From positions 186,001 through 250,000 of the IMG/VR virus record IMGVR_UViG_3300019776_000324: DNA of 64,000 bases; one strand, 5' to 3'. Within the stretch, counting starts at the first letter, position 1. The number at the start of each line of letters is the position of its first letter. Made by a program: the position numbers and the translations under genes. The notes beneath the pieces were generated by a model. That model searched no databases. It had not been told where the DNA came from and worked only from the letters and a program-made list of their open reading frames with translations. This document shows, piece after piece, positions 1 through 64,000 of this stretch.

Positions 1-210
1 GGCAACTATGGTTACAATGCCGCAACCGGTACATACGGCGACATGGTAGAACAAGGTGTTATTGATCCTACTAAAGTTACCAAGACTGCTTTGGTCAATG
101 CCGCAAGTATTGCTGGTTTGATTCTTACCACAGACTGTTCAATTGCACAGATCCCTGCCAAAGAAGGCCAGGCTCAACCGCAAATGGGTGGCATGGGCGG
201 TATGATGTAA
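1..210 (+). CDS. groL: Chaperonin GroEL, C-terminal fragment (gene starts before the window)
   Basis: Frame 1 reads [46 protein letters not shown]...QMGGMGGMM*, the GroEL C-terminus with GGM tail. Confidence 0.97.
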
Positions 211-235
211 TTAGTAGTTAATTTGTAATAAATAT

Positions 236-298
236 TACTGTGGGTGCCGATGGTCGGGCCCACAGTATTATGTCACTTGCTTAATAAAGGAGAAAACA
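236..298 (+). promoter_or_regulatory. Structured 5' leader of hsp20: hairpin plus ROSE-like anti-SD element
   Basis: Stem TACTGTGGG(236-244)/CCCACAGTA(259-267) encloses GCCGATGGTCGG; then CTTGCT-taataa-AGGAG (UYGCU opposite the SD). Second copy at 18155-18209. Confidence 0.7.
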
Positions 299-742
299 AT
301 GACAAGACTTACAACTCTGGACCTCAGTCCATTCTATCGCAACTCAATCGGTGTAGACAAATTATTTGATCGTTTGCTTGGTCAAATTGATGCTGGCGGA
401 ACTACACAGAACTATCCACCATACAATATTGTAAAAACTGGCGACAACACCTACGAGATTCAAGTAGCTGTTGCTGGCTTTACGCAGGGTGAAGTTACTG
501 TAAATGTTAACGAAGGTAATTTGATTATCACTGGTGAGAAATTATCTAAAGAATTGCCAGAAGGTCATGTGTATGAGCATCAGGGCATCAGCGCCCGTCG
601 TTTTATGCACACATTTACCTTGGCTGACTATGTAGAAGTAACTAGCGCACTAAGCAAGGACGGTATTCTTACTGTCAAGCTAGAACGCCAAGTTCCTGAA
701 GCAATGAAGCCTAAAACTATTGCGATATCATACGAATCGTAA
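299..742 (+). CDS. Small heat shock protein (Hsp20/IbpA family)
   Basis: NYPPYNI, AVAGF, HQGISARRF, DGILTVKL and C-terminal I-x-I motifs; AGGAG SD. Confidence 0.95.
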   Translation: MTRLTTLDLSPFYRNSIGVDKLFDRLLGQIDAGGTTQNYPPYNIVKTGDNTYEIQVAVAGFTQGEVTVNVNEGNLIITGEKLSKELPEGHVYEHQGISARRFMHTFTLADYVEVTSALSKDGILTVKLERQVPEAMKPKTIAISYES

Positions 743-804
743 TATAATATAGTAAATACAGTGGAGGGCATACTGCTCTCCACTATAATAACAAAGGAAC
801 TTGT

Positions 805-1113
805 ATGTCACAAGCTGGAACAGTTACAAAAATAGAAGTTAATCAAATTCTTAAAGAACCTCCAATGTTTAAGGTGATCTATCTTAACGATAATCAAACC
901 AGTATGGAATTTGTAATTGAAACTCTATTAGACTTTTTTAATTATACTCCAGACACCGCAGTAAAAATTACCCAAGATATCCACGAACAAGGATCAGCAG
1001 TGGTAGCAGTATTGCCATATGAAGTTGCTGAACAAAAAGGCATCGAAGTAACAGTAAGTGCCCGCAGTCAAAATTATCCACTACAAGTTAAACTAGAGCC
1101 AGAATCGGCTTAA
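805..1113 (+). CDS. clpS: ATP-dependent Clp protease adaptor ClpS
   Basis: EPPMFKVIYLNDNQTSMEFV...IHEQGSAVV..YEVAEQK...YPL. Confidence 0.95.
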   Translation: MSQAGTVTKIEVNQILKEPPMFKVIYLNDNQTSMEFVIETLLDFFNYTPDTAVKITQDIHEQGSAVVAVLPYEVAEQKGIEVTVSARSQNYPLQVKLEPESA

Positions 1114-1234
1114 CAGAACAGTCCGGTCAAGCCTATGGGGTAGGAATACCTTATGCTCACTTTGATATAGCTAGAATTTACTAGTGAACTCTCGGGACGC
1201 CGAGTGCTACGGGCATCATGAGGGCGATAAGCCT

Positions 1235-2020
1235 TCACCTAATTTCAATACGCTTGGGATAATACGCCAGTTGAGAATACTCAGTGTCCCCACGACCTCG
1301 GCAGTTGTTTGTAAATCTAACTCCTGCAAAGTCACGGTCAACACTTTTATGATAGTGCCCAAAGCACCAAGTTTTAATTTTGTTTTCAGTATCTTCATCC
1401 AGCACTGACAACAAATGTCGATTGCCCATGCAATTAAATCTCCAGGTATCAACTAGTTCTAAATCATGATCTATAATCCATGATGCTGGCAGAGTATGAG
1501 TTACAATTATTATTGAATGTACATCTGGATGTGTTTGTAATCTAGCAACACTATTAATTAAATATACAGCATCATGATAAGCCACACCATTTATATTATT
1601 TGCTGCGGATAGAGTAATGTCATTCCTTTGTTGATACCATTCGATGGTTTGCGCAACTTCGATATTTGGATCAAAATCATAACACCACCATCCATTTGTG
1701 GCCAAGATAGCAACGCCATTGACAATAACTACATTGTCTTGCATGTAAACAACATTTGGAATATTACTAACTTGCTGAACTAACTCTTGATAGCTTGCTC
1801 CAAGATCTTCTAAAGTATAACGATGCTCATCGTTGCCATCAATATAAAATACAGCGGCATAGCATTGTCCTAAATGAGTTAGTACATCAACAAGAACACT
1901 GCGGTCTCTACACACATCTCCGGCCACGACACAATATGGGCTGGTAGCTTGTCCAGTCCAGTCGAACTCATCCCAGGTTTCGATGTGTAGGTCAGAAATT
2001 AAATCAAAGGCAAAAGTCAT
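1235..2020 (-). CDS. Calcineurin-like metallophosphoesterase
   Basis: DLH, GD, GNDEH, H and GHYH metal-binding motifs. Confidence 0.85.
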   Translation of the reverse strand: MTFAFDLISDLHIETWDEFDWTGQATSPYCVVAGDVCRDRSVLVDVLTHLGQCYAAVFYIDGNDEHRYTLEDLGASYQELVQQVSNIPNVVYMQDNVVIVNGVAILATNGWWCYDFDPNIEVAQTIEWYQQRNDITLSAANNINGVAYHDAVYLINSVARLQTHPDVHSIIIVTHTLPASWIIDHDLELVDTWRFNCMGNRHLLSVLDEDTENKIKTWCFGHYHKSVDRDFAGVRFTNNCRGRGDTEYSQLAYYPKRIEIR

Positions 2021-2045
2021 GATAACTATTTACAGGAGATTGACA

Positions 2046-2399
2046 ATGAACATAATTTTTGGTGACAATATAGCAGCACTTGAAGACAAGTACACAGTAT
2101 TAGAGTTAGATACCTTTCGTATCGGATCAGATGGTCCAGTTAATACTGCTTATTGTGTTTTGGAACTTATTCCCCTTGAAGAAATGGCTCTAGCTGAAAG
2201 TATGGTAGATTTACATCATAATCTTATGCAGGAGTACAAGAAGCGCAATTGGAACTATTGCGAGCAAGCCATGGAACAACTTATGGGCAAATGGAACGGC
2301 GAACTGGATACTTTTTATCAAGAACTAGAAAAACGCATCGGCAAGCTAAAAACCCTGGAGTTAACCAACGAATGGTCTCCTATAATTGAAAAAGTCTAA
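2046..2399 (+). CDS. Stand-alone paralogue of the C-terminal region of the adenylate cyclase at 5485-7533
   Basis: AGGAG SD before ATG 2046; aligns by eye with the last ~120 aa of the cyclase (e.g. LMGKWNGELDTFY vs LIGKFGGQMDKYY). Confidence 0.7.
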   Translation: MNIIFGDNIAALEDKYTVLELDTFRIGSDGPVNTAYCVLELIPLEEMALAESMVDLHHNLMQEYKKRNWNYCEQAMEQLMGKWNGELDTFYQELEKRIGKLKTLELTNEWSPIIEKV

Positions 2400-2424
2400 A
2401 AACCCTTAGTAATACCACTTAATT

Positions 2425-2462
2425 TCTTGCTCTAGATCCTATAAATATCAATAGGAGCGAGA
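2425..2462 (+). promoter_or_regulatory. T4-type late promoter TATAAATA (2440-2447) inside a hairpin that sequesters the csgF SD
   Basis: TCCTAT(2437-42)/ATAGGA(2451-56) and TCTTGCTC/GAGCGAGA arms flank TATAAATA. Confidence 0.65.
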
Positions 2463-2464
2463 GT

Positions 2465-2917
2465 ATGATAATAATAATAAGATTTACTCTGCTATGTATA
2501 ATTGCGATCTCCTTACAAGCCGTCGCAGTGTCAGCAGAACTGATTCATCAGTTTAACAGCCCCGCCTTCAGCGGAATTGGCTGGTCCAGTCATGTGCTAA
2601 CCATTGAGCAGATGGAAGCCGCACGGGCTCAAAAAATCAAAGACGAAAACAAGGCTGCGCAAGATAAAGCTGAGCGCGACGCTAAAAACACTAACTTGGC
2701 TAAGTTTTTAGTCAATGTGGAAAGTCGTATCTATGCACAATTATCCAAGCAACTAGCAGATGCCATGTTCAGTGATGGCGGAAATAGTGGTAACATGGAC
2801 TTTCAAGGTACAAATATCAATTGGGTTAAAACCGCAACTGATGTTACATTAACAATTACGGAAGCTGGCGGCGGTGTAACGCAGATAACAGTTCCGTTGG
2901 CGAGCTTTGCATTCTAA
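2465..2917 (+). CDS. csgF: Curli assembly protein CsgF-like
   Basis: Signal peptide, then AELIHQFNSPAFSG (cf. CsgF N-terminal FxFxNPxFGG); SRIYAQLSKQL; immediately upstream of csgG. Confidence 0.8.
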   Translation: MIIIIRFTLLCIIAISLQAVAVSAELIHQFNSPAFSGIGWSSHVLTIEQMEAARAQKIKDENKAAQDKAERDAKNTNLAKFLVNVESRIYAQLSKQLADAMFSDGGNSGNMDFQGTNINWVKTATDVTLTITEAGGGVTQITVPLASFAF

Positions 2918-3699
2918 TGAAACGGCTTGCTATACTCTTCTGCACACTAGCCCTCTCAGGTTGCGCTAATCTTCACATGATGGCCGCACAGGAAGAACCT
3001 GTGGTCGTTCAACCCAAAGAAAATTTAATGGCCAAACTACCTACACTAGAAGGCCCACCAATGACTGTAGCAGTGTATGGGTTCAAAGACCTAACTGGAC
3101 AAATGAAACCCAACGACAAACTAGCAGTATTCAGTAAGGCTGTTACGCAAGGTGCAGAAGTATTTTTAATTAAGAGTCTACAAGATTCTAGAGGATGGTT
3201 TAGAGTTGTTGAGCGTGTTGGACTTGACAACCTAATTAAAGAGCGTCAACTTATACGCAATCAGCGTGAAGTGTACGAAGGTAAAGATGCCAAAGCATTA
3301 AAGCCACTAACTGTGGCAGGTGTCTTGATTGAGGGCGGAGTTATTGGCTATGACAGCAATATACGCTCAGGTGGTAACGGTGCCAGATTTTTAGGCATCG
3401 GAGGCAGTCAACAATACAGAGTAGATGAAGTTACAGTTAGTCTTAGACTAATCAGTATTGCATCCGGCGAAGTATTGTTAACCAACGCTGTAAGTAAAAC
3501 CATTTACTCTACAGCACATGATGTAGGTGTACTAAAGTTTGTAGATAATGCAACCAAAGCATTGGAAATTGAAACTGGCACCGCATTAAATGAGCCCACG
3601 ACTTATGCAGTTCGTGTGGCCATTGAGCAGTCAGTTTACGAAATGATAGTAGACGGACAACGAAAGGGTCTTTGGAATTTTGTCCAAAGCAAAAACTAA
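2917..3699 (+). CDS. csgG: Curli secretion channel CsgG (outer-membrane lipoprotein)
   Basis: Lipobox LSGC; VAVYGFKDLTGQ, FSKAVTQG, WFRVVERVGLDNLIKERQLIR, IEGGVIGYDSNIRSGGNGARFLGIG, NEP motifs. Confidence 0.95.
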   Translation: MKRLAILFCTLALSGCANLHMMAAQEEPVVVQPKENLMAKLPTLEGPPMTVAVYGFKDLTGQMKPNDKLAVFSKAVTQGAEVFLIKSLQDSRGWFRVVERVGLDNLIKERQLIRNQREVYEGKDAKALKPLTVAGVLIEGGVIGYDSNIRSGGNGARFLGIGGSQQYRVDEVTVSLRLISIASGEVLLTNAVSKTIYSTAHDVGVLKFVDNATKALEIETGTALNEPTTYAVRVAIEQSVYEMIVDGQRKGLWNFVQSKN

Positions 3700-3700
3700 A

Positions 3701-4321
3701 ATGAAATCAAGTATGACAAGCGTTTGTAAGTTGCTGAGTAAATTACTTACTGTAGTAGGAATCGTAGCCATGGGTAGTGCGATGGCCAATGAAGTTTATG
3801 TCGAGCAAGTAGGCAGTGGATCTACAATTAACATATTACAAGAAGGTTCTGATAATAGAATTGGCACAAGTTTATCGCCAGCCTATATTGGGTCTGGATC
3901 TAATACAGTTAATATTGATCAAATTGGTGCCAACAATACCTTAGACATGGTGGTTAATGGATCATCAACAGATGTTACAGTATCAACCACTGGTAGTAAT
4001 AACACTCAAGAGATTCAGTGCGGTACGACTGGGTCATCTGGTTGCGGTGGTAGTGTAATTACTCAAACCATTACAGGAGATAACAATACTGTACGACAAC
4101 TGCTAGGTGCTGGTGCCAATCATACCAGTAATATTGCAGTAACAGGTGATACCAATACTGTTACTCATACTAGTACTGCCACAGGCACAACCTCGGCAGA
4201 TATTACTGTAACAGGAAACACTAATACAGTAGCAGTTACTCAATCAGGAATGTTGAATCATAGTGTCACGGTTAATAGTAGCGGTAACCTTAATAACATT
4301 AGCATTATTCAGCGAGACTAG
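3701..4321 (+). CDS. Secreted curlin-like (CsgA/CsgB-type) beta-solenoid repeat protein
   Basis: Signal peptide ending AMA-NE; repeated (Q/T)-x-G-x-x-N strands rich in G/S/N/T/Q; lies directly after csgG. Confidence 0.75.
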   Translation: MKSSMTSVCKLLSKLLTVVGIVAMGSAMANEVYVEQVGSGSTINILQEGSDNRIGTSLSPAYIGSGSNTVNIDQIGANNTLDMVVNGSSTDVTVSTTGSNNTQEIQCGTTGSSGCGGSVITQTITGDNNTVRQLLGAGANHTSNIAVTGDTNTVTHTSTATGTTSADITVTGNTNTVAVTQSGMLNHSVTVNSSGNLNNISIIQRD

Positions 4322-5348
4322 TATATCAGCGGTAGGGAAAGTTACAGAACAAACTGGCCCTACCGAGATAGTTAGAAACAAAAAGTCCTCGCCGAGTGCG
4401 GTTAATGCGCCAGTCGAAATGAACGACACTATCATTACGGCCAAGGCAAAGGCAAAATTAACATTTGAAGATAACACCACAATAAACATTACAGAACAAA
4501 GTAAAGTATTGATTGATGACTTTGTTTATGATCCAAAGAACAAAGATGCTGGCAAACTGTCAATGAAGATGGTACAAGGTACAGCTCGATATGCGTCAGG
4601 ACAGATTGCTAAAAACAATCCTCAGGCAGTAAACATACAAACACCCACAGCTACAGTAGCAGTGCGTGGCACAGATTTCTCAATGACAGTAGATGAACTA
4701 GGTCGTAGTCTTGTTATGTTGTTACCAAGTTGCGATAAGAAAGGTTGTGTTACTGGAGCAATTAGTGTGAGTAATGAAGCTGGTACAGTATTTCTTGATG
4801 TGGCATTTCAGGCCACATTAGTTACTAGTATTTCAGTACCGCCACAGGCACCAGTAATAGTAACTATTGATACTGCTAACATTAATAACTTGTTGATTGT
4901 TAGCCCTCCTAAGGAAGTAGTTAAAGACACAAATGAAAACTCTCAGAAAACTGCACTTGATATAAACTTCTTAAACAAAGATCTACTCAAGTACAATGAA
5001 TTAGATAAAAACGAATTGGAAAAATTTAGATCCTTGGACATTAACTTTTTAGATGTAGACTTATTGGTAAACCTATTAGACCTAAGCACTGCACAACTAT
5101 CAGCCAGTCAAGAACAACTGTCTAACGAAGCTTCGTTGTTACCAAAGTATTCGCCAGCTTCTGGAATAACTTACTATTTTAGTGATGACGAAAGTAAAGT
5201 AATTCTTCGTAAAGTTACCACACATATTGCAGAAGTTACTGTACCTGTAGACCACGATGTTGTAATTAATATCACGCAGGATGGTACAGCAGTAACACAG
5301 CAAGTCAATCGCGGTGGAACATCAGTTATCAATATCATTCAGCGTTAG
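4263..5348 (+). CDS. Exported FecR-domain protein
   Basis: Signal peptide; VGKVTE..G, DTIIT, LTFEDNTTINITEQSKVLIDDFVYDP, TPTATVAVRGTDF motifs. Confidence 0.85.
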   Translation: MSRLIVAVTLITLALFSETSISAVGKVTEQTGPTEIVRNKKSSPSAVNAPVEMNDTIITAKAKAKLTFEDNTTINITEQSKVLIDDFVYDPKNKDAGKLSMKMVQGTARYASGQIAKNNPQAVNIQTPTATVAVRGTDFSMTVDELGRSLVMLLPSCDKKGCVTGAISVSNEAGTVFLDVAFQATLVTSISVPPQAPVIVTIDTANINNLLIVSPPKEVVKDTNENSQKTALDINFLNKDLLKYNELDKNELEKFRSLDINFLDVDLLVNLLDLSTAQLSASQEQLSNEASLLPKYSPASGITYYFSDDESKVILRKVTTHIAEVTVPVDHDVVINITQDGTAVTQQVNRGGTSVINIIQR

Positions 5349-5441
5349 CTCCTGAGTAAGTATGCCGTTTATATTTTACGATTAATTCTTAAATAGAATG
5401 CAGGCATTATAACTAAAACAAGCCGGCTACGAAGGATTTTT

Positions 5442-5472
5442 AAGTACCCACTTTATTGTGGGTATTTTTTTC
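5442..5472 (+). terminator. Intrinsic terminator after the FecR gene
   Basis: TACCCAC-tttatt-GTGGGTA followed by a T-tract. Confidence 0.65.
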
Positions 5473-5484
5473 ATTAAATACTCT

Positions 5485-7533
5485 ATGCTTAAAAAAATAA
5501 TAACAAGTCCTTGGACAGCATTACTAACATTGGCACTAGTAGTTGGATTGCGTGTAGCAGATCCTACTTTTGTTGAAAGCGTTCGTCTGCGCTACTTTGA
5601 CACACTAGTAACTAGTAAACCTGCAGAGGTCATTGGAGTTAGTGTTGTAAACATAGACGAGAAAGCCTTAGAAAAATATGGTCAATTCCCTTTCAGTCGC
5701 GATATCTACGCTTCCGTTATTCGAGAACTTTATCGTCGTAACGCTGGTCTGGTGGTTTTTAATATTCTTACTCCTGATCGCGATCGTATGGGTCAGGATC
5801 AATCTTATATCCAAGCACTCAGACAGTTCCCAACCATCCTACCTAGTATTGGATCTACACAAACAAGAAACCAACCAAGAAACCCAGGAACGATTATAAT
5901 TGGACCATACCAAAATCAAATAGTTACATATCCTGGAATTATTGCCAACATACCTGCTGTTGAAAATGCAGCTGCTGGAGTTGGAATTGTAAACACTTTT
6001 CCAGAAGTTGACGGAGTAGTAAGACGCATGCCGTTGGTAGTAATGAGCGATCAAAAACTTTATCCTGGTATGGCCATGGAAGTGTTGCGTGTAGCAGCAG
6101 GAGACTCGACATTCCAGGTTAAACTAAACGAGAATGGTGTAGAGAAAATGCGCATTCCAAAGTTTGGACCTATTGCTACTGATAGTTTAAGTCGTATTTG
6201 GATTGACTGGAGTTTGGTTCCGGACAAGTATAGTTTAACCAATCTGCCAGATGATTTTGAAGGTGAAATAGTTATTGTGGGTGTGTCAGCCCAAGGATTA
6301 AGTAATCCAGTAGCAACAAGCATGGGTGAAATGCTACCACAAGATTTACAAGCAGCAGTATTAGGCACAGTAATAGCAAATAAAGATCGACCTGCTATCA
6401 CTCGCCCAGATTGGGCCGATGGCGCTGAAATTATATTTGTGTTAGTGGCAGGTATTTTATTATTATTTTTATCAAGGTGGGTTTATGTTGGACTTTGTGC
6501 ATCTGTTGTTATACTCGGCGGGAGTTTACTATTTTCTAGTTGGGCTTATGGAAGTCTCGCTTGGCTTGTGGACGCAACTGTTCCGGTCGCTGGTCTTGTC
6601 ATTGTGCTTCTTCATGCTTATGGTGTTAAGTTTGTAAGTGAGTTCTTACAGAAGCAAGCGATCAAGAAACAGTTTGCTGGCTACTGCTCTAAAGAAGTTG
6701 TGGATATGTTGCAGAAGGATCCAGACTTGATCAAGCGTGGTGTGCGTAAGGATGTAAGTGTTATGTTTAGTGACCTGCGTGGCTTTACTCCTATTGGTGA
6801 ACACTACGGTGATGATGTTGCTGGACTTGGCAAGTACATGAACGGCTATATGGATGCTATTAGTCAGCCTATCATGGACAACAAAGGCATGGTTATCAAG
6901 TATGTAGGAGATGCAAGTATGCATATTCACGGTGCTCCTATTGAAGATCCTAATCACGCAAGAACAATCGTTGCTGTCGGTCTACAAATGTTAGATGCTG
7001 TAGACGAGTACACTAAGCTAATGGAAGCACAAGGCTTACCTCCTGCGGCAATGGGCTGGGGTTGTAACTCGGGCATTGGCTTTATTGGCGAAATGGGAAG
7101 CACAGATAGACACAGCTATGACATTTTAGGTGATATGGTTAGTACGGCGGCACGATTAGAAGCTCGTTGCAAAGCATATGGTGTACTATGTATTATTGGT
7201 GCTGAAACTTACAATCGTACCAAAGATGATTTCTTCTACCTGTTGTTAGATAACTTACAACCAAAAGGTAAAACTGTGGCAGACTTGATCTACACAGTAT
7301 TACGCACCAAAGGCGCAGACTACACCAAAGAACTATCAACACATAACAAGATGCATGCATTATACAAAGAGAAAAATTTTGATGCGGCCGCTATCTTATG
7401 TGGAGAATTAATTGGTAAGTTTGGCGGACAAATGGACAAGTACTATAAGATTTGGATCGAGCGTTGCGAGTTTATGAAAGAACAGAACTTACCAGAAAAC
7501 TGGAATGGTGAATTTGTAGCGCACGAAAAATAA
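5485..7533 (+). CDS. CHASE2-domain membrane-bound class III adenylate/guanylate cyclase
   Basis: N-terminal TM; CHASE2 (IDEKALEKYGQFPFSR, DGVVRRMPL); three TMs; cyclase motifs MFSDLRGFT, KYVGDA, GEMGS, YDILGDMVSTAARLE. Start placed at ATG 5485 (ORF track 5458). Confidence 0.92.
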   Translation: MLKKIITSPWTALLTLALVVGLRVADPTFVESVRLRYFDTLVTSKPAEVIGVSVVNIDEKALEKYGQFPFSRDIYASVIRELYRRNAGLVVFNILTPDRDRMGQDQSYIQALRQFPTILPSIGSTQTRNQPRNPGTIIIGPYQNQIVTYPGIIANIPAVENAAAGVGIVNTFPEVDGVVRRMPLVVMSDQKLYPGMAMEVLRVAAGDSTFQVKLNENGVEKMRIPKFGPIATDSLSRIWIDWSLVPDKYSLTNLPDDFEGEIVIVGVSAQGLSNPVATSMGEMLPQDLQAAVLGTVIANKDRPAITRPDWADGAEIIFVLVAGILLLFLSRWVYVGLCASVVILGGSLLFSSWAYGSLAWLVDATVPVAGLVIVLLHAYGVKFVSEFLQKQAIKKQFAGYCSKEVVDMLQKDPDLIKRGVRKDVSVMFSDLRGFTPIGEHYGDDVAGLGKYMNGYMDAISQPIMDNKGMVIKYVGDASMHIHGAPIEDPNHARTIVAVGLQMLDAVDEYTKLMEAQGLPPAAMGWGCNSGIGFIGEMGSTDRHSYDILGDMVSTAARLEARCKAYGVLCIIGAETYNRTKDDFFYLLLDNLQPKGKTVADLIYTVLRTKGADYTKELSTHNKMHALYKEKNFDAAAILCGELIGKFGGQMDKYYKIWIERCEFMKEQNLPENWNGEFVAHEK

Positions 7534-7534
7534 T

Positions 7535-7948
7535 CTAATTTACAGGCACACGAAGATGCACAGCTATGGCGCTGGCACCACCTGCATTAACTTGTGGAAT
7601 AGCGATAGCACATAGATAACTGTAACAAACTTCAGGAAATGCCATGGGTGCAATCTTGTAGGAATTATATCCTGTTACTAGTCCAGCACCAATGCCTATG
7701 TCCCAAGGCCCGTCCTTATATAAAGCATAACGAGCATAACCATAGGTGCTGCCACGATACTCGCTATTGCGATACCAACCACCAGCAACTGACCAACTGT
7801 CTGTAATAGTTTGTTCAAGGCCTGCTCCGTAATTAAATCCATTGAACCCAGGGCGGTCATGCACACTGGCTCCGTTGACTTGGATATATGTTTCTGCTAA
7901 TGATAGATTGCATACTGCTATTAACAGCATAGCTACAAGTGTTTTCAC
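7535..7948 (-). CDS. Small outer-membrane beta-barrel, PagP-like
   Basis: Signal peptide; SVH..FNGFNYGAGLE, GGWYRNSEYRGSTY, GAGLVTGY pattern of alternating beta-strands. Confidence 0.55.
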   Translation of the reverse strand: MKTLVAMLLIAVCNLSLAETYIQVNGASVHDRPGFNGFNYGAGLEQTITDSWSVAGGWYRNSEYRGSTYGYARYALYKDGPWDIGIGAGLVTGYNSYKIAPMAFPEVCYSYLCAIAIPQVNAGGASAIAVHLRVPVN

Positions 7949-7956
7949 ACTTTTAC

Positions 7957-8253
7957 TTATTTGTCTTTTTTAACGACTTCGTTAATTTGTGATTCAGCTT
8001 CTACACGCTCGTGCTCGATGGTCTTGCCGCGTAGGTGTAATACTGTGTTTACTTTTTGATTTAAACGAATTAAATCATTATCCAGCATGCGGATACGATC
8101 AATAAGAGCAATAAGAACTGTATTGGCGTCATTGATAACTGGCTTAACTTCTGTAGTAGCCCAAATCCAAACATATTTAATAATCATCCCCATTCCGACG
8201 GCCATAACAATTGGAAAGCCGTATTTGTTTACTAAGTTTACTATTTCGCCCAT
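7957..8253 (-). CDS. Small membrane protein (GFPI motif, single TM plus coiled coil; holin/YvrJ-like)
   Basis: NKYGFPIVMAVGMG...ALIDRIRMLDNDLIRL; paralogue of 8883-9164. Confidence 0.55.
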   Translation of the reverse strand: MGEIVNLVNKYGFPIVMAVGMGMIIKYVWIWATTEVKPVINDANTVLIALIDRIRMLDNDLIRLNQKVNTVLHLRGKTIEHERVEAESQINEVVKKDK

Positions 8254-8254
8254 T

Positions 8255-8449
8255 TTATTTCTTCCACGGTGATGATGCACCGCCCTTTTCTAGTCTATCT
8301 ATTTTTTTCTGTAAGTCTTTATTAAGTTTGACCCATTGCTTGCCATTTTCAATTGCTTCGTTTAGTGTTAACAAAGCATACATGCTTATAATAATAGCAA
8401 TGCCACCCATGATAAAGCCAATAAACGCATAAGTTACTTCTAACATCAT
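8255..8449 (-). CDS. Hypothetical membrane protein
   Basis: Hydrophobic N-terminus from MMLEVTYAF, then coiled coil. Confidence 0.45.
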   Translation of the reverse strand: MMLEVTYAFIGFIMGGIAIIISMYALLTLNEAIENGKQWVKLNKDLQKKIDRLEKGGASSPWKK

Positions 8450-8548
8450 GCTAACAACCCTACAATAACTCCAGCAACAAACGCTATCAGCGCAAACTTG
8501 GCCAAATCCCAATCGGTCCAAATTTGTTTAATGGGTAATGCATAAGGA

Positions 8549-8743
8549 TCATACTTTTTCATTGTTATCACCATCTTTTAAAAATTTCACTAAAGGATCT
8601 ACCTTAACCAACACACAACGACCATTGACATTTTTAACTTGAAAATAATCGCCGCTCTTCCAATCTAGTTTGTCTGTATCAAGCTCGGCGTCTAATACAA
8701 TCCTATTAGGTTCTAGGTCCCAGGTATAATCGTAGTACAGCAT
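8549..8743 (-). CDS. Hypothetical protein
   Basis: 64-aa ORF translationally coupled within the minus-strand operon. Confidence 0.55.
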   Translation of the reverse strand: MLYYDYTWDLEPNRIVLDAELDTDKLDWKSGDYFQVKNVNGRCVLVKVDPLVKFLKDGDNNEKV

Positions 8744-8883
8744 TATTCGGCCTTGTTTAAATCACTTAGTCGATCAGCACAAGCACGAATGTTTTTGCTT
8801 AATTCACCGAATCCAATTCTTTGTTCTACTTGGTGAGCAATACTGTGTAATTGCATAACTAGATATTCAATATCAAAGTCCAT
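8743..8883 (-). CDS. Hypothetical 46-aa protein (not in the ORF track)
   Basis: MDFDIEYLVMQLHSIAHQVEQRIGFGELSKNIRACADRLSDLNKAE*; TAATG overlaps at both ends. Confidence 0.55.
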   Translation of the reverse strand: MDFDIEYLVMQLHSIAHQVEQRIGFGELSKNIRACADRLSDLNKAE

Positions 8884-9164
8884 TAGTCTCTCCGTGCATC
8901 ATTCTTGCCGTCGGCACGAGCAATACGATCTGTGTCGGGCTTTAAGCCTAGTGCGTTACTGACAATAGTGTCAATACGGATAACATCGTGATTCATTGTT
9001 TTAACACGATTATCTAAGGCTGTAATAATGCCAGCCATGCCTTTAATAGCTGACAGAACTCCAGCTAGTAATAGTTTAATTGTGAGATATACAAAGTAAC
9101 CACCAGCAAGTGCAGTGGCAATTGGAAAACCTAGATCCCCAATGATTTTGAAGATTTCATTCAT
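8883..9164 (-). CDS. Small membrane protein (GFPI motif), paralogue of 7957-8253
   Basis: GDLGFPIATALAGG...ALDNRVKTMNHDVIRI; AGGAG SD and upstream ATAAATA. Confidence 0.6.
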   Translation of the reverse strand: MNEIFKIIGDLGFPIATALAGGYFVYLTIKLLLAGVLSAIKGMAGIITALDNRVKTMNHDVIRIDTIVSNALGLKPDTDRIARADGKNDARRD

Positions 9165-9228
9165 ACTCAGCTCCTTTTGTTAGAGTCTTTTTATTATGTG
9201 AGTATTTATTTTAGTTTTAAATTATTCG

Positions 9229-10527
9229 TTATGTAGGGTTTTTAAGCCATTGCACTAGCAGTTCAACATCCTTTTGTGTGCGCCAAGGCAGGTCACTGTT
9301 TACTATTTCTGCTACTTCGGGATTGTGTTTGGCAACTTCTCGTAAATCATAAAAATGTTTACCACCTTTGTGCTGATTCATTTGTTGTACACCTGCAGTC
9401 AAGTTTGTTTTAAGTTCGTTGAGGATATTGTTTTGCCAGTCTACAGAGAAAAACAATTGTTTGTTATAATCAGCAATGGCCTGTGCTTCGGCCATTTTGC
9501 GTTCTCTAACCCAGGGCATCCAGTTGGCAATTTGTTTCATAAGATCCGCAATTCTTCCCAGTCGTTCTTCTGGATCTGCACACTGATCGTATCGTTCGTC
9601 CCAAATATGACCAAAGGTTTTGAATCCATAACTGCGCAGGTATTCTAAACTGCCAGGTGTACCAGCTAATATAAAAGGTTGTCCGCAAGCAATGGGTCGC
9701 AAACTTTTTTCAGTTAAATGAAGTCTACTGTCATCAAATAATGTTTCTAGCACTACTTCTATATCTGTAGACTCGTAATCTGCAATATCAAAGTCAGCAC
9801 TGTAGTGACTTTGTGCTGTGCTAATTGGAAAGTAGTTTTCTAACACATTTGTTGGACGCCACACAGGATTTTTAAACTTGTGTAATTCATAGTGTATGCC
9901 TAACTCAGGCTCGACTGCATTAATACTCATCTTGCAATCGTTTTCTAATCCTAGACGAACTAGGAAGTCGGCAAGTTTTAATCTGTATTCTCTAGTTCCG
10001 GCCCAGGCACGATTGTAAATTAAAAATCTTTTTTCTACTTGTTTTGATTGTGTAACATGCTCGGCATAACGAAACCAATCTCTAGCAATAACAGCGTGAC
10101 TCCACCAGTAGACTGCAATGAAATTGTTGTCTTGATATTTTGCAAGCTCACTGCTATTTTTCTCTGAATGTAACAACAAGGTATAATCATAACAACTTAA
10201 AGGAGATTCAACTGCTGAGCGTAGATGCAAGCTGGCTACTTTATTGATTAGGTATTCACCACGAGTATGATATTTTCTAGAAAACTTAACAAAGTCATAC
10301 AGCATTTCTTTGGTGTATAAATCATAGTACAATGGTTCTTGATCGTGACAAATTAGATTGGCAGTTATTTGTTGTTCAAACCAAGATCGGTTGTCTTGAT
10401 ACAATGGAACCAAGTCATCAAGTTTTTTTGATCCATGAGGGAAAAACCGATAAATTATAGTATCGTTTGTGATTTGCTTTAAAACACTGTCGATGTACAA
10501 ATAAAAACGATCTAATGGAATACTCAT
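9229..10527 (-). CDS. Putative glycosyltransferase-like protein (GT10/GT-B-like C-terminal motif)
   Basis: VVLET...LTEKSLRPIACGQPFI...LRSYGFKTF...WDERYD motif. Confidence 0.55.
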   Translation of the reverse strand: MSIPLDRFYLYIDSVLKQITNDTIIYRFFPHGSKKLDDLVPLYQDNRSWFEQQITANLICHDQEPLYYDLYTKEMLYDFVKFSRKYHTRGEYLINKVASLHLRSAVESPLSCYDYTLLLHSEKNSSELAKYQDNNFIAVYWWSHAVIARDWFRYAEHVTQSKQVEKRFLIYNRAWAGTREYRLKLADFLVRLGLENDCKMSINAVEPELGIHYELHKFKNPVWRPTNVLENYFPISTAQSHYSADFDIADYESTDIEVVLETLFDDSRLHLTEKSLRPIACGQPFILAGTPGSLEYLRSYGFKTFGHIWDERYDQCADPEERLGRIADLMKQIANWMPWVRERKMAEAQAIADYNKQLFFSVDWQNNILNELKTNLTAGVQQMNQHKGGKHFYDLREVAKHNPEVAEIVNSDLPWRTQKDVELLVQWLKNPT

Positions 10528-10566
10528 ATATCGTTATTTAATAAAAAGAATCCCCTGGAACTAAAA

Positions 10567-11091
10567 ATGTCAACGCAATACACGCACAAATATCAACTTT
10601 ATCCATTTTGGGATGATGAGTACAAAAAATTAAACTATATTACAGAACCATTTAACGATCCTGTAAATGTTAGTCTTTGGTTAGGGCAAGGATATCCTCC
10701 TAACTTTGTTGGTGAGTTGTGTGACATGCGCCACCAATTACCTGCATGGAGTCGTAGATTTATAGAAATTTTTGAAGGTCAAGGCTGGAAGGATGTGGGC
10801 ATTGCCTTTTACCGTATGCACACAGGAACAGTGTTGCCCAACCATGTGGACTTGTATAAACGATATATTGAATTATTTAAACTTGAAGGCCAAGAAAAAA
10901 CTATTCGTCGTGCATTGGTACTACTTGAAGATTGGAAGTCTGGTCATTACCTGGAAATAAATGGCAGTCCTGTGGTCAATTGGCGAGCAGGTCAAGTGGT
11001 AGAGTGGGTATATGATACTCCACACATGGCAGCAAACATTGGATTAGAAGATAGATACACATTACAAATTACAGGGCACATTGATGATTAA
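10567..11091 (+). CDS. 2OG-Fe(II) dioxygenase / cupin hydroxylase-like
   Basis: HxD (NHVD), distal His (PHMAAN) and R-x-x-x-Q-I-T strand. Confidence 0.7.
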   Translation: MSTQYTHKYQLYPFWDDEYKKLNYITEPFNDPVNVSLWLGQGYPPNFVGELCDMRHQLPAWSRRFIEIFEGQGWKDVGIAFYRMHTGTVLPNHVDLYKRYIELFKLEGQEKTIRRALVLLEDWKSGHYLEINGSPVVNWRAGQVVEWVYDTPHMAANIGLEDRYTLQITGHIDD

Positions 11092-12007
11092 TAGTAGAAA
11101 TGAGTGGGATCCACTGGAAAAAATTATTGTAGGTAGTGCTACCAATGCAAACTGGCCCATGACTGATCCAGTGTTTGCAGAAGAAGCCCGCAATAGTTTA
11201 TGGACAGAAACACCAGCACCCAGTGGCCCAGTTCCACAATTTATTATTGATGAAGCAAATAGAGAGTTAGACATACTGTCCGAAACACTGGTGCGTTATG
11301 GCGCAATTGTTTACAGACCCAAGCCCATGGACTTTGTTGAAAACAAAGGCATGTACAATTACTGCCCTAGAGACCGTATGCTAGTAGCTGGCGATACATT
11401 GGTTGATTGTAATATGATGTATCCTTGCCGCAATCAAGAAAGTAAAAACTATGTCAGACTAATAGGCGAAGCTAGAAACATATTCACCATGCCTAGAGAC
11501 GAAGGCATGACACTAGACGCAGCTAATATATGTCGTTTAGGCGATACTTGGTTGTTTTTAGAATCAGCCAGCGGCAATCGTGCAGCCTATGAGTGGTTGT
11601 GTGGTAAGTTTCCTAAGATTAATATTGAGCTGGTTAATTTTTACGCAGGCGTGCATATTGATTCAACTATTACTCCGTTGCGTGAAGGATTAGTAATGCT
11701 CAATGCCGGTAGAGTAAATGCAGAAAACTGTCCTAAAGCCTTTAAAGATTGGGAAAAGATTTGGGTTACTGAGGATATGATTGTACCACAGAGCTTTTAC
11801 CAATATCCATATGCTAGCAAGTGGATTGCTATGAACTTGTTGGTATTAGACCCTGAAACAGTTATTATAGATGCTGCCCAAACTCAGCTAATTAATATAC
11901 TAAAGAGCAAGGGCATTGATAGTATTCCACTTACACTAAGTCATAGTAGAACATTAGGTGGTGGATTCCATTGCGTTACTTTAGACACCAGGAGACGACA
12001 TGCTTGA
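11084..12007 (+). CDS. Amidinotransferase (glycine/inosamine-phosphate amidinotransferase family)
   Basis: NEWDPLEKIIVG, YCPRD, DAAN, HIDST, GGGFHCVTLD (catalytic Asp/His/Cys). Confidence 0.9.
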   Translation: MINSRNEWDPLEKIIVGSATNANWPMTDPVFAEEARNSLWTETPAPSGPVPQFIIDEANRELDILSETLVRYGAIVYRPKPMDFVENKGMYNYCPRDRMLVAGDTLVDCNMMYPCRNQESKNYVRLIGEARNIFTMPRDEGMTLDAANICRLGDTWLFLESASGNRAAYEWLCGKFPKINIELVNFYAGVHIDSTITPLREGLVMLNAGRVNAENCPKAFKDWEKIWVTEDMIVPQSFYQYPYASKWIAMNLLVLDPETVIIDAAQTQLINILKSKGIDSIPLTLSHSRTLGGGFHCVTLDTRRRHA

Positions 12008-13274
12008 TCCTAATGCTATAACACGCATGATTGAAGACCAAATTACTAAAACAGTTAATGAGCAGATATTAACTGTAATGAGTTCTGACCAATGGTTAGA
12101 AAGTCTTGAGCAAAAAATACTACAGTACACTCAAGATCGTATATTGAGCAAATTTGCTAATGCATCAACTATGCCAGAAATTGTTAGTGCAGTCAAAGAC
12201 AGTGTCAGCAAATTGTTTGATGAAGGAAAAATACCCGGAGTAGAAGAGTTTGTTAACCCTGCGGTTATTAAGTCAACAATTGATCAAGCAGTTGAACAAT
12301 ATACACAAGCATCCGTTGAGCAATTTGGCCAAGATCCAAGATGGCAAGCCAGAGTTGAAGCACAAATCAATCAAGCTATCACGCAAAATACATTAGCAGT
12401 ACTAGGGTCTATTGATCTTAACCCAATTATCAAACAACGGGTTGATGACAATATGACCGTGTTCCGTCAAGACATATTAAAAGAGTTTGCAAGCACTGGT
12501 ATTAGCGATCAAGCCTCTGCATGTCAGTTAACTGTGATGGACGATACTGTGGTAGTAGAGAATTGCTTGACTGCACACAGTATAAATGTTGTAGAATCTG
12601 CTACCATACAAAATTTAGTAGTCAAAGGATCAATCAACACTGATAATTTTGCTTGGTCGCAACTGTCTGCAGATATCAGTCAAAAAACCCTGGATAGTTT
12701 AACAACAGAATGGCAAGGAAACTTGGTTAAACAAGTAGCTGATCATATTGTTGAAAACGGTATTGATTTTAAACAAGTCACGGTTGATGGCATAAAGTTA
12801 ATTGACGGTAATCGTTTATCAAGATCAATTACACAAACAAATATACAGTCATTGGGAGTGTTGGACACTTTATCAGTAACTGGAGAAGCACAGATTGGTG
12901 CTGCAAACATTCTAAAAACTCGTGTAGGAATCAACACTGATCTGCCAGACATGGCATTAAGTGTATGGGATGAAGAAGTATCAGTCAGCATTGGTAAATT
13001 TAAAAGCGATCAGGCCTTTGTGGGCACCAGCAGATTGCAAGGATTGGTTATAGGAGTAAATCGCCAGCCACAAATTGAAATTACTTCAGACGGGTTGACT
13101 CGAATTAAAAAACTTCAATTAGGCCTACATAAAGTTAGTTTTGAACCAGCAGTGCCAGGCTGGTCCGGTACTCGTGGCGACATGGTGTTTAATTCTAATC
13201 CAGGAGCAGATCGTGTGTTTGCCTGGGTATGCTTGGGCGCATTTAAATGGCAACCACTTAAGAGTGCAGAATGA
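12000..13274 (+). CDS. Hypothetical protein, possibly virion-associated (helical N-half, beta-rich C-half)
   Basis: TQTNIQSLGVLDTLSVTG resembles the fibre repeat; C-terminal GDMVFNSNP..WVC...W. Confidence 0.5.
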   Translation: MLDPNAITRMIEDQITKTVNEQILTVMSSDQWLESLEQKILQYTQDRILSKFANASTMPEIVSAVKDSVSKLFDEGKIPGVEEFVNPAVIKSTIDQAVEQYTQASVEQFGQDPRWQARVEAQINQAITQNTLAVLGSIDLNPIIKQRVDDNMTVFRQDILKEFASTGISDQASACQLTVMDDTVVVENCLTAHSINVVESATIQNLVVKGSINTDNFAWSQLSADISQKTLDSLTTEWQGNLVKQVADHIVENGIDFKQVTVDGIKLIDGNRLSRSITQTNIQSLGVLDTLSVTGEAQIGAANILKTRVGINTDLPDMALSVWDEEVSVSIGKFKSDQAFVGTSRLQGLVIGVNRQPQIEITSDGLTRIKKLQLGLHKVSFEPAVPGWSGTRGDMVFNSNPGADRVFAWVCLGAFKWQPLKSAE

Positions 13275-13822
13275 ATGTAAGCTGGGTATTATCTGATTCA
13301 GTAGTGCTAGATCCAACTCTGGATGTCACTCCACTCAAAAATATTGGAAGTTTCTGGGGATCGTGGTCTACTTGGCGTAGTTGCCAAACTGACAATGTAA
13401 TATGCAATGATCCTGTCAAAGCCGCAGAACTAATTAAACGAGAGTTTCAAAAAACTTGTAATTTTTATATTTCAAATTCAATATTTCAACAGTTAGGACG
13501 ACCAGAAGGAGTTAGACTCTACGGTGGTGCGTTCGAACATGATGTAGATCATCAAGACGACATTGTAGCCATGCATCTAGTTACTGGTACCAGCGATATA
13601 GTGCTACTGTTGGGATTTGATTTGACTGATCATGCACCAAACCCAGATAGATTAGAACAGCATCGTCGAATGAATTACAGAGGATTGATTCGGCAAGCAA
13701 TAACAGATAATGAGCATATACAATGGGTACTAGTAGACCATCCAGGAGAAATTGGTAAAGACATGATTTTGGATAATCTTACCAAAGACTCCATGTCTAG
13801 TGTGTTGAAATTACTAGATTGA
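13271..13822 (+). CDS. Hypothetical protein
   Basis: 183-aa coupled ORF; IVLLLGFD motif. Confidence 0.6.
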   Translation: MNVSWVLSDSVVLDPTLDVTPLKNIGSFWGSWSTWRSCQTDNVICNDPVKAAELIKREFQKTCNFYISNSIFQQLGRPEGVRLYGGAFEHDVDHQDDIVAMHLVTGTSDIVLLLGFDLTDHAPNPDRLEQHRRMNYRGLIRQAITDNEHIQWVLVDHPGEIGKDMILDNLTKDSMSSVLKLLD

Positions 13823-13854
13823 CAAAATAAGTCATTTAGTTGTATAATAGCTGT

Positions 13855-14883
13855 ATGACTACAACTACAGCTCCTCGTATTGGTTTTGCTTGCAAATGGA
13901 TCGATGAACCCAGCCAGGTCAACGGCATTAAGCCCAAAGATCCAGCAAAAGCATATAACACTGGATCAACCACAGTGCGCTGGCTAAACAACCAAACTCG
14001 AGATGTAGCCGAACAAAAGTTGTGGGACTTAATGGTTCAAAATATTGAATCGACCCGTAAACTAGTAGAAAGAGTAGGTACATTAAATGATAATCTTAGA
14101 ATGGTCCGCCTTAGCAGTGATCTCTTGCCTGTCTATACTCATGACGATTGGAAGTATTTTTGGCGCCGTGAAGATGTTAGACAGTACGCAGAAACTCACT
14201 TTGAACAAGTGGGTAACTTGGCAAGGTCATCTAATACTCGTCTCAGTTTCCATCCTGGGCAATTTACTGTGTTGGCATCTGATAACCCGGGCATTGTTGA
14301 CCGTTCAATAGAGGAGTTTGAGTATCATGCAGATATGGTCCGTTGGATGGGTTTCGGAAAAGAATTCCAAGATTATAAGATTAACGTACACATCTCAGGC
14401 CGTCAAGGGCCAGAAGGTATCAGAGCCGCCTACAAGAGATTGTCACCTGAGGCTCGTAACTGCATCACCATCGAAAACGAGGAAATAACACATGGGCTCC
14501 AACATACTCTTATGCTTTCTGATATTGTTCCTACTGTCTTGGACATTCATCATCACTGGGTCCGCGAGGGCGAATACATACACCCCAGAAGCGACAATTG
14601 TAAAAGAGTTATTGACAGTTGGAGGGGTACTCGTCCTACTATTCATTATGCTCTTAGTCGTGAAGATTATCTTGTCGGACATGATGCGACCTGTGCCCCC
14701 GACCATAAAGCACTTCTCGAATCCGGGCATAGTAAGCAAAAACTAAGAGCGCATTCGGACTTCTATTGGAATCATGCTACTAATGAATGGGCATTGAGTT
14801 TCTTAGAAGATTTTGATATTATGTGCGAGTCTAAGGGCAAGAATCTTGCTAGTCGTGCATTATATGAGCAATGGAAAAAGTAG
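13855..14883 (+). CDS. uvsE: UV-damage endonuclease (UvsE/UVDE)
   Basis: RIGFACK, RLSSDLLP, RLSFHPGQF, INVHISG, ITIENEE, LDIHHHW, AHSD, DIMCESKGK; TTGACA/TATAAT promoter at 13819-13848. Confidence 0.93.
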   Translation: MTTTTAPRIGFACKWIDEPSQVNGIKPKDPAKAYNTGSTTVRWLNNQTRDVAEQKLWDLMVQNIESTRKLVERVGTLNDNLRMVRLSSDLLPVYTHDDWKYFWRREDVRQYAETHFEQVGNLARSSNTRLSFHPGQFTVLASDNPGIVDRSIEEFEYHADMVRWMGFGKEFQDYKINVHISGRQGPEGIRAAYKRLSPEARNCITIENEEITHGLQHTLMLSDIVPTVLDIHHHWVREGEYIHPRSDNCKRVIDSWRGTRPTIHYALSREDYLVGHDATCAPDHKALLESGHSKQKLRAHSDFYWNHATNEWALSFLEDFDIMCESKGKNLASRALYEQWKK

Positions 14884-15098
14884 ACTATCAAGATCCACCG
14901 CCTAATTGGACAAGTATTATAATATTGTGGAACGATATTCTTTCTGGTCCTGACTATCGTATTAGAGATATATTAGAGTGGATAGATGATGCTCCCGGTG
15001 GCCGATATCACTTACACGGACACCAGTTTGACAAAGGATTTGATTTTAGATTTGAACGCCCAGAAGATGCAACATATTTTAAATTAAGGTGGTTATAG
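14871..15098 (+). CDS. Small protein of a paralogous family ending F-x-F-x4-DA-x2-F-x-L-x-W
   Basis: Shares its C-terminal pattern with 41409-41654 and 42034-42270. Confidence 0.6.
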   Translation: MEKVDYQDPPPNWTSIIILWNDILSGPDYRIRDILEWIDDAPGGRYHLHGHQFDKGFDFRFERPEDATYFKLRWL

Positions 15099-15388
15099 TG
15101 GAATGGATTACAAACAGTTGGCAGTATGTTAAACAAGATTGGGCAAGTAATCGAGTTAGATTCTGCGCAGAAGTATTTGCGTGGTCGTGTAGTGTAACTA
15201 GTGCTGTAATCTTTGCCGTTACAGTTCCAGATATTCCTGTAGTGCCGCTTTACAGTATTTTTATTGCTGGATGTTGTGCTAGTGCCTGGGCTTGTTGGAC
15301 TAGACGGAGTTTTGGATTGCTCGCCAACTCCGCCTTCCTAGTTACTATTGATAGTATAGGATTAATCCGGTATTTCTTACAGCATTAA
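15089..15388 (+). CDS. Small integral membrane protein (3 TM)
   Basis: Three hydrophobic segments. Confidence 0.6.
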   Translation: MVIVEWITNSWQYVKQDWASNRVRFCAEVFAWSCSVTSAVIFAVTVPDIPVVPLYSIFIAGCCASAWACWTRRSFGLLANSAFLVTIDSIGLIRYFLQH

Positions 15389-15594
15389 ACCTTAGGAGCT
15401 TTAGGTTTACGGGCAGTTTTGGCCTTTACACCGGGTTTCTTTTCACCTTGGATTTTTGCTGGACGAGTAGTAGCCTTCTTAACAGTAGGTTTTTTAACTT
15501 CTACTGGTTGCTCCACCTTGGGTGCTTCCACCTTGTATGGTGCTGGTGTTTCTGCTGGTTTAGAGCCAAAAAGTTTCTTAAAAAATTCTAACAT
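15385..15594 (-). CDS. Lys/Pro/Ala-rich basic protein
   Basis: MLEFFKKLFG amphipathic start after AGGAG SD; histone-H1-like low-complexity tail. Confidence 0.6.
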   Translation of the reverse strand: MLEFFKKLFGSKPAETPAPYKVEAPKVEQPVEVKKPTVKKATTRPAKIQGEKKPGVKAKTARKPKAPKV

Positions 15595-15787
15595 AATAAT
15601 CTCCTTATGCATGTATTTAACCGTTTTAATCATTAACGGTTAATATTATTATTGCATTGCCGCAATATATACTATATACTACTAGTGAAAACCATGAGAG
15701 AAAATACTATGCCAAAACATGAACGAATTGCTTTATTGCTATTGTTGGCAATACTAGCAGTCATGCTGGTAACCATTTAAGATTATT

Positions 15788-15934
15788 ATGACAAAAATTA
15801 TAGAACAATTTATGCACTTATTTGCCAAGGATGCAAGTGCCCTAGAACAATTCCTAAACTCACGCAATTTAAAAACCCATGCAGATGTAGAGTTTTGGAC
15901 ACGCTATTTTGAAAATAAAGGAAAAGTATTATGA
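15788..15934 (+). CDS. 48-aa protein, DUF3563-like (not in the ORF track)
   Basis: MTKIIEQFMHLFAKDASALEQFLNSRNLKTHADVEFWTRYFENKGKVL*; coupled to a 46-aa ORF at 15931-16071. Confidence 0.5.
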   Translation: MTKIIEQFMHLFAKDASALEQFLNSRNLKTHADVEFWTRYFENKGKVL

Positions 15935-16070
15935 AAATTATCAACGCAATTGTAAGTTTTATTCAAAGCATACGCGAAGCAAACTATGCAGCAAATTTAG
16001 CCCGTAACGGCAAAATTAAAGAATCTCAGTCTTGCTACGCTGATGCCAAAGGTATTTGTAGAGGTCTATA

Positions 16071-16625
16071 ATGATCATTACAGAATTTTTACCCGTTCAA
16101 CACTATAAACAGTTTGGCGATTGGCTAGAAATTCAAGACGAAGAAACTCGTCAACTGTACTTTGGTGTAGCTGGTAGTCAACATGTGATCAACGCACTAA
16201 TGGATCGTGTACTAGCGAACCCAGACGATCATTATTTTTTAGTGGCCAAAGACGGTGCTCGTTGGGTTGGTACTATTCATATCGCTGTCAGCAACACAGT
16301 AGTAGAATTTGGTGTGATTGTTGACGAAGAATATCGTGGACAAGGAGTTGCTAATATCTTAATGGATGAAGCTCTTATTTGGGCCCGAAATCGTGGCTAT
16401 AAAGAATTGTTTATGCATTGTTTAGGTTGGAACAAGCCTATACAGCATTTGTGCCACAAGCATGGGCTGGAAACTCACAACATGTATGGTGATAGCGAAG
16501 TCGAGATAAAGTTAGACCCAGCTAATTGGATTACTATCAACAAAGAAATCTGCATAAAACAACGCAACTTGTTCCACACATTCTTGCAGAATAATAGCAT
16601 GTTATATCGTGAGATGTACGGTTAA
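16071..16625 (+). CDS. GNAT family N-acetyltransferase
   Basis: VEFGVIVDEEYRGQGVANILM acetyl-CoA motif A. Confidence 0.85.
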   Translation: MIITEFLPVQHYKQFGDWLEIQDEETRQLYFGVAGSQHVINALMDRVLANPDDHYFLVAKDGARWVGTIHIAVSNTVVEFGVIVDEEYRGQGVANILMDEALIWARNRGYKELFMHCLGWNKPIQHLCHKHGLETHNMYGDSEVEIKLDPANWITINKEICIKQRNLFHTFLQNNSMLYREMYG

Positions 16626-16632
16626 ATACTAG

Positions 16633-17337
16633 ATGACTACAATCATAGCAACCCTGGTAATGGTCCAACTTACCATAGCGTGTGTGACACTATATTTGCA
16701 CCGCGGAGTATGTCACCGAGCTGTTTCATATAATCCTGTGGTAGAACATGTCATGCGCTTTTGGCTTTGGTTAACAACCGGCATGGTTACTAAACAATGG
16801 GTAGCAATACATCGCAAGCATCATCAACGGTCAGACCAAGAAGGTGACCCACATAGCCCACAAATCTACGGCATCAAGCGTGTGTTGTTTGGTGGTGCAT
16901 TTTTATATCATGCGGCCAGCAAAGACAAGGCCATGGTTGAAAAGCTAGGAGTAGGCACACCCGACGACTGGATTGAACGGAACCTTTACACTCCACACAG
17001 CAGACTTGGCATTAGTATTATGCTTATCATTGATCTATGCTTGTTTGGCCTATGGGGCTGGTTAGTCTGGGGCATTCAAATGATTTGGGTTCCATTCTGG
17101 GCTGCTGGTGTAATCAACGGTCTAGGGCATTGGGTTGGATATCGCAACACTGATACCGCAGATACCAGTCGTAATTTAATTCCTATAGCTGTATGGATTG
17201 GTGGTGAAGAGTTGCATAATGGGCATCACGCAGATGGTGCCAATGCCAAGTTCAGTACCAAATGGTGGGAGTTTGATATTGGCTGGATGTATATTACAAT
17301 TCTTAAAAAATTAGGGCTGGCTCAAGTTCGTCAATAA
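16633..17337 (+). CDS. Membrane fatty-acid (acyl-CoA/lipid delta-9-type) desaturase
   Basis: His boxes LHRGVCH, HRKHH, HNGHH; DPHSP; WWEFDIGW. Confidence 0.93.
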   Translation: MTTIIATLVMVQLTIACVTLYLHRGVCHRAVSYNPVVEHVMRFWLWLTTGMVTKQWVAIHRKHHQRSDQEGDPHSPQIYGIKRVLFGGAFLYHAASKDKAMVEKLGVGTPDDWIERNLYTPHSRLGISIMLIIDLCLFGLWGWLVWGIQMIWVPFWAAGVINGLGHWVGYRNTDTADTSRNLIPIAVWIGGEELHNGHHADGANAKFSTKWWEFDIGWMYITILKKLGLAQVRQ

Positions 17338-17345
17338 GTATTTTG

Positions 17346-18086
17346 ATGAAAATTGTGCTGGTCACCGGTGGGTTTGACCCTGTCCATTCTGGACATATTT
17401 CTTATTTTAAAGCAGCTCGCACCATGGGCGACATGTTGATCGTTGGACTCAACAGCGACGAATGGCTTGAGCGTAAAAAGGGTCGTGCATTTATGCCCTG
17501 GAATGAAAGATTATGTGTTATTAATAATCTCTCCATGGTTGATGAAGTGTTTACTTTCAACGACGAAGATGGCACAGCCAAGCATTTTATTCAACAGGTC
17601 AGAGCACACTATCCTGAAGCTGATTTGATATTTGCCAATGGTGGAGATCGCACAGCAACAAATATTCCAGAAATGGATTGTGCTGATAAAAATTTATATT
17701 TTGCATTTGGAGTTGGTGGCGAAAATAAATCTAATAGTTCAAGTTGGATCTTGCAAGAGTGGAAAGCACCTAAAACAGAACGCCCGTGGGGACATTATCG
17801 TGTACTGCATGAAGCGCCTGGCATGAAAGTCAAAGAGCTCACAGTAGAACCTGGAAAAAGTTTAAGCATGCAACGACATGCTCAACGCAGAGAATACTGG
17901 GTAGTAGAAGAAGGCAACTGCAAGGTTGAAACAGATACCAGTACATTGTTGTTGGATACACATCAAACTATAGATATTCCAGTGGGTTCGTGGCACCGTT
18001 TAAGCAACCCATTTACTAACCCTTGTAGAATTGTGGAAATACAGTATGGCACAGCCTGCGAAGAATCGGACATAGAGCGTAAGTAA
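17346..18086 (+). CDS. Cytidylyltransferase-like (HIGH) domain fused to a mannose-6-P isomerase type II cupin
   Basis: TGGFDPVHSGH, GLNSD, FANGGDR; then ERPWG..., LSMQRH, WHRLSNP, IVEIQYG. Confidence 0.85.
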   Translation: MKIVLVTGGFDPVHSGHISYFKAARTMGDMLIVGLNSDEWLERKKGRAFMPWNERLCVINNLSMVDEVFTFNDEDGTAKHFIQQVRAHYPEADLIFANGGDRTATNIPEMDCADKNLYFAFGVGGENKSNSSSWILQEWKAPKTERPWGHYRVLHEAPGMKVKELTVEPGKSLSMQRHAQRREYWVVEEGNCKVETDTSTLLLDTHQTIDIPVGSWHRLSNPFTNPCRIVEIQYGTACEESDIERK

Positions 18087-18101
18087 TTTCACCAAAAAGA
18101 C

Positions 18102-18130
18102 TTGCAAAATGTTGCAGTGCAATATATAAT
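18102..18130 (+). promoter_or_regulatory. Sigma70 promoter with a palindromic PhaR-like operator in the spacer
   Basis: TTGCAA-17-TATAAT; TTGCA-G-TGCAA palindrome at 18112-18122. Confidence 0.6.
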
Positions 18131-18154
18131 AGATAAATAAGTTAGAGAAAACAA

Positions 18155-18209
18155 GTTAGTGCCGATGGTCGGGCTAACGCAGAAGCTCGCTTAATTTAGG
18201 AGATTTACC
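18155..18209 (+). promoter_or_regulatory. Second copy of the hsp20-type structured leader
   Basis: GTTAG/CTAAC stem around TGCCGATGGTCGGG; CTCGCT-taattt-AGGAG. Confidence 0.7.
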
Positions 18210-18458
18210 ATGCAACAATTTAATTTAGACACAATCAAAGAAGCATTGAACCCAGCCAAGTTTATTGACCAAGCTGAAAAGAACACACAGGCTGTATTGG
18301 CTTATGTAGAACCAAAAGAACTCAGCAAGACATTGGTTACTTTGACCAAAGATGCTAGCGATTTTGCTCGCGCACAAGTAGAAGCAATGAACAGTATTGC
18401 TAACCTTGTTAAAACACAAGCTGAAGATTTCGCTAAGAAATTCGCTGTAACCAAGTAA
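18210..18458 (+). CDS. Small amphipathic helical protein, phasin-like
   Basis: 82 aa, Ala/Lys/Gln/Thr-rich, all-helical pattern, no Cys/Trp; PhaR-like box upstream. Confidence 0.5.
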   Translation: MQQFNLDTIKEALNPAKFIDQAEKNTQAVLAYVEPKELSKTLVTLTKDASDFARAQVEAMNSIANLVKTQAEDFAKKFAVTK

Positions 18459-18470
18459 TTCAAGCAATAC

Positions 18471-18508
18471 AACCCAAAGCCCGTATTATGCGGGCTTTCT
18501 CTTGGGTT
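18471..18508 (+). terminator. Intrinsic terminator-like hairpin
   Basis: AAAGCCCG-tattatg-CGGGCTTT within outer AACCCAA/TTGGGTT arms. Confidence 0.65.
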
Positions 18509-18557
18509 AATTTCCTGGCCATAACCCACTAAATACCTTGTCCAACCGGAGAAGCAA

Positions 18558-19283
18558 ATGCGTCAGGATTTTAACTGGAGTCAGCTCAATCGCAATAATT
18601 TGTACAGTATGTTGTATAGTGCTGGTGCTGATATTGTTGGCAAAAAAATGCCAGTTAAATTGCTACATCAGCGACTAAGCGCACACATTAAATCTTGCCT
18701 ACCAGTAACCATAAGAAAATGGCAGTATGATAGTAAACAAGATCGCGGCTTTCCTTATTTGGGCGGAGCCTATGACAGTGTGCAAGATAAACAGGGCAAA
18801 AAGAAGTTTATTGAAGTTGTCTTGAGTTATAATCCTTTGGATCAAGACGCACGAATAACCGAGTACCGTTGGCGCAGAATATGTAGTTTATTTGCTGATA
18901 CTATCTTACACGAAATTATTCACATGCGTCAGTATCGTAGCAGAAACTTTAAAGATATTCCAGGATACGAAAGCACAGCATACTATCACAAGCAACGCAT
19001 GGATCAAGAATACTATGGTCATCGCGATGAAATGGGTGCATTTAGTTTTAATATTGCTTGTGAAATGATTGATAAGTTTGGTTATAATCCAGCAGTTATT
19101 CGCAACTACATGGACAACATAACTAGTCGTACCAAGAAAGGTACATTTAGAAAATTCCTAGCTACCTTTGATTGGAATCATGACCACATCAAAGTGCGTC
19201 AAATGAAACAAAAGGTTCTCAAGCAGTTAGAATATGCTGCAATTGGCCGTCCTTTTAAAACAACCACTCATTTAACTTATTAA
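18558..19283 (+). CDS. HExxH zinc-metallopeptidase-like protein
   Basis: ILHEIIHMRQ...YYGHRDEMGA. Confidence 0.6.
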   Translation: MRQDFNWSQLNRNNLYSMLYSAGADIVGKKMPVKLLHQRLSAHIKSCLPVTIRKWQYDSKQDRGFPYLGGAYDSVQDKQGKKKFIEVVLSYNPLDQDARITEYRWRRICSLFADTILHEIIHMRQYRSRNFKDIPGYESTAYYHKQRMDQEYYGHRDEMGAFSFNIACEMIDKFGYNPAVIRNYMDNITSRTKKGTFRKFLATFDWNHDHIKVRQMKQKVLKQLEYAAIGRPFKTTTHLTY

Positions 19284-20882
19284 TTACTTTTGACGACCGC
19301 GTCCTAAAGTTGCTTTAGATCCCAGTTTCTTTTCAACTCCACCTGCACTGGCCTTGAGCCCTGAAGATTGTTGTGCAACTGCATCTAAATCTTGTGTGGT
19401 AGTTTTTGCTGGTGCAACTACTTGACCTTCATCACCATCTGTGCCATCATCAGTGACATCTGTAGCACCGTTGTACAAGATTTTAAAAGTAAAGTTACCC
19501 TTGCTACCTGTACTGTAAAAGGTCTTGTCAGCACTTAATTCTACATTGGTTACAGCAGTGCTAGGAAATACTACATCAAATGGTTTCAAAACAATTTCGT
19601 CACCCTTTTGATCTGCGTGTGTATAAACTTGAATAAATGCACCCCAGTTTAGAATCTCTGAAGCTGCTTGGCCAAAGTTGGTATTTTTATTAACCCAGGC
19701 AGCAACTTCATTGGCAATAACAGCACGGATATGAAAGAAAGGAATAACTGCACTTGGATCTCTAGCTTTACGGCCTTCGTATTTCTTTTCAAGATTTTTA
19801 CTTAATAGCTTTTGCCCTACAACTTCACTGCCAGGCGGAAGTTTTCTAATGGCCATGATTTGATCTAATTCTTCTGGAGTAATAATCTTTGCCAACACAG
19901 CAGTATTAAGACTTCCAGGAGTACTACCCGCAGTTACAGTATTAATTAATTCAACTTCTTTGGCATATTTCTTTAACAGTTTCTGACCGTCGGGATCGGC
20001 TGCCATTTCATCAATCTTTTCCACTAGATTCTTTGCACTTGCTTTGGCACCAGCTTCAGCTTTACTTGACAAGCCCATTATTTGTCCAGCTGGATTAGTT
20101 AATGTACTGTCAGTGAGTCCGCCAATTTTGCTACTGCCGAATGTGATACTACAAGTAGTATATCCACCTTTGGTTAAGAATTTTTTAGCAGCGTCTTGAG
20201 CAGAGCCTGTGGTCTTTTTGCCCATGACTAGGGCCATTGGTTGCAACATTTCGCAGAAGTAATTGGTAAATGCTGTGTAGTTCATGTTGCCTAGAGGAAT
20301 ACGAATTGGATAGCTGGTTGAGCTCATAAAGATTTCTGTAGCTCGAGCTTCGTCGCTGTCAGCACCAAATTTTGTTTGTATTTGTGATAAGATATCAGCA
20401 GGTGTTAAATTGATTAAATTTGATAATACATCAGTGGGTTTATATCCAGCTGCTTCTTTTTTTGCCACAGCAGTTTGTAGTGTAAAGCCACCTGGTAATT
20501 TATTGGCAAAACTGTTTTCTGCACGAATTGGGGAAATCTTTTGAAAGTAGCGTCCTAGGTAATAGCTCTTGCCACTGTCATCATTGAATTGTGCAATACC
20601 AAACCCGCCCTTTCCTGGTGCTGGAGTAGCAACAGCATCGCCCTTGGGACTTACCCATTGTATTGATTGTGGAGTTATTCCTAACTGTTGACATACTTGT
20701 GCCAGTGCATCCTGAAACTCTTCTGGACTAGCATACGCACCACCGCCTTGTGGGTAAAATTCTAGCCCCTGAAATACCAGTTGATCACCTTCAGGATTGG
20801 CAAAAAGAGTACCGGGTTTACGGTTAGCTAGGCCAACACTTTCGGTTAATATGGAATCAAGTAAGTTTAGAATATCACGCAT
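19284..20882 (-). CDS. Large hypothetical protein, probably virion-associated
   Basis: Starts [15 protein letters not shown] (candidate prohead-protease leader); late-type motif upstream. Confidence 0.55.
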
Positions 20883-20936
20883 TTGCTTTTCTTTAAAAAA
20901 TTTGTTATACTTACTTATCATTTATCCGGAGACAAT

Positions 20937-21527
20937 ATGCCAAACTTAGTACCCATTGTAGTAGAACAAACCTCAAAAGGCGAGCGCAGTTATGATATAT
21001 ACAGTAGACTCTTGCGTGATCGCATTGTCATGCTGGATACAGATGTAAACGAGCATACAGCCAGTTTAGTAGTGGCGCAAATGCTGTTTTTAGAATCAGA
21101 AGATCCAGACAAGGACATCCTATTTTACATCAATAGCCCAGGCGGTGTTGTTACAGCTGGCATGGCAATTTATGACACAATGAACTTTATCAAGCCCGAT
21201 GTTTCAACTGTAGTAATGGGCCAAGCATGTAGTATGGGTAGTTGTTTGGCACAAGCAGGCGCACCTGGCAAGCGTATTATTTTGCCCAATGCTAGACACA
21301 TGATTCACCAGCCATCAGGTGGTGCTCGTGGACAAGCAACAGATATTCAAATCCAAGCACAAGAAATATTAAAAATGAAGAAATACTTAACAGAGATTTA
21401 TGTCAAGCATAACAGTGCTGGTAAAACCTTTGAAGAATTAAGTGCTGATATGGAACGCGACTTCTTTATGAGTGCTGAAGAAGCTGTGGCCTACGGCCTA
21501 GCTGATCGAGTAATTAGCAGTAGATAA
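20937..21527 (+). CDS. clpP: ATP-dependent Clp protease proteolytic subunit
   Basis: [33 protein letters not shown] (Ser), MIHQP (His), ERD (Asp). Confidence 0.97.
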
Positions 21528-22828
21528 TGTCCTTTAACCAAACCTTTTGCTCAAGCCCGTGGTTTCATATGCGAATTAATAATTCGGGTTCATATGAATA
21601 CTGTAGGTGGCAGCAAAGGGATGGTGAATATCGTGTTGATCTAGAGAATAATATACAGCAACAAGCACCCTTGGTATATTTTCAAAAGACCATGGCACCT
21701 TTACGAGCTAGCATGTTAAATGGCCTGGCAATTGATGGCTGTAAAGACTGCTATAAAATGGAACAGCACGGCAAAGTAAGCGGACGCCAGAAACAACTGT
21801 TAAAAACAGGAATTCAACAACAGTATTTTGAAAAAAGTTTAATCAGTAGCCCATTAAAAGCAGACTTTGATTACAGCAATCTTAATCACGGGCAGACACT
21901 GAGGACTGTAGTTGACTGGCAAATAGATCTGGGCAATTATTGTAATGGAGCCTGTGTATTTTGTATTCCCGAAAGCTCTAGCAAACTGGCCACGGAATTT
22001 AAACAATTAAAGCTGATAGATAAACTACCCCCAAGATCCTGGTGTGATGATCCTGTACTGTTAGAAAAGTTTATTAAAGATTTAATTGCGAGTCCCAGTC
22101 TTGAGTATTTGCATTTTATTGGCGGCGAAACATTAATTACTCCAGGATTTAAAAAGATATTGCAGGCATTAATTTCAGCTGATCTGTCTCGAAATATAAC
22201 CATTGGGTTTACTACCAATCTTATTTCCTGGGACGATGAATTAATCAACAATATACTGCCCGAGTTTAAACAAATTAATCTTGGACTGAGTGTTGAAGCA
22301 TTGACTGAGGTCAACGACTATGTAAGATATCCCAGCCGTTTGGCCACTACTAATGATATCTTAGACCAATGGGTTGCAATAGGAAAAGCTCAAGGCTGGT
22401 TAATGCAACTCAGAATCACTCCAACCTGTTTGTCCATAGCAGATCTGACCACCGTTTATGATTATGCGTGGACTCATAATTTAAGTGTGGAAAGTTGTAA
22501 TTTCTTAGAAGAACCAAAATTCATGCGCATCAGTGTGTTGCCCATAGAATATCGACTGGCAATACAAGATCAAATGAAAACCTGGCTGGCAAGCAAAACT
22601 GATATTTCCCAAGAGCAGATCATCAACACTAGAAATCCTGAGTTTGCCCGCCAACAAATTTGTCAAGATGCTGAAAGTTATATCAATTATCTTGAAACTG
22701 CTGTTGATGAAAGCTATCGATTACCTGACTTGATTGATTATCTAAAACGATTAGAATCAATTCGTAATAATAGCATTATAGATTATCTACCACAATATGA
22801 AGAATTATTCAGAAGTCAAGGATATTAA
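21527..22828 (+). CDS. Radical SAM protein with N-terminal Cys (twitch/SPASM-like) domain
   Basis: CNGACVFC, GGE, FTTN; N-terminal FC..PW...YC and CKDC. Confidence 0.85.
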   Translation: MSFNQTFCSSPWFHMRINNSGSYEYCRWQQRDGEYRVDLENNIQQQAPLVYFQKTMAPLRASMLNGLAIDGCKDCYKMEQHGKVSGRQKQLLKTGIQQQYFEKSLISSPLKADFDYSNLNHGQTLRTVVDWQIDLGNYCNGACVFCIPESSSKLATEFKQLKLIDKLPPRSWCDDPVLLEKFIKDLIASPSLEYLHFIGGETLITPGFKKILQALISADLSRNITIGFTTNLISWDDELINNILPEFKQINLGLSVEALTEVNDYVRYPSRLATTNDILDQWVAIGKAQGWLMQLRITPTCLSIADLTTVYDYAWTHNLSVESCNFLEEPKFMRISVLPIEYRLAIQDQMKTWLASKTDISQEQIINTRNPEFARQQICQDAESYINYLETAVDESYRLPDLIDYLKRLESIRNNSIIDYLPQYEELFRSQGY

Positions 22829-23222
22829 TCCATATTCTCAGCTTAGAATCGAGCTGAGCCCTGTTGGACTGCCCAATATTCGCATAATCACACCAGATGA
22901 TTTAATTGAATATACAGGATTATCTGCGCCTGTTATATTGGATTATCAAATTGATATATTAAAGCCATATAATATTATATTAGAATTATATGATAAACAT
23001 TATACTACAGAATATGAAACTGCTATAATCATTAATCAAATATGCATTGATAATATCGAAATAATACCCAAATATAGTCATTTAACTGAATATATTAATG
23101 ATCACAATAATAATAATCCAACCAATTATCTAGGATTTAATGGTAAGTGGGCACTAACTATAGATCGCCCTTTTTACCATTGGCTACACCAGCATTCTGG
23201 ACAGGGTTGGCTACTGGATTAA
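22797..23222 (+). CDS. Hypothetical protein
   Basis: Overlap-coupled to the radical SAM gene. Confidence 0.6.
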   Translation: MKNYSEVKDINPYSQLRIELSPVGLPNIRIITPDDLIEYTGLSAPVILDYQIDILKPYNIILELYDKHYTTEYETAIIINQICIDNIEIIPKYSHLTEYINDHNNNNPTNYLGFNGKWALTIDRPFYHWLHQHSGQGWLLD

Positions 23223-23227
23223 AACGG

Positions 23228-23256
23228 TTGACCAAAAACTCCATTTAGGCTATAAT
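23228..23256 (+). promoter_or_regulatory. Early sigma70 promoter, member of a dispersed family (others start at 24240, 35622, 36118, 43022, 44027, 45364, 52841, 53136, 53616, 53878, 55575, 60377)
   Basis: Consensus (G)GTTGAC(C)-17-TATAAT/TATACT, often with TGn extended -10, followed by AGGAGC SD. Confidence 0.85.
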
Positions 23257-23285
23257 GTATGTATAGTTAATAAAAAGGAGCAAGA

Positions 23286-23711
23286 ATGAAGCAGATTCAA
23301 TACGCAGGTTACAGTATTCTTAAAGACGGTACTTGGAAGTTCCGTACAGCGACTGACGAAAAACGAATCTCCCAACTAGAAGCATTTGGTGAAGCAGTTT
23401 ACATGGTCTCTATCAAGCCTGTTGAAACTAAGTCACAAGCCGCTAAGGAGTTATTGGCTATGGATTACATGGGCAAAGATCCAGCCTGTGTTGACTTCTT
23501 TACTCAGTTTGCTAAAGACGAAAACCCGTTTAAGCGTAAAGCACGGATTGTTAAGGTTACAGTGCCCAATCGTGCTATTGCTGAACTTACAGGTGCAAAG
23601 GTTCGAGTAAGTCGTGGTGTATTTGGTAAAGTATATCCAGAAATTCCGATGACACCCAAGCAAGCTGAACGGATCCGCAACGAGTTTAACGCTAAAAACA
23701 AGGTAGCTTAA
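23286..23711 (+). CDS. Early hypothetical protein, paralogue of 55679-56005
   Basis: AG..GTxKxRxAxD..RI..L...G...TK..A...L pattern shared. Confidence 0.65.
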   Translation: MKQIQYAGYSILKDGTWKFRTATDEKRISQLEAFGEAVYMVSIKPVETKSQAAKELLAMDYMGKDPACVDFFTQFAKDENPFKRKARIVKVTVPNRAIAELTGAKVRVSRGVFGKVYPEIPMTPKQAERIRNEFNAKNKVA

Positions 23712-24176
23712 TTATGTACGAACTAACATCATATGGTAATCGCGAAACAGGCGAAGCACACTATCTAGTAGATGGTGTAGAAGTTACCAAAGCTGAATAT
23801 GATCGGTGTATGGTAGAGTATCGACTAGCAAAGGCAAACTAACAAATGACCAAAGAATATATCCGCAATTTGCCCTTTCAAGAATTAATGCACTGGGCAG
23901 AGATTTACAACGAGAATCTAGCAACCGACGGCGAAGTAAGCGCAGTCAGGACGATCCTTAACGATGAAGTAGAACGCCGTATCAACAACTGGGAGGTAGC
24001 AGAAGTATGACAAATCCAATTCCAAAAAGTAGCTTATGGGCCACACCCGCAGACTTTGATCACTTGACTATTATGCTCAACGAGTGTGGCAGCAAAGAAG
24101 AACAGCGAATGGCATGGTATGGTGCTATGTTGGCCCTTAACTTGTGCCACAATTTGCTAGAACAATACGAGAAAAG

Positions 24177-24268
24177 TGTAGCATAAAAACAACACCTTAA
24201 ACCCCCGTAAAAGGGGGTTTTTCTGGGTTTACCAAACGGTTGACCCGAAATGCCCAATTTGCTATAAT
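24177..24268 (+). repeat. Operator-terminator-promoter cassette, copy 1 (copy 2 at 52776-52869)
   Basis: TGTAGCATAAAAACAACA, CCCCGTAAAAGGGG hairpin with T-tract, GGGTTTACCAAA, then TTGACC-17-TATAAT. Confidence 0.85.
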
Positions 24269-24299
24269 ATATGTATAGTGAAAATAAAGGAGCAATAAG

Positions 24300-25464
24300 A
24301 TGACTACATTACAAGTTCGACAAGGTGATATTATTCGTGCATATGACTTCAAGCCAATGGTTGGTCGTGACGATTGCTACATCGAAGGTCAAGTGATTGA
24401 AACCAATAACACCGAGCAAGGTTATCAAGCCTACAAGATTGTGGTTACCAAAGACCATTTTGGCAACGATCGAGTTTCAACTATAGCTGGTCCGGACAAT
24501 CGTGTTGGTATTGAAATGTTTGTTCCGTGGAGAGTTAGTTTTTCAGAGTTCCAAGGTCGTATTATCAACTTGAGCCGCTAAGGAGCAAGAAAATGACAGT
24601 TAAAGAATTAATCGAGCAGTTACAGAAAATGAATCCAGAATCTACTGTTTACGTTGCTAAGTTTAATTTTGCCGAGACAGGTGATTTAAGTGATTATGTT
24701 GATGCTTATGAAAGACCCGTCGGTAACGGTGGAACTGAAGCCGTAATTATTGATCGCAGTTAAGGAGCGAATGATGATACTAGAATCTAGTATGGACTAT
24801 GGTACAGGTATTGTTACTATGCTGTTCGAAGGTGAGCGTCCAAGTTATGATGCTGTTTGTGAATATTGCGACAAGAACTATGGATTTAAACCATTTGGAT
24901 TTACTGTTACAATGCCCGGTGAATATAAAGGATTAATGAATCCCGGAGTTGTTACTACTTCTAGAAAGGAATTAGAATCATGAGAGAACTTACCAAATCT
25001 GAATTAGAAACCCTGGAGTTCTTAGGTAGCTTTGGCCCTACTGTTGATCCTGTGGCCTGCGAAGTTAAAGGTTACATGCACGACAGCGAAGGTGGCGGCA
25101 AAGTGTATTTGCGTTCACCTGACCTGCGAGCCATAGCTGAAGATTTAATCTCAATTGCCCAATGGTTGGATGAGCGTGCCACAGAAGCTGAACAGGTATA
25201 ATGGAAACGCATTATAAAATTCGACATCGTGTTACTGGATTGTACAGCAAAGGAACCGCCTACAATCAGTGGAGCGAAAAAGGTAAAACTTTTGATACCT
25301 TAGGTAAGTTGCGTAGCTATATCACTCGTTGTTTGAATGATGACTATATGTGTAAGTTTCTTGGCGATTTCCAAGTAATAGAATATGAAGTTCAACAGTC
25401 GGCCGTTAAAGAGTTGCATGACATTGTGAAACCAGAAAAGATTATGGAGTTGTTAAAGAGATGA
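24300..25464 (+). other. Run of small early hypothetical ORFs (24300-24581, 24750-24983, 24980-25201, 25201-25464)
   Basis: Closely coupled ORFs with AGGAG(C) SDs downstream of an early promoter. Confidence 0.65.
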
Positions 25465-25829
25465 AAGCATTTCAAGAGATTACCGAGTGGGATACAGATT
25501 TTGCTATGCCCAACCATGTTTACTTTTTGTCAGATTCAAAGGACAAAATGTACGGTTATGTAAAGTCCAGCACAGGTGAGATTCAAGAAATGACCACTCC
25601 TTATAAGTTCAAGGCTAGTGGACGCAAGTTTAAGGAAGTTAATAACATTTGGGGGTTCTTCCCTAAAGAGGAATTGATCTTAGTTGGTGAAACTTTTCGA
25701 GTGCCTGGATCAAAGGGTTCTGTTTATACTGTGACTAATGATCGCGGATCATGGACTTGCACCTGCCCAGCCAGTAAATGGCAAAAGGGCGAGTGCAAAC
25801 ATATCATTCAGTTAAAAATTAATAATTAA
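25461..25829 (+). CDS. SWIM zinc-finger protein
   Basis: GSKGSVYTV...WTCTCP......CKHI. Confidence 0.75.
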   Translation: MKAFQEITEWDTDFAMPNHVYFLSDSKDKMYGYVKSSTGEIQEMTTPYKFKASGRKFKEVNNIWGFFPKEELILVGETFRVPGSKGSVYTVTNDRGSWTCTCPASKWQKGECKHIIQLKINN

Positions 25830-27742
25830 CTTATTTTAGTCCAACCGTAGTTTATAGTTTGGCTGGAGCCCGAATTGTTAGTAATACCAAATGTAAACAC
25901 ATTGGTATTGGCCACAGCAGGTGCTGCGTTACTAATTGATCCTGCTGTTCCAATAATTTGATTGGGTATGCTGGTCCAAACTAGATTATTTCCTGTTAGA
26001 TAATACCAGGCAAATTGTTGCCCGATCGCTGGGACATTAGTATTGCTAAGACTTACAGTAGCATTCCATACAATGATACCGTTGGGTATGTTTCCATCAA
26101 CCCACAAGGCATAAGTTGCATTTGCAGGTACTGTAAAACTGTAAGTGCCAGAACCTGTGGTTACTGTCCATGATCCTTTAGATTGAGTAGCAACATTAGA
26201 AAGTGTTGCACCATTACCAAGAAGATTACTACCTGCAATATTACCTGTGGTACTGATATTACCTGGTGTGTATAAGGTACCATCGGTACTTAACACCATT
26301 TCTTTTGGTGTACCATCGCTGTCCGCAACAAATGTGATACTGGTGGTTGAATTCAATCCTGGGGAAGCAGTTGCAGTGGCATCGCCTAGTACTAGATTAC
26401 CGTTAGTAGCTTCTACATAAACATTATTAAGAGCACGAACATTGCCGCCTGTGATGTTGCCGATTGCACTTAAATCTATAGCGCCAACACTATGAAATCC
26501 GTTTAAACTCGGCGCAGGACTTGCACCACTACCTGTGATATTACCACTGGATAATACAAGATTTCCGCCAACACCTAAATCAATTCCGCCAGGCAGAATA
26601 ACTTGACCATTATCGGTAAATGTCGACAAATATCCATTGGAGTTAATAACAATATTTGCAACTGGCGATTGTTTTGTAATAGCAACTAACCCTCCGCCAG
26701 TATATGGTGTCCACCCACTGGCATCTACTAAATCTGTATAAGTGGCGTCTGTGTATAACCGATATGTAACAGTGTTAACTGATTCATAATACCAGGTGCC
26801 CAGTGCTTGAGTAGTGCTTATGTCACCGGTAATTGTTAACTGGCCGCGAGTTGGTTGGCTAAACGGAAACCCAAATACATCCATTTGAGCACCCGGGGCT
26901 AATGCTATAGAATTTATACCATCATTGATAACAATAGCAGTACCACCGTTGATATAGCCACTGTTTAGAGAAATATTATTTGCTGTAATAGTACCACCGG
27001 TAGTTGTAGAATAAGTTACCGCGGGTCCGCTGGCACTGAATGTGACCGCGCCATTGTCGGTTACAGTTTGTGTGTTGCTAGAATCTATAAGGTATGTTCC
27101 AGCAGACTCAACATCTAATAGAAGTTCTGTACCAGTTACTGCTGTCAGTGATGTAGTTGGGACAGTAATAGTTGAAGCATTAGGATCGTACACATTATAT
27201 CCAGCTACTGCTCTAATTTGAGTTGCGCCACCGGTATACCACCATTGACCACCAGTGTTGAATTTACCAACACTTGTACTTGCTCCACTAAAATCATAAT
27301 TAGTGGTTGTTATTCCATCTGATGATCGCACACCGTCGACAAACACAGTTTCGTCACCGCTACTGTTTCTTGTTACAGCAATATGATGCCAAGTATCATC
27401 GGCCATTGGTGCTACTGTATAGTTGTTGGCTGCAACACCATCTTGGTCAATATGTATTTGAGTAGCACTAGAAATTACTAAACTAAATCCACTGTTATCA
27501 GGAGTTAACGATCCTAAAATGGGGCCAGGTAAATTTGCTGCTTGGAAATAAACAAAGCACTCAACAGTATAAGCACCCGATCCAATAGTAACACCTGGAG
27601 AGAATGACAACCAGTTGCTACCACTAAACATTAACGAACCAATATTTTCTAATGTTGTTTCTGTTGATGTTACTATATTAGTACCTGTTATATTACCTGT
27701 AGTGCTAAACCCGCCGTCCGAGTTAAATGGTTGTTGTGACAT
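25826..27742 (-). CDS. Virion fibre/adhesin with a LamG/ConA-like domain
   Basis: YTVECFVY, WHHIAVTRN, VFVDGV LamG-like motifs plus GNIT repeats. Confidence 0.75.
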   Translation of the reverse strand: MSQQPFNSDGGFSTTGNITGTNIVTSTETTLENIGSLMFSGSNWLSFSPGVTIGSGAYTVECFVYFQAANLPGPILGSLTPDNSGFSLVISSATQIHIDQDGVAANNYTVAPMADDTWHHIAVTRNSSGDETVFVDGVRSSDGITTTNYDFSGASTSVGKFNTGGQWWYTGGATQIRAVAGYNVYDPNASTITVPTTSLTAVTGTELLLDVESAGTYLIDSSNTQTVTDNGAVTFSASGPAVTYSTTTGGTITANNISLNSGYINGGTAIVINDGINSIALAPGAQMDVFGFPFSQPTRGQLTITGDISTTQALGTWYYESVNTVTYRLYTDATYTDLVDASGWTPYTGGGLVAITKQSPVANIVINSNGYLSTFTDNGQVILPGGIDLGVGGNLVLSSGNITGSGASPAPSLNGFHSVGAIDLSAIGNITGGNVRALNNVYVEATNGNLVLGDATATASPGLNSTTSITFVADSDGTPKEMVLSTDGTLYTPGNISTTGNIAGSNLLGNGATLSNVATQSKGSWTVTTGSGTYSFTVPANATYALWVDGNIPNGIIVWNATVSLSNTNVPAIGQQFAWYYLTGNNLVWTSIPNQIIGTAGSISNAAPAVANTNVFTFGITNNSGSSQTINYGWTKIS

Positions 27743-27756
27743 TTATTGTTTTCCTA

Positions 27757-29814
27757 TTAATCTACCATGAGTCCAAATTCTGTTGCATCAAAACTAGCCC
27801 AGCCATTTTGGCCCACAGGAAGTTGTAATAAAATTTGTAATTCGCCAAGTCCACCTTGTACCGCTGTAACAATAGTATCGGCAACAAGTGGATTAGCCTT
27901 AATTCTGTTGCTTACTACCCATAACAACAATCCTGAGTTAGCATAATCGTAAGTCACAACAACATCAAATTGTTCCCAGTTAGCGCCAACTCCTGTGCCT
28001 TGAACAGCAAAAGTAACTTTGGCACTGTTGATGTTTACACCTGTTTCTGACTTATACACCACAGTGGCGGAACCATCACCTGGTAATTCTACAGCAAACG
28101 GATTAGTTGCGCCAGTGTAAACACCGTTGATAATCTTGCGTGAACCTCGAAGCACTTGTGCTTCGCCCGGTGTACCATTTGACCCAGCATCTCCAACATT
28201 GGTTGGTGCTAATACTAAGTTTGCACCAGTAAATGTCCATTGTCCTTGTAATCCTGTGCCATCACCGTATGTGGAAATGTTTAATGTACCGTCAGCGTTA
28301 TCTGTAACACAACTTGAGTACATTCCACTGGAGTAATAACTTGTTAAACTAGTAATGTTACCATTGCCGCCAGTTATCATTGTGCCATCGCCCTTAACTC
28401 CAGCTGGTCCAATGTATCCACCAGTTGGCAAGTTTAAGTTGCCGTTGTTACTAAAGAACCATGAATGAGTATTACCAGTATCATTAACTCCCATTTCAAC
28501 AGAAAAACCATTAGAATCAATATAAGCCCAATTAGTTATAGCGTCAGTTGAGTTAGGATCAACATTGGCAACATCAGTGGTCCATTGTAACTGAACAAAA
28601 TTATTTGACACTAAATTAACTGGACCTGCTAGAGTATTTGCAGCGCGAATAGTACCAGGATTTGGTAAATTTAACGCACCGACATTATCAAAATACCAAA
28701 CATGCTGGTCTATTCCATCTTTAACTGCTAGTGCTAGATTGCCATCTTGTACATACAAATATCCGTCACCTGGGCCAAGTATATTTCCTAAACTGTTTTC
28801 TTGTGTGCCGTCCCAGGTGCTACTGGTTATGCCGAGGTCAAGAAAGTGTGTGCTGTCAGTGCCGTTGTCTGAAGTAATAATGTAATCGCCACTGGCTACA
28901 GGTGAGTCACTGATATTTTGAAAATTAGTTTGGCTATATCCAATAACATTGCCTGTAACTTGTGTCATTACTGACGAGCCAAGAATAGTAAATCCTGGAA
29001 CACCGGTATACAATCCATCAACTCCAGAATCTGGATTTCCACTAAATGATGCAGTATGCGCATACAAGGTGTTGCCTGCATAGTTAAATCCTGCTGCTGC
29101 TCCTAAGTGGCCATCGATGTTAATTTGCACTGAAGTATTGCCATCGGCGGCAGGAATATTACCAATAAAATTAGTAGCTGTAATATTGCCCGAGGTACTA
29201 ATGCTGTTGCTACCAAAGCTGGCTAATAGAGCAGTTACATTGCTGTTACTATAATTTCCAGCAGGCAAGTTGGTCAATTGACTGCCATCACCTTTGACAA
29301 ATCCGGCTGTAATATTACCAGTAGTACTAATTACATTAGCGCCAAAACTAGCCAAGAATGTAGCAACATTACTATTGCCATAGTTACCGCTACCGCCACC
29401 AATACCGCTAAGGATACTTACGCCATTGGCATAGTTGATGTTTGAAGTGTTGCTTGGTAATGTTATATTACCAGTTTTACCAAATGTATAAGTCGCTGTA
29501 AGTACGGCGTTGTTGCCAGCACTTAGAGCAATATTGCCATAGGTGTTGTTTAGTTGAATAGGACTGGTACTGCCATTGGCAGGAATAACCATTGCCGCTG
29601 TAGCACCATGTGATAAATCTGCATTTTCTATGATCATGCCATTTAGATCATAGATAGCGTCTCCGACAAATCCAATGTTGCCAGTACTAATTGGAACAGT
29701 GCCGCCACCTGTGCCTGCAGCTACCCACTTGGTGCCATCGTAAGTATAAACTACACCGTTTTCGGCTGTAAATGTATCACCTGTAGTAGGGTTTGGTGGA
29801 AATGTAATATTCAT
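27757..29814 (-). CDS. Tail-fibre-like structural protein
   Basis: N-terminal FPPNPTTGD..YTYDGTKW module; GNITAG..GDGSQLTNLP repeats. Confidence 0.75.
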   Translation of the reverse strand: MNITFPPNPTTGDTFTAENGVVYTYDGTKWVAAGTGGGTVPISTGNIGFVGDAIYDLNGMIIENADLSHGATAAMVIPANGSTSPIQLNNTYGNIALSAGNNAVLTATYTFGKTGNITLPSNTSNINYANGVSILSGIGGGSGNYGNSNVATFLASFGANVISTTGNITAGFVKGDGSQLTNLPAGNYSNSNVTALLASFGSNSISTSGNITATNFIGNIPAADGNTSVQINIDGHLGAAAGFNYAGNTLYAHTASFSGNPDSGVDGLYTGVPGFTILGSSVMTQVTGNVIGYSQTNFQNISDSPVASGDYIITSDNGTDSTHFLDLGITSSTWDGTQENSLGNILGPGDGYLYVQDGNLALAVKDGIDQHVWYFDNVGALNLPNPGTIRAANTLAGPVNLVSNNFVQLQWTTDVANVDPNSTDAITNWAYIDSNGFSVEMGVNDTGNTHSWFFSNNGNLNLPTGGYIGPAGVKGDGTMITGGNGNITSLTSYYSSGMYSSCVTDNADGTLNISTYGDGTGLQGQWTFTGANLVLAPTNVGDAGSNGTPGEAQVLRGSRKIINGVYTGATNPFAVELPGDGSATVVYKSETGVNINSAKVTFAVQGTGVGANWEQFDVVVTYDYANSGLLLWVVSNRIKANPLVADTIVTAVQGGLGELQILLQLPVGQNGWASFDATEFGLMVD

Positions 29815-29883
29815 TCTTAAGTCCTGTTATTGTTCTTCTATATTTACCGTGACATAATGCAGTCACAGTTGCTAGCTTTCTGT

Positions 29884-30147
29884 TTAAATTTCTTCTTCTA
29901 ACCGATATCCACATCCATTGGGAATTCCTGACACTGTCAATGCTGTAACATCAGGATATCGACGACAGCCTTCGGGTCTAGTTTCATAGATATTACAAGT
30001 ACCATGTTCAGTATTGTATTCTGGACAAAATGTTTCAACATAAGTTTCTGAATCAGTGTAGGTTCTGACCCTGCAACATCCTCCATTGCAGGCTAGGCCA
30101 CCTAGGCATTGGCCACGAACCACAAGGTTGATCCATATTACACCCAT
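29884..30147 (-). CDS. YkgJ/CxxCxxCC-type cysteine-cluster protein
   Basis: C...CNGGCC...CP......CNIYETRPEGCRRYP. Confidence 0.7.
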   Translation of the reverse strand: MGVIWINLVVRGQCLGGLACNGGCCRVRTYTDSETYVETFCPEYNTEHGTCNIYETRPEGCRRYPDVTALTVSGIPNGCGYRLEEEI

Positions 30148-33100
30148 GCTATGTATTCTATATCAATGTTGCCCAAGTCAATAGCACCACCTGTGATGTT
30201 CATGAATTGTATGCTCAATGTGTCTGCGGCACTTGCCCATGCAGCAGTAATAAAGATACCGTAAGTCAGTGCAGTTCCTACTGAAATAACCACCTTGTGA
30301 TTGGTAGTTAATCCAGTTAAGGTAAATGTTTGTGTACTAGCCGCAGTCTTACCAACCGATGCTGGGTTAATAACTAGGGTGCTTTTTAGTATGCTACTGC
30401 TTGCAAACACACCAGTTAGGGCTGATCCATTACCAACAAAGTTGCCACTAGTGGTAATATTACCTGTGGCAGTTACTTGTCCGGCAGTTGAAATATTGCC
30501 ACTTGTAACATTACCAGTGGCACTTACTATACCACCTGTTAGAACATTACCACCTGTGACATTACCAGTTACACTCAGACTTGATAATGTACCAACGCTG
30601 GTAATGTTAGGCTGACTTGCAGTTAATACTGTGCCAGTTAAGTTGCCAGTTACATTGCCTGTATGAATACCAAATGTGTTGCTGTTGACATTTCCAGCTG
30701 TAATATTTCCGCTGACACTTAATGCGCTAAGAGTTCCAATGGCTGTGATATTAGTCTGACTTGCTGTGGTCAGTGTACCTGTAATATTTGTACCAGATAA
30801 GTTGCCACCTGCAATGTTACCGACAACACTTAAACTTGTCAATGAACCAACACTGGTTATATTAGTTTGAGCAGCAGTGGTTAATGTACCTGTAATATTT
30901 GTACCAGACAAGTTGCCAGCAGTAACATTACCAGAGACACTTAAACTTGATAGTGTGCCAACACTGGTAATATTTGGTTGTGCGGCAGTAGTTAATGTGC
31001 CAGTGACATTGGTAACAATCAAGTTACTACCTACAATATTTCCTAATGCACTTACTATACCGTCGGTATTGATATTGGCTCCACGAACATTACCTGTAGC
31101 ACTTACAATTCCAGTAGTTAATAAATTGCCAGAACTGGTATTACCACTTACACTTACACTAGTTAATGTACCGACGCTAGTGATGTTTGGTTGTGCGTTT
31201 CCAGTTACAGTCACCGCAGTTGTTGCAGTTGTAGCAACTACACCAGTCAACACAGATCCGTTACCAATAAAGAAGCTACCTGTGATGTTGCCGGTGGCTG
31301 AAATTCCATCACCCGAAGAAATAGCACCAGTTGCGCTAACTTGTCCAGTGGTTAAAACATTACCACCAGCAATATTACCCGAGGCAACAACAATACCACC
31401 AGTTCTGATATTGCCACCATCCACATTACCTGTAGCACTTACTAGACCTGTGGTTCTTAGGTTGCCGCCAGAGATATTGCCAGTTGAGCTCAATACACCA
31501 CCAGTATTAATGTTGCCACCTGTGATGTTGCCTGTGGCTGATATCGATGAACTAAATGTTCCAGCTGTGGCAACCAAGTTGGCACCTGTGATGTTGCCTG
31601 TGGCTGATATGGCTGAACTAAATGTTCCAGCGGCAGCAATTAAATTAGCACCTGTGATATTACCTGTGGCACTAATAGTTCCAGCAGTTGCAAAGTTGGC
31701 ACCGGTTACATTACCGCTGGCACTCATCTGCCCACTAGTTCTTAGGTTGCCTGCATTAACATTTCCACTAACACTTGCGCTGGTCAGTATGCCCACGCTG
31801 GTAATATTTGGTTGAGCAGCCGTAGTTAATACAGAACTCGAGAATGGTGCTGTAATATTACCAGTAATACTGAGATTTGTTCCAAACACATTTCCTGATG
31901 CTGACAAGTTTGCGGCCTGTACAAGACCAACTACACTTAGGCCTGTGTCGGTAATAGTAGCACGAAGATTGCTGGTATTTGATCCTCCTGTGACAAACTG
32001 TATTACCTGTCCTGCATTGTTGGTAATCAATAAAAGATTTCCGCCACTAGCTGAAACAAATGTATCACTGTCGCCAAGTATTGATAAATCTGGATTTGAA
32101 AAAGTGCTACTGGTTATACCAATGGCTGCCGAGTAAGATGGACTATCTACACCTAGATCATTTAAAGCAACAAACATAGACATAGCATTAGTACCCGAGC
32201 TATGATTAATCTGTACTAACTGTGCAGGATTATTTTGATTCGCATCAATTTGAACTATTGCATTGCCGTAATTGATACCCTCGTAGGCTGCACCAAAGTG
32301 TGCAGTTCCGTTGGCTACCAAGTTGGCAACAGCTATGTCATCGGCAGTTAACGCTAATGTCTTTAGTCCAGCACCGTCAGTATCCCAACGATTGTTGTTT
32401 AAGTTATATAAGAATGTTCTGTAGTAACTACCATTCGAAACATTACCAAGAATCATACCACCGCCATCAATCTGTGTATTACTTGTAGAATTGTTTGCTA
32501 AGGTAAAGTTTTTATCGTTGATTGAGATGGTATTGGCTGATGTGCTAGTACCAGTGATTACAATATTACCTACAGTGATATTACCAAACTGTACACTAGA
32601 ATTAGTATTAATATTCTGTGGTAGACTTAATGTCAAGTTCTTGCCACCTGAATCAGACACAATAACTTGATTGGTAGTGCCAACTACATTTTGCACACCA
32701 GTGGCATTGATAGCCACATTACCTTGTGTTACTGTCTGTGTAAGACCGGTACCTACTGTTAGACTTTGAACCACTTGTGTAGGAACAAAAGCTGTATTTT
32801 GGAAAGTAGTGTCAGGGAATGTTATACCAGAGCCTGCTACTGGTAATGTAATACCATCAGTGTCAAGTTGCAGTGCATTTACACCAGCACTTCCACCAAC
32901 AGGTGTTAATTTAAATTGTGCGTATGTTCCTTTGCCGCTAGTGTTGGTTACAAAATCTTCCGCAGCAAAGAACTGTAAGCCTGCTACTTGTCCTGTACTA
33001 TAACTAGGAATGCCGTTGGCAACAGTACCAGTCATACCAAGCCCACTAAAGCTGGCTAGAATGTCGTTTTGTAAAACATAGTGAGGATTGTCAGCTGTTC

Positions 33101-35108
33101 CACGGCTTGCTCTAAGAGCAATTAATCCGTAACCTGCTTGCGCTGGCTGTGGGCCTGTGTTGCTAGTTGCATAACCATCAACAGTGATACGAGCAAGAGT
33201 ATTGTCGTTACCAGTAATGTGGATCATACCACCAGCGCCATTAACTGGTTGGTAGTTGCCAGAACTACTACCAACAATGTTTAATGCACCAGCTGTTCCT
33301 GTTGGAATATTATTGGCATTAATAGATACAAATCCGTTATTAAAGGCACTAAACACATTACGAGTGTTTGCACTGTCTCTAACAGCAATAGAACGATTGA
33401 ATACAACATTGCCTGTGGCACCAACAGTACCGATTGTGATGTCTTGTTGCAAATTGCCAATGGTAATTGCATTGTTGTAAAAAGTAAAGTCTGCTACAGT
33501 CAAGCCACCAGCATTGGCAATAACCAAATTGCCACTTTGGGCCAATAAGTTTACAGTGATATCTTCGACTGAGTCTTTGATGTTTAAACCGCCAGTACCA
33601 GCATAGATACTGTTCCAGTAGTTAGTCCCAGTTCCTAGTTCAGATGTATCTGGATTAGTTGGCAAGAATGAACTGTTGGTATAAACATTGCCCGAATCAG
33701 CATTGATACTGATATTACCTGTGCTAGTGGTGATATTGTAGCCACCTTCATCAGTGTATAACAAGGTATTGCTCATTGCAACGGCCGGTACAGCAACTAC
33801 ACCAGATCCTTCTGGAACAATATTAATATTGCCATTGATAGTAGTGCCACTAATGGTTTGACCTGTTATGCTTAGTAGGCCAACTTGCGAAGGAATACCA
33901 GTGAGTTGGCTAGCATTACCAAACAAGTAACTACCTGAGATATTTCCTGGAGTTGTAATGGTGCCAGTGGCTGTAATTAACCCATTAACATTTAAATTGG
34001 CACCGCGAATATTTCCTTGAGCAATAATAACACCGTCGGTGTTTATTGACCCAGTAACACTAAGATTGCCGCCGCTTAGATTACCAGTATAGGTTGGCAA
34101 GTAAGCAGCCACATTGGCATTGCCATACTGTGCTGGCAAGCCAGTTAACTGACTGCCATCGCCGATAAAATACCCAGCTGTGATATTACCTGTGGTACTG
34201 ACACTAGTATTACTATTATTGGTTAAAACTGGTTGTCCAGCAACAGTCAGTACATTACCTGTAGTGCCTAAACCAACACCACCAATGTAAACTGTGTTAG
34301 AACTGAACCATGCATCACGCCACCAGTTGGTACTGTTGCCCAAACTATAAGTTACATTGGCTGCAGGAATAATATTGCTGGCCACATTGGCAAAGTTTAC
34401 GCCACTTGGTGCTGCATCAACCCATTGGCTACCATCATCGTCGGTGTACCAAACATACAAACGACCCGATACTTCATCCCACCAAAGTGTTTGATCAGTT
34501 GGATTTGTAGGAGCTGAACTGCTTTGAATTACTCCACCACCAATTGCTTGTCCATTTGCATAGGATATGTTTATACTGCTGATCCAACTGTTGGTATTAG
34601 ATTGATATAAGAAAGTTGCAATATTTGAATTTGCACCAACCAATATGCCTGACCCATTGGCTGCATTGGCAGTGCTGGCTGAGTTTGCCAGATGTATTGT
34701 CTTTGAATCTGTTGTAATGTTACCCAGTTCAATAATGTCGCCTTGAACTGTTAAATCACCACCTACTGTTAAATTACCAGCTATTGATAAGCCACCCGAC
34801 ACATCAACATATTGCAAATACGCTGTAGCCCAGCGTTGTGTAGGGCTACCTAGGTTTCTAATATTAGCCAAGTTTGGTACAATGCTTACATTGGCTTGTA
34901 CTACTCCTATACCGTTTGGTGCTAGAATCAAATTACCATTGGTATTTGTAGTTAATATAGTATTGTTGGCAATACGAACATTACTTAACACTGGCCCTGC
35001 GGCAAAAACCTGATCAAAATTCAAGTTTACATCATTAAATGCGGTTCTTAAAGGGTCGCCAGTACCATCATTTGGTAGTGCGCCGATGTTGATTACATAT
35101 TGAGTCAT
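30138..35108 (-). CDS. Giant (1656 aa) Gly/Asn/Thr-rich fibre / baseplate-associated protein
   Basis: N-terminal INIGALPNDGTGDPLRTAF..VNLNF (T4 gp9/gp10-like start); dozens of SATGNITGGN repeats and repeated LTTAAQPNITSVGTL units. Confidence 0.8.
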   Translation of the reverse strand: MTQYVINIGALPNDGTGDPLRTAFNDVNLNFDQVFAAGPVLSNVRIANNTILTTNTNGNLILAPNGIGVVQANVSIVPNLANIRNLGSPTQRWATAYLQYVDVSGGLSIAGNLTVGGDLTVQGDIIELGNITTDSKTIHLANSASTANAANGSGILVGANSNIATFLYQSNTNSWISSINISYANGQAIGGGVIQSSSAPTNPTDQTLWWDEVSGRLYVWYTDDDGSQWVDAAPSGVNFANVASNIIPAANVTYSLGNSTNWWRDAWFSSNTVYIGGVGLGTTGNVLTVAGQPVLTNNSNTSVSTTGNITAGYFIGDGSQLTGLPAQYGNANVAAYLPTYTGNLSGGNLSVTGSINTDGVIIAQGNIRGANLNVNGLITATGTITTPGNISGSYLFGNASQLTGIPSQVGLLSITGQTISGTTINGNINIVPEGSGVVAVPAVAMSNTLLYTDEGGYNITTSTGNISINADSGNVYTNSSFLPTNPDTSELGTGTNYWNSIYAGTGGLNIKDSVEDITVNLLAQSGNLVIANAGGLTVADFTFYNNAITIGNLQQDITIGTVGATGNVVFNRSIAVRDSANTRNVFSAFNNGFVSINANNIPTGTAGALNIVGSSSGNYQPVNGAGGMIHITGNDNTLARITVDGYATSNTGPQPAQAGYGLIALRASRGTADNPHYVLQNDILASFSGLGMTGTVANGIPSYSTGQVAGLQFFAAEDFVTNTSGKGTYAQFKLTPVGGSAGVNALQLDTDGITLPVAGSGITFPDTTFQNTAFVPTQVVQSLTVGTGLTQTVTQGNVAINATGVQNVVGTTNQVIVSDSGGKNLTLSLPQNINTNSSVQFGNITVGNIVITGTSTSANTISINDKNFTLANNSTSNTQIDGGGMILGNVSNGSYYRTFLYNLNNNRWDTDGAGLKTLALTADDIAVANLVANGTAHFGAAYEGINYGNAIVQIDANQNNPAQLVQINHSSGTNAMSMFVALNDLGVDSPSYSAAIGITSSTFSNPDLSILGDSDTFVSASGGNLLLITNNAGQVIQFVTGGSNTSNLRATITDTGLSVVGLVQAANLSASGNVFGTNLSITGNITAPFSSSVLTTAAQPNITSVGILTSASVSGNVNAGNLRTSGQMSASGNVTGANFATAGTISATGNITGANLIAAAGTFSSAISATGNITGANLVATAGTFSSSISATGNITGGNINTGGVLSSTGNISGGNLRTTGLVSATGNVDGGNIRTGGIVVASGNIAGGNVLTTGQVSATGAISSGDGISATGNITGSFFIGNGSVLTGVVATTATTAVTVTGNAQPNITSVGTLTSVSVSGNTSSGNLLTTGIVSATGNVRGANINTDGIVSALGNIVGSNLIVTNVTGTLTTAAQPNITSVGTLSSLSVSGNVTAGNLSGTNITGTLTTAAQTNITSVGSLTSLSVVGNIAGGNLSGTNITGTLTTASQTNITAIGTLSALSVSGNITAGNVNSNTFGIHTGNVTGNLTGTVLTASQPNITSVGTLSSLSVTGNVTGGNVLTGGIVSATGNVTSGNISTAGQVTATGNITTSGNFVGNGSALTGVFASSSILKSTLVINPASVGKTAASTQTFTLTGLTTNHKVVISVGTALTYGIFITAAWASAADTLSIQFMNITGGAIDLGNIDIEYIAWV
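31519..31670 (-). repeat. 66-bp tandem repeat inside the fibre gene
   Basis: CCTGTGATGTTGCCTGTGGCTGATAT at 31519 and 31585, a variant at 31651 (22-aa unit ISATGNITGANLxAxAGTFSSx). Confidence 0.85.
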
Positions 35109-35242
35109 AGGTGGAATTAGCCTTTTTCATTATTTATGGCTAAATGCTTAACCTAATGGCATTGCGCATAGTGCAATACTCTGCTATACTAGCATCATGC
35201 TGTTGTTAAACAGCGTTTAACATAGAAAGGTAATTTTTACAA

Positions 35243-35512
35243 ATGAAACATTTTAATCCAGAAACCAAGACTTTTAAAGTATTTTCCGCACTACAATCAG
35301 GCAAGGCTTTGACAGCTAGCCAAGCAGCAAAAATGGGCGTTAAGAACTTGTCCGCTGAAGTATCACGCATTCGTAGCAATGGCTTTGCCGTCTATACGAA
35401 TAGCCGCAAAGCTGGCAATGGTGTTCAAGTTACAGAATATGTACTTGGTAAACCATCACGCAAGCTAGTAGCCCTTGGCTACAAAGCTCAGGCAATGGGA
35501 ATTACATTGTAA
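35243..35512 (+). CDS. Winged helix-turn-helix DNA-binding protein
   Basis: ALQSGKALTASQAAKMGVKNLSAEVSRIRSNGFAVY; promoter TTGCGC-17-TATACT at 35162-35190. Confidence 0.7.
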   Translation: MKHFNPETKTFKVFSALQSGKALTASQAAKMGVKNLSAEVSRIRSNGFAVYTNSRKAGNGVQVTEYVLGKPSRKLVALGYKAQAMGITL

Positions 35513-35550
35513 TTTAAGTCCTTAATACCCCGTTCGGAGGTATTACCCCT

Positions 35551-35579
35551 AGCCCAAGTGCAATGCTTGGGCTTTTTTA
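35551..35579 (+). terminator. Intrinsic terminator
   Basis: AGCCCAAG-tgcaatg-CTTGGGCT plus T-tract. Confidence 0.75.
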
Positions 35580-35678
35580 TGAGCCCAAATTTCCTTCATT
35601 TTTGCACTAGTTTTAGCTCGGTTGACCATTAATTACCAAAATGCTATAATATAGTTGTATAGTTAGGAAAGGATCATT

Positions 35679-36128
35679 ATGAAACGAGGTGAAATGCTTG
35701 CAAAAATGTTAGTTATTGCTACCAACGCACATGATGGCCAATTTGATAAGGGCGGCGCACCTTACATTTTGCACCCTCTAAAAGTCATGCACTACCTAAA
35801 GACCGACGACGAAGAATTGCAATGTATTGCTCTTGGACACGATGTTATTGAAGACACTAAGGTTACTTACAGGGACTTAGCTGACGCTGGAATTAGCGTA
35901 AGAGTTATGGATGGTATTAAGGCTCTAACTAAGCAACCTGGGCAGACACTAGACGAATACAAAGAAGGTGTGTTTGCCAATCGTGATGCTATGCTGGTTA
36001 AGAGTTGCGACCTGCGTCATAACAGTGATATCCGTCGGTTAAAGGGTGTCACTGATAAAGACCTTGCTAGGATTGCAAAATACAATCAGTTCTACATGGA
36101 GATCCAATCTCGGTTAGTTGACCATTAA
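35679..36128 (+). CDS. HD-domain (p)ppGpp hydrolase-like protein (small alarmone hydrolase/Mesh1-like)
   Basis: AHDGQFDKGGAPYILHP, LGHDVIEDT, VKSCDLRHN. Confidence 0.8.
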   Translation: MKRGEMLAKMLVIATNAHDGQFDKGGAPYILHPLKVMHYLKTDDEELQCIALGHDVIEDTKVTYRDLADAGISVRVMDGIKALTKQPGQTLDEYKEGVFANRDAMLVKSCDLRHNSDIRRLKGVTDKDLARIAKYNQFYMEIQSRLVDH

Positions 36129-36175
36129 ATCCGTTCGTTGTATAATAGTAGTATATTAAGAATTAAGGATATCGT

Positions 36176-36694
36176 ATGCCAAATTGGTGTTCAAATCGTG
36201 CTCGTATTACCGGCCCTGCTCCTGTAATCAAAGAAATCACAGACATCTTAAATCAGGATGATCATCCACTATTAAACTGGATGGTACCACAACCTAAGTT
36301 TGCAAATGATCAAGATTGGTATGATTGGAATATTAATAATTGGGGAACTAAGTGGGACATCGCAGATGTGTACTTTGAAAATCAAGCAGAAGAAGATACA
36401 ATAGAATTCTCTTTTTGCACAGCGTGGGCACCGCCAGTTGATGCGTTTTTAACTTGGGCACAACAAGACGGACGAGTGCAGTTTAATTTGGATTATTGGG
36501 AACCCGGTGTTGGTTTTGTAGGTAGTGCGAATTGGGATGGCGATTACTTTGATGACAATTATGTAGACTGTAATCAGGACGAAACAGCTTATAAGCATAT
36601 AGCATCAGATGTCTGGGGTTACGAAGAATATGAAGAGCCGGAACCGTTAACGGAATGGTATAAAGACGGTGTCAAAGAAAAAGGATTAGCATAA
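36176..36694 (+). CDS. DUF1281/YubB ferredoxin-like family protein
   Basis: MPNWCSN...WYDWNINNWGTKWD...FCTAWAPP...YWEPG. Confidence 0.7.
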   Translation: MPNWCSNRARITGPAPVIKEITDILNQDDHPLLNWMVPQPKFANDQDWYDWNINNWGTKWDIADVYFENQAEEDTIEFSFCTAWAPPVDAFLTWAQQDGRVQFNLDYWEPGVGFVGSANWDGDYFDDNYVDCNQDETAYKHIASDVWGYEEYEEPEPLTEWYKDGVKEKGLA

Positions 36695-37068
36695 TGGAAT
36701 TAAATGATATTGTTGTAAGCGTGTTGACCGGCATCGGAATTGGAGTTGGTCTAGCCGTTTTGTATATTATCTACCTAATTTTTAAAGTTAAAAAACGCAT
36801 TGACCAAATGGTAGAAGAAGTCATTGCCGAAGCCGAAGCCAGTATGGTTGGATTGGATATTGAACTAGACAAAGATACATATTTTTGCTATAATAGTGAA
36901 GATAAGCAGTTTGTTTGCCAAGGTAAAACAGTGGGGGAAATCGCCCAAGCATTTAGAAGTCGCTACCCAACCAAGACAGCATACTTGGCTGGCGGTGATC
37001 CAGAAGTAGTAGAACAATTTAAAACAGAATTATTAAAGTTAGTCACAGATGAAAATAGCCCTAGCTAG
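36694..37068 (+). CDS. Membrane-anchored hypothetical protein
   Basis: N-terminal TM segment. Confidence 0.6.
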   Translation: MELNDIVVSVLTGIGIGVGLAVLYIIYLIFKVKKRIDQMVEEVIAEAEASMVGLDIELDKDTYFCYNSEDKQFVCQGKTVGEIAQAFRSRYPTKTAYLAGGDPEVVEQFKTELLKLVTDENSPS

Positions 37069-37969
37069 TGATGTACATTTAGAATTTGGACCTATTACCT
37101 TGGACAATACCGAAGGTGCAGAGGTCCTAGTTCTTGCTGGTGACATTTGTGTGGCCAAGCATTTTGTGGATGGTCGCCCTACTTACCTGCAACATCTAGC
37201 AAAAGAATATCGTCAGTTTTTTGATCATGTGTGTCGAGAATTTCCGCATGTGGTGTACATCATGGGCAATCATGAACACTATTCGGGTGATGTAGCCCAT
37301 ACAGAGAACATTCTTCGATATCACTTGGACTACGGCAATTTACACATCCTTGAAAAACAAACATGGACTCACCAGGGCCATACCTTTATTGGTGGCACAT
37401 TGTGGACTGATATGGATCAGCAAAATGGTGTAGCTATGAGCTACTGTCAGAATGCCATGAATGACTTCCGCGAAGTGCTCAACAGTAATCGCATGGTTGT
37501 GCGTCAAGTTCCTATCTACGAACGGAATCCCTTATGGGTGCCAGATGGTAAAAATGGTGGACAATATAACAAGAACCCAGACGGATCTTTAATTAACATT
37601 GGCTACAAGAGCAAAGAAGAACCGGCTAGATGGACACCAGAAGATAGTGTTATTGATCATGATAAAATGCTGGCCTATGTTGACCATGTTACCCGTGATC
37701 CAGGTAGCTATATTGTTGTTGGCCATCATTGCCCAAGCGAGTTAAGCGTAGCTGAACAGTATAAAGGCAACATGTTAAATGCCGCATTCCGTAGCAAGCT
37801 AGACGACTTTATCGAAGCTCGCCCGCAGATACGATACTGGTTACATGGTCATACGCACCATAATTTTAATTACTGGATTGGCGAAACCCGTGTGGTATGT
37901 AACCCTAGAGGTTACACAGGTCACGAGGCTATGGCAGATTGGTTTAAACTACAGTATTTGGAGATCTAA
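37049..37969 (+). CDS. Calcineurin-like metallophosphoesterase (second copy)
   Basis: SDVH, AGDI, GNHEH, HHCP, HGHTH, CNPRGY. Confidence 0.9.
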   Translation: MKIALASDVHLEFGPITLDNTEGAEVLVLAGDICVAKHFVDGRPTYLQHLAKEYRQFFDHVCREFPHVVYIMGNHEHYSGDVAHTENILRYHLDYGNLHILEKQTWTHQGHTFIGGTLWTDMDQQNGVAMSYCQNAMNDFREVLNSNRMVVRQVPIYERNPLWVPDGKNGGQYNKNPDGSLINIGYKSKEEPARWTPEDSVIDHDKMLAYVDHVTRDPGSYIVVGHHCPSELSVAEQYKGNMLNAAFRSKLDDFIEARPQIRYWLHGHTHHNFNYWIGETRVVCNPRGYTGHEAMADWFKLQYLEI

Positions 37970-39049
37970 TGTATAAATGGTTAAAATATTCAGGAGCAAG
38001 TGTATCAGTTACACTTAATCCCTTACACTGGCGATTGATTCCGTGGACCAGTAAATTTCGTGACGAGTGGGCTGGCCCTAAAGAATGGACTGGAACTGTA
38101 AGTTGGTTATTTTTAACTATTAATCTTTGGATCGATGACGGGAGTTGGTAATGCAAATGGAACCTAAACCGATTCGAGACTTGTATCTTAACCGTGCCGA
38201 AGTTGAGCGGTTGTTAGAGCTAATGGATACCTTTGGCAATGACTGGGTGCATATCATCAACGAAACCGATAATATAGGTGGTGAGGAAGGTGCTCGGGTA
38301 GAATTCTTTACAGACTTAAATTCATTTCCGGGCTTGTTTACTACAACACTTAGAAACCCTAACGAAAACTTGTTTTAATGAACAAAGAAAATACTTTTCG
38401 AGCACTCAAAGATCAAGCACCATTTGTGGAACGCTGGCAATGTCGTGTTGGGTTTCACCGCTGGATGAAGTGGTCTGACATCGAAAAGAAAACTAGTAAT
38501 CTCTATGCTTATCAAAAGAGATATTGTGCCGACTGTAACGAAGGCGAAAGCCGAAAATTAAAAATTGATTGGTAATATGATGAAAATTGAATCAGCTGAC
38601 GGCCGCGAAGGCTACTTGATCTGGTGCGGTGGAGACCGATATGTGTTTAGAATCTATGACCTATGGCATAACTTTGTAGACTATGATATTCGTCACTGTG
38701 ACATGCGAGTCAAGATCATAGATTCAGATGCGTTCTTTTACACAGACAAGCAAGGCAGTCGAGTTGATCACAGTCCGGAAACATTAGGATTAAAATGAGC
38801 AAAGAAATCATTGGCTACAGATTTAAACGGCTAAAAGAATTAGTCGATGGCAAAATGTCTTTCACAGATCACTGGGAGCCAATCTATCCTATACAGCCGG
38901 GATGGATCTCTACAGCGGCTATTATGTCTTGTCAGGATTGTCACAGAACTATTAGTTCTTCAGGTGGGCCTGGGTACAACTGTTTATGTCCAGAATGTTA
39001 CAACAAGTTTAAGTTGGTTAATTTTACAGCAGGAAATGATCCCATATGA
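37969..39049 (+). other. Run of small hypothetical ORFs (37969, 38145, 38378, 38565, 38795)
   Basis: Overlapping start/stop coupling; two carry Cys pairs (possible Zn ribbons). Confidence 0.6.
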
Positions 39050-39690
39050 AAGTTTGGATAAGCAAATACCGTAATCACTGGATTAGTCCATATGTTATAC
39101 TTAAGGCTGTGTGCTTTTGGGAAAAAGATGAAGATCGCATTTACAATCTTAAAGATACAAACAATAATCCATATGTTCGTTGGGTTAAATTGTTAAATCC
39201 TGTTTGCCAAGGCATACAAAAGTTTTTAGATACAGTTCACCCACGCTGGACTTATGTTAAAATTGATCGCTGGGATACATGGTCAATGGATCATACCTTG
39301 GCTGATATTATTCTTCCCATGCTCAAGCAACTTGCTGCCACCAAACATGGTGCACCATTTGTTGATGATGAAGATGTTCCAGAAGGATTAAACTTGCGTA
39401 GTACTGAAGGAGAACCCAAAGAGAATGAGTGGGACACTGACAGTAATCACTTTAGACGCTGGGACTGGGTACTAGACGAAATGATCTGGGCATTTGAACA
39501 AAAAGTAGATGACAATGCTGACAGCAAGTTCTTTGATCACAGCGAATGCGATCCAGAAACAAGACTTGACGACCTGCTTAATAATGTAAGCAAAACCAAG
39601 TATGATCAAGCAGGACATCAAAAGTGGCAGGATCGCAAGGCAAATGGATTCCGCTTGTTTGGCAAATATTACGAAGCACTATGGGACTAA
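39046..39690 (+). CDS. Conserved-looking phage hypothetical protein
   Basis: IDRWDTWSMDHTLA..ILPMLKQL...WDWVLDEMIWAF...GFRLFGKYYEALWD. Confidence 0.7.
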   Translation: MKVWISKYRNHWISPYVILKAVCFWEKDEDRIYNLKDTNNNPYVRWVKLLNPVCQGIQKFLDTVHPRWTYVKIDRWDTWSMDHTLADIILPMLKQLAATKHGAPFVDDEDVPEGLNLRSTEGEPKENEWDTDSNHFRRWDWVLDEMIWAFEQKVDDNADSKFFDHSECDPETRLDDLLNNVSKTKYDQAGHQKWQDRKANGFRLFGKYYEALWD

Positions 39691-39694
39691 AATT

Positions 39695-40444
39695 ATGGCA
39701 ATGACAATACTACCAACCAAAGTTTATAATACTAATACTGTGTTTGAAGTTGACGACGACTTTGATATATTGTTAGAAGAAAAAACAGATCGTGCATTAA
39801 AGAAAGAAGTTCCCGACGCTACCTTTGAGGATGATCCTGTGGCCTTAACTATCACTAGCTACTTGATCTGGCTTAAGAATCCAGCTCGTCGTTGGGTTCC
39901 TGTTAACGAAGTTGGCCGTGTCACTCCTGAAGCCCGCGAAATGGCCCATGACTTACGCAAGTATTTCCTACATCGTAGCACAATGAAAGTTCTACAAGGA
40001 CAAACACCTACAGAGTTTCAGTATAAGCTGAATGCTTTCTTATCTGATATCCGTCCACTCAAAATAGACGAGCTAGGCATGCTGTATCGCTTGCCTTACT
40101 TTTGGCAGGAAGATCTTGCCCTGGATCAAGTGTTTGAAGGTGCTCCACAAATTGAATTTGATGGCCCAGGTATGTATAGTATGATCAGTCATACCACACT
40201 GACTCCTATTCGTGAAGTATTAAAAAGTCGTCGGTCAGGAGACTTTGCTCAGTTTTGGTTCAAGGACACCAGTGACCAACGCTGTGTGTATGAAGTTAAA
40301 ACTGACAACAAATTAATATCGTTATTTAGAAGTTTGTTTAAGCAACCCGAAATGGCAGTCAAGTGCTACTCCAAGATGGAACATCTGCGTGGTAGTCATA
40401 TCAAAACTAGATACTGGCGTTTGAGTAACCTGGAACTACAATGA
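39695..40444 (+). CDS. Hypothetical protein
   Basis: Long ORF; start moved to ATG 39695 to avoid the overlap. Confidence 0.6.
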   Translation: MAMTILPTKVYNTNTVFEVDDDFDILLEEKTDRALKKEVPDATFEDDPVALTITSYLIWLKNPARRWVPVNEVGRVTPEAREMAHDLRKYFLHRSTMKVLQGQTPTEFQYKLNAFLSDIRPLKIDELGMLYRLPYFWQEDLALDQVFEGAPQIEFDGPGMYSMISHTTLTPIREVLKSRRSGDFAQFWFKDTSDQRCVYEVKTDNKLISLFRSLFKQPEMAVKCYSKMEHLRGSHIKTRYWRLSNLELQ

Positions 40445-40654
40445 TTGCTGAGAAATGGTCAGAAAAGTGGGTCTAGGTCCTTTAGTTTGTATTAATTGTG
40501 AACTACTTGCTGTGCGTGAAGATCACACGGATCGTTGCCCTCGTTGTGGTGAAGAAAATTTCTTAGATTACCTGTGGATGTTCACTGAAGAGCAGCAAGA
40601 ACGAGTTCACGCAAATAGTCGCTTTCATCGGTTTGTAGCAGGACAAGACGCCTA

Positions 40655-41188
40655 ATGGGCCTAACACTACCACCCGACGATCCACGCAATCCTAAAAGCA
40701 AGAAGAAATCAAATCTTGCAGATGGGCGTGACAGCTACGACTCTACATCAACTGGTAGTTTGGTTGAGTTCTTTAATCGTAATGTAACACCTTATCCTAC
40801 CGATGTGGGTGGTCCTGCTTTTGACCTTATTCCTGTGGAAAAGCAAAAGGACATCATGGTCAATGTTGCCCGTATGCATGCCAAACAGGAATACAACCGA
40901 ATTATGGAATTGGTGGAAGTACTACAGCGCCAAGCAGATGAAGTAAGAAAACGGTTAGATATTACCGATTTGGTTCATGCGGCCAAGTATTCCTTCCAGA
41001 TCTACCATGGTCAGTGCTATTGGTTGGCCATGGATCGTGCTAGAGGCGGAACCTTATTAACCCAAACTGGACCAGATGAATGGACTACAACCAAACCAGA
41101 CCATTATGAGTATGTTTGCCGTGTAAAATGGCTAGGAGATTATACCTGGATTGAAGTTGACAACAATGGCGAAAGCGTGTTAAAATAG
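40655..41188 (+). CDS. DUF2452-like protein
   Basis: PYPTDVGGPAF...AKYSFQIYHGQCYWL...GPDEW...LGDYTW. Confidence 0.55.
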   Translation: MGLTLPPDDPRNPKSKKKSNLADGRDSYDSTSTGSLVEFFNRNVTPYPTDVGGPAFDLIPVEKQKDIMVNVARMHAKQEYNRIMELVEVLQRQADEVRKRLDITDLVHAAKYSFQIYHGQCYWLAMDRARGGTLLTQTGPDEWTTTKPDHYEYVCRVKWLGDYTWIEVDNNGESVLK

Positions 41189-41408
41189 TATATGACAGGA
41201 CACAACGCATTTGGCCAATTGGTCACAGCAACAACAACAGCTCGAGTTCAATGGAACAATCACATCGCCCAGGATGATTTTGAATTATGGCAAAAAGACT
41301 ATACCTGGGAAGCCTTACATGGTCAACGCTATGGGCAAAGTTTTTGTAATAGGTTTGGTATAACAGACAACTTATTATATTACAGCACATGGCCTCCCGA
41401 GCAGATGG

Positions 41409-41654
41409 ATGATTATATACGGAAACATTATCTTGCGAGAACCTGAGTATCTATACCATTGCACCATACCGTGGCGCGATCAAAATAATCCTATGTTTTA
41501 TTGGGATACATTGTGTGCTAATGCTATAGAATTATTTGGACTTCCGGGCGATAGGTATATAACAGATATAAGCGAGAAATCAATGACATGGAGTTTTCGC
41601 AACCAACAAGACGCATTACTTTTTAAACTTAAATTCGCAGAGGCAGTATGCTAG
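41409..41654 (+). CDS. Small protein of the ...DALLFKL family
   Basis: C-terminal WSFRNQQDALLFKLKF. Confidence 0.6.
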   Translation: MIIYGNIILREPEYLYHCTIPWRDQNNPMFYWDTLCANAIELFGLPGDRYITDISEKSMTWSFRNQQDALLFKLKFAEAVC

Positions 41655-42043
41655 TAGAACGACAACTTTATTTTGCTTATGGCGCAAACATGCATCCAGG
41701 TAACATGCAATGGCGATGCCCTAATGCACTGGCTCGTGGAGCATTTGTTGTTCGAGACTGGGAGTTAAAGTTCTACAGTCATGCCACGATTGAACCTCGC
41801 AAAGGAAGAACAGTTAGTGGAGTATTGTGGGAAATTACTCCTGACTGTGAATTATCCTTAGATACCTTTGAAGGGTATCCTAGTTATTATACAAAACGCA
41901 CATGGATTCAAGATGGCGTCCAGTTTTTCTTTTACGAGATGACTGATCCTAAGAGTGGTAGACCAAGTTCTGGATATGTACAAGACATTGAAGAAAGTCA
42001 CCAATTTTGGGGAATTAAACAACCCATGGAAATATGCTCCTAA
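41648..42043 (+). CDS. Gamma-glutamylcyclotransferase (AIG2-like) family
   Basis: YFAYGANM..M..RCP, ATIEP, VSGVLWEI, LDTFEGYP..Y. Confidence 0.85.
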   Translation: MLVERQLYFAYGANMHPGNMQWRCPNALARGAFVVRDWELKFYSHATIEPRKGRTVSGVLWEITPDCELSLDTFEGYPSYYTKRTWIQDGVQFFFYEMTDPKSGRPSSGYVQDIEESHQFWGIKQPMEICS

Positions 42044-42270
42044 ACAGTCCTGTAGAGTGGTCAAGAGACAAAACAAGTTTTAATCATGCCAAAGAAATTA
42101 GCAAGGCATTTGGCGAAGTAGAACATGTATTAGATTGGTGTAAAAGTGAATTAGCTAATGAATGGCGCTGGCAGTTAGTTGATGTGTCAAGCGATCGTAG
42201 ACCCGGTCGTTACATATTTTATTTTGACGACGAGCGTGATTACCTAGCATTTGTAATGAAATGGGCGTAA
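42034..42270 (+). CDS. Small protein of the ...DxxxFxxxW family
   Basis: VLDWCK...W...YIFYFDDERDYLAFVMKW. Confidence 0.6.
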   Translation: MLLNSPVEWSRDKTSFNHAKEISKAFGEVEHVLDWCKSELANEWRWQLVDVSSDRRPGRYIFYFDDERDYLAFVMKWA

Positions 42271-43020
42271 ATGAAGGTAGATAATTTTGTAGTATTAGAC
42301 AGCGTGTATGGCAAGTTCATTGTACCACGCACTTGTTTGTTTCAAGCAGAATCTCTCGTCAAGACTGGTCGTACACATATCGAGGATGAACTAAACAATA
42401 TATTTGCTATTGTTGGAACATTACCTGCTGGATCGATCATTGTTGATGGTGGATGCAACGCCGGGTTCTTTACAATTCCTGTGGCACACATGACGCAGAA
42501 TCGTGACATAAGAATCATCAGCTTTGAACCACAGCGTCAGTTATTTCAGGCAGTAGGCGGCAGTCTTGCACTCAACGGATACCAGCATGTTTACCTACAC
42601 AATGTTGGTCTTGGTACAGAACCCGGAATAGCTCAACTGCCGGCAATTGACTACAGCGTAGCTCAGGACTTTGGCACTGTACAACTTAGCGACGATACCA
42701 CAGTAGAAGAAGATGGCTGGTTAAACGATCGTGTGGTAGACATAACCAGTATTGACGCTATGGATCTACCCAGTTTAGAATTTTTTAAATTGGATGTAGA
42801 AGGATACGAAGTTCCAGCACTGCAAGGATCAATTAACACTATACAAAAATACAGACCTTGGATATGGGTCGAGTACTTTATTACTGGTGCAGAAACGATC
42901 AAAGCGGCACTCAGTGATATAGATGACTATGAATTCTTTATAGTAGACTACCAAAATATGCTGTGTGCTCCTAAGGAAAAACTGGCTCAAATTACCACTG
43001 TAGGGCTGAAAAAAGTATAG
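42271..43020 (+). CDS. FkbM-family SAM methyltransferase
   Basis: VDGGCNAGFF, SFEPQ, KLDVEGYE. Confidence 0.88.
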   Translation: MKVDNFVVLDSVYGKFIVPRTCLFQAESLVKTGRTHIEDELNNIFAIVGTLPAGSIIVDGGCNAGFFTIPVAHMTQNRDIRIISFEPQRQLFQAVGGSLALNGYQHVYLHNVGLGTEPGIAQLPAIDYSVAQDFGTVQLSDDTTVEEDGWLNDRVVDITSIDAMDLPSLEFFKLDVEGYEVPALQGSINTIQKYRPWIWVEYFITGAETIKAALSDIDDYEFFIVDYQNMLCAPKEKLAQITTVGLKKV

Positions 43021-43078
43021 GTTGACCAGAAATTACCCTTTTAGTATAATAGTAGTATAGTAACTAATAGGGGTTGTA

Positions 43079-43606
43079 ATGACAAATCGTGCATGGATTG
43101 CCACTGGTTGTGTATTATTGCTTATTTTACTGTTTCGACAAGAAGCTCGAATGGATATGCTAGAAGAAAAACTTGACGATATTATTCAAGTCAAGGAACA
43201 AGTCAAATACAATAAAAATGATGTTGAATGTTTGACTCGAAATATCTATTACGAAGCTCGTGGCGAAGACGATCGTGGTCGAATGGCTGTAGCCCATGTT
43301 ACTATTAATCGATTAAAAACTGGATACTGGGGTAACACGATTTGCAAAGTGGTCTATGCTAAGAAACAATTTAGTTGGACACTAGCAAAGAAATTGCCCA
43401 GACCTGACAGTCGAGTTTGGGCAGAGAGTGAAGAAGTAGCTCGAAAGGTACTAGCAGGACATCGTGTTCGTGGGTTGGCAAAAAGTTTGTACTATCATGC
43501 AACCTACATCAAAGATCCAAAATGGGCTGATACTGATCACGAAGTAGGTCAGATTGGTAACCATGTTTTTTACAATCGTGCAAAAGGTAGTAATTTAGAA
43601 ATCTAA
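43079..43606 (+). CDS. Cell wall hydrolase (SleB/Hydrolase_2), membrane-anchored
   Basis: CLTRNIYYEARGE...AVAHVTINR...QFSW...YYHA...IGNHVFY. Confidence 0.9.
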   Translation: MTNRAWIATGCVLLLILLFRQEARMDMLEEKLDDIIQVKEQVKYNKNDVECLTRNIYYEARGEDDRGRMAVAHVTINRLKTGYWGNTICKVVYAKKQFSWTLAKKLPRPDSRVWAESEEVARKVLAGHRVRGLAKSLYYHATYIKDPKWADTDHEVGQIGNHVFYNRAKGSNLEI

Positions 43607-43615
43607 GGAGAGACA

Positions 43616-45123
43616 ATGAAATCATATCGTTTTTTAGGTGAAGAAGCAGAAGCATTGGGTAACCGTCTGGACCATGCTCGTAAATGTGCCACTGGCGCAA
43701 AGACCGCTTGGGCAAAGAATTACTGGCAACGAAATGTAGAACGGTTATTGTTTCAATGGCGTCAATTACCTATTCTACACGACGGCGGCGCACAGATGAC
43801 TATCATTCCTAAATGGATGGTCAGTTACGATTTTTATGAAAAGTCTGGTGCTCATGAATATACTGGCATTACTGAACGAGCATATGACAAGTTATTTAGA
43901 GAAAGTGCCAACTTGGATGCAAGTTGGGAAAATCATAGATCAGCAAGATTAGCAAAGGCACAATAATGGCAATAATTTACAAAGATAAACACGGCAAGTT
44001 CTTTTATGTACAAGAGCGTTATTCGGTTGACCAAAAAGACTGGATCCGTTATACTAATACTATGGGTGAGGAATTTACTTGCCTTAAAGACGCATTTGAT
44101 GAACGATTTACTCCACAGGAGCAATAAATGACTGAAGAACGCTTGATGGTAGCAGAAGCTGTAATGGCCGGCCAGATTCCAGAATATCACTTGACACAAG
44201 ATGAAATTGATGAGCTGTTTGAACGATGCTGTGACCTGGCCACAGAAAAGTTAATGGCAGAAGCTGAAGAGCGTGGTTGCTCAGTGTTCTACGGCGTTGA
44301 GGGCGATACAGTACAATAATGTCCGACATCAAGTTCAAACGATTCTCTGCAGATAAACAGGAACAAATTCAACAATTTGTTGCTTATGCACAGATGTGCG
44401 GTTTGTCTGGCAAGGATATCCGTAGCATCGGCGATAAGCTGGATCGTGATCGTAAGGCTGAAGAGCGCCGTCAAAACTTGGAAATAGTTCAAGGCTTTGA
44501 ATGTTTACCCATCGGCGACGACAAGCGTTATAAGAATCATGGTGTAGGTTATTTTAACCAAATCTTAGATCGCAGATTCAAACTTAAAACTGCCCGCGGC
44601 CCTTACAACTTCAAACAAGATTACAACGGTTGGGAAATTAAAAGTTTAGAGACTGGCACAATTAAACGGCATCGTGTTGAAGTTTATGATTATCAACTTT
44701 CTGAAAGCAGTGGCTGGGAACGCAGAATGCGATATGCAGTATTGCTTGATATTTCATTTGGTAAATTGAAGTTAGATTTTTAACATGGATCACCAATTTA
44801 TTGTCATGTGGTGCAACGAAGGCTTGGAGTATGTGGCTGACATTACTGCTGATCAACAGCGTGTGGTGTGGGAAAACTTACAAGGTCACGAAAGTCCAAG
44901 ACATGCGTATGCCAATCCTTTCCATCTTAGATTGCGGGCACAACTTAACTTGGACCGACATTATGAGATATATATTGTTGATGGTGCAGAAGGTATAACG
45001 GAACAAGAAATTAAAAATATGTTTCGCTATGATCCACAAGGATCTGCAGATTTAATACGCAGTAAAGGTATTTGTTTTTACAGTAATCGACGAGATACAA
45101 CTCAACAATCGGTTATTGTCTAG
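43616..45123 (+). other. Hypothetical early ORFs (43616-43966, 44128-44319, 44319-44783, 44785-45123)
   Basis: SD-preceded ORFs; early promoter at 44027. Confidence 0.6.
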
Positions 45124-45129
45124 TTTTCG

Positions 45130-45352
45130 AACGCCGGGTGATACCGGCTAGTGCGACCCGCACGATAACTGGTCTTATCAACCGGGGGTGGTCCCAGTCT
45201 AACCCTAACTGGCGCTGGCAATGCGATAACGAGCCCTGTCGAGCAGCGGATGAGGCCTTGCGTAGTGTGACTGACACTGATCGGTGAACTCACAGTAACA
45301 GTAAGAATAGCTGTTGCAATGCTAAGGATATAAAGGACCGCCGGGGGCTGAA
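45130..45352 (+). ncRNA. Candidate structured non-coding RNA of unknown family
   Basis: GC-rich intergenic island with successive hairpins (45133-48, 45151-63, 45164-79, 45194-212) and a nested domain closed by 45232-37/45344-49 and 45246-49/45338-41; strand assumed. Confidence 0.55.
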
Positions 45353-45420
45353 GAGCATTTTGGTTGACGGACACAAGTATTTTTGCTATACTATAGCTCT
45401 TAATAACTTTTAAGGTGACA

Positions 45421-45873
45421 ATGAGACCAATTTGCGTAAACCTAGGATGTAACAAATTTGCCGTGCCTGTGCGCGGCCGTGTTGGCGAACCTGGAGTTAG
45501 GTATCGTGTGTTTTGTGGCGATTGCCATATTAGTAGCTACAGCCAAACACCGTTGCGTCCCGGAGTTACACCATTTAAGAAGAATCAATGTAGTAATTTA
45601 GATGGTCGTTTGGGATTTCCGTGTATTACTGATCACAGCAAGTTTGATCAAGTCAGTACCAAAGGCAAATTTGAAATCGATCACATAGATAGAGATCCTA
45701 ACAACAATGACCCTGCCAATTTACAAGAATTATGTATGCACTGTCACAAAGAAAAGGGCATGCGACAGGGCGACTTTGACAGGCACAAAAAAAAAGGTGA
45801 AATAACTATTTCGGGCAGACGCTTGAGATGGTCAAGTAAAATTATGTTTAACGAATTATTTGATGAAGCATAG
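45421..45873 (+). CDS. HNH endonuclease with Cys (Zn) motifs
   Basis: EIDHIDRDPNNNDPANLQELCMHCHKEK; own promoter TTGACG-17-TATACT. Confidence 0.85.
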   Translation: MRPICVNLGCNKFAVPVRGRVGEPGVRYRVFCGDCHISSYSQTPLRPGVTPFKKNQCSNLDGRLGFPCITDHSKFDQVSTKGKFEIDHIDRDPNNNDPANLQELCMHCHKEKGMRQGDFDRHKKKGEITISGRRLRWSSKIMFNELFDEA

Positions 45874-45894
45874 TATAGTGTGTTATAATAAACA

Positions 45895-46467
45895 ATGGCA
45901 AAATATCTAGACCCAGCAATCCTAAAAGAACTCGACGAATACCGAAAGCGTATTTTTAAAGAGCGTGAAGAAATTTATCGCAAGCACAAAATTGATGTGC
46001 TTGACACAGACACGCTGAGTTCCTTATCAGTTTACGAAATCGTCAGTCAATACGACGCCGACTATAATATTAACTTTGCTAGAAATGGCGAAGATGCAAA
46101 ATCTCAAGGTGTGCTAATTGAACAAAAATGCAGTCGTGTTGAACGACGCAAGCGATTAGGCACTTACCCAGATGCACTGTATCAATTTCATGCCATGGGC
46201 GATCTAATATATCCAAGATATATCTTAGTAAGTCGAGACAAAACCACATTAGAACTAGTTAGGATTTACGATATCAGTGCTCCTAAAAATATCAAGGTAG
46301 TTCAAGACTGTTTAATGGGCGAGCGCCAGGCTTGGGAAGATCGTTGTGCCATTGATAAAAAATATATGAAACGAGATGTAATTGGTATTCCTGAATCTGT
46401 ACTCAAAGACAATTTAAAAATTACAAAAACATTAACCGTTAACAATTGTGAAGTAACTATTGCTTGA
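45895..46467 (+). CDS. Putative PD-(D/E)xK restriction-endonuclease-like protein
   Basis: GEDAK....IEQKCS motif; adjacent to a methyltransferase. Confidence 0.45.
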   Translation: MAKYLDPAILKELDEYRKRIFKEREEIYRKHKIDVLDTDTLSSLSVYEIVSQYDADYNINFARNGEDAKSQGVLIEQKCSRVERRKRLGTYPDALYQFHAMGDLIYPRYILVSRDKTTLELVRIYDISAPKNIKVVQDCLMGERQAWEDRCAIDKKYMKRDVIGIPESVLKDNLKITKTLTVNNCEVTIA

Positions 46468-46479
46468 TATAAATACGTG

Positions 46480-47727
46480 ATGATATATACCCGGCAACAA
46501 TTTTTAAAACAGTTTAAACTAAACAAAAATATTAGTTATACAGACTTTTGCTCAAAGATTGCTGTTCTCAACGGCAGTGATACTTCTGGGCAATTTGTTA
46601 CTCGCAGTGACTTGGATACCTTTGTTAAGAAGAACGCAACCAAAGACAATCGTGTCAGTAGGCTAGACGATTACAAGAAGAAACTGTACCAAGTGCTGGT
46701 TACAGATGCAGATGAAGCACTAGGACAGTGGTTTGACCGTACTGCTGCTATCTCTGAAAATATTGATTATTATTTTCAACTTCCAAATGCCAGCATACTT
46801 GAAGACAAGACATTTGCTGGGCGCACACATTCCAAGTATGGTCGCTTGTGTAAGAATATAAACTTTGAGCAGTTCTTCAACACACGCAAACTATACTCCA
46901 ATGACTTTGAATATACATTTGGCTTGATGCGAGCCATGTTTGAAGATTTTAAAATTCGTAATAGTTTGGTTGGCCCTGCTATGTTTGATCATATATGCCG
47001 TATAGAAGATCGTAACTACGGGCAGTTCTGGACTGACTTTATGATGGGGTGTAATCGTGCAAGCGTATTCAATCCTGTAACATATCGTGGCATACTAGAT
47101 GAACTATTGCCAGGAGAAACATTGTTTGCACCTGTTATGGGTTGGAATAGCTATCAGCTGGCATTTTATAACAGTCACTTTAAACATTTTGTAGCTACTG
47201 ATGTGATTCCAGAAGTAGTCAACAATGGAAAGAAATTACACCAAGAGTGGTTAGCGTATAAAGATCGCAGTTTATTTGAACTAGAGGACAAGACTGTTAA
47301 GTTATATTGTTCGCCCAGCGAAGAGCTAGCAAAGGGCACAGACTTTGTGGCTATGTATCAAGGTCAAGTTGATGCGGTGTTGTTTAGTCCACCATACTTT
47401 GACTTAGAGATATATCCCAGTGCTGACCAAAGTTTTACTAACTATCCCAACTATCAAGATTGGTTATTGAACTATTGGGAAGCTACAGTTAAGACAGCTA
47501 AACAAGTTCTCAAACCTGGCGGCCGCTTTGCTTTTGTAATTAGTAACTATCGTAACAAGGCCAAACAAGAAGTCGCTATTAGCCAAGACATGCGAGATAT
47601 AGTTGAATTACATTTAGGTAAACCTACACACTATAAAGTACAGTGGTCTGCTATTGCTGGAGGTCGACAAGCTATGAAAACTAGAGATGGTAATTTTGAA
47701 GATCTCTGGTTATTTGAAAAGGATTAA
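46480..47727 (+). CDS. DNA amino-methyltransferase (N4-C/N6-A type)
   Basis: Degenerate motif I FAPVMGWNS, ATDV, catalytic SPPYF, LKPGG. Confidence 0.75.
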   Translation: MIYTRQQFLKQFKLNKNISYTDFCSKIAVLNGSDTSGQFVTRSDLDTFVKKNATKDNRVSRLDDYKKKLYQVLVTDADEALGQWFDRTAAISENIDYYFQLPNASILEDKTFAGRTHSKYGRLCKNINFEQFFNTRKLYSNDFEYTFGLMRAMFEDFKIRNSLVGPAMFDHICRIEDRNYGQFWTDFMMGCNRASVFNPVTYRGILDELLPGETLFAPVMGWNSYQLAFYNSHFKHFVATDVIPEVVNNGKKLHQEWLAYKDRSLFELEDKTVKLYCSPSEELAKGTDFVAMYQGQVDAVLFSPPYFDLEIYPSADQSFTNYPNYQDWLLNYWEATVKTAKQVLKPGGRFAFVISNYRNKAKQEVAISQDMRDIVELHLGKPTHYKVQWSAIAGGRQAMKTRDGNFEDLWLFEKD

Positions 47728-47728
47728 C

Positions 47729-48775
47729 ATGAATTACTTAGACGAAATTCGAGCTCGATATGATATCAAGGACTATGTAGAAAGTCCTGTAACTATACCA
47801 GAGCTACCTACAGATGGCATTGTACTAATTGTTGGCACAAGTGGGTCAGGAAAAACTACAATATTAAAAACAGTAGACAACCCAAAACCTATTGTGATTG
47901 ATCACGCTAAAACTGTCATTGAAAACTTCTCTACTCCTGAGCAGGGTGAAGAACTGTTACTGGCTTGCGGGCTAAGAACTATTCCTGCTTGGTTCCGTGC
48001 TCCTAATACTTTAAGCAATGGTGAGTTTCATAGATTTGAAATTGCTGTAGGCTTAGATCAAGGACACACAATCATTGATGAGTTTACAAGTGTTGTTGAC
48101 CGTGACACTGCTAAAAGTCTTGCTTATAGTGTTCGCAAGTATTTTGACCGTAATCCTGGTGTGTTGTATATTGCATCATGTCACAGAGATATCATTGACT
48201 GGTTAGATCCAGAATGGGTGTACGATACCGACTTACAGGTATTAGAAAACCGGAGGTCACCCTTTCGTCTGGGACGACGACCCGACATTACCCTTACCAT
48301 CAGAAGCACAGGTCCGCAGTATTGGGATATGTTCAAAAAGTATCACTATCTCGACACAAACATGAGTCGTAGTGGTCACTATTATGTTGGCCTTATTGGA
48401 GATAAACCTGTGGCATTTCACGCAGTATTACATTCGACCAACAGAGATATTCATAGTTACTGGCGTGGACATCGCACAGTTGTACTACCTGAGTTTCAAG
48501 GCATGGGAATAGGCACAGCATTTAGCGATGCTATTGCTCAGATCTATGTAGACAAGGGCTTAAGATATTTCTCTAAAACAGCACATCCTAGCTTTGGTGA
48601 ACACCGCGAAAAGTCTGACCTATGGCGTCCAACCAGCACTAACAAGAAAAGTCGTTTAGGTAGCTATCTACTTAAAGACGGTTCAGCTCGTAAGATGCCC
48701 GGCTACGGTGGAACTACTACAGCCCGAGATGCTGGTCGTATTTGCTACAGTCACGAATATATTGGCCAAAAGTGA
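47729..48775 (+). CDS. ABC-type ATPase fused to a GNAT acetyltransferase
   Basis: Walker A GTSGSGKTT, signature LSNGE, Walker B IIDEFTSVVDR, H-loop SCH; GNAT RTVVLPEFQGMGIG. Confidence 0.85.
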   Translation: MNYLDEIRARYDIKDYVESPVTIPELPTDGIVLIVGTSGSGKTTILKTVDNPKPIVIDHAKTVIENFSTPEQGEELLLACGLRTIPAWFRAPNTLSNGEFHRFEIAVGLDQGHTIIDEFTSVVDRDTAKSLAYSVRKYFDRNPGVLYIASCHRDIIDWLDPEWVYDTDLQVLENRRSPFRLGRRPDITLTIRSTGPQYWDMFKKYHYLDTNMSRSGHYYVGLIGDKPVAFHAVLHSTNRDIHSYWRGHRTVVLPEFQGMGIGTAFSDAIAQIYVDKGLRYFSKTAHPSFGEHREKSDLWRPTSTNKKSRLGSYLLKDGSARKMPGYGGTTTARDAGRICYSHEYIGQK

Positions 48776-48776
48776 T

Positions 48777-49700
48777 ATGGAAAAACTTGAATATGGACTA
48801 TCCAGTGTCGGACTAGGAACCAATATTGGTTTCATGTCGGCGTTGATTGACGCAGGAATTCCAAGTTGCATTTATGTTGATGATCAAAATCATCTCATGT
48901 TCAAGTTAAAACGCATTTTTAACATAAGCGACGATGTATTGGATGTGGTGTTTGATCCAGACTACAATAACAACATAACTGACCAACTGGGCGATCAACT
49001 AAAATATTTTAGTCCGTATTTTGATGTAGATTCAATTAACGCATTTGATCAGCAGTTCTCAATTAACAAACAAAACAAGCCAGCTATTGGCCTAGCAATG
49101 TTTCATCGCAGTAACCCTGGGGAAAACATAGATAACCGGTATCCTCACAGCAAGTTATACTCCAGAGAAGTATATGCCAACATTTTTAATCTAATTGTTG
49201 CCAGCGGATATGATGTAATTACATTCAACAGTGAAAACATAGATATCGAACACAAAGTTTGGCAACTCAACGAACTATGCGAGTGCGTTATTGGATATGA
49301 AGGCGGAATTGCTCATATTGCACACTTATTAAAAATACCAAGTATTGTTCTTCCGTATCATCATTGTGGAGATGGTGTCAGACCCTTATGGGCCGACAGT
49401 GGCATACTGGATGTTAACCTATTACATGCTCCTCAACTGTTACACATAGATCGTAGAACTTATTTTTTAAGTTCCCCAAGAGAAATTGTCAATTGGTCTC
49501 CTGATCAACTCAAACAAAAAATTCAAGACTTGCACGATCAAAAAGGAAACAATGTATTATTTGGCGCAGGAGTTACTGTAAAGAATGACACATTACAAGT
49601 GTTTACTGATGTTCCTGGGTTAGAAACAATGTCACCGTGGTTATCTACTTTTGAATTTGAGTTTGTAACAAACTATATTAAAGGTCGCACATTTGTCTAA
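48777..49700 (+). CDS. Glycosyltransferase family 9-like protein
   Basis: VIGYEGGIAHIAHLLKIPSIVL resembles GT9 xIGxDSGxxHxAxAxxxP. Confidence 0.55.
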   Translation: MEKLEYGLSSVGLGTNIGFMSALIDAGIPSCIYVDDQNHLMFKLKRIFNISDDVLDVVFDPDYNNNITDQLGDQLKYFSPYFDVDSINAFDQQFSINKQNKPAIGLAMFHRSNPGENIDNRYPHSKLYSREVYANIFNLIVASGYDVITFNSENIDIEHKVWQLNELCECVIGYEGGIAHIAHLLKIPSIVLPYHHCGDGVRPLWADSGILDVNLLHAPQLLHIDRRTYFLSSPREIVNWSPDQLKQKIQDLHDQKGNNVLFGAGVTVKNDTLQVFTDVPGLETMSPWLSTFEFEFVTNYIKGRTFV

Positions 49701-50445
49701 ACAATTACATGCGTTTGGTGATAGTTTTATTGTAGGGGACCAAGATGATTTTTTGCACGAAGTCCCTACTGCTACTCACGGCATGCCTTGGGACCAAAGA
49801 CTTGAATATTTAAAAACACAAGTAAGTTTTGTTTCAATACTGGCCAAACACTACGGATATGATTTAACAAATTATGCCGAGCGTGGCACGGGTAACTATC
49901 CGCAGATTGATCGCTTATGGACAAATTTAATCAACGGTAATATTAAACCAGGCGACTTGGTTTTGTTTGGAATCACTACTACTATTAGAGATCGATTCAT
50001 GTTGCATGAAGTTGATAGATGCACTAGTGATAAATTTGGTGCGTTTATGGTTGATAGGAACCTGTTGGATAAGAACAGTGATCGCCAGCGACTGTTAGAA
50101 CTTGATTATTTTTATATTCTTAGTTTGCTGGATCAGTTGAGCAAAAAGTTTAATGTTAGAATTATCAAGTTCAATCTGTTTGACAATTCGTTAGATCATG
50201 CCAACTCCAAAATAACTGATGTATGTCAAGTTGACGACTTTGTGGGCTGGGCAACTCCAGGCAATACTTTGGTTGATATTCTTAACGATTCCTGGGGACA
50301 GGGTGTATTTTATACCTTTGCACACGAAGAAATAAAAATACCAACAGGATACGAATACTTGTACACAGCTAAAAAACATCCTAGCATTGAAGGACATAAA
50401 AAGATTGCCGATTGGTGGATTTTGAACAATATTGTGTCAACTTAA
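49693..50445 (+). CDS. SGNH/GDSL hydrolase-like protein
   Basis: AFGDSF, G.GN and HPSIEGHKKIA blocks. Confidence 0.7.
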   Translation: MSKQLHAFGDSFIVGDQDDFLHEVPTATHGMPWDQRLEYLKTQVSFVSILAKHYGYDLTNYAERGTGNYPQIDRLWTNLINGNIKPGDLVLFGITTTIRDRFMLHEVDRCTSDKFGAFMVDRNLLDKNSDRQRLLELDYFYILSLLDQLSKKFNVRIIKFNLFDNSLDHANSKITDVCQVDDFVGWATPGNTLVDILNDSWGQGVFYTFAHEEIKIPTGYEYLYTAKKHPSIEGHKKIADWWILNNIVST

Positions 50446-50470
50446 TACCTAGCTTGTGCGTTAATATAGT

Positions 50471-50872
50471 ATGATGAGGAGACAATCATGCTTATGCGTA
50501 CTAACAATTCCAATCTTAGTGATACTAAGTTTAATGGCACAATCGAGCTCAGCTCAATCCAGCCCAGTCTTGAACGATACTCTCTTAGAACCGCCTGCCC
50601 GCATTGTGACAGCCGAAGGTCGGGCCCGTGTGGTCATCACAAAACACAAACCAAAACTACACCTACCTAAACACCAACGCCCTGTTGTTCGTTTAGCCTT
50701 AAACGACGACGATGATTACTATGATGAATTGCCTGACATACAAGTTGGGTATCGTCGTCCAGAGTTGGTTGATCAAACAGCCGAAGTCAATGACATCTCC
50801 GATGAAATAAAAATTAGATTACTACTTGCTCGAAAGCGGGCACTCGAAGCATATCACGCAAATTGGTCCTAA
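50471..50872 (+). CDS. Hypothetical exported protein
   Basis: Hydrophobic N-terminus. Confidence 0.5.
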   Translation: MMRRQSCLCVLTIPILVILSLMAQSSSAQSSPVLNDTLLEPPARIVTAEGRARVVITKHKPKLHLPKHQRPVVRLALNDDDDYYDELPDIQVGYRRPELVDQTAEVNDISDEIKIRLLLARKRALEAYHANWS

Positions 50873-51019
50873 ATCGTTATTTAAAAAATTAATAACGATT
50901 AACAAAAAATATTATAAACCAAATAACGAAAATCCATAGATTTTCGAGGTATATAATGTTACAATCAATTATCAGTACAAACACTGAGAAACCAATTTTT
51001 CAACTTAAAGGAGATTTAC

Positions 51020-51559
51020 ATGAAGACAGTAGGACATAAATTAGAGAAGTTTGTAGTAACCGGTGTCAAGCCAGGACAACCAGAAGATGCGTTCTTTGAT
51101 ATCACAGAAGAATCATTTCCAGGCAAATGGAAAGTAATCGTTTACTATCCAAAAGATTTTACATTCGTATGCCCAACAGAGATTGTAGCCTACGACAAGT
51201 TAACAGGCGACTTTAGTGACCGTGATGCAGTATTGCTAACAGGTAGCACAGACAATGAGTTCTGTAAAGTTAGCTGGCAGAATGCTCACAGTGATTTGAA
51301 GAAGATCACACACAATCAGTTCGCTGACACACAGCGTGGTGAGTTGAGTTTGATCGAACAGTTAGGCGTGTTCTATGCTCCAGCAGGTGCAGCACTTCGC
51401 GCAACATTCATCGTTGACCCAGACAATGTTATCCAGCATGTCACAGTAAACAACTTGAATGTTGGTCGTAGCCCAGAAGAAACATTGCGTGTATTGGATG
51501 CGTTACAAACTGGTGAATTATGTGCATGTAACCGTACAGTAGGCGGGGAGACTCTATAA
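51020..51559 (+). CDS. ahpC: Peroxiredoxin AhpC
   Basis: YPKDFTFVCPTEI, RATFIVDP, VGRSPEETLRVLDALQTGELC. Confidence 0.96.
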   Translation: MKTVGHKLEKFVVTGVKPGQPEDAFFDITEESFPGKWKVIVYYPKDFTFVCPTEIVAYDKLTGDFSDRDAVLLTGSTDNEFCKVSWQNAHSDLKKITHNQFADTQRGELSLIEQLGVFYAPAGAALRATFIVDPDNVIQHVTVNNLNVGRSPEETLRVLDALQTGELCACNRTVGGETL

Positions 51560-52065
51560 TGTCTTTTATCGAGCAAGTCAAAAGTGCCTTGCCTGATTAC
51601 GCAAAGGACGCCAAGTTAAATCTTGATGCGGTCCTTTTGCGTAGTACATTAGATGCTGATGTGGCCATGGGTTGTGCTGTAGCCGCATTGGCCGCAACAG
51701 GCAATGGCAAATTAGTTAGTTTAATTTTAGCCGATGAACCAGCACTAGCTGAATCAGCAATGACAGCCGCTAGCATTATGGCACAAAACAATGTATGGTA
51801 TCCATATGTTGAAATGGCTGATGATCCTGCACTTAAAGGTTTGCCTGCACAGTTGCGCATGAATGCTATTGCTAGCCATGGCGGAACTACCAAGTCAAAC
51901 TTTGAAGCATTCTCATTGGCAGCTAGTATCGTAGGCAAGTGTCACTTCTGTGTAAAAGCACACTACGAAACACTCAAGCAAGAAGGCTATACAGTAGAGA
52001 ATCTGCGTGATATTGGCCGTATTGCCGCAGTAATGAATAGTGTAGCAAAAGTGTTAAATAGCTAA
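51559..52065 (+). CDS. ahpD: Alkyl hydroperoxidase AhpD
   Basis: LPDYAKDAKLNL, MAQNNVWY, LRMN, CHFCVKAH. Confidence 0.93.
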   Translation: MSFIEQVKSALPDYAKDAKLNLDAVLLRSTLDADVAMGCAVAALAATGNGKLVSLILADEPALAESAMTAASIMAQNNVWYPYVEMADDPALKGLPAQLRMNAIASHGGTTKSNFEAFSLAASIVGKCHFCVKAHYETLKQEGYTVENLRDIGRIAAVMNSVAKVLNS

Positions 52066-52785
52066 GTGAAACCTGTTTTAATACTACAACATCAAGTTCC
52101 AGAAAACGCAGCATATTTGACTACATGGCTAGATCGCAATCATGTCGTGTATCAAATATGCAACGCTGGAGCGGGCGAACAATTTCCTAGTAGTATTGAA
52201 CCATATTCTGCCCTGGCAGTAATGGGCGGAGGTATGAGTGCTAACGATCCATTATTAAGTAATCGTCAAGCAGAAATATTAATCCTGCAAGCCATACATA
52301 GAGATATTCCTGTTGTGGGACATTGTCTTGGTGGACAGTTAATGAGTCGTGCATTGGGTGGGGAAATCTCAGCCAGTCCGCAACCAGAAATAGGTTGGCA
52401 AAATATCACCTATGAAGACACTCCGTTGGTCCAGGAATGGTTTGGCGACAATCCTACACCTACAGTTATCCACTGGCACTACGAATCATTTAGTATTCCA
52501 GAAGGTGCAACCAGATTAGCTACTAGTCCTAGTTGCCCTAATCAAGTCTGGGCCTATGGTAAACACCTGGCCATGCAGTTCCACATAGAAATCAATGAAG
52601 TTAAAATTGATTCATGGGTTTACGAGGACGATGACAAGTGGGCACTAGCTAGACAGCAGTATGAATCTGCCCAAGATAAAATTACAATTCTCGCTGGTAT
52701 TCCATATCATTTGGCACAGCATCAAGCCACAGCTGATTGTATATACACCAAATGGCTCAGCACAACAGAGTGGTCTGTTGCCTAA
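52066..52785 (+). CDS. Class I glutamine amidotransferase-like protein
   Basis: MGGGMSAND, GHCLGGQL, EIGW, HWH, QFHIE. Confidence 0.9.
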   Translation: MKPVLILQHQVPENAAYLTTWLDRNHVVYQICNAGAGEQFPSSIEPYSALAVMGGGMSANDPLLSNRQAEILILQAIHRDIPVVGHCLGGQLMSRALGGEISASPQPEIGWQNITYEDTPLVQEWFGDNPTPTVIHWHYESFSIPEGATRLATSPSCPNQVWAYGKHLAMQFHIEINEVKIDSWVYEDDDKWALARQQYESAQDKITILAGIPYHLAQHQATADCIYTKWLSTTEWSVA

Positions 52786-52869
52786 AAACAACACATTTTT
52801 AGCCCCGTAAAAGGGGCTTTTTTACGGGTTTACCAAAAGGTTGACTCAAAATGCCCAATTTGCTATACT
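52776..52869 (+). repeat. Operator-terminator-promoter cassette, copy 2
   Basis: TGTTGCCTAAAAACAACA, GCCCCGTAAAAGGGGC hairpin, GGGTTTACCAAA, then TTGACT-17-TATACT. Confidence 0.85.
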
Positions 52870-52898
52870 ATTATTATAGTGAACAATAAGGAGCTGAA

Positions 52899-54591
52899 AT
52901 GAATCAAGTAGAATATAAAGTTGGAGATGATGTTAGCCACGGAATTGGTGGCGATCGTTACTACGATGGTAAAATTGCTAGAATCACCAAGCGTTTTATT
53001 TTTACAGATTCAGGTCGTCAATATACCCGTAAAGAAGCCAAAGATGGCCGGGTGTATTATACTCAAACCGGTTGCAAATACTGTTATTTGATGCCAGGCA
53101 AGCACGAATACATGGACCCACACTTCTAAAAACGGTTGACCCGAAATACCCAATTTGCTATAATAGTATATAGAGTTAAAAAACGGAGCAAGAAATGACA
53201 AGAAAACATTTTATCGCAATGGCAAAAGAAATCGCTGAAATGCCAGATCGTAAGTCAGCCAAAATTGCAGCCGAAGCATTTGCCCAGGTAGCCCGTTCAG
53301 TTAATCCAAGATTTGACTTCGGTCGTTTCTTTACAGCCTGTGGAGTTTAATAATGTTGAAAGAATTTAACGAAGTTCAAAAACTTGTTCAAGTTCTCCGT
53401 GGCCCACAGTTTGATCGCAAGCGTCACGGTGGTTTATTTGATCGTGGCAGTGCAGACAGTTATTATGGTCGTGGACACGATCCACACTGGTATCCAGAGG
53501 GCACCGGTAACGGTGTTAAAATTACCGAGTTAAACTCGGCAGAATTAGAAGAATATTTGGCTGGATACGAGCATAATGAACGCCATGGTGACAAAAAGAG
53601 TTACGACTAAAACGGTTGACCAGAAATTACCGATTTGTTATACTATTAACATAGTAAAGAAAAAGGAGCAGAAAATGACTACATTACAAGACAAATTAGG
53701 CCGTACCTTAACAGTAGGTGATCGTGTAGCTTATGCCTCATTTAAAAACCTGGGCATGACATTTGGTACTGTTACCAAATTGGGTCGTTTGCGGGCCATA
53801 GTAACACCAGAAGCACCTGCATTTAACCCCGATTCTGAGTCGTTTCGCACTACAGAATTGGTAAAGATCTAAAACGGTTGACCCGAAATACCCAATTTGC
53901 TATAATAGTAGTATAGTAATTAATTAGGAGCAGAAATGAACTACACAGTAGAACAAATTAAAGAAATTGTGTTTGAAGCTAGACTCGAGGCACAGAAAGC
54001 CGCTAAGTTCTTTTTTGATACCAAGTTAGGCGGCGAGGACAAGTTTAGTTGTGGTTTTGCTTGGGTTGATATCTACGGAGTCAAAGGTAATACCAAATTG
54101 GGTCGTGCGCTAAAAGAAGCTGGTGTGCGTAAGAGTTATACCGGTAGCTACCAAATTTGGAACCCAAGTGGCTTGGGGGTGCAAAACATTGACACCCTTG
54201 AAGCAGGTGCAGAAGCGGCCGCCAAAGTATTTGAGAATTACGGCTTTAAGGCCTATGCTGGCTCAAGGTTAGACTAATGAAACTTATTGCTCGAACAAAA
54301 ACCGGTTACCTGGCCGAGATCGAAGAAGGAGAAATTGCCAACCTCCTGGGCTATAATAGTACATACGACGATGGATATCGTACAGTGGTTAGAAATCAAC
54401 CCAGTGAAGACTTAACAGGCTTTGAAGTTGAAGTAGAGAGGATGTATGATATTGCCAAGATGTTGCGTGGTCTAAACAAGACAGATATTGAAAAAGTTCA
54501 AGCAACTCTCAGGAATACACAAGAAAAGATAGATGAGTTGCAAGATATTGTTAATAAATTGACATTGTTTGAAACATTAAAGGACGCTTAA
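52899..54591 (+). other. Array of promoter-led single-gene or two-gene units (ORFs 52899-53129, 53195-53350, 53353-53610, 53675-53872, 53936-54277, 54277-54591)
   Basis: Four promoter copies in about 1.1 kb; 40 bp identical at 53129-53168 and 53871-53910. Confidence 0.8.
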
Positions 54592-54756
54592 TATGACCTT
54601 AGATCAAGCCCTAGCTGAAATTATTACCTACAGTATTGCCAACGGTGTTGACAGTTTAACAGCAGTTGAGCGTATGGTTAAAAACTACAAGACATTGAAC
54701 GCAGAACAGCAACAGGCCGTTACAGTATTCATGGCCGAAACTAAAATGGAAATGGT

Positions 54757-55416
54757 ATGAGCCGCAGAGAAAAATACGATCGTATTGATGCAATAGACGC
54801 AGACTTGGTATGGTCAGCGGCACAAGCGGCTTATCGCATCAACGGCGGTTACTTGAAAGTTCCTGAGAGGTCCGGCGACAAGATTGTCAAGCCAACCAAC
54901 CGAGAAATTGTAACTATTGCACTTTACGATCCGTCGTTGATTACTGATGCTGATCGTGAAGCGGCCCAGAAGTGTCGTCAGTACATGGCAAGCTCAGCAA
55001 CTATGGCCACACTCAAAGATGAAATCACTGAATGGGGACAAATTGTTGCTCGTCTATGCGATAAGAAAACAATTACCAGCAACTATGACATGGCAGTACT
55101 TACAGCTATACCGCAGAGTCATGTCAACGATTTGAAAAAAGAAGAAACAGAAGGTCGCTTGGCTCGTTGCTCGTGTATTCAAGCAATCGCTGGAGATAAG
55201 ATAGAAGTTACAGGCGAAGTAGTTCGTTGTAATTTTTCGATGAAATTTAACACTTGGTTTGTTACTGCAATTACCACCGACGATCATGCGATATGGTTTG
55301 CTTATCGTGAAGGTGCCAAAGTAGGAACCAATGTTGTTGTCCGTGGCACAGTCAAACGACACAGTGACCGAGCTACTCAACTTAATCGTGTCAAACTCGT
55401 GGAGGAATCCAAATGA
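54757..55416 (+). CDS. Hypothetical protein with a probable C-terminal OB-fold
   Basis: GDKIEVTGEV...VVVRGTVKRH....TQLNRVK. Confidence 0.55.
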   Translation: MSRREKYDRIDAIDADLVWSAAQAAYRINGGYLKVPERSGDKIVKPTNREIVTIALYDPSLITDADREAAQKCRQYMASSATMATLKDEITEWGQIVARLCDKKTITSNYDMAVLTAIPQSHVNDLKKEETEGRLARCSCIQAIAGDKIEVTGEVVRCNFSMKFNTWFVTAITTDDHAIWFAYREGAKVGTNVVVRGTVKRHSDRATQLNRVKLVEESK

Positions 55417-55678
55417 AAGCATTTGTGTTAGGAACTGTTTTTGGTATTTTGATTTGCACTGTTGGTCTATCCGGAATTGCTAGGATTTTGGACAACGGTG
55501 TGGCCAAAGTCCAGGAAGTGTCCAAAGAAGCTGCCAAATAAGGCATTTTGGACAACCAAAAGCATACTATATGGTTGACATTAAAACCCAATTCAGCTAT
55601 AATAGTATTTGTAGTATGTAATAAAGGCAGTACAGTATTTTAAATCAACTTAGTAAGGCAACTTAGAAAGGCAACATC

Positions 55679-56005
55679 ATGTCAGTAGAAAAATTATTTA
55701 CAGTAGCAGGTACAGCAACAAATCCTAACGGTACAGTTAAGGCTCGTTTCGCTAACGATTTGGTAGCTCGTATTAAGATTTTGAACAAAGCAGGTTGTAC
55801 TAACATTAACTTGGTAGAATTGCCAAAGGCAATGACCAAGTTAGAAGCTCTCCAACATTTGCAAAGCATTGGTATCACTGAAGGTGACGCTGGTTATGCT
55901 GTAGCAAACAAGTTGGCTGAGAAGACCAAAGTAGCCAAAAAAGGCGAAGTAAAGGTCAAAGCAACTAAGGCATCTGCTAAAACAGCAGAAAAAGTAGTAG
56001 CCTAA
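55679..56005 (+). CDS. Early hypothetical protein with a Lys/Ala-rich tail, paralogue of 23286-23711
   Basis: VAG...GTVKARFAND..RIKIL...MTKLEALQHL. Confidence 0.7.
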   Translation: MSVEKLFTVAGTATNPNGTVKARFANDLVARIKILNKAGCTNINLVELPKAMTKLEALQHLQSIGITEGDAGYAVANKLAEKTKVAKKGEVKVKATKASAKTAEKVVA

Positions 56006-56077
56006 TAACCCAGGGGCAGGACGCTGGGTGTAGGCCCAGACTGTAAGTCCCCTGATAACTTTCTTAGAAAGCATATC

Positions 56078-56437
56078 ATGAGTAAACCAGTATTTTCAGA
56101 CCTATTCAAATTTTCAGGTCGTCGCAATCGTCAATCCTTTATTCTTTTACAGTTGGCAAGTATTGTAGCTGTATTGTTAGGCATTGGCATTATCACAGCC
56201 GTTACCGCAGTATCACCAGGTGTAGGTGGCGTACTAGCTATCCTTGGCATCATTGGATTCATTGCTATTTGCGTAGCCAACTGGGCCAGTGCTAGTCAAC
56301 GCATTCGTGACTTTGGTCAGTCGGGTGTATGGGCATTGGTAATGTTGATCCCTTACATTGGTCCTGTGTTTAGCCTGGCACTATGGTTCATTCCAAGTAC
56401 CGAAGGTGAAAACAAATACGGTCCTAGCTGTATCTAA
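56078..56437 (+). CDS. DUF805 membrane protein
   Basis: FKFSGRRNR, QRIRDFGQSG, IPYIG, GENKYGP. Confidence 0.85.
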   Translation: MSKPVFSDLFKFSGRRNRQSFILLQLASIVAVLLGIGIITAVTAVSPGVGGVLAILGIIGFIAICVANWASASQRIRDFGQSGVWALVMLIPYIGPVFSLALWFIPSTEGENKYGPSCI

Positions 56438-56443
56438 TACCAA

Positions 56444-56743
56444 ATGATATTAAGAATAACAGCCAAGTTTTTAGCGATCTTGGCTGTTATTCTTTTGTCT
56501 GGTTGTGCAATACCAGTAGTAGTATCTATGGCAACAGGAGCTGCTAGTGTAGCAGTAAATGAAACCACAGGCAAAACTGCCACTGATCATGTTGTTAGTG
56601 CAGTTAATGGCAAGGACTGCCGGGTGAGTAGAATGGGCAAACAAGACATTTGCCAAGAAGAAGTACAACAATTTCAATTTACAGTAATCACCACAGGTGT
56701 TACTTCGTCCTCAGTAGAAGAAATTCAATCTAAATATCGTTAA
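56444..56743 (+). CDS. Putative lipoprotein
   Basis: Lipobox LSGC; TGKTATDHVVS...DC. Confidence 0.6.
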   Translation: MILRITAKFLAILAVILLSGCAIPVVVSMATGAASVAVNETTGKTATDHVVSAVNGKDCRVSRMGKQDICQEEVQQFQFTVITTGVTSSSVEEIQSKYR

Positions 56744-56773
56744 TAGGTTAGCCGTTTGGCTAAGTATTTTGAT

Positions 56774-57246
56774 ATGTTTGACGAATTAGATCTAACAATC
56801 AAAACCGCAATACACAATCTTATGCTAGTGCTGTATGAGCAGGGCATAACGGAAATTCACACTGGCGGACTTATGAGATTACTGGGTGTGTCTGACGAAG
56901 TGGCTCAGAAATACGATAAAGAACGAGTAATTTTAGATGATGATTTTGTTAAATATGTAAAGGAATACAATACTCCTAGACCCAAAGATCAACCTTTACA
57001 TTAATGACCTTACCAATATTTAAAAGCGGCGATGCACTGTTTACCGTTATAATCCGAGACTCTGCAGCCAATGACCGTTTAATAAAATGGACCAAAACCA
57101 GCCGCAGTATTCAAGCCCGTGTTGAAGATAACCGCATGCATATCTATGACCATAATACTTTAAGTTTGTTTATGGTCACTTGGACACACTCGTGGGATAA
57201 TATGGTTATTTGGGATCCGTGGTCAAAACGGCATATAAACTTTTAA
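56774..57246 (+). other. Two small hypothetical ORFs (56774-57004, 57004-57246)
   Basis: Coupled ORFs after TAAGTA. Confidence 0.55.
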
Positions 57247-57317
57247 AATACTTGACACACTGCCTTTATAGTGTATAATTAATAGGTGCTCAGGCACTTT
57301 ATATAAAGGAAATAACA

Positions 57318-57506
57318 ATGTCACAACATGACGCAATCGTAGAAGCATTTAACACTTACCTCTCTGAAAACGAGAAGTTCACAACCAAAGGCGTTAAAGC
57401 GTCAGCTGCTCGTGCTCGTAAAGCATTACAAGAAATGAGCAAAGGTATCAAAGAGCGTCGTAAAGAAATTACCGCAGAAAAAGAAGCGTTAGCTGCTGCC
57501 AAGTAA
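57318..57506 (+). CDS. Histone H1-like Hc1-family protein
   Basis: EKFTTKGVKASAARARKALQEMSK...RRKEI. Confidence 0.75.
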   Translation: MSQHDAIVEAFNTYLSENEKFTTKGVKASAARARKALQEMSKGIKERRKEITAEKEALAAAK

Positions 57507-57955
57507 TGATGGATGCCCATTCTCAAATGGCCGAAGCACTAGCTGATAGCATGACTGTATCGGTTAGTGCTCCTGGAACTTATAGTACAATTACCAATGG
57601 CGGGTTTGCCTACTCTAACACTGCTATTACCAACAACGGTGTTGCTACTGGATCCTTAGGACCGTACACTGTTAGCACTGGTTATTCACAACCATGGTTC
57701 AGCAACTCTGCTAGTCCAAAAATCCGTTTAGATGGTGAAGACGCTGACATAGAAGTCAACGGCGAAAGCCTCATGGGCTTGATGAAAGAAATCCGCGAAC
57801 GACTAAATCTCATAACCATTAACGAAAAGATGGAAAAGGAATGGGACGAACTACGAGCCTTAGGTGATCAATATCGTGCCCTAGAAGCCAAGTTAAAAGA
57901 ACAAGGCGAAATGTGGAACAAGCTAAAAGCTATGCCACCGCCTGATATCAAGTAA
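57506..57955 (+). CDS. Hypothetical protein with a C-terminal coiled coil
   Basis: ADIEVNGESL...IRERLNLI...EWDELRALGDQYRALE. Confidence 0.6.
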   Translation: MMDAHSQMAEALADSMTVSVSAPGTYSTITNGGFAYSNTAITNNGVATGSLGPYTVSTGYSQPWFSNSASPKIRLDGEDADIEVNGESLMGLMKEIRERLNLITINEKMEKEWDELRALGDQYRALEAKLKEQGEMWNKLKAMPPPDIK

Positions 57956-59337
57956 TGTCAGCATGGAAAGAGTTTTATAATCAAATTCGCGACCCAAGCT
58001 GGCCCGACTGCGACAACGAAACTGACTTTGAACAACTACCTGACAATATCAAACAAGAGTGTATCAAAGTGTTTGGTTATCAGCCCAACCAGTTTAAAAA
58101 AACTTCTAAATTAAAAAATCAAGTATTTCCTATTAGGTCTGAAACAAGTTGTCAACTCAAATGGTCCTGGAGTACATTATTTTTAACCACAGAAGAAACA
58201 GCCAGTTGCCACAGAACTGACCATCATAAATTTGATACAGATCAATTTGATTTTCATAATACACCAAGTAAATTAGACGACCGTCGGCGTATGCTTGAAG
58301 GGTTGTGGCCCAAGCGCGGTTGCAACTATTGTCAAGATATTGAATCAGCGGGCGGCCAAAGTGATCGCATTACTAATTTAGATTTTCCTGGCATACATGC
58401 ACCTCCAGAATTAGACACTGATCCAACCGCGGTACATGTTACTCCTAGAATACTTGAAGTTTATTTTGATAACACTTGTAATCTAAAATGTCTATACTGT
58501 GGCCCGCACTTTAGCAGTTTATGGGATGCTGAAAATATAAAATTTGGGCAACCTGCATTTAACAAAAGCAAAAACATTGAGCAAAATAAACAAAAAATAT
58601 TTGAATGGCTAAAAGTCAACGGAAAACATTTAACTCATTTTAATATTCTCGGTGGTGAACCGTTGTATCAAAGTGAACTAGAAGAATGTTTAGAATTATT
58701 TGATCAGTATCCAGCACCTGAGCTTAAATTACAAATTTTTACCAATCTTAATTGTCGATTGCCCTATCTACAAAAAATAGTACAACGGGTTGGTCAATTA
58801 GTTGATCAAGATAAACTAAGAGAATTTGAAATTACTGCTAGTTTAGATTGTTGGGGAGCTCCGCAAGAATATGTTAGATATCCGTTAAACTTGGTTGCAT
58901 GGGAAAAGAATTTTGAATATTTGTTAACTCAAGACTGGATTAATTTAATAGTAAGTTCAACAGTAACGCCACTTACAATAAAAACTCTTCCGGACTTGCT
59001 TGAAAAAATACAACAGTGGAATCAGCAAAGAATTGTGCATCATTATCAAAATAGTGTAAATGGTCCTAGTTACATGTTCATTGATATTTTTGGTGACATT
59101 TTTGCCGAGGATTTTAAACGAGCATTGGATTTTAAACCTGCTGATACTCCTGAGCAACAATCAAGCAAAGGTTATCTTGAAGGGATTGCAACGCAGTCTG
59201 GTTCCAAAGGTCCAAACTTAAAAGAAATCAAAAATCTGTTTAATTTTTTAAATGAAATGGATCGCAGAAGATCGACTAGTTGGCGTGAGGTGTTTCCTTG
59301 GTTGATTGTGGAATTTAATAAACATGGGTTATATTGA
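57955..59337 (+). CDS. Radical SAM protein (second copy)
   Basis: CNLKCLYC, GGEP, FTN, EYVRYP; N-terminal CQLKW..SCHR and CNYC. Confidence 0.85.
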   Translation: MSAWKEFYNQIRDPSWPDCDNETDFEQLPDNIKQECIKVFGYQPNQFKKTSKLKNQVFPIRSETSCQLKWSWSTLFLTTEETASCHRTDHHKFDTDQFDFHNTPSKLDDRRRMLEGLWPKRGCNYCQDIESAGGQSDRITNLDFPGIHAPPELDTDPTAVHVTPRILEVYFDNTCNLKCLYCGPHFSSLWDAENIKFGQPAFNKSKNIEQNKQKIFEWLKVNGKHLTHFNILGGEPLYQSELEECLELFDQYPAPELKLQIFTNLNCRLPYLQKIVQRVGQLVDQDKLREFEITASLDCWGAPQEYVRYPLNLVAWEKNFEYLLTQDWINLIVSSTVTPLTIKTLPDLLEKIQQWNQQRIVHHYQNSVNGPSYMFIDIFGDIFAEDFKRALDFKPADTPEQQSSKGYLEGIATQSGSKGPNLKEIKNLFNFLNEMDRRRSTSWREVFPWLIVEFNKHGLY

Positions 59338-59439
59338 GTAATATACCCAGATAACGGCAAAAACCTATCAAAAATCATAGATTTTTATTAACATCAATAG
59401 TATAATACTAAGTATTTTAGAGAACAGTAAAACAACCAG

Positions 59440-59700
59440 GCTGTCATTTGATTGATCAGCGGAGGATTACAATCTAGAACTGTTCCAAAACGGACGGGCT
59501 TGTGCCGTAAAGCAAGCAGTAGTATAAGAGGACTTCGGAACTCCTCTTCAATGACAAATGGTATAGGCCGTGTGAGAAACAAAGCACCGCTTAAAGAGTA
59601 TGGCACTGAGGCCCGAGGTCTTAATCTGTCTCCAATTCTATACACTTCATCTGTCTTTGCGCCCATCCTGGGAATCCGCTGATACGCACAGTATTGCGTC
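59440..59700 (+). ncRNA. Long structured 5' leader / candidate ncRNA upstream of a cell wall hydrolase
   Basis: 9-bp long-range stem ATCAGCGGA(59455-63)/TCCGCTGAT(59675-83); AGAGGA..TTCG..TCCTCT hairpin; ACGCA/TGCGT hairpin next to the SD. Confidence 0.5.
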
Positions 59701-59712
59701 GAGGAGACGAAG

Positions 59713-60375
59713 ATGAAACTTAAAAAACTTCTTATATCGTTATTAACAGTAGTAAGCAGTAGTGCATTTGCAGTAGATGTAGCAGAAGTAAAAGCAGAAG
59801 TCTCTTATAGAGATCAAATTGTTGACCAAGCCAGCAAGTTTGTTGAGCGCACAGTTAACATAATTGCAACTCCATTCTTGTCAGACAAGGATGTAGAGTG
59901 TCTAGCTCGTAACATATTTTACGAGTCAGGTAGCGAACCAACTGAGGGCAAAATTGCCGTTGGTCTTGTTACTATAAATCGTGCCCAAGATCCACGCTTT
60001 GGTAAGAGCGTATGCGAAGTTGTCAAAGCTCGCACAGTGGTCACTAAAACACGCGAAGTCAAACGCACAGAAATGGTTCGAGTAGGGTATTTTGGCCCTC
60101 CTGAAAAAGTTGTTAGAACAGAAGAAGTAGTTCAACAAGTGCCAGTATGTCAGTTTTCGTGGACATGCCAGGGCTATGCCCGTGCTCCAAAACCCACAGA
60201 TGAACGCTGGGTAGAAAGTCAGCGTATTGCTGAAGGTATTGCTCGTGGAGACTACGAAGAATATCGCGGCAAATACGGCTCTGCACTATTCTTCCACTCT
60301 ACAGGAGTGCGCCCAATTTGGGCTAAAACCAAGAAGTTTGTAACCAAGACTGGACAGCACTTATTCTACGAATAG
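59713..60375 (+). CDS. Cell wall hydrolase (SleB/Hydrolase_2), secreted
   Basis: Signal peptide; CLARNIFYESGSE, AVGLVTINR, CQFSW, FFHS, GQHLFY. Confidence 0.9.
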   Translation: MKLKKLLISLLTVVSSSAFAVDVAEVKAEVSYRDQIVDQASKFVERTVNIIATPFLSDKDVECLARNIFYESGSEPTEGKIAVGLVTINRAQDPRFGKSVCEVVKARTVVTKTREVKRTEMVRVGYFGPPEKVVRTEEVVQQVPVCQFSWTCQGYARAPKPTDERWVESQRIAEGIARGDYEEYRGKYGSALFFHSTGVRPIWAKTKKFVTKTGQHLFYE

Positions 60376-60437
60376 GTTGACCAAATATTCGCATTTTGTT
60401 ATAATAGTAGTATGAATAACAAATGTGAGTTCGTATA

Positions 60438-60833
60438 ATGGCATTCCATCTTGAAGGACCCTGGTTAAGCACAACTGGACGCAAGAAAGGCCCACGCAAA
60501 TGGGCTAGTTCTGAAGCCAAGCGTTTAGCACAAAAGCGACAAGCTGACTGGGATCGCAAGCTCGTTGAGTTTGACAAGATGGCGCCTAAATTTAGTACAG
60601 GACCATATAATGCACCTAAAAAATCTATCACAGACTTTATCCCAAAAACGCCACCAGGTCGTGAAACGGCTCAAATACCTAGCCAAGATACTGGTTGGGT
60701 TACCTGCGTAAAGCCCACAGATAACGAATACACAGGCACTAAAATCAAAGGCATTGGTACTATGCACAAGTCCAATGCCGTGCCTGTATTCTCTGATGAA
60801 GAGGCAATTGAGATAAGTAAAATGCGTAGATAA
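60438..60833 (+). CDS. Conserved-looking phage hypothetical protein
   Basis: YTGTKIKGIGTMHKSNAVPVFS..EAIEISKMRR; early promoter at 60377. Confidence 0.65.
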   Translation: MAFHLEGPWLSTTGRKKGPRKWASSEAKRLAQKRQADWDRKLVEFDKMAPKFSTGPYNAPKKSITDFIPKTPPGRETAQIPSQDTGWVTCVKPTDNEYTGTKIKGIGTMHKSNAVPVFSDEEAIEISKMRR

Positions 60834-60859
60834 TGAAAGGATAGTCGCAAACAAAATAC

Positions 60860-61078
60860 ATGAGTAAAGATGATTTTATTAAAATGGAAGGTGTAATTAC
60901 CGAAGTATTGCGTAATACACAATATCGAGTTCAGCTCGAAAACTTTGAAAAACCTGTGCTTGCTAGTCTAAGTGGGCGCATGAGACAAAACAATATTAAA
61001 GTGCTTGCAGGAGATACAGTAGAGCTAGAATTTAGCCCGTACGATCTTAACCGCGGGCGTATCACAAGACGCAGATAA
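60860..61078 (+). CDS. infA: Translation initiation factor IF-1
   Basis: MSKDDFIKMEGVITEVL...SGRMRQNNIKVLAGD.V..EFSPYDLNRGRI. Confidence 0.95.
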   Translation: MSKDDFIKMEGVITEVLRNTQYRVQLENFEKPVLASLSGRMRQNNIKVLAGDTVELEFSPYDLNRGRITRRR

Positions 61079-62083
61079 ATGATAGAAGATAAGCATGGGC
61101 TAGCTCATGCGATTCCTATTCAATCGGGCACTATTGCCCTGCGTATTAAAGTTGAAGATTTTGGACAACACAGTCTTTTACCGTTCTTAAATTTGTTTGG
61201 CAAATTGTACATTGGAAACATTAACCAAGAATACTTTGCCCAACTGTTCACTCCTAAACGACGCCGATTCCTACAAGATTTAAACTCTGCTACAACCAAT
61301 AGAGATTTAGAATTTCAATTAAGCATGGCAAGACTAGCACTGACCACTGAGTGGAAGTGGCCAGCCTTTGTTAACATGATATATTCAGATGGCGAACTCG
61401 AGTGGGCCACAGGCGGCAGTAGAATACTTGCCAGTGGATTAAGCAAGCCCAATCCGGAACAAACTATATCAGTATTATTATTTGATCAAACTAAAACAGC
61501 AGTTGATCAGTGGTTGGTTGATCCAGTGGAAATTACTACAGATCAACAGTTACATCAAGTTCTTAATTTAACTTATACACAAATGCAAAGCCCAACTATA
61601 CAATTATCATCAGTGTTAAAACAAGTTGGCGATCATACTAGATTATTTTTGCATGGCATTATTGACGAAGAACTACAAGGATATCAAAACTCCAACGAAT
61701 CAACTGAATTAAAATTGCTGGATAATCTAAGGCAGTGGCAAACAAATAACCCTAGGCCGCAAATAGAAATTTATACAAATTGGCCCGAGCTAATAAGCGA
61801 TAGTTTAGGCGTATGGGATTGCCGTATTGTAGGGCCTATTCCTCAAGTGAGTAGTCCTGATTTCAAGCCAGGACACTTGGAACGCTTGGCCAAGATGAAC
61901 GCAGAAAACAACAAGGCCAAACATATATTGTATGTTAGGAATCCTAGACCCATTGATTTGTCAGAGTTTTTGGTTTGGATAGATAACAAACACACTGCCT
62001 TTATTGAAGCAAACTGGGACTTTTTATTGTATCAAAGCACACTGGAATACCAGTCAAGAATGATTGGTTTCAGTACCATTTAA
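61079..62083 (+). CDS. Hypothetical protein
   Basis: 334-aa ORF, no recognisable motif. Confidence 0.6.
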   Translation: MIEDKHGLAHAIPIQSGTIALRIKVEDFGQHSLLPFLNLFGKLYIGNINQEYFAQLFTPKRRRFLQDLNSATTNRDLEFQLSMARLALTTEWKWPAFVNMIYSDGELEWATGGSRILASGLSKPNPEQTISVLLFDQTKTAVDQWLVDPVEITTDQQLHQVLNLTYTQMQSPTIQLSSVLKQVGDHTRLFLHGIIDEELQGYQNSNESTELKLLDNLRQWQTNNPRPQIEIYTNWPELISDSLGVWDCRIVGPIPQVSSPDFKPGHLERLAKMNAENNKAKHILYVRNPRPIDLSEFLVWIDNKHTAFIEANWDFLLYQSTLEYQSRMIGFSTI

Positions 62084-62096
62084 AATAAATATTAAT

Positions 62097-62639
62097 ATGC
62101 GTAACGAAATCAACTTAATTGAAGCAAGCACCCGTCCAGCTAAACTGGAAACTACTCCACTGCCATATGCAGAAAAGGCCTTAGATCCTGTAATGAGCAA
62201 AGAGACCATAGAATATCACTATGAACATCTTGCAAAAGGCTACGCAAAACGCTATAATAGTGGTGAAGGCAATGCAGACTTTAACCGTGCTGGTAGCTTT
62301 TTACACAATAAATTTTTCCCACAACTACAACCGCCCAAAGGCGCAAACCGTCCCAAAGGAGCAGTACTTGAACTCATTGAAACAAACTTCAAAACATACG
62401 AAGACTTTAAAGATGAATTTAAAAAAGTGGCCATGGCTGTGCAGGGATCGGGCTGGGTATACCTTAGCACATCGGGCACGATTAAAACCATTCCAAACCA
62501 TCAGGTTAGAACAGATATCTGTTTACTCGTTGATTGGTGGGAGCATGCTTGGGCACTAGATTATCAATGGGACAAAGAAAAGTACCTGGATAATATTTGG
62601 AAAATTATTAATTGGAATGTTTGTAGCGAAAGATTATGA
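62097..62639 (+). CDS. Fe/Mn superoxide dismutase (compact)
   Basis: LPY...[31 protein letters not shown]; all four metal ligands present. Confidence 0.9.
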
Positions 62640-62962
62640 TAACAGTAACCGAACAAGCAGTAGCTAAAATCAAGGATATTTTAGCAGAAGAAAACAACCC
62701 AGATCTCAAACTCCGTGTATTTGTACAGGGAGGCGGATGTTCAGGCATGAGCTATGGCTTTACCTTGGACGATGCCCAGGCAGAAGATGACTGGGATTTA
62801 GAAGTTTCTGGCATAAAAGTGCTGGTTGACAGCATGTCGGGTGGCTACCTACAAGGTGCTACAGTTGACTACAAAGAAAGTGATTACGGTAGCAGTTTTA
62901 CCATTGATAATCCACAAGCAACTACAACCTGTGGTTGCGGTTCCAGCTTTAGTCCTTACTAA
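62636..62962 (+). CDS. erpA: A-type Fe-S carrier ErpA/IscA
   Basis: [38 protein letters not shown]. Confidence 0.9.
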
Positions 62963-62981
62963 AATACCCAAAACACCTTAA

Positions 62982-63017
62982 ATCTAGTTTCTGCTAAATA
63001 CAGCAGAGGAACTAGAT
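62982..63017 (+). promoter_or_regulatory. Late promoter TAAATA within an RBS-sequestering hairpin
   Basis: ATCTAGTT-TCTGCT/aaatac/AGCAGA-gg-AACTAGAT; SD GAGGA lies in the 3' arm. Confidence 0.7.
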
Positions 63018-63019
63018 CT

Positions 63020-64000
63020 ATGGCTCAACAAATTATCAATATTGGCGCGGCTCCGAACGACGGGCAAGGTACCCCTTTACGGACAAGTTTTGAATATTGT
63101 GATGAAAATTTTACAGAATTATACGCTAGAGCACAAACAGAACCACCACCTACACTAGTAGGCAGCGCTGGCGATGTGCCCGGAATGTATGCATATAATA
63201 GTACATATTTTTACTATTGTTTTGGCACCTACAATGGCTCCAGTGTTATTTGGGCGCAGTTGACCAACACTGGTAATATTGCAGCCACACAAATTTCAAG
63301 TGGGACCAGCAGTGTTGCAATTGCTAGTCCCAACGCAAATGTTACTTTTACAGTCAACGGCACTAGTAATGTAATTGTAGTCAATTCATCTGGTGCTAAT
63401 CTTAATGGATACTTAAACGCTACAGGCAATATCACAGGCGGCAATGTTTCAACTGCTGGTAATGTTTCTGCTGGATACTTTGTTGGTAACGGTAGTTTAT
63501 TAACTGGATTACCAGCAACCTATGGCAATGCTCAAGTTGCTGCATACATGCCATTTTACACTGGCACCTTGTCTCCTATAGGAATATATACCAACAATTA
63601 TTATTATGCCAACGGCACTCCGGTTTCATTCAGTGGAAACGGTGGCGGATCATATGGCAATGCTCAAGTCGCTGATTACTTGCCAACATACACTGGCAAC
63701 CTTGGTGGGACATTAACCACCGTCAGTCAACCACACATTACTACAATTGGTACATTAACTGGACTTACTGTCACCGGACTAGGTGCTGTAGCATTAAACC
63801 CAACTGCAAATAATGTTTCAATTAGTCCAACCTTTGGTGGAACTGTAACTATTAATCCAGCAGGCATCGGATCAATAGATAATATGAACATTGGTGTTAC
63901 TACACCGGGCACCGGTAAGTTCAGCACATTATCTGCTACTGGTAATATTACTGGTGCATATTTTGTAGGTGACGGCAGTCAATTAACCAATTTGCCAGTT
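63020..64000 (+). CDS. Fibre/baseplate-associated structural protein, N-terminal part (runs off the window)
   Basis: MAQQIINIGAAPNDGQGTPLRTSF...NFTELY start; YGNAQVA.Y.P.YTG and GNITG repeats shared with 30138-35108. Confidence 0.8.
   Translation, partial: MAQQIINIGAAPNDGQGTPLRTSFEYCDENFTELYARAQTEPPPTLVGSAGDVPGMYAYNSTYFYYCFGTYNGSSVIWAQLTNTGNIAATQISSGTSSVAIASPNANVTFTVNGTSNVIVVNSSGANLNGYLNATGNITGGNVSTAGNVSAGYFVGNGSLLTGLPATYGNAQVAAYMPFYTGTLSPIGIYTNNYYYANGTPVSFSGNGGGSYGNAQVADYLPTYTGNLGGTLTTVSQPHITTIGTLTGLTVTGLGAVALNPTANNVSISPTFGGTVTINPAGIGSIDNMNIGVTTPGTGKFSTLSATGNITGAYFVGDGSQLTNLPV

What the first reader, a model, noticed from the sequence alone, without database searches (positions are those of the whole stretch)
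236..18209. Same leader RNA, with covarying stem and ROSE-like anti-SD, upstream of two unrelated genes (hsp20 and a phasin-like ORF)
Seen: the identical 16-mer GTGCCGATGGTCGGGC occurs at 244-259 and 18159-18174. Each copy is closed by a different but complementary outer stem (TACTGTGGG/CCCACAGTA vs GTTAG/CTAAC), which is covariation. Each is followed by CT(T/C)GCTTAAT-x-x-AGGAG. Known: U(U/C)GCU pairing to the SD is the hallmark of ROSE RNA thermometers ahead of small heat-shock genes. Inference: a phage post-transcriptional regulon, thermometer- or protein-controlled, co-regulates a chaperone and a granule-type protein. The invariant hairpin looks like a protein-binding site.
Basis: partly seen in the sequence, partly recalled or inferred. 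Interest (0 to 1): 0.75.

Follow-up and report, generated by a model that had tools for sequence, protein, structure and literature searches.

The report
Phage heat-shock-type RNA leader (ROSE-like)
A giant freshwater phage carries three copies of a short RNA leader resembling the bacterial ROSE "RNA thermometer", and related leaders sit before the small heat-shock gene of the seven cultured phages tested, where they have not been annotated.

Summary
The exact 16-mer, the different complementary outer stems and the CT(T/C)GCTTAATnnAGGAG tail are at the stated coordinates.

The window lies in a 344-kb phage genome with terminal repeats. Both sites align over the full length of Rfam ROSE_3 (30.7 and 19.9 bits). 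This is the short two-hairpin ROSE type. Both scores fall below the family cut-off of 43 bits.

The "invariant" 16-mer matches the conserved top of ROSE_3 hairpin I. Hairpin II pairs CU(U/C)GCU with AGGAG and leaves a G bulged.

A third copy lies 1.85 kb upstream of the window. It precedes a conserved 8-codon ORF ahead of groES-groEL.

In 70 distinct phage leaders, 11 of 12 hairpin I pairs show compensatory changes. Leaders recognised by the same model precede hsp20 in Methylophilales, Pelagibacter and Sinorhizobium phages and in cyanophages. In relatives of this phage it also precedes dnaK and diverged versions of the 82-aa helical protein.

Most likely these are translational gates that occlude the ribosome-binding site. 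Temperature response is inferred, not shown. "Phasin-like" and "protein-binding hairpin" remain unproven.

I class it as a new member of a known kind, with moderate to high interest.

The parts
1..210 (+). 3' end of groEL (context). The gene starts upstream of the window.
   Evidence: Cpn60 Pfam match on the upstream part in L003. Stop codon at 208-210.
222..304 (+). Leader copy 1, ROSE-like, between groEL and hsp20.
   Evidence: Model R1 scores 85.1 bits. Rfam ROSE_3 aligns 238-304 at 30.7 bits, full length, below the 43-bit cut-off.
236..267 (+). Hairpin I of copy 1. Outer stem 236-244 pairs with 259-267. The conserved top is U-G(bulge)-CCGA / UCGGG with loop UGG.
   Evidence: Fold gives -22.8 kcal/mol, z -4.3. 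Covariation in the family.
276..292 (+). Hairpin II of copy 1. Anti-SD CUUGCU at 276-281 with bulged G279, opposite SD AGGAG at 288-292. GUCA at 272-275 can also pair with UGAC at 300-303 over the start codon.
   Evidence: Sequence. ROSE_3 alignment. Fold.
299..742 (+). hsp20, an IbpA-type small heat-shock protein of 147 aa.
   Evidence: PF00011 at 6.9e-18. IbpA/IbpB NCBIfam matches and phrog_432.
805..1113 (+). clpS (context: a cluster of protein-quality-control genes).
   Evidence: PF02617 at 2.4e-24.
18102..18130 (+). Sigma-70-type promoter of the orf82 unit (TTGCAA, 17 nt, TATAAT). The spacer holds the palindrome TTGCA-G-TGCAA at 18112-18122.
   Evidence: Promoter scan, 10 of 12 matches. 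Equivalent promoters in orthologous loci.
18136..18215 (+). Leader copy 2, ROSE-like.
   Evidence: Model R1 scores 57.5 bits. ROSE_3 aligns 18153-18215 at 19.9 bits; ROSE_2 scores 17.3 bits.
18155..18178 (+). Hairpin I of copy 2. Outer stem GUUAG/CUAAC with the same conserved top.
   Evidence: Fold. Covariation.
18186..18202 (+). Hairpin II of copy 2. Anti-SD CUCGCU at 18186-18191 with bulged G18189, opposite SD AGGAG at 18198-18202.
   Evidence: Minimum-energy structure at 4-25 C. Predicted unpaired fraction of the SD rises from 0.02 at 4 C to 0.46 at 37 C. Second most occluded of 54 AGGAG sites in the genome.
18210..18458 (+). orf82, a small all-helical protein found mainly on phage-type contigs. 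Function unknown.
   Evidence: 524 metagenomic homologues, none with a functional name. Only 13 cluster representatives. AlphaFold2 helical hairpin, pLDDT 88. Weak Phasin_2 signal.
18476..18498 (+). Terminator-like GC-rich hairpin that ends the orf82 unit.
   Evidence: Terminator scan reports it on the minus strand; it is palindromic. Sequence.

Best explanation
The two sites are copies of one cis-acting mRNA leader. A third copy lies at G000:C1:184073-184150, 1.85 kb upstream of the window. The leader resembles, and is probably homologous to, the short two-hairpin ROSE-like RNA thermometers (Rfam ROSE_3, the type described for Pseudomonas ibpA).

Transcription: host-type sigma-70 promoters start transcription a few bases before hairpin I. 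The hsp20 copy has only a degenerate promoter, so that leader is probably intercistronic on the groES-groEL-hsp20 transcript.

Hairpin I is a stable stem. Its lower part covaries freely. Its top, (U/C)-G(bulge)-C-C ... G-G-G, is almost invariant. It probably aids folding or protects the mRNA.

Hairpin II pairs CU(U/C)GCU with the AGGAG ribosome-binding site, leaving one G bulged. This weak helix should hide the ribosome-binding site in the cold and open as temperature rises.

The effect would be to gate translation of Hsp20, of the 82-aa helical protein and of an 8-codon ORF ahead of groES. In relatives it would also gate DnaK.

Shown: sequence, structure, covariation, family resemblance and distribution. 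Inferred: occlusion of the ribosome-binding site in vivo, and temperature as the signal.
For: - Full-length ROSE_3 alignments. For the whole genome: 33.7 bits (E 5e-6) and 30.7 bits (E 2.9e-5). Copy 2: 19.9 bits. The ROSE_3 consensus hairpin I reads GAUGCCGAAgUCGGGUC, which matches the 16-mer.
- Structure-blind MAFFT alignment of 56 leaders: 10 of 12 hairpin I pairs carry compensatory changes, and 86.9% of cells are paired against 35-54% when partners are slid.
- Model-guided alignment of 70 distinct leaders: 11 of 12 pairs compensatory. Hairpin II is 96% paired, with U.G to C-G changes.
- U.G is the main closing pair of the inner stem (55 of 70). That fits RNA on the + strand, not DNA.
- The bulged G of hairpin II is present in 68 of 70 leaders.
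- Natural variants keep the ribosome-binding site occluded by other means: CUUCGUUU, and GUCCU...AGGAG in L005.
- The genome has exactly three hits to model R1, all just before start codons.
- The leader precedes hsp20 in nearly all of 80 IMG/VR phage loci. It also precedes hsp20 in seven isolated phages that were not used to build the model.
- Predicted accessibility of the ribosome-binding site rises with temperature. Copy 2 and the third copy rank 2nd and 3rd most occluded of 54 AGGAG sites.
- The Pseudomonas precedent has been tested experimentally (PMC3669281).
Against: - No experimental or transcript-level data. The RNA-library contigs found prove nothing.
- All phage leaders score below the ROSE_3 cut-off: 19.9-39.9 bits against 43.
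- Hairpin II shows no two-sided covariation, because the ribosome-binding site is fixed.
- For the hsp20 copy, predicted hairpin II is very weak: -0.6 kcal/mol at 37 C and -4.2 at 4 C. Its occlusion is only median, rank 33 of 54.
- Promoters are sigma-70-like, not sigma-32-like as in Pseudomonas.
- Heat shock is not an obvious cue for a freshwater phage.
- The near-invariant top of hairpin I hints at an additional sequence-specific partner.
Confidence: 0.62

Rival explanations
1. Chaperone-titration feedback. The leader, possibly through the invariant top of hairpin I, is bound by oligomers of the phage's own IbpA-type Hsp20, which repress translation. When Hsp20 is drawn off to aggregating proteins, for example during mass production of virion proteins, all leader-bearing genes are de-repressed. 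This could act together with thermosensing.
For: - E. coli, Cedecea and Vibrio IbpA bind their own ROSE-type 5' UTR and repress translation. This needs R93, plus R97, K98 and Y34 (PMC10474464, PMC10410725).
- The phage Hsp20 keeps the Tyr and the irreplaceable Arg at the aligned positions. Relatives also keep R97.
- The leader travels with hsp20 among phages of very different hosts. Any specific trans factor must therefore be universal or encoded by the cassette itself.
- The hairpin I top is conserved in sequence well beyond what the structure needs.
Against: - The window's Hsp20 has His at the R97 position and Thr at the K98 position. Alanine substitutions at either position abolish repression in E. 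coli (PMC10474464).
- The part of the UTR that IbpA recognises is not known.
- The Hsp20-orf82 complex prediction gave no answer and did not address RNA.
Confidence: 0.25
2. No regulation. Hairpin I merely protects the mRNA 5' end, or marks a processing site in the groEL-hsp20 spacer. The CUUGCUU...AGGAG stretch is just a conserved strong ribosome-binding region inherited with the gene.
For: - Hairpin I sits at the predicted transcript 5' end in most loci.
- A stabilising role was proposed for the Pseudomonas hairpin I (PMC3669281).
- Hairpin II of the hsp20 copy is predicted to be barely stable.
Against: - The anti-SD with its bulged G is conserved in 68-70 of 70 leaders.
- Where that sequence is lost, another SD-complementary stretch replaces it.
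- The same cassette has been recruited to unrelated genes.
Confidence: 0.1
3. A DNA-level element: an operator for a dimeric repressor at +1 to +30, or an intrinsic terminator of groEL at site 1.
For: The inverted repeat lies just downstream of the promoters. Site 1 follows the groEL stop codon by 26 nt.
Against: - The lower stem covaries freely, which suits RNA pairing rather than protein-DNA recognition.
- U.G wobble pairs and a one-sided bulge dominate.
- No T-run follows the stem, and the terminator scan found none in 1-1300.
Confidence: 0.03

Closest known systems
Short two-hairpin ROSE-like RNA thermometers of Pseudomonas ibpA (Krajewski et al. 2013, PMC3669281). I equate these with Rfam ROSE_3 (RF02523) by inference from the shared two-hairpin consensus.
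   Same: About 60-nt leader directly before an IbpA-type gene. Stable GC-rich hairpin I with the same conserved top (UGCC...GGG). A 3' hairpin in which U(U/C)GCU pairs imperfectly with the SD. Start codon close behind.
   Different: Phage-borne. Sigma-70-type promoters instead of sigma-32. Hairpin II is shorter and more AU-rich. Scores fall below the Rfam cut-off. Also used before non-sHsp genes: dnaK, an 80-90-aa helical protein and an 8-codon ORF.
E. coli ibpA/ibpB leaders (ROSE_2 type) with IbpA self-repression (PMC10474464, PMC10410725)
   Same: ROSE-type anti-SD. One sHsp controlling several mRNAs through similar leaders is a precedent for a small post-transcriptional regulon.
   Different: The E. 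coli leaders are longer, with several hairpins, and score only 15-17 bits with the phage model. RNA binding by the phage Hsp20 is untested.
Previously reported phage RNA thermometers: lambda cIII, SPbeta blyA (fourU) and a gut Caudoviricetes sigma-70 gene (fourU), as listed in PMC11182007
   Same: Phage-encoded 5' leaders that gate translation by temperature.
   Different: Different structural classes and different target genes. None is ROSE-like or precedes a chaperone gene.
ROSE-like elements upstream of bacterial ABC transporter genes (PMC11342760; abstract seen only)
   Same: Shows that ROSE-like leaders can serve genes other than small heat-shock genes.
   Different: Bacterial. The targets are unrelated to those found here.

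Membership tests
ROSE-like RNA thermometer, short two-hairpin type (Rfam ROSE_3) | U(U/C)GCU anti-SD paired with the SD in the 3'-proximal hairpin | tested here: met
   CUUGCU 276-281 opposite AGGAG 288-292. CUCGCU 18186-18191 opposite AGGAG 18198-18202. 96% of cells paired in 70 leaders.
ROSE-like RNA thermometer, short two-hairpin type (Rfam ROSE_3) | Unpaired (bulged) G inside the anti-SD strand | tested here: met
   G279 and G18189 are unpaired in the ROSE_3 alignments and in the folds. G is present in 68 of 70 leaders.
ROSE-like RNA thermometer, short two-hairpin type (Rfam ROSE_3) | Stable, conserved 5' hairpin I | tested here: met
   -22.8 and -10.3 kcal/mol. 11 of 12 pairs covary. Same top sequence as the ROSE_3 consensus.
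ROSE-like RNA thermometer, short two-hairpin type (Rfam ROSE_3) | Score at or above Rfam's gathering threshold (43 bits) | tested here: not met
   33.7, 30.7 and 19.9 bits in this genome. 33-39.9 bits in other phage leaders.
ROSE-like RNA thermometer, short two-hairpin type (Rfam ROSE_3) | Position in the 5' UTR of a small heat-shock gene | tested here: met
   Met for copy 1 (hsp20). Copy 2 and the third copy precede other ORFs.
ROSE-like RNA thermometer, short two-hairpin type (Rfam ROSE_3) | Temperature-dependent melting of hairpin II and release of translation | not testable with these tools
   Energy-model predictions only. Clear for copy 2 and the third copy, weak for the hsp20 copy.
Pseudomonas-type ibpA control system | Sigma-32 promoter upstream of the thermometer | tested here: not met
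   TTGCAA-17-TATAAT at 18102-18130. TTGACA-17-TATAAA(T) at the third copy and in most phage loci.
Phasin (Pfam Phasin_2 PF09361, TIGR01841), considered for orf82 | Profile match at or above the curated cut-off | tested here: not met
   orf82 itself has no hit. The best family member scores 17.9 bits against a 24.9-bit cut-off. 3 of 24 members hit at E below 0.1 in Pfam, and 1 of 24 in TIGR01841.
Phasin (Pfam Phasin_2 PF09361, TIGR01841), considered for orf82 | Long amphipathic helices; association with storage granules | tested here: inconclusive
   The AlphaFold2 model is a helical hairpin, which is not specific. Fold searches gave no significant match. Granule association could not be tested.
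IbpA-type sHsp with mRNA-binding self-repression | Arg at E. coli position 93 and an aromatic residue at position 34 | tested here: met
   Alignments A4 and A5. The Arg is invariant and the Tyr is present.
IbpA-type sHsp with mRNA-binding self-repression | Cationic residues at positions 97 and 98 | tested here: not met
   The window protein has His and Thr there. Relatives have Arg and Thr.
Intrinsic terminator, considered for the hairpin after groEL | GC-rich stem followed by a U-run | tested here: not met
   No terminator-like site in 1-1300. The stem is followed by UAUUAUGUCAC.

The most novel reading that the evidence does not exclude
The leader is a portable, self-contained proteostasis sensor. 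The invariant top of hairpin I is the docking site for the phage's own IbpA-type Hsp20. Hsp20 represses every leader-bearing mRNA until it is titrated away by aggregating proteins.

Phages have copied this cassette onto dnaK and onto a phage-specific helical protein. Through an 8-codon ORF, they may also have linked it to groES-groEL. A ribosome terminating on that ORF would uncover an ACUCC anti-SD that otherwise pairs with the groES ribosome-binding site.

The result would be a virus-encoded, sigma-32-independent mini heat-shock regulon.
Probability: 0.2. Interest if true: 0.8.

Novelty: new member of a known kind. Interest (0 to 1): 0.6.

Why it matters
A 2024 paper (PMC11182007) counts only three RNA thermometers in phage genomes, and none of them is ROSE-like. 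In the searchable library I found no paper that links phage hsp20 to a thermometer.

Here ROSE-like leaders turn up before hsp20 in nearly all of 80 metagenomic phage loci. They also turn up in cultured phages of OM43, SAR11, Sinorhizobium and marine Synechococcus. They go unannotated because every copy scores under the Rfam cut-off.

This gives three things:
- A concrete handle on how phages time or condition expression of their own chaperones.
- Several cultured phage-host systems in which to test it.
- A natural example of one small RNA cassette being re-used to build a post-transcriptional regulon in a virus.

It also points to an unknown 80-90-aa helical protein family as a likely partner of the chaperone set. 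A covariance model built from these leaders would let annotation pipelines find them.

Tried and rejected
- Rfam at gathering threshold over the whole window: no hit. The signal appears only in E-value mode.
- tRNA scan of the window: none.
- Near-match to the 16-mer at 50610: lies in what reads as coding sequence, with no ribosome-binding site. Judged chance.
- Terminator reading of the site 1 hairpin: no T-run.
- Bacterial origin or host: the 80 closest bacterial Hsp20 loci are at most 51% identical, and only 2 gave weak hits to the phage model. No donor or host could be named.
- ROSE_3 in 5 and then 121 sampled Pseudomonadales genomes: 0 and 1 sub-threshold hits. The tool's pre-filter scores few candidates per genome, so this says little.
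- orf82 function: PHROGs, NCBIfam, PDB profile search, AFDB cluster search and Atlas fold search were all uninformative.
- Hsp20-orf82 complex. The job with the window's own proteins returned 'no answer'. It is not evidence either way.
- Public reads: only short Logan contigs, some from RNA libraries, cover 240-450. They give no transcript ends.
- Long-range pairing of the groES SD with ACUCC after the mini-ORF: predicted with pair probability of at least 0.43 in 6 of 8 sequences (at least 0.87 in 4), but without covariation. Kept only as an idea.


Full report
**Where the window lies.** It is G000:C1:186001-250000 of a 344,244-bp IMG/VR virus record with direct terminal repeats and 40.5% G+C. 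Words from the first 1.2 kb occur mainly in freshwater and aquatic metagenomes.

The start of the window belongs to a cluster of protein-quality-control genes. In order these are a ClpX-like AAA+ ATPase, ribosomal protein S21, GroES, GroEL (ending at 208-210), Hsp20 (299-742) and ClpS (805-1113).

**The observation.** The 16-mer is exact at 244-259 and 18159-18174 and occurs nowhere else in the genome.
- Each copy is closed by a different complementary stem. Both fold into a hairpin with one bulged G and a three-base loop.
- Each is followed by CT(T/C)GCTTAATnnAGGAG and an ATG 7-8 nt later. That tail occurs only at these two places in the genome.
- A repeated 16-mer alone is not remarkable in 64 kb. 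About 0.5 are expected by chance, and 22 repeated stretches of 16 nt or more exist in the window. The combination of features and the comparative data make the case.

**What it resembles.** Rfam finds nothing at gathering threshold. In E-value mode both sites align end to end with ROSE_3 (RF02523):
- 238-304: 30.7 bits;
- 18153-18215: 19.9 bits. ROSE_2 also matches this site, at 17.3 bits.

The ROSE_3 consensus for hairpin I reads GAUGCCGAAgUCGGGUC. The second hairpin of the consensus, CUcGCuGA...UCaGgAG, corresponds to CUUGCUUAAUAAAGGAG and CUCGCUUAAUUUAGGAG.

The pairing is C-G, U-A, U.G or C-G, a bulged G, then C-G and U-A. This matches the published description of short ROSE-like thermometers before Pseudomonas ibpA. 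There, hairpin I is stable and does not melt, while hairpin II melts and frees the ribosome-binding site (PMC3669281).

**A third copy.** Searching the whole genome with ROSE_3 found its best hit just outside the window, at G000:C1:184089-184150 (33.7 bits, E 5e-6). The hsp20 copy was second, at E 2.9e-5.

That copy has these parts in order:
- a TTGACA-17-TATAAA promoter;
- hairpin I (GUAGAUGCCAAUUGGGUCUAC);
- CUUGCUUAU...AAGGAG;
- an 8-codon ORF (MSKHTYLT);
- a second sigma-70-type promoter;
- groES and groEL.

**Comparative evidence.**
- Eight IMG/VR orthologues of orf82 all carry the leader.
- Nearly all of 80 phage hsp20 loci carry it, usually right after a TTGACA-17-TATAAAT promoter.
- A structure-blind MAFFT alignment of 56 leaders gives compensatory changes in 10 of 12 hairpin I pairs. 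86.9% of cells are paired, against 35-54% when partners are slid.
- With a covariance model (R1) and 70 distinct sequences, 11 of 12 pairs covary and hairpin II is 96% paired.
- The closing pair of the inner stem is mostly U.G, which fits RNA on the + strand.
- The lower stem varies freely. The top is almost fixed: bulged G in 67 of 70, C-C in 66 and 70 of 70, and G-G-G in 65-70 of 70.
- Hairpin II varies only as U.G to C-G. Two natural variants occlude the ribosome-binding site differently: CUUCGUUU, and GUCCU...AGGAG in L005.

**Extent of the regulon.** R1 finds exactly three hits in this genome. In related phage genomes it precedes the following:
- hsp20;
- the mini-ORF before groES. The ORF keeps 8 codons, MSK(H/Q)(T/I)(Y/F)(L/V)T, in 8 distinct sequences;
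- a full dnaK in G005 and G014;
- small helical proteins of 74-91 aa at promoters of similar design. One of these is 33% identical to orf82.

**Isolated phages.** None of these was used to build R1. Scores before hsp20 were:

| Phage | R1 bits |
|---|---|
| Methylophilales phage Melnitz-3 | 62.8 |
| Pelagibacter phage Mosig | 42.1 |
| Sinorhizobium phage Phosso | 33.7 |
| Pelagibacter phage HTVC115P | 32.9 |
| Cyanophage Syn33 | 32.1 |
| Cyanophage S-RSM4 | 29.3 |
| Pelagibacter phage HTVC008M | 28.2 |

E. coli ibpA and ibpB leaders score only 15-17 bits. Every phage leader tested scores below ROSE_3's 43-bit cut-off, with a best of 39.9. This explains why the leaders are not annotated.

**Energetics.** These are predictions only.
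- For copy 2 and the third copy, the ROSE-type hairpin II is the minimum-energy fold at 4-25 C. The unpaired fraction of the ribosome-binding site rises from 0.02 at 4 C to 0.46 and 0.32 at 37 C.
- These two copies rank 2nd and 3rd most occluded of 54 AGGAG sites in the genome at 10 C.
- The hsp20 copy is weak: -4.2 kcal/mol at 4 C, -0.6 at 37 C, rank 33 of 54. Its fold can add GUCA:UGAC pairing across the start codon.

**orf82.**
- It has 524 metagenomic homologues, none with a functional name, some on contigs of about 300 kb.
- Only 13 cluster representatives exist among 1.8 billion proteins.
- Nearly all of its nearest Atlas clusters are viral.
- AlphaFold2 predicts a helical hairpin with pLDDT 88. 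Fold searches are uninformative.
- Phasin_2 is the most frequent weak Pfam hit: 3 of 24 members, best 17.9 bits against a 24.9-bit cut-off. "Phasin-like" is a lead, not a finding.

**Mechanism and rivals.** I consider a ROSE-type gate that occludes the ribosome-binding site the most likely reading (0.62).

The main rival, which could also act alongside it, follows the finding that IbpA binds its own ROSE-type UTR through R93 (PMC10474464, PMC10410725). The phage Hsp20 keeps that Arg and the Tyr aligned to Y34. It has His and Thr at positions 97 and 98, whereas relatives have Arg at 97.

The leader moves with hsp20 among phages of unrelated hosts, and the top of hairpin I is conserved in sequence. 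An Hsp20-titration loop is therefore plausible, but untested.

Readings at the DNA level (operator or terminator) are disfavoured by the wobble pairs, the free covariation and the missing T-run.

**Novelty.** A 2024 paper lists only lambda cIII, SPbeta blyA and one gut-phage sigma-70 gene as phage thermometers (PMC11182007). No paper in the searchable library combines cyanophage, hsp20 and thermometer. The library lacks most subscription journals, so an earlier report cannot be excluded.

The element is a new, phage-wide member of a known class, with an unusual spread to non-sHsp genes.

Noticed in passing
G000:C1:184073-184300, about 1.7-1.9 kb upstream of window base 1; locus L003:1485-1712: Third copy of the leader, followed by a conserved 8-codon ORF (MSKHTYLT). 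Next come a small palindrome UGAC-CUAGC-GUCA holding the stop codon, an ACUCCC stretch, a second sigma-70 promoter and groES. In this genome's predicted fold, ACUCC pairs with the groES SD GGAGU. The pair probability is at least 0.43 in 6 of 8 related sequences (at least 0.87 in 4). Either a ribosome-dependent relay to groES or a remnant of a deleted gene.
   Followed up: partly
window 18112-18122: Palindrome TTGCA-G-TGCAA in the spacer of the orf82 promoter. Orthologous promoters keep a palindrome there with different arms (TGCG-GT-CGCA, GGCA-AT-GCCA). It is the only such motif before a -10 box in the genome. Possibly an operator.
   Followed up: partly
window 24234-24269, 53130-53165 and 53872-53907 (extending to 53129-53168 and 53871-53910): A 36-40-nt identical promoter-like repeat: AAACGGTTGACCCGAAATGCCCAATTTGCTATAATA, that is TTGACC, 17 nt, TATAAT. 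A looser copy lies near 43020. It looks like a family of strong phage promoters.
   Followed up: no
window 26238-31669: Many short direct repeats (17-49 nt) of the type ATATTACCTGTGG.../CACCTGTGATGTTGCC..., at offsets from 66 nt to about 8 kb. Probably repeated modules inside one or more large coding regions.
   Followed up: no
window 299-742, residues 100-105 of Hsp20: The window's Hsp20 has His where E. coli IbpA has R97. Most relatives in the alignment have Arg there. All the phage proteins aligned have Thr or Ser at the K98 position.
   Followed up: partly
L005:1438-1506 and L012:1438-1506: Two orf82 orthologues keep hairpin I but have replaced the CUCGCU anti-SD. In L005, GUCCU pairs with AGGAG in the predicted fold. 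L012 has a similar C-rich replacement whose pairing is less clear. A natural swap consistent with SD occlusion as the selected function.
   Followed up: yes
L016, L017, L022, L208:538-621, L209:4797-4879: Variant hsp20 leaders read CUUCGUUU instead of CUUGCUU. By inspection, this would move the bulged G by one position while keeping the pairing to AAAGGAG.
   Followed up: partly
G000:C1:~174110 (+), outside the window: An 87-aa ORF whose AGGAG is predicted to be almost completely paired at both 10 and 37 C. It is the most occluded of 54 such sites. Not looked at further.
   Followed up: no
L003:33-1243, upstream of the window: The phage encodes a ClpX-like AAA+ ATPase and ribosomal protein S21 directly upstream of the chaperone cluster.
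   Followed up: partly

What the first reader, a model, noticed from the sequence alone, without database searches (positions are those of the whole stretch)
1235..7948. Phage-encoded trans-envelope signalling locus: curli secretion pore, curlin-like protein, FecR relay and CHASE2 adenylate cyclase, with phosphoesterase and OM barrel
Seen: csgF, csgG, a curlin-like gene, a FecR-domain gene and a CHASE2 class III cyclase lie contiguously on one strand. They are flanked by a metallophosphoesterase and a small OM barrel. No csgE, csgC or csgD is recognisable in the window. Known: csgF/csgG-type genes have been reported in some aquatic T4-like myophages. CHASE2 cyclases often neighbour FecR-domain and outer-membrane proteins in bacteria, and a phosphodiesterase lies in the Sinorhizobium cyaD1 locus. 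Inference: rather than simply making biofilm amyloid, the phage may build an outside-in circuit in the infected cell: CsgG/CsgF-displayed curlin as surface sensor, periplasmic FecR as transducer, CHASE2 cyclase making cAMP, phosphoesterase resetting it. That could sense superinfection, neighbours or surfaces and tune lysis timing or host CRP regulons.
Basis: partly seen in the sequence, partly recalled or inferred. Interest (0 to 1): 0.9.

Follow-up and report, generated by a model that had tools for sequence, protein, structure and literature searches.

The report
Phage curli-pore and cyclase gene module
A 344-kb environmental giant phage carries the already published phage "curli secretion pore + FecR + adenylate cyclase" gene module, here in a compact form, and comparison with hundreds of other phages and with bacteria suggests it is an envelope-spanning sensing device rather than just a fibre factory, though its function is still untested.

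Summary
CsgF, CsgG, a curlin-repeat protein, a secreted FecR-fold protein and a CHASE2 class III cyclase lie head to tail on the + strand (2465-7533).

The metallophosphoesterase and the small barrel are real genes but not part of the unit. They accompany it in only 8 and 3 of 45 related loci.

They stay with the cassette through three gene orders and on unrelated phage backbones.

The module is not new. It is annotated in pelagiphage HTVC008M and methylophage Melnitz, and was described with FecR and the cyclase in 2022 (PMC9599517). New here: the carrier is a giant phage lineage, and the version is minimal, lacking a second curlin gene.

The signalling idea is partly supported. The closest bacterial cyclases sit in operons of outer-membrane barrel, FecR protein, CHASE2 cyclase and CRP-like regulator.

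Covariation splits the phage genes into two blocks: an outer block (CsgF, CsgG, curlin, FecR) and an inner block (cyclase plus the two small proteins). It gives no support for a FecR-CHASE2 contact. The cyclase keeps five of six catalytic residues (Asn replaced by Ser).

The parts
2465..2917 (+). CsgF-like protein (150 aa) with a signal peptide. Its mature N-terminus keeps the QF..P.F.G motif of the E. coli CsgF peptide that sits inside the CsgG barrel.
   Evidence: Pfam PF10614, E 4.8e-15, 56.3 bits against a cutoff of 25.8. phrog_35372, E 1.3e-49. Alignment to E. coli CsgF. Present in 45/45 loci.
2917..3699 (+). CsgG-like outer-membrane lipoprotein channel (260 aa) with lipobox LSGC. The constriction-loop residues differ from E. 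coli (KLAVFS versus PASNFS).
   Evidence: Pfam PF03783, E 1.4e-52. Full-length match to the E. coli CsgG structures 3x2r/6l7a, E 4.7e-48. NCBIfam CsgG, E 4.9e-53, below the equivalog cutoff.
3713..4321 (+). Curlin-repeat protein (202 aa by the JGI call) with a signal peptide and about 7-8 degenerate G-x-N-x-V/I-x-V/I-x-Q repeats. It ends ...NISIIQRD.
   Evidence: Pfam Curlin_rpt, E 6e-5 to 8e-5, 23 bits against a cutoff of 20.7. NCBIfam CsgB E 1.3e-5 and CsgA E 2e-3, both far below cutoff. Gene call. Present in 45/45 loci.
4263..5348 (+). Secreted FecR-fold protein (361 aa). Layout: signal peptide; beta-rich FecR-like domain 25-200; disordered linker 207-267; helix 266-292; six-stranded C-terminal domain 300-360 that ends in a curlin-like strand (..GGTSVINIIQR).
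   Evidence: Pfam PF04773, E 2.2e-12. AlphaFold2 mean pLDDT 78.5, with both domains at 85-94. Foldseek match to the PupR and BDI_1681 anti-sigma periplasmic domains, E 2e-4. Isolated C-domain pLDDT 91.2 with no PDB match. Tail motif.
5442..5467 (+). Terminator-like hairpin (10-bp stem followed by a T run) between the FecR stop (5348) and the cyclase ATG (5485).
   Evidence: Consensus scan and sequence. The number of such sites in the region is not above the shuffled expectation, so this is only suggestive.
5485..7533 (+). CHASE2 receptor-type class III nucleotide cyclase (682 aa). Layout: TM1; periplasmic CHASE2 domain; three TM helices; cyclase domain; about 100-aa helical C-terminal extension.
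   Evidence: Pfam CHASE2 E 1.1e-36 and Guanylate_cyc E 1e-13. PDB cyclase matches up to E 3.8e-20. Metal Asp 439 and 485, Lys481/Asp555 and Arg566 are present; the transition-state Asn is Ser (GDMVSTAAR). The catalytic domain is 80-99% identical to the window in all but two of the near-full-length cyclases of the viral-contig loci. Start.
7957..8253 (-). Small bitopic membrane protein A (98 aa): N-terminal 'GFPI' TM helix followed by a coiled coil. Paralog of protein B.
   Evidence: phrog_18771, E 5.5e-28. Holin phrog_4898, E 1.5e-4, over 22 residues only. Pfam YvrJ only E 0.52. Paralogy with B: BLASTP E 5e-10. Among 50,697 GenBank phage records it hits only the six cassette carriers. Present in 40/45 loci.
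8883..9164 (-). Small bitopic membrane protein B (93 aa), paralog of A. After the cyclase catalytic domain it is the most conserved part of the unit.
   Evidence: 72-98% identical across almost all related viral-contig loci (52% in L037/L038), and 48-56% to the genes just upstream of csgF in Melnitz and HTVC008M. Present in 37/45 loci, the rest being cut by locus ends.

Best explanation
SHOWN. The locus is a giant-phage copy of the mobile phage type VIII secretion (curli-like) / FecR / CHASE2-cyclase module known from pelagiphages. The conserved unit has seven genes that fall into two blocks.
- Outer block: the CsgG channel, its CsgF adaptor, a curlin-repeat protein and a secreted FecR-fold protein.
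- Inner block: a four-TM CHASE2 adenylate-type cyclase and two paralogous single-pass membrane proteins.

INFERRED mechanism.
1. In the infected Gram-negative cell, CsgG and CsgF form an outer-membrane pore.
2. The pore displays a short curlin-like fibre.
3. The FecR-fold protein is a structural part of that pore complex. Its N-domain sits with CsgG on the periplasmic side. Its C-domain, which ends in a curlin-like strand, sits with CsgF and the fibre.
4. The state of this assembly is read in the periplasm by the CHASE2 domain. That state could be secretion or fibre load, or something binding the fibre from outside.
5. The CHASE2 domain then switches the cytoplasmic cyclase, probably together with the two small membrane proteins.
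6. The product, most likely cAMP given the Lys/Asp specificity pair, acts on host cAMP receptors or on a phage effector encoded elsewhere. No CRP-like gene lies in the window.

This is the logic of bacterial operons of outer-membrane barrel, FecR protein, CHASE2 cyclase and CRP, with a T8SS pore in place of the Slam-like barrel.

The phosphoesterase and the small barrel are neighbours from a variable envelope-gene island, not components.
For: Identity of the module:
- Same gene set and order as annotated in Melnitz and HTVC008M.
- Only these genes plus two cell-wall hydrolases are shared between the window and 65 kb of Melnitz.

Linkage:
- 45/45 CsgG-anchored loci have CsgF, curlin, FecR and the cyclase; 40 and 37 have the two small proteins.
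- Three gene orders keep the set together.
- The small protein occurs in no GenBank phage that lacks the cassette.

The cyclase matters:
- Its catalytic domain is the slowest-evolving part, with mean pairwise distance 0.17 against 0.47-0.68 for the T8SS parts.
- The catalytic motifs are fixed in more than 88 sequences.

Two blocks and FecR as a pore component:
- Distance-matrix correlations are 0.54-0.74 within the outer block, 0.61-0.77 within the inner block and 0.16-0.45 between blocks.
- FecR C-domain ~ CsgF given the FecR N-domain: 0.54. FecR N-domain ~ CsgG given the FecR C-domain: 0.50.
- The shared C-terminal N-x-I-x-I-x-Q tail of FecR and curlin co-varies by locus (67/18/13/0 table).
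- The FecR fold matches the periplasmic domain of PupR, which in its own system docks on an outer-membrane transducer.

Bacterial parallel:
- TPR/Slam-like barrel, FecR protein and CHASE2 cyclase in 9/9 loci, with CRP-like genes in 6.
- Experimental precedent for outer-membrane protein to CHASE2 cyclase to cAMP signalling in S. meliloti (PMC7529298, PMC13001267).
Against: - There is no experimental datum on any phage copy.
- Covariation gives no support for a FecR-CHASE2 contact (partial rho 0.06, not significant).
- The two blocks may simply be linkage groups split by a recombining spacer.
- A terminator-like hairpin separates them in the window.
- The transition-state Asn is replaced by Ser in this clade and in Melnitz. 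From my own knowledge, this substitution lowers kcat strongly in mammalian cyclases.
- No cAMP receptor is encoded nearby.
- According to PMC9599517, some podophage versions lack the cyclase, so the T8SS part can evidently be kept without it.
- The curlin assignment rests on weak profile scores.
- The bacterial comparison rests on one alphaproteobacterial clade at 25-31% identity, found with two peptide patterns only.
Confidence: 0.42

Rival explanations
1. Curli-fibre factory (the model of PMC9599517 and PMC7029224). The module's purpose is to make extracellular amyloid-like fibres on infected cells, for aggregation or 'sibling capture', adhesion to particles, or a shield against superinfection. 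FecR, the cyclase and the small proteins (called 'HK' in the paper) only regulate secretion.
For: - CsgG, CsgF and at least one curlin-repeat protein are always present.
- Many loci carry extra, very long curlin proteins (up to 797 aa), autotransporters and discoidin-domain proteins in the spacer. This fits a surface-decoration island.
- The FecR protein carries a curlin-like terminal strand and could act as a CsgB-like nucleator or anchor.
- Per the paper, some podophages lack the cyclase.
Against: - The window and at least eight other loci have only one short curlin gene, yet keep the cyclase and the small proteins intact.
- The cyclase domain, not the fibre genes, is under the strongest constraint.
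- A periplasmic sensor domain (CHASE2) points to input from the envelope rather than output to it.
- No clumping was seen in Melnitz cultures (PMC9004378).
- No CsgE, CsgC or CsgD is present.
Confidence: 0.27
2. Lysis-timing device (extension of PMC9004378). The CsgG/CsgF pore is a gated outer-membrane hole. The two small holin-like membrane proteins and the cyclase control when the envelope is breached, analogous in logic to T4 lysis inhibition, where a periplasmic signal delays the holin.
For: - The two conserved small proteins have holin-like architecture (one TM helix plus a charged coiled coil) and a partial match to a holin PHROG (E 1.5e-4).
- They covary with the CHASE2 domain (rho 0.36-0.62).
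- The CsgG constriction residues differ from E. coli.
- More tiny membrane ORFs lie between the two paralogs (8255-8883).
Against: - The holin match covers 22 residues only, and Pfam YvrJ scores E 0.52.
- No endolysin or spanin lies next to the module. The two cell-wall hydrolases are 35 and 52 kb away.
- A pore of about 1 nm cannot release virions (argued in PMC7029224).
- This model gives no role to the curlin and FecR proteins.
Confidence: 0.13
3. Independent auxiliary genes. The cyclase is a stand-alone host-takeover or counter-defence enzyme that floods the cell with a cyclic nucleotide. It merely sits next to the T8SS genes in a variable island.
For: - The two blocks have discordant divergence. 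For example, L003 has a cyclase 85% identical to the window but FecR only about 40-47% and CsgG about 47-50% identical, whereas L027 has a cyclase 73% but CsgG about 75% identical.
- The spacer between the blocks is a hot spot for unrelated genes.
- The cyclase domain also resembles Pycsar cyclases at the family level (PycC, E 1.4e-13).
Against: - Co-occurrence is 45/45, across three gene orders and three phage morphotype groups (PMC9599517).
- The CHASE2 sensor domain is retained and conserved.
- Bacterial relatives couple the same cyclase type to FecR proteins.
- The Lys/Asp pair indicates ATP rather than pyrimidine substrates.
Confidence: 0.1

Closest known systems
Phage T8SS ('curli') module of pelagiphages and Methylophilales phage Melnitz (HTVC008M KC465899; Melnitz MZ577097; PMC7029224, PMC9004378, PMC9599517)
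   Same: Same seven gene families. Melnitz, HTVC008M and several relatives have the order small protein x2, CsgF, CsgG, curlin, FecR, (curlin 2), cyclase. Proteins are 35-56% identical to the window's, except the curlin protein (about 30%). No CsgE or CsgD. The module moves between unrelated phage genomes.
   Different: - The carrier is a 344-kb giant phage rather than a 140-150-kb T4-like myophage or a podophage.
- The small-protein pair is inverted and lies downstream of the cyclase.
- There is no second curlin gene; the FecR-to-cyclase gap is 136 nt and holds a hairpin.
- The literature calls the small genes 'histidine kinase', but no kinase domain is detectable here.
- The CHASE2 domain and the bacterial CHASE2/FecR parallel are not mentioned in those papers.
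E. coli / Salmonella curli system (csgBAC-csgDEFG), the canonical type VIII secretion system
   Same: CsgG lipoprotein channel (E 4.7e-48 to the solved structure). CsgF with the N-terminal pore-insertion motif. A secreted protein with curlin-type repeats.
   Different: - No CsgE gate, CsgC chaperone or CsgD regulator.
- Curlin similarity is marginal.
- The constriction-loop residues are changed.
- It is fused in synteny with a FecR-fold protein and a receptor cyclase, which canonical operons lack.
Alphaproteobacterial operons of outer-membrane barrel, FecR protein, CHASE2 cyclase and CRP (Hyphococcus type, found here), and the S. meliloti NsrA / CyaD1-D2-CyaK / Clr pathway
   Same: A FecR-domain secreted protein is encoded immediately upstream of a CHASE2 class III cyclase, together with an outer-membrane protein. 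These are the closest cellular relatives of the phage cyclase found here (25-31% identity). In S. meliloti the outer-membrane protein is required for an external protein signal to raise cAMP (PMC7529298).
   Different: - The outer-membrane partner is a TPR/Slam-like barrel, not CsgG/CsgF.
- The FecR protein is about 800 aa with a different C-terminal extension.
- A CRP-like receptor lies downstream of the cyclase in bacteria and is absent from the phage loci.
FecA-FecR-FecI / PupB-PupR cell-surface signalling
   Same: The N-domain of the phage protein has the fold of the periplasmic domain of the PupR-type anti-sigma factor (Foldseek E 2e-4). That domain relays a signal from an outer-membrane protein to the inner membrane.
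   Different: - The phage protein has a cleavable signal peptide instead of a cytoplasmic anti-sigma domain plus a TM helix.
- No TonB-dependent transducer or ECF sigma factor lies nearby.
- The output would be a cyclase.
Burkholderia 'BiofilmReg' operon (response regulator, LysM-FecR protein, CHASE2 histidine kinase; PMC5192318)
   Same: A periplasmic FecR-domain protein is paired with a CHASE2 sensor and linked to a surface or biofilm phenotype.
   Different: The output is a histidine kinase, not a cyclase. It has a LysM domain instead of a curlin-like C-domain, and no T8SS.

Membership tests
Phage T8SS-FecR-cyclase module (pelagiphage type) | Homologs of CsgF, CsgG, curlin, FecR and the cyclase in one cluster | tested here: met
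Phage T8SS-FecR-cyclase module (pelagiphage type) | One or two small conserved genes (the 'HK' of PMC9599517) adjacent to the cluster | tested here: met
   Both paralogs are present. They are homologous to the two genes upstream of csgF in Melnitz and HTVC008M. That they are the paper's 'HK' is my inference.
Phage T8SS-FecR-cyclase module (pelagiphage type) | Second curlin gene between FecR and the cyclase (frequent, not universal) | tested here: not met
   136-nt gap with no ORF. The same compact form occurs in L107, L118, L145, L146, L157, L159, L162 and L164.
Canonical curli type VIII secretion system | CsgG outer-membrane lipoprotein channel | tested here: met
   Pfam E 1.4e-52; PDB E 4.7e-48; lipobox LSGC.
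Canonical curli type VIII secretion system | CsgF adaptor | tested here: met
   Pfam 56.3 bits against a cutoff of 25.8; N-terminal motif aligned.
Canonical curli type VIII secretion system | CsgA/CsgB amyloid subunits | tested here: inconclusive
   Curlin_rpt is just above the Pfam cutoff. CsgB and CsgA NCBIfam scores are 25 and 18 bits against cutoffs of 165 and 160.
Canonical curli type VIII secretion system | CsgE periplasmic gate, CsgC chaperone, CsgD regulator | tested here: not met
   phmmer with the E. coli proteins finds none in the 64-kb window. Sensitivity is limited.
Canonical curli type VIII secretion system | Extracellular amyloid fibre is formed | not testable with these tools
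   Needs Congo-red/ThT staining, electron microscopy or cryo-electron tomography.
CHASE2 receptor class III adenylate cyclase | Periplasmic CHASE2 domain flanked by TM helices, followed by a cytoplasmic cyclase domain | tested here: met
   Pfam CHASE2 residues 24-334 and cyclase residues 431-589; hydrophobic segments before and after CHASE2.
CHASE2 receptor class III adenylate cyclase | Two metal-binding Asp, substrate Lys/Asp pair, transition-state Arg | tested here: met
   D439, D485, K481, D555 and R566, aligned to solved cyclases.
CHASE2 receptor class III adenylate cyclase | Transition-state Asn (GD.VN..AR) | tested here: not met
   Ser in the window, in almost all related viral-contig loci with a readable motif, and in Melnitz (GDMVSTAAR). 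HTVC008M-type copies keep Asn.
CHASE2 receptor class III adenylate cyclase | Makes cAMP | not testable with these tools
   Needs an enzyme assay or cya complementation.
FecR/PupR anti-sigma cell-surface signalling | FecR-fold periplasmic domain | tested here: met
   Pfam E 2.2e-12; Foldseek PupR E 2e-4, probability 1.0.
FecR/PupR anti-sigma cell-surface signalling | N-terminal cytoplasmic anti-sigma domain plus a single TM anchor; partner ECF sigma factor and TonB-dependent transducer | tested here: not met
   The protein starts with a signal peptide directly followed by the FecR domain. No sigma factor or TonB-dependent receptor appeared among the neighbours scanned.
Bacterial operon of outer-membrane barrel, FecR protein, CHASE2 cyclase and CRP | FecR-domain gene directly upstream of the CHASE2 cyclase | tested here: met
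   Window; bacterial loci.
Bacterial operon of outer-membrane barrel, FecR protein, CHASE2 cyclase and CRP | TPR/Slam-like barrel partner and adjacent CRP-like receptor | tested here: not met
   The phage has CsgG/CsgF instead. No CRP-like ORF is found in the window or the phage loci.
Class III cNMP phosphodiesterase (CpdA/SpdA), proposed for ORF 1235-2020 | Match to the CpdA model, and conserved linkage to the cyclase | tested here: not met
   CpdA model E 0.038, 13.5 bits against a cutoff of 225. Present in 8/45 loci, and it follows ClpS rather than the cassette. The GNH[DE] block reads GNDE.
Holin, proposed for the two small membrane proteins | Small membrane protein encoded next to an endolysin that permeabilises the inner membrane | tested here: inconclusive
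   One TM helix plus a charged tail. Holin PHROG match E 1.5e-4 over 22 residues. No endolysin is adjacent. Activity is not testable here.

The most novel reading that the evidence does not exclude
The module is a phage-built cell-surface signalling organ.
- The FecR-fold protein is held in or threaded through the CsgG/CsgF pore. One domain is in the periplasm and one is at the surface, where it caps or seeds a curlin fibre.
- Whatever pulls on, binds or blocks that fibre is converted by the CHASE2 cyclase and its two holin-like partners into a cAMP pulse. Candidates are a superinfecting phage, a neighbouring cell or a particle.
- The pulse resets host physiology or delays lysis.

This would be a T8SS used as a sensor rather than as a fibre exporter. 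It would also be the first sensory pathway known to be installed in a host envelope by a virus.
Probability: 0.2. Interest if true: 0.85.

Novelty: new member of a known kind. Interest (0 to 1): 0.5.

Why it matters
The function of the phage curli module has been called a mystery since 2020. Yet it is very common: 501 viral contigs encode a relative of this cyclase, and thousands of metagenomic FecR homologs exist.

The analysis adds four points:
- The module also lives in giant phages of 200-364 kb.
- Its constant core is seven genes in two blocks.
- The cyclase, not the fibre, is the most constrained part.
- The nearest cellular counterparts are cAMP signalling operons with an outer-membrane partner and a CRP-type receptor.

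Together these turn a vague 'biofilm gene in a phage' into a concrete, testable hypothesis: envelope sensing by an infected cell. They also give a minimal seven-gene version suitable for reconstitution in E. coli K-12.

Tried and rejected
- PDB sequence searches for the phosphoesterase, the small barrel, CsgF, the FecR C-domain and the C-terminal 527 aa of the bacterial FecR protein gave nothing useful.
- My idea that the bacterial 800-aa FecR protein carries TbpB-like Slam-cargo barrels found no support in Pfam, NCBIfam or PDB. It is dropped to a speculation.
- Foldseek of the full FecR model gave a short, precise hit to 5ix9, a 'cell surface anchoring domain' (62 columns, rmsd 1.2). The isolated C-domain does not reproduce it. 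The hit must lie in the N-domain and I draw nothing from it.
- megablast of the locus against GenBank phages found no match.
- The search for homologous proteins with FecR was saturated by close phage homologs and never reached bacteria.
- The top 13 'bacterial genome' hits to the cyclase are phage contigs binned into MAGs. They carry the whole cassette and say nothing reliable about the host.
- Rfam, tRNA and repeat scans of the window or region were empty or unremarkable.
- A search for a CRP-like or cNMP-binding gene in the window and in all phage loci was negative.
- The Metallophos genes found inside the spacer of 15 other loci are unrelated to the window's phosphoesterase (BLASTP E 0.54). 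They travel with a glycosyltransferase, so they do not rescue the 'reset phosphodiesterase' idea.

Full report
OBSERVATION. The finding's genes are all there.
- Pfam recognises CsgF (2465-2917, E 4.8e-15), CsgG (2917-3699, E 1.4e-52), a curlin repeat (ORF 3680-4321, E 8e-5, just above the gathering score) and FecR (4263-5348, E 2.2e-12). It also recognises CHASE2 plus a class III cyclase domain (5458-7533, E 1.1e-36 and E 1e-13).
- PHROGs adds a metallophosphoesterase family for 1235-2020 on the minus strand (E 3.6e-23) and a PagP-like family for the small signal-peptide protein at 7535-7948 on the minus strand (E 3e-13).
- The JGI gene calls for the source contig agree. They place the curlin start at 3713, the cyclase start at 5485 (682 aa) and the barrel at 7535-7930.
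- phmmer with the seven E. coli K-12 Csg proteins finds only CsgG in the 64-kb window, so no CsgE, CsgC or CsgD is detectable.

WHAT THE WINDOW IS.
- It is part of IMG/VR contig IMGVR_UViG_3300019776_000324, 344,244 bp. That makes it a giant phage, not a T4-like pelagimyophage.
- Upstream lie phage GroES, GroEL, HSP20 and ClpS.
- Against 65 kb of Melnitz and 18 kb of HTVC008M, the window shares only the cassette genes and two cell-wall hydrolases.
- The module is therefore a mobile unit sitting on an unrelated backbone.

THE UNIT HAS SEVEN GENES, AND THE TWO FLANKING GENES ARE NOT AMONG THEM.
- 501 viral contigs encode a relative of the cyclase. At least 17 of the contigs fetched are 200-364 kb.
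- In cyclase-anchored loci, CsgF, CsgG, curlin and FecR lie beside the cyclase wherever the flank suffices.
- In an independent CsgG-anchored sample, all 45 loci with at least 9 kb downstream have CsgF, curlin, FecR and the cyclase.
- Two further genes always travel with them: 7957-8253 and 8883-9164, both on the minus strand. They occur in 40 and 37 of the 45 loci, the rest being cut by locus ends.
- The two are paralogs (BLASTP E 5e-10). Each has an N-terminal 'GFPI' transmembrane helix followed by a coiled coil.
- Three gene orders occur. In the window type, the pair lies downstream of the cyclase on the opposite strand. In Melnitz, HTVC008M, L113 and L118, the pair lies directly upstream of csgF. 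In L108, L151 and L166-L178, the pair follows FecR and converges on the cyclase.
- Among 50,697 GenBank phage records, the small protein hits only the four Melnitz and two HTVC008M records.
- By contrast, the phosphoesterase is present in 8/45 loci and the barrel in 3/45.
- The phosphoesterase stays with ClpS and orf138 even where the csg genes are elsewhere (L031, L068). It scores E 0.038 against the CpdA cAMP-phosphodiesterase model. It is one of at least two metallophosphoesterases in the window (37049-37969).

ANATOMY.
- CsgG aligns end to end with the solved E. coli protein (E 4.7e-48) and keeps the lipobox. Its constriction loop reads KLAVFS instead of PASNFS.
- CsgF keeps the N-terminal QF..P.F.G motif.
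- The curlin protein is a string of G-x-N-x-V/I-x-V/I-x-Q repeats. Its profile support is weak.
- The AlphaFold2 model of the FecR protein has mean pLDDT 78.5. It shows a signal peptide, a confident beta domain at 25-200, a disordered linker at 207-267, a long helix, and a six-stranded C-terminal domain at 300-360.
- The beta domain matches the periplasmic domain of the PupR and BDI_1681 anti-sigma factors (Foldseek E 2e-4).
- Modelled alone, the C-terminal domain reaches pLDDT 91.2 and has no PDB match.
- That C-domain ends in a curlin-like strand (..GGTSVINIIQR), and the curlin protein ends ..NLNNISIIQRD. Across 98 dereplicated loci the two tail types co-vary. In 67 loci both proteins end N-x-I-x-I-x-Q; in 18 only FecR does; in 13 neither does; in none does the curlin alone. 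This is not corrected for phylogeny.
- The cyclase has both metal Asp (439, 485), the Lys481/Asp555 pair typical of ATP use, and Arg566. The transition-state Asn is Ser (GDMVSTAAR) in the window, in almost all related viral-contig loci with a readable motif, and in Melnitz. HTVC008M-type copies have the canonical GDAVNLAAR.
- A terminator-like hairpin (5442-5467) lies between FecR and the cyclase.

TWO BLOCKS.
- The cyclase catalytic domain is 80-99% identical to the window's in nearly all the viral-contig loci with a near-full-length cyclase (64% in L024 and L057). In the same loci CHASE2 is 51-82%, CsgG about 46-78%, FecR 35-60% and curlin 26-48% identical.
- Mean pairwise distances over 53 loci are: cyclase domain 0.17, small protein B 0.20, small protein A 0.31, CHASE2 0.38, CsgG 0.47, FecR 0.56, CsgF 0.59, curlin 0.68.
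- Distance matrices correlate within an outer block of CsgF, CsgG, curlin and FecR (rho 0.54-0.74). They also correlate within an inner block of CHASE2 and the two small proteins (rho 0.61-0.77). Between blocks the correlation is only 0.16-0.45.
- Partial correlations within 48 giant-phage-type loci:
  - FecR C-domain with CsgF, controlling for the FecR N-domain: 0.54.
  - FecR N-domain with CsgG, controlling for the FecR C-domain: 0.50.
  - FecR N-domain with CHASE2, controlling for CsgG: 0.06 (not significant).
  - FecR C-domain with curlin, controlling for CsgF: -0.02 (not significant).
- The FecR protein therefore behaves as a component of the pore complex, domain by domain. A FecR-CHASE2 interface gets no support from covariation.
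- Caveats: the permutations ignore shared ancestry; the blocks are also linkage groups separated by a recombining spacer; a conserved interface would leave no covariation signal.

THE SPACER. In other loci the 0-6 kb between FecR and the cyclase holds:
- long curlin proteins (up to 797 aa);
- autotransporter beta-domain proteins (39 loci);
- F5/8-type-C proteins (31 loci);
- a Metallophos plus GT4 glycosyltransferase pair (15-16 loci).

The window has none of these, so it carries a minimal version. That version is shared with L107 (317-kb contig, 82-85% identical proteins) and at least seven other loci.

BACTERIAL RELATIVES.
- The best 'genome' hits (L083-L095) are phage contigs binned into MAGs, since they carry the whole cassette.
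- True cellular relatives are 25-31% identical and come from Hyphococcus, Parvularculaceae and Caulobacterales.
- All nine show the same operon: DUF3307, then a TPR protein with a Slam-like barrel, then an 800-aa FecR-domain protein, then a CHASE2 cyclase. For the barrel, Pfam SlipAM scores E 4e-5 or DUF2860 E 7e-6.
- Six of the nine have a CRP-family gene downstream of the cyclase (NCBIfam CRP E 3.2e-24).
- None has CsgG or CsgF.
- In S. meliloti, the outer-membrane barrel NsrA is needed for CHASE2 cyclases to answer an external protein signal with cAMP (PMC7529298, PMC13001267).
- In Burkholderia, a LysM-FecR protein is paired with a CHASE2 histidine kinase (PMC5192318).
- The pairing of an outer-membrane partner, a FecR protein and a CHASE2 sensor is thus a recurring cellular design. 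The phage version uses a T8SS pore as the outer-membrane partner and lacks its own cAMP receptor.

WHAT IS ALREADY KNOWN.
- CsgF and CsgG in pelagimyophages were reported in 2020 (PMC7029224; the text never mentions a cyclase or FecR).
- Melnitz followed in 2022 with a lysis-timing proposal (PMC9004378).
- In 2022 the full module of 'HK', CsgF, CsgG, CsgA/B, FecR, (CsgA/B), AC was described in podo- and myo-pelagiphages. That paper reported global abundance, expression and cross-family transfer (PMC9599517). It does not mention CHASE2 and states that FecR, HK and AC are not part of bacterial T8SS operons.
- The GenBank records of Melnitz and HTVC008M annotate the genes.
- The object is therefore a new member of a known kind.
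- New in this analysis: the giant-phage carriers, the compact form, the identity of the 'HK' genes as kinase-less small membrane paralogs (my inference), the two-block structure, the domain-wise FecR-CsgG/CsgF covariation, the Asn-to-Ser change, and the bacterial CHASE2-operon parallel.

MECHANISM.
- Best reading (confidence about 0.4): an envelope-spanning relay. A CsgG/CsgF/FecR/curlin assembly in the outer membrane is read by the periplasmic CHASE2 domain. That domain controls cAMP synthesis together with the two small membrane proteins.
- Shown: gene content, linkage, folds, catalytic residues, strong constraint on the cyclase, and the bacterial parallels.
- Inferred: every protein contact, the direction of information flow, the product, and the downstream target.
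- Rivals are set out with their tests in the structured fields. They are a fibre factory with regulators (about 0.27), a lysis-timing gate using the holin-like pair (about 0.13), and unrelated neighbours (about 0.1).

LIMITS.
- No multimer prediction was possible and there are no experimental data.
- The host is unknown.
- The bacterial comparison rests on one clade, found with two peptide patterns.
- Covariation statistics are not phylogenetically corrected.

Noticed in passing
window 1-1113 and upstream (L185 22-2851): A phage-encoded proteostasis cluster lies directly upstream of the locus: GroES, GroEL (its end is window ORF 43-210), HSP20 (299-742) and ClpS (805-1113). HSP20 and ClpS accompany the cassette in about 26-28 of 45 related loci.
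   Followed up: partly
window 8255-8883, minus strand: Four tiny ORFs (64, 38, 64 and 46 aa) lie between the two small membrane paralogs. At least two have a TM helix, and 8255-8449 again has a TM helix plus a coiled coil. Only the first is conserved in a few relatives (L107, L108, L113).
   Followed up: partly
window 37049-37969 (+): A second metallophosphoesterase, which (unlike 1235-2020) has a clear Pfam Metallophos match (E 2.4e-8). Such genes are common in this genome, which weakens any reading of the one next to the cassette.
   Followed up: no
window 43079-43606 and 59713-60375 (+): Two SleB-type cell-wall hydrolase genes (Pfam Hydrolase_2, E 3e-24 and 3e-18). Both resemble the Melnitz 'cell wall hydrolase' gene and are the only non-cassette genes shared with Melnitz.
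   Followed up: partly
window 21527-22828 and 57955-59337 (+): Two radical-SAM-like proteins (phrog_1802, E 9e-8 and 1e-9).
   Followed up: no
window 25826-35108, minus strand: Three very large ORFs (638, 685 and 1656 aa) have no Pfam or PHROG match. The 1656-aa protein shares only a 50-80-residue stretch with tail-fibre or collar proteins of cyanomyophages.
   Followed up: partly
L004, L005, L013, L017, L027, L029 and others: spacer between FecR and the cyclase: The spacer is a hot spot for envelope genes: autotransporter beta-domain proteins (39 loci), discoidin (F5/8 type C) proteins (31), long curlin proteins, and a conserved Metallophos plus GT4 glycosyltransferase pair (15-16). In L123, L138, L146-L148 and L180 an autotransporter-like gene sits between csgF and csgG.
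   Followed up: partly
L024 and L057, cyclase gene: Mosaic cyclases. The CHASE2 domain is 77-79% identical to the window's, but the catalytic domain only 64% (the Melnitz level), against 80-99% in almost all other viral-contig loci. This indicates recombination inside the gene.
   Followed up: no
L083-L095 (genome contigs): Contigs carrying the whole phage cassette are deposited inside MAGs labelled Chitinophagaceae, Bacteroidetes, Flavobacteriaceae, Rhodobacteraceae and Pirellulales. They are most likely phage contigs swept into bins and should not be read as bacterial curli/cyclase operons or as host assignments.
   Followed up: partly
L096-L104, about 700 nt between the CHASE2 cyclase and the CRP-like gene: A long non-coding gap, with no convincing ORF, separates the bacterial cyclase from the CRP-family gene in Hyphococcus-type loci. 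The 800-aa FecR protein there carries three F-[AG]-[NS]-R-T-[VI]-G-G-G motifs of unknown meaning.
   Followed up: no
window 10567-11091 (+): A weak Asp/Asn beta-hydroxylase-like ORF (Pfam E 0.009). It is conserved next to orf432 in many related loci. A hydroxylase of this type is listed as core in pelagimyophages (PMC7029224).
   Followed up: no
phage collection hits H38-H42: Distant CsgG/HfaB-like genes (25-27% identity) also occur in the giant Caulobacter and Brevundimonas phages CcrColossus, CcrPW and Kabachok. Their context was not examined.
   Followed up: no

What the first reader, a model, noticed from the sequence alone, without database searches (positions are those of the whole stretch)
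2046..2399. Stand-alone copy of the cyclase's C-terminal region, placed at the head of the locus
Seen: this 117-aa ORF aligns by eye along its whole length with the last ~120 aa of the cyclase. IIFGDNIAALEDKYTVLELD...AYCVL matches IIGAETYNRTKDDFFYLLLD...IYTVL. HHNLMQEYKKRNW...QLMGKWNGELDTFY...RI...L..EW matches HNKMHALYKEKNF...ELIGKFGGQMDKYY...RC...LPENW. It lacks all catalytic motifs but has its own SD and is divergent from the phosphoesterase gene. Inference: class III cyclases work as dimers, so this may be a trans-acting inhibitor, decoy or adaptor for the phage cyclase or for host cyclases (possibly immune-signalling ones).
Basis: partly seen in the sequence, partly recalled or inferred. 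Interest (0 to 1): 0.75.

Follow-up and report, generated by a model that had tools for sequence, protein, structure and literature searches.

The report
Stand-alone cyclase-tail protein in jumbo phages
A 117-residue phage protein is a true but ancient, non-catalytic, stand-alone relative of the last ~115 residues of CHASE2-type nucleotide cyclases. It is a conserved gene of a whole group of ~340 kb aquatic jumbo phages, and most of them have no cyclase, so it is unlikely to be a dedicated regulator of the phage's own cyclase.

Summary
ORF 2046-2399 (117 aa, start MNIIF, AGGAG 7 nt upstream) is homologous along its whole length to residues 567-680 of the 682-aa CHASE2 cyclase (5485-7533). Profile-profile E is 1.8e-15. 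Secondary-structure elements match one to one. Foldseek hits the C-terminal ~115 residues of many cyclases (TM 0.70-0.78).

The sequence signal lies mostly in the helical second half; the first 48 residues are not significant alone.

It is not a decaying duplicate. There are more than 1,250 90%-identity clusters, all about 100-125 aa, with intact frames and dN/dS about 0.1-0.25. Nor is it a recent copy of the resident cyclase, because the family forms its own long branch.

In 80 related loci it sits in a fixed block, Hsp20-ClpS-(metallophosphoesterase, opposite strand)-small gene. The curli-FecR-cyclase cassette follows in only a minority. Five of nine genomes at least 90% complete have no cyclase.

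The same module ends bacterial CHASE2 cyclases of about 750 aa.

The fragment has no catalytic residues and none of the segments I take to form the dimer interface. So "dimerisation decoy for the phage cyclase" is not supported, and a host target remains open. The function is unknown. My best guess is a neofunctionalised binding module.

The parts
2046..2399 (+). Small gene, 117 aa plus stop: a stand-alone homologue of the cyclase's last strand-helix-strand-strand unit plus its helical tail.
   Evidence: More than 1,257 homologous 90%-identity clusters. dN/dS is about 0.1-0.25.
2034..2038 (+). AGGAG ribosome-binding site, 7 nt upstream of the ATG.
   Evidence: Read directly from the sequence. 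An AAGGA/AGGAG-like motif is conserved at this place in relatives.
2021..2045 (.). 25-nt spacer between the divergent start codons of the phosphoesterase gene and the small gene. It is strongly conserved at the DNA level, with consensus about GATA(A/C)(C/A)TATTTA(C/A)A..GGA.
   Evidence: 58 distinct relatives were aligned. The spacing is 24-26 nt in most loci.
1235..2020 (-). Metallophosphoesterase gene (261 aa), divergently transcribed, with all five metallophosphoesterase motifs intact. It is the constant neighbour of the small gene.
   Evidence: PHROG 1649 at E = 3.6e-23. Motif residues are invariant. Adjacent in 77 of 80 and 72 of 75 loci. The substrate is unknown: the CpdA match is E = 0.038, not significant.
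299..1113 (+). Hsp20 (299-742) and ClpS (805-1113), the upstream part of the conserved block that carries the small gene.
   Evidence: Present next to the small gene in 80 of 80 loci.
7183..7524 (+). Segment of the cyclase gene (residues 567-680 of 682) that is homologous to the whole small protein.
   Evidence: hhalign results. Matching secondary structure in the cyclase model.
5485..7533 (+). CHASE2 class III nucleotide cyclase, 682 aa from the ATG at 5485. The ORF listing begins the frame at the GTG at 5458.
   Evidence: Pfam CHASE2 and Guanylate_cyc. Database homologues are 680-684 aa. The best solved relatives are Cya2, CyaC and CyaB, matching the catalytic domain only.
2465..5348 (+). 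CsgF (2465-2917), CsgG (2917-3699), a curlin-repeat protein (3680-4321) and a FecR-domain protein (4263-5348). With the cyclase these form an accessory cassette also found in Melnitz and HTVC008M.
   Evidence: PMC9004378.

Best explanation
**What it is (well supported).** The gene encodes a small soluble protein derived from the 3' end of a CHASE2-type class III nucleotide cyclase gene. It corresponds to the last strand-helix-strand-strand unit of the catalytic domain plus the roughly 75-residue helical C-terminal extension and final short strand. It keeps the residues that are invariant in that module in cyclases: Asp22, Tyr64, Tyr91, Arg97 and Trp110. These may be what holds the module together, but no contacts were examined. 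It has none of the catalytic residues.

It is an old, separately evolving family and a conserved gene of a group of about 340 kb aquatic jumbo phages. It always sits at the end of the Hsp20-ClpS-phosphoesterase block. When the curli-FecR-cyclase cassette is present, it lies just downstream.

**Likely origin (inferred).** A partial duplication of the cassette's cyclase in an ancestor of these phages, followed by repeated loss of the cassette while the small gene was kept.

**How it works (inferred, about 40% as worded).** It acts as a non-enzymatic binding module whose function no longer depends on the phage cyclase. The rigid sheet-plus-helices scaffold would present family-specific conserved surfaces that cyclases lack:
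- the invariant N-terminal strand;
- the E40-x-x-P43-x-x-E46 loop;
- His57, Trp69, Cys72 and Trp83.

The partner is unknown. Candidates, in my order of preference, are a host protein (about 25% that it is a host class III cyclase), the neighbouring phosphoesterase (about 20%), or another phage protein.
For: **Homology and fold:**

**The module ends bacterial cyclases.** It is the normal C-terminus of bacterial CHASE2 cyclases of 740-776 aa. The family profile matched 8 of 401 genomes of one phylum. Every match lies at the end of a long open frame (740-776 aa in eight, 3,314 aa in one), except the one on a phage-like contig. One such cyclase sits in a plainly bacterial STAS/SpoIIE neighbourhood.

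**Shared invariant residues and the W-(D/N)-G-V ending** in some family members.

**Selection:** dN/dS is 0.08-0.25 for most pairs with dS < 1. Frames are intact in all 80 loci.

**Distribution:** Hsp20-ClpS-phosphoesterase-small block in 77 of 80 loci. Cyclase is absent from 5 of 9 near-complete genomes.

**Link to the cassette.** A shorter subfamily (104-109 aa) sits directly upstream of csgF, with the cyclase downstream and no phosphoesterase. This ties the gene historically to the cassette.

**Family-specific conserved positions:**

**Helical half.** It weakly resembles TPR-like protein-binding hairpins (Z 5-6, within noise).
Against: - No direct evidence of any binding partner. The complex prediction with the cyclase catalytic region and the phosphoesterase scored 0.00, which the tool says is no evidence either way.
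- The origin from the cassette cyclase is not resolved by the tree. The small family is one long branch that joins an unresolved node among the cyclases.
- Melnitz and HTVC008M carry the cassette without this gene.
- Conserved adjacency to the phosphoesterase may simply reflect general synteny in this lineage. ClpS and Hsp20 are just as constant.
- Expression is not shown. Metatranscriptome contigs from relatives touch 1973-2126, but DNA carry-over cannot be excluded.
Confidence: 0.55

Rival explanations
1. Trans-acting modulator of class III cyclases. The free module would bind a cyclase, either the phage's or the host's, and change cNMP output. It could do this by competing with the enzyme's own C-terminal extension or by mimicking it.
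For: - The module is homologous to the C-terminal extension of CHASE2 cyclases.
- In the CHASE2 cyclase Cya2, the native 118-aa C-terminal extension substantially raises activity and affects the linker region (PMC5995499). Cya2 is the closest solved catalytic domain to the phage cyclase.
- Where the cassette exists, the small gene lies just upstream of it.
Against: - Five of nine near-complete genomes with the small gene lack a cyclase, so at most a host cyclase could be the general target.
- The fragment also carries its own copy of strands beta6-beta8. A complete catalytic domain already has these, so it cannot dock the way the tail does within one chain.
- By my recollection of published class III structures, the dimer interface lies in parts the fragment lacks.
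- No support from the complex prediction (not evidence).
- No match to Pycsar cyclase models.
- Homology of the Cya2 extension to this tail was not tested here.
Confidence: 0.2
2. Partner or regulator of the divergently transcribed metallophosphoesterase. The two genes would form a functional pair sharing a 25-nt control region.
For: - Adjacent and divergent in 77 of 80 and 72 of 75 loci, with 24-26 nt spacing.
- The spacer is conserved at the DNA level among relatives whose small proteins are only about 41-60% identical.
- The phosphoesterase has intact catalytic motifs.
Against: - The small gene persists where the phosphoesterase is missing: L064, L078, L089, L112.
- In the short subfamily the neighbours are Rv2179c-like, CTP_transf_like or GGACT proteins instead.
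- The complex prediction gave no support (not evidence).
- The whole region is syntenic, so adjacency carries little weight.
Confidence: 0.15
3. Decaying or functionless remnant of a partial gene duplication.
For: It is a gene fragment by origin, with no catalytic residues and no database annotation.
Against: - More than 1,257 90%-identity clusters and 427 50%-identity clusters, all about 100-125 aa.
- Uninterrupted frames in all 80 loci; dN/dS well below 1.
- 19 invariant positions among the 39 aligned members, which are 53-86% identical to the window's protein.
- Confident compact predicted fold, pLDDT 89.5.
Confidence: 0.02

Closest known systems
C-terminal extension of CHASE2-type class III cyclases (bacterial enzymes of about 750 aa; phage cyclases of Melnitz and the jumbo phages)
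   Same: Collinear homology over the whole small protein. Same predicted secondary structure and fold. Shared invariant Asp, Tyr, Tyr, Arg and Trp. A W-(D/N)-G-V ending is kept in some members.
   Different: It is stand-alone rather than fused to a catalytic domain. It lacks the KGK loop. It has its own conserved positions (N-terminal strand, E-x-x-P-x-x-E loop, His57, Trp69, Cys72, Trp83). It forms a separate long branch.
Cya2 of Synechocystis PCC 6803: its 118-aa C-terminal extension (PMC5995499)
   Same: Cya2 is a CHASE2-regulated cyclase whose catalytic domain is the best solved match to the phage cyclase (6FHT and 2W01). Its extension follows the catalytic domain, has no solved structure, and stimulates activity.
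   Different: It acts within one polypeptide.
Curli-FecR-cyclase cassette of Methylophilales phage Melnitz and Pelagibacter phage HTVC008M
   Same: Same gene order: CsgF, CsgG, curlin repeat, FecR, CHASE2 cyclase. The Melnitz cyclase is 44.7% identical and carries the same tail.
   Different: Those T4-like phages have no homologue of the small gene. The HTVC008M cyclase (611 aa) shows no match to the small-protein family profile.
AdvA of Acinetobacter baumannii, a non-catalytic cyclase-like domain (PMC13060281)
   Same: It is a precedent for a protein with a cyclase-derived fold that has lost the active-site residues and the dimerisation arm and does something else.
   Different: AdvA has a whole cyclase-like domain in a membrane protein. 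This is only the C-terminal quarter plus the tail. No relationship between the two was tested.

Membership tests
Class III nucleotide cyclase catalytic domain (Pfam PF00211) | Match to the family model above its curated cut-off | tested here: not met
   No Pfam family at E <= 0.01, and nothing relevant at E <= 10.
Class III nucleotide cyclase catalytic domain (Pfam PF00211) | Two metal-binding aspartates, the substrate-specifying residues, and the transition-state Asn/Arg helix | tested here: not met
   The small protein aligns only to cyclase residues 567-680, downstream of all these positions.
Class III nucleotide cyclase catalytic domain (Pfam PF00211) | K-G-K loop between the last two strands | tested here: not met
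   K-G-K is invariant in the cyclase alignment. The small family has a variable loop there instead.
Class III nucleotide cyclase catalytic domain (Pfam PF00211) | Fold of the last strand-helix-strand-strand unit | tested here: met
   Foldseek alignments over residues 3-117 to cyclase C-termini, TM 0.70-0.78. Element-for-element match with the cyclase model.
C-terminal extension module of CHASE2-type cyclases (no database name) | Collinear sequence homology to the helical tail | tested here: met
   hhalign E = 1.8e-15. The C-half profile alone hits 13 cyclases. It also matches the Melnitz and bacterial tails.
C-terminal extension module of CHASE2-type cyclases (no database name) | Invariant Asp, Tyr, Tyr, Arg and Trp of the module | tested here: met
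   D22, Y64, Y91, R97 and W110 are invariant in the small family. They align with the invariant D195, Y233, Y260, R266 and W279 of the cyclase alignment.
C-terminal extension module of CHASE2-type cyclases (no database name) | Covalent attachment to a catalytic domain, ending in W-(D/N)-G-V-x-x-x-x-K | tested here: not met
   It is a stand-alone 117-aa gene. The Trp is kept, D-G-V occurs only in some members, and the terminal S/T-K is absent. The short subfamily lacks the whole last segment.
TPR/Sel1-like repeat proteins | Match to repeat models or a clear structural match | tested here: inconclusive
   No Pfam hit. VIA-align best Z is 5.9 to TPR-like hairpins over residues about 45-107, within the tool's stated noise range.
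Pycsar cyclase (PycC) or other defence-system proteins | Match to PADLOC models | tested here: not met
   No PADLOC family for the small protein. Only the cyclase's catalytic domain matches PycC models.

The most novel reading that the evidence does not exclude
A phage counter-signalling protein. A free copy of the regulatory C-terminal module of class III cyclases would bind host cyclases of the same kind, housekeeping or immune, and switch their cNMP output during infection. That would explain why it is kept in phages that have no cyclase of their own.
Probability: 0.12. Interest if true: 0.8.

Novelty: new variant of a known kind. Interest (0 to 1): 0.5.

Why it matters
It defines a large, unannotated phage protein family with no Pfam, PHROG, NCBIfam or PADLOC match. 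It gives that family an evolutionary identity: a free-standing, catalytically empty piece of a class III cyclase.

It also draws attention to a conserved C-terminal module that is predicted in many bacterial cyclases and that no solved structure matched by Foldseek covers. In Cya2, a C-terminal extension in the same position is known to boost activity. A small, well-folding, stand-alone version would be a convenient handle for solving that module's structure and testing what it binds.

For the phages, it separates a conserved gene of the lineage from the accessory curli-cyclase cassette beside it.

Tried and rejected
**Database searches on the small protein**
- Foldseek against solved structures: nothing (best E = 0.48).
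- VIA-align wide search: only noise-level TPR-like matches.
- Pfam, PHROGs, NCBIfam and PADLOC: no family.
- tblastn against 50,697 deposited phage genomes: no match.

**Searches for relatives elsewhere**
- Small ORFs upstream of csgF in Melnitz and HTVC008M were tested as hidden homologues. None is.
- The scan of bacterial genomes found only two contigs, both with the phage block, so these are probably phage contigs binned into MAGs.
- The second IMG/VR scan, meant to reach the short subfamily, returned the main lineage again.

**Function and origin**
- Complex prediction of cyclase 395-682 plus phosphoesterase plus small protein: score 0.00, no answer.
- The idea that the phosphoesterase is a cAMP phosphodiesterase: the CpdA match is E = 0.038, not significant.
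- The tree could not place the origin of the family among the cyclases.

**Expression**
- Metatranscriptome contigs from relatives cover only scraps of the gene start, so expression is not shown.
- Sigma-70-type promoter scan around the gene: only consensus matches inside coding sequence, uninformative.

It was rerun without that row.

Full report
**Setting.**
- The window is bases 186001-250000 of a 344,244-bp virus record with direct terminal repeats, estimated complete.
- Its left end encodes the C-terminus of GroEL, then Hsp20 (299-742) and ClpS (805-1113).
- A metallophosphoesterase gene follows on the minus strand (1235-2020), then the small ORF (2046-2399).
- Downstream lie CsgF, CsgG, a curlin-repeat protein, a FecR-domain protein and a CHASE2 class III cyclase.
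- Database homologues of the cyclase are 680-684 aa, so I take the ATG at 5485 as its start. Cyclase residue numbers below follow this 682-aa form.

**The ORF.**
- The family alignment fixes the start at MNIIF (2046). The longer frame from 1983 is not conserved.
- AGGAG at 2034-2038 lies 7 nt upstream of the ATG.
- The phosphoesterase start codon is at 2018-2020 on the other strand. This leaves a 25-nt spacer.

**Is the similarity to the cyclase real?** Yes.
- BLASTP finds 25% identity over 55 residues of the helical second half, E = 2e-6 for that one comparison.
- In the whole phage genome the only other match of the small protein is the cyclase, E = 5.7e-4.
- A 39-member family profile aligns with an alignment of phage cyclases at 94% probability and E = 1.3e-7 over 102 columns.
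- With a more diverse cyclase alignment (phage and bacterial) it aligns at 98.5% and E = 1.8e-15. Small residues 1-117 pair with cyclase residues 567-680.
- The profile also matches the tail of the Melnitz cyclase (E = 6.5e-6).
- It matches the full C-terminal 117 residues of a bacterial CHASE2 cyclase (E = 1.2e-5).
- Conversely, the window's cyclase used as query against related jumbo-phage genomes matches their small genes over cyclase residues 563-678. E values per genome run from 6e-8 to 5e-4.

**Caveat on the first half.**
- A profile of residues 1-48 alone does not reach significance against cyclases. Its best hit is E = 0.057. Its two top hits outside the family are cyclases in the right register.
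- A profile of residues 49-117 alone hits 13 cyclases at E = 7e-9 to 6e-3.
- The first half therefore rests on collinearity and on structure.

**Structure.**
- AlphaFold2 with the family alignment gives a confident compact model (pLDDT 89.5, pTM 0.82).
  - Its elements are strand 2-5, helix 9-13, strands 17-26 and 32-39, helices 44-47, 50-65, 69-79 and 88-102, and strand 114-116.
- The model of cyclase residues 395-682 (pLDDT 86.7) ends with the same series at the aligned positions.
  - These are strand 175-178, helix 179-185, strands 190-198 and 206-212, helices 220-234, 238-248 and 257-270, and strand 283-284.
- Foldseek against AlphaFold DB clusters returns one family member first. After it come about 25 cyclases (CHASE2, GAF, response-regulator and other architectures) among the next 29 hits.
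  - These are aligned over query residues 3-117, mostly to the last ~115 residues of the hit. TM by query is 0.70-0.78 for most.
- The ESM Atlas search gives the same picture: viral and bacterial cyclases with dCache, HAMP, GAF or CHASE2/Sel1 sensor domains.
- No solved structure matches the small protein.
- The cyclase model matches solved cyclases only over about 200 of its 288 residues. The best matches are Cya2, CyaC and CyaB. No solved structure among those matches covers the tail.

**What part of the cyclase is it?**
- In the bacterial example, Pfam's cyclase model covers residues 492-668 (profile positions 7-178 of 183). The small protein aligns to residues 635-748.
- So roughly the first 35 residues correspond to the end of the catalytic domain. 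By my count of the model's elements these are beta6, alpha5, beta7 and beta8. The rest corresponds to the tail.
- All catalytic residues lie upstream of this segment. The K-G-K loop, invariant in cyclases, is not conserved in the small family.
- Five positions invariant in the cyclase module are invariant in the small family: Asp22, Tyr64, Tyr91, Arg97 and Trp110.
- Some members keep the cyclases' W-(D/N)-G-V ending.
- The family also has conserved positions of its own: the N-terminal strand, E40, P43, E46, H57, W69, C72 and W83.

**Not a decaying copy.**
- The word-indexed search found 1,257 90%-identity clusters. The 120 listed are mostly 115-126 aa.
- The exhaustive profile search found 427 50%-identity clusters. 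The 150 listed are 73-144 aa, most about 100-125 aa.
- All 80 fetched loci carry an uninterrupted frame. Four were flagged for a non-ATG start, at least one being TTG.
- Pairwise dN/dS (Nei-Gojobori) is 0.08-0.25 for most pairs with dS below 1.

**Not a recent copy of the resident cyclase.**
- Identity to its own cyclase tail is 19%. This is no higher than to other phage tails (up to 31%) or bacterial tails (14-27%).
- In a maximum-likelihood tree the small family is one clade with 100/100 support, on a long branch.
- The window's cyclase tail groups with other phage cyclases. The attachment point of the small family is unresolved.

**Genomic distribution.**
- In 80 IMG/VR loci, Hsp20 and ClpS precede the small gene in all 80.
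- The phosphoesterase is the divergent neighbour in 77 of the 80.
- CsgG, FecR or a full cyclase lies within 10 kb in only 6 to 8 of the 80.
- A second scan, partly of the same contigs, gave 72 of 75 loci with the phosphoesterase.
- Nine genomes carrying the small gene are at least 90% complete.
  - Four have the cyclase: the window's genome, G005, G408 and G410.
  - Five do not: G001, G002, G003, G409 and G411.
- When the cassette is present it usually follows the small gene closely.
- A shorter subfamily (104-109 aa) lacks the last segment including Trp110.
  - It sits directly upstream of csgF in the order Hsp20, ClpS, (CTP_transf_like), Rv2179c-like, (GGACT), small gene, CsgF, CsgG, curlin, FecR, cyclase.
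  - That arrangement has no phosphoesterase.
- The T4-like phages Melnitz and HTVC008M carry the cassette without any homologue of the small gene.
- In 401 bacterial genomes of one phylum the family profile matched eight.
  - Every match lies at the end of a long open frame (740-776 aa in eight, 3,314 aa in one), except the one on a phage-like contig.
  - No stand-alone copy was found in the bacteria searched.
- Two MAG contigs with the gene carry the phage block.

**Reading of the history (inferred).**
- The position of the small gene, between ClpS and its variable neighbours on one side and csgF on the other, recurs in both subfamilies.
- The simplest account is an ancestral arrangement with the small gene next to the cassette. 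The gene would have arisen there by partial duplication of the cyclase's 3' end.
- The cassette would later have been lost repeatedly while the small gene was kept.
- The alternative is a cassette that inserts repeatedly at this spot. That is not excluded.

**Function.**
- *Published lead.* For Cya2, including the native 118-aa C-terminal extension substantially raised cyclase activity and altered hydrogen-exchange in the linker region. Its structure is unknown (PMC5995499).
  - I could not test whether that extension is homologous to the module here.
- *Against a dedicated role with the phage cyclase.* The gene is kept in phages that have no cyclase.
- *Against a dimerisation decoy.* By my recollection of published class III structures, the fragment lacks the parts that form the dimer interface.
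  - It also duplicates strands that a complete catalytic domain already has. So it cannot dock as the tail does within one chain.
- *Complex prediction.* The job with the cyclase catalytic region and the phosphoesterase gave no answer.
- *The phosphoesterase.* It has intact motifs but no assignable substrate.
- *Conclusion.* I conclude that this is a neofunctionalised binding module with an unknown partner. I rank a host target, the neighbouring phosphoesterase and other phage proteins in that order, all at low confidence.

**Novelty.**
- The family is unannotated in Pfam, PHROGs, NCBIfam and PADLOC.
- A stand-alone derivative of the cyclase C-terminal module did not turn up in the databases searched or in my limited literature searches.
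- The nearest idea is non-catalytic cyclase-like domains such as AdvA (PMC13060281). That protein has a whole cyclase-like domain.
- I rate this a new variant of a known kind, of moderate interest until a partner or phenotype is found.

Noticed in passing
window 2021-2045, and the same place in L010-L089: The 25-nt spacer between the divergent start codons is conserved at the DNA level, with consensus about GATA(A/C)(C/A)TATTTA(C/A)A..GGA. This holds across relatives whose small proteins are only about 41-60% identical. On the minus strand it reads T(T/G)TAAATA about 6 nt before the phosphoesterase ATG, close to the T4 late-promoter consensus TATAAATA (from memory). That could mean a near-leaderless transcript.
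   Followed up: partly
window 2440-2447 and 46468-46475: An exact TATAAATA lies 17 nt upstream of the csgF start codon. There are only two copies in the 64 kb window against 5.9 expected by chance. The other copy ends 1 nt before the GTG start of ORF 46477-47727. This may be a late-type promoter separating the curli cassette from the small gene.
   Followed up: partly
window 5485-7533, cyclase residues about 550-557: In the window-type phage cyclases the conserved G-D-x-V-N-x-A-x-R motif reads G-D-M-V-S-T-A-A-R. The transition-state Asn is replaced by Ser. The L072 phage cyclase and the bacterial CHASE2 cyclases keep Asn. The metal-binding Asp residues are kept. Activity or chemistry may differ.
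   Followed up: partly
window 43-1113; L003 1-7188: This is a phage-encoded proteostasis block: the GroEL C-terminus, Hsp20 and ClpS in the window, and in relatives also a ClpX-like ATPase, ribosomal protein S21 and GroES upstream.
   Followed up: no
window 2465-7533; L008; L009: The CsgF-CsgG-curlin-FecR-CHASE2 cyclase cassette is shared with the T4-like phages Melnitz (cyclase 44.7% identical) and HTVC008M (35%). It is therefore exchanged between very different marine phage lineages. Its role is debated in PMC9004378.
   Followed up: partly
L177-L180 (e.g. L180 6001-6315): A shorter subfamily of the small protein (104-109 aa) ends soon after the conserved Arg and lacks the final strand and Trp. 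It sits directly upstream of csgF, after Rv2179c-like, CTP_transf_like or GGACT genes instead of the phosphoesterase. In one 1.4 kb contig the upstream gene is a YfbR-like HD hydrolase.
   Followed up: partly
L090 (Haliscomenobacter MAG contig) and L091/L093 ('Enterobacteriaceae' MAG contig): Contigs carrying the small gene are binned into bacterial MAGs. L090 shows the ORF layout of the phage block (ORF sizes matching Hsp20, ClpS and the phosphoesterase, then the small gene). The L091 context was not examined. This is probably mis-binning of phage DNA, but it could hint at the host.
   Followed up: partly
L010 (cyclase at about +5.3 kb from the small gene): The tail of this jumbo phage's cyclase groups with bacterial cyclase tails rather than with the other phage cyclases (support 88/90). 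It also matches the small-family profile least well (E = 2e-4). This suggests a replaced or divergent 3' end.
   Followed up: no
window 7535-7948 (-): A 137-aa ORF lies immediately downstream of the cyclase on the opposite strand. It has a hydrophobic, signal-like N-terminus and a Gly/Tyr-rich sequence. There is no Pfam match.
   Followed up: no
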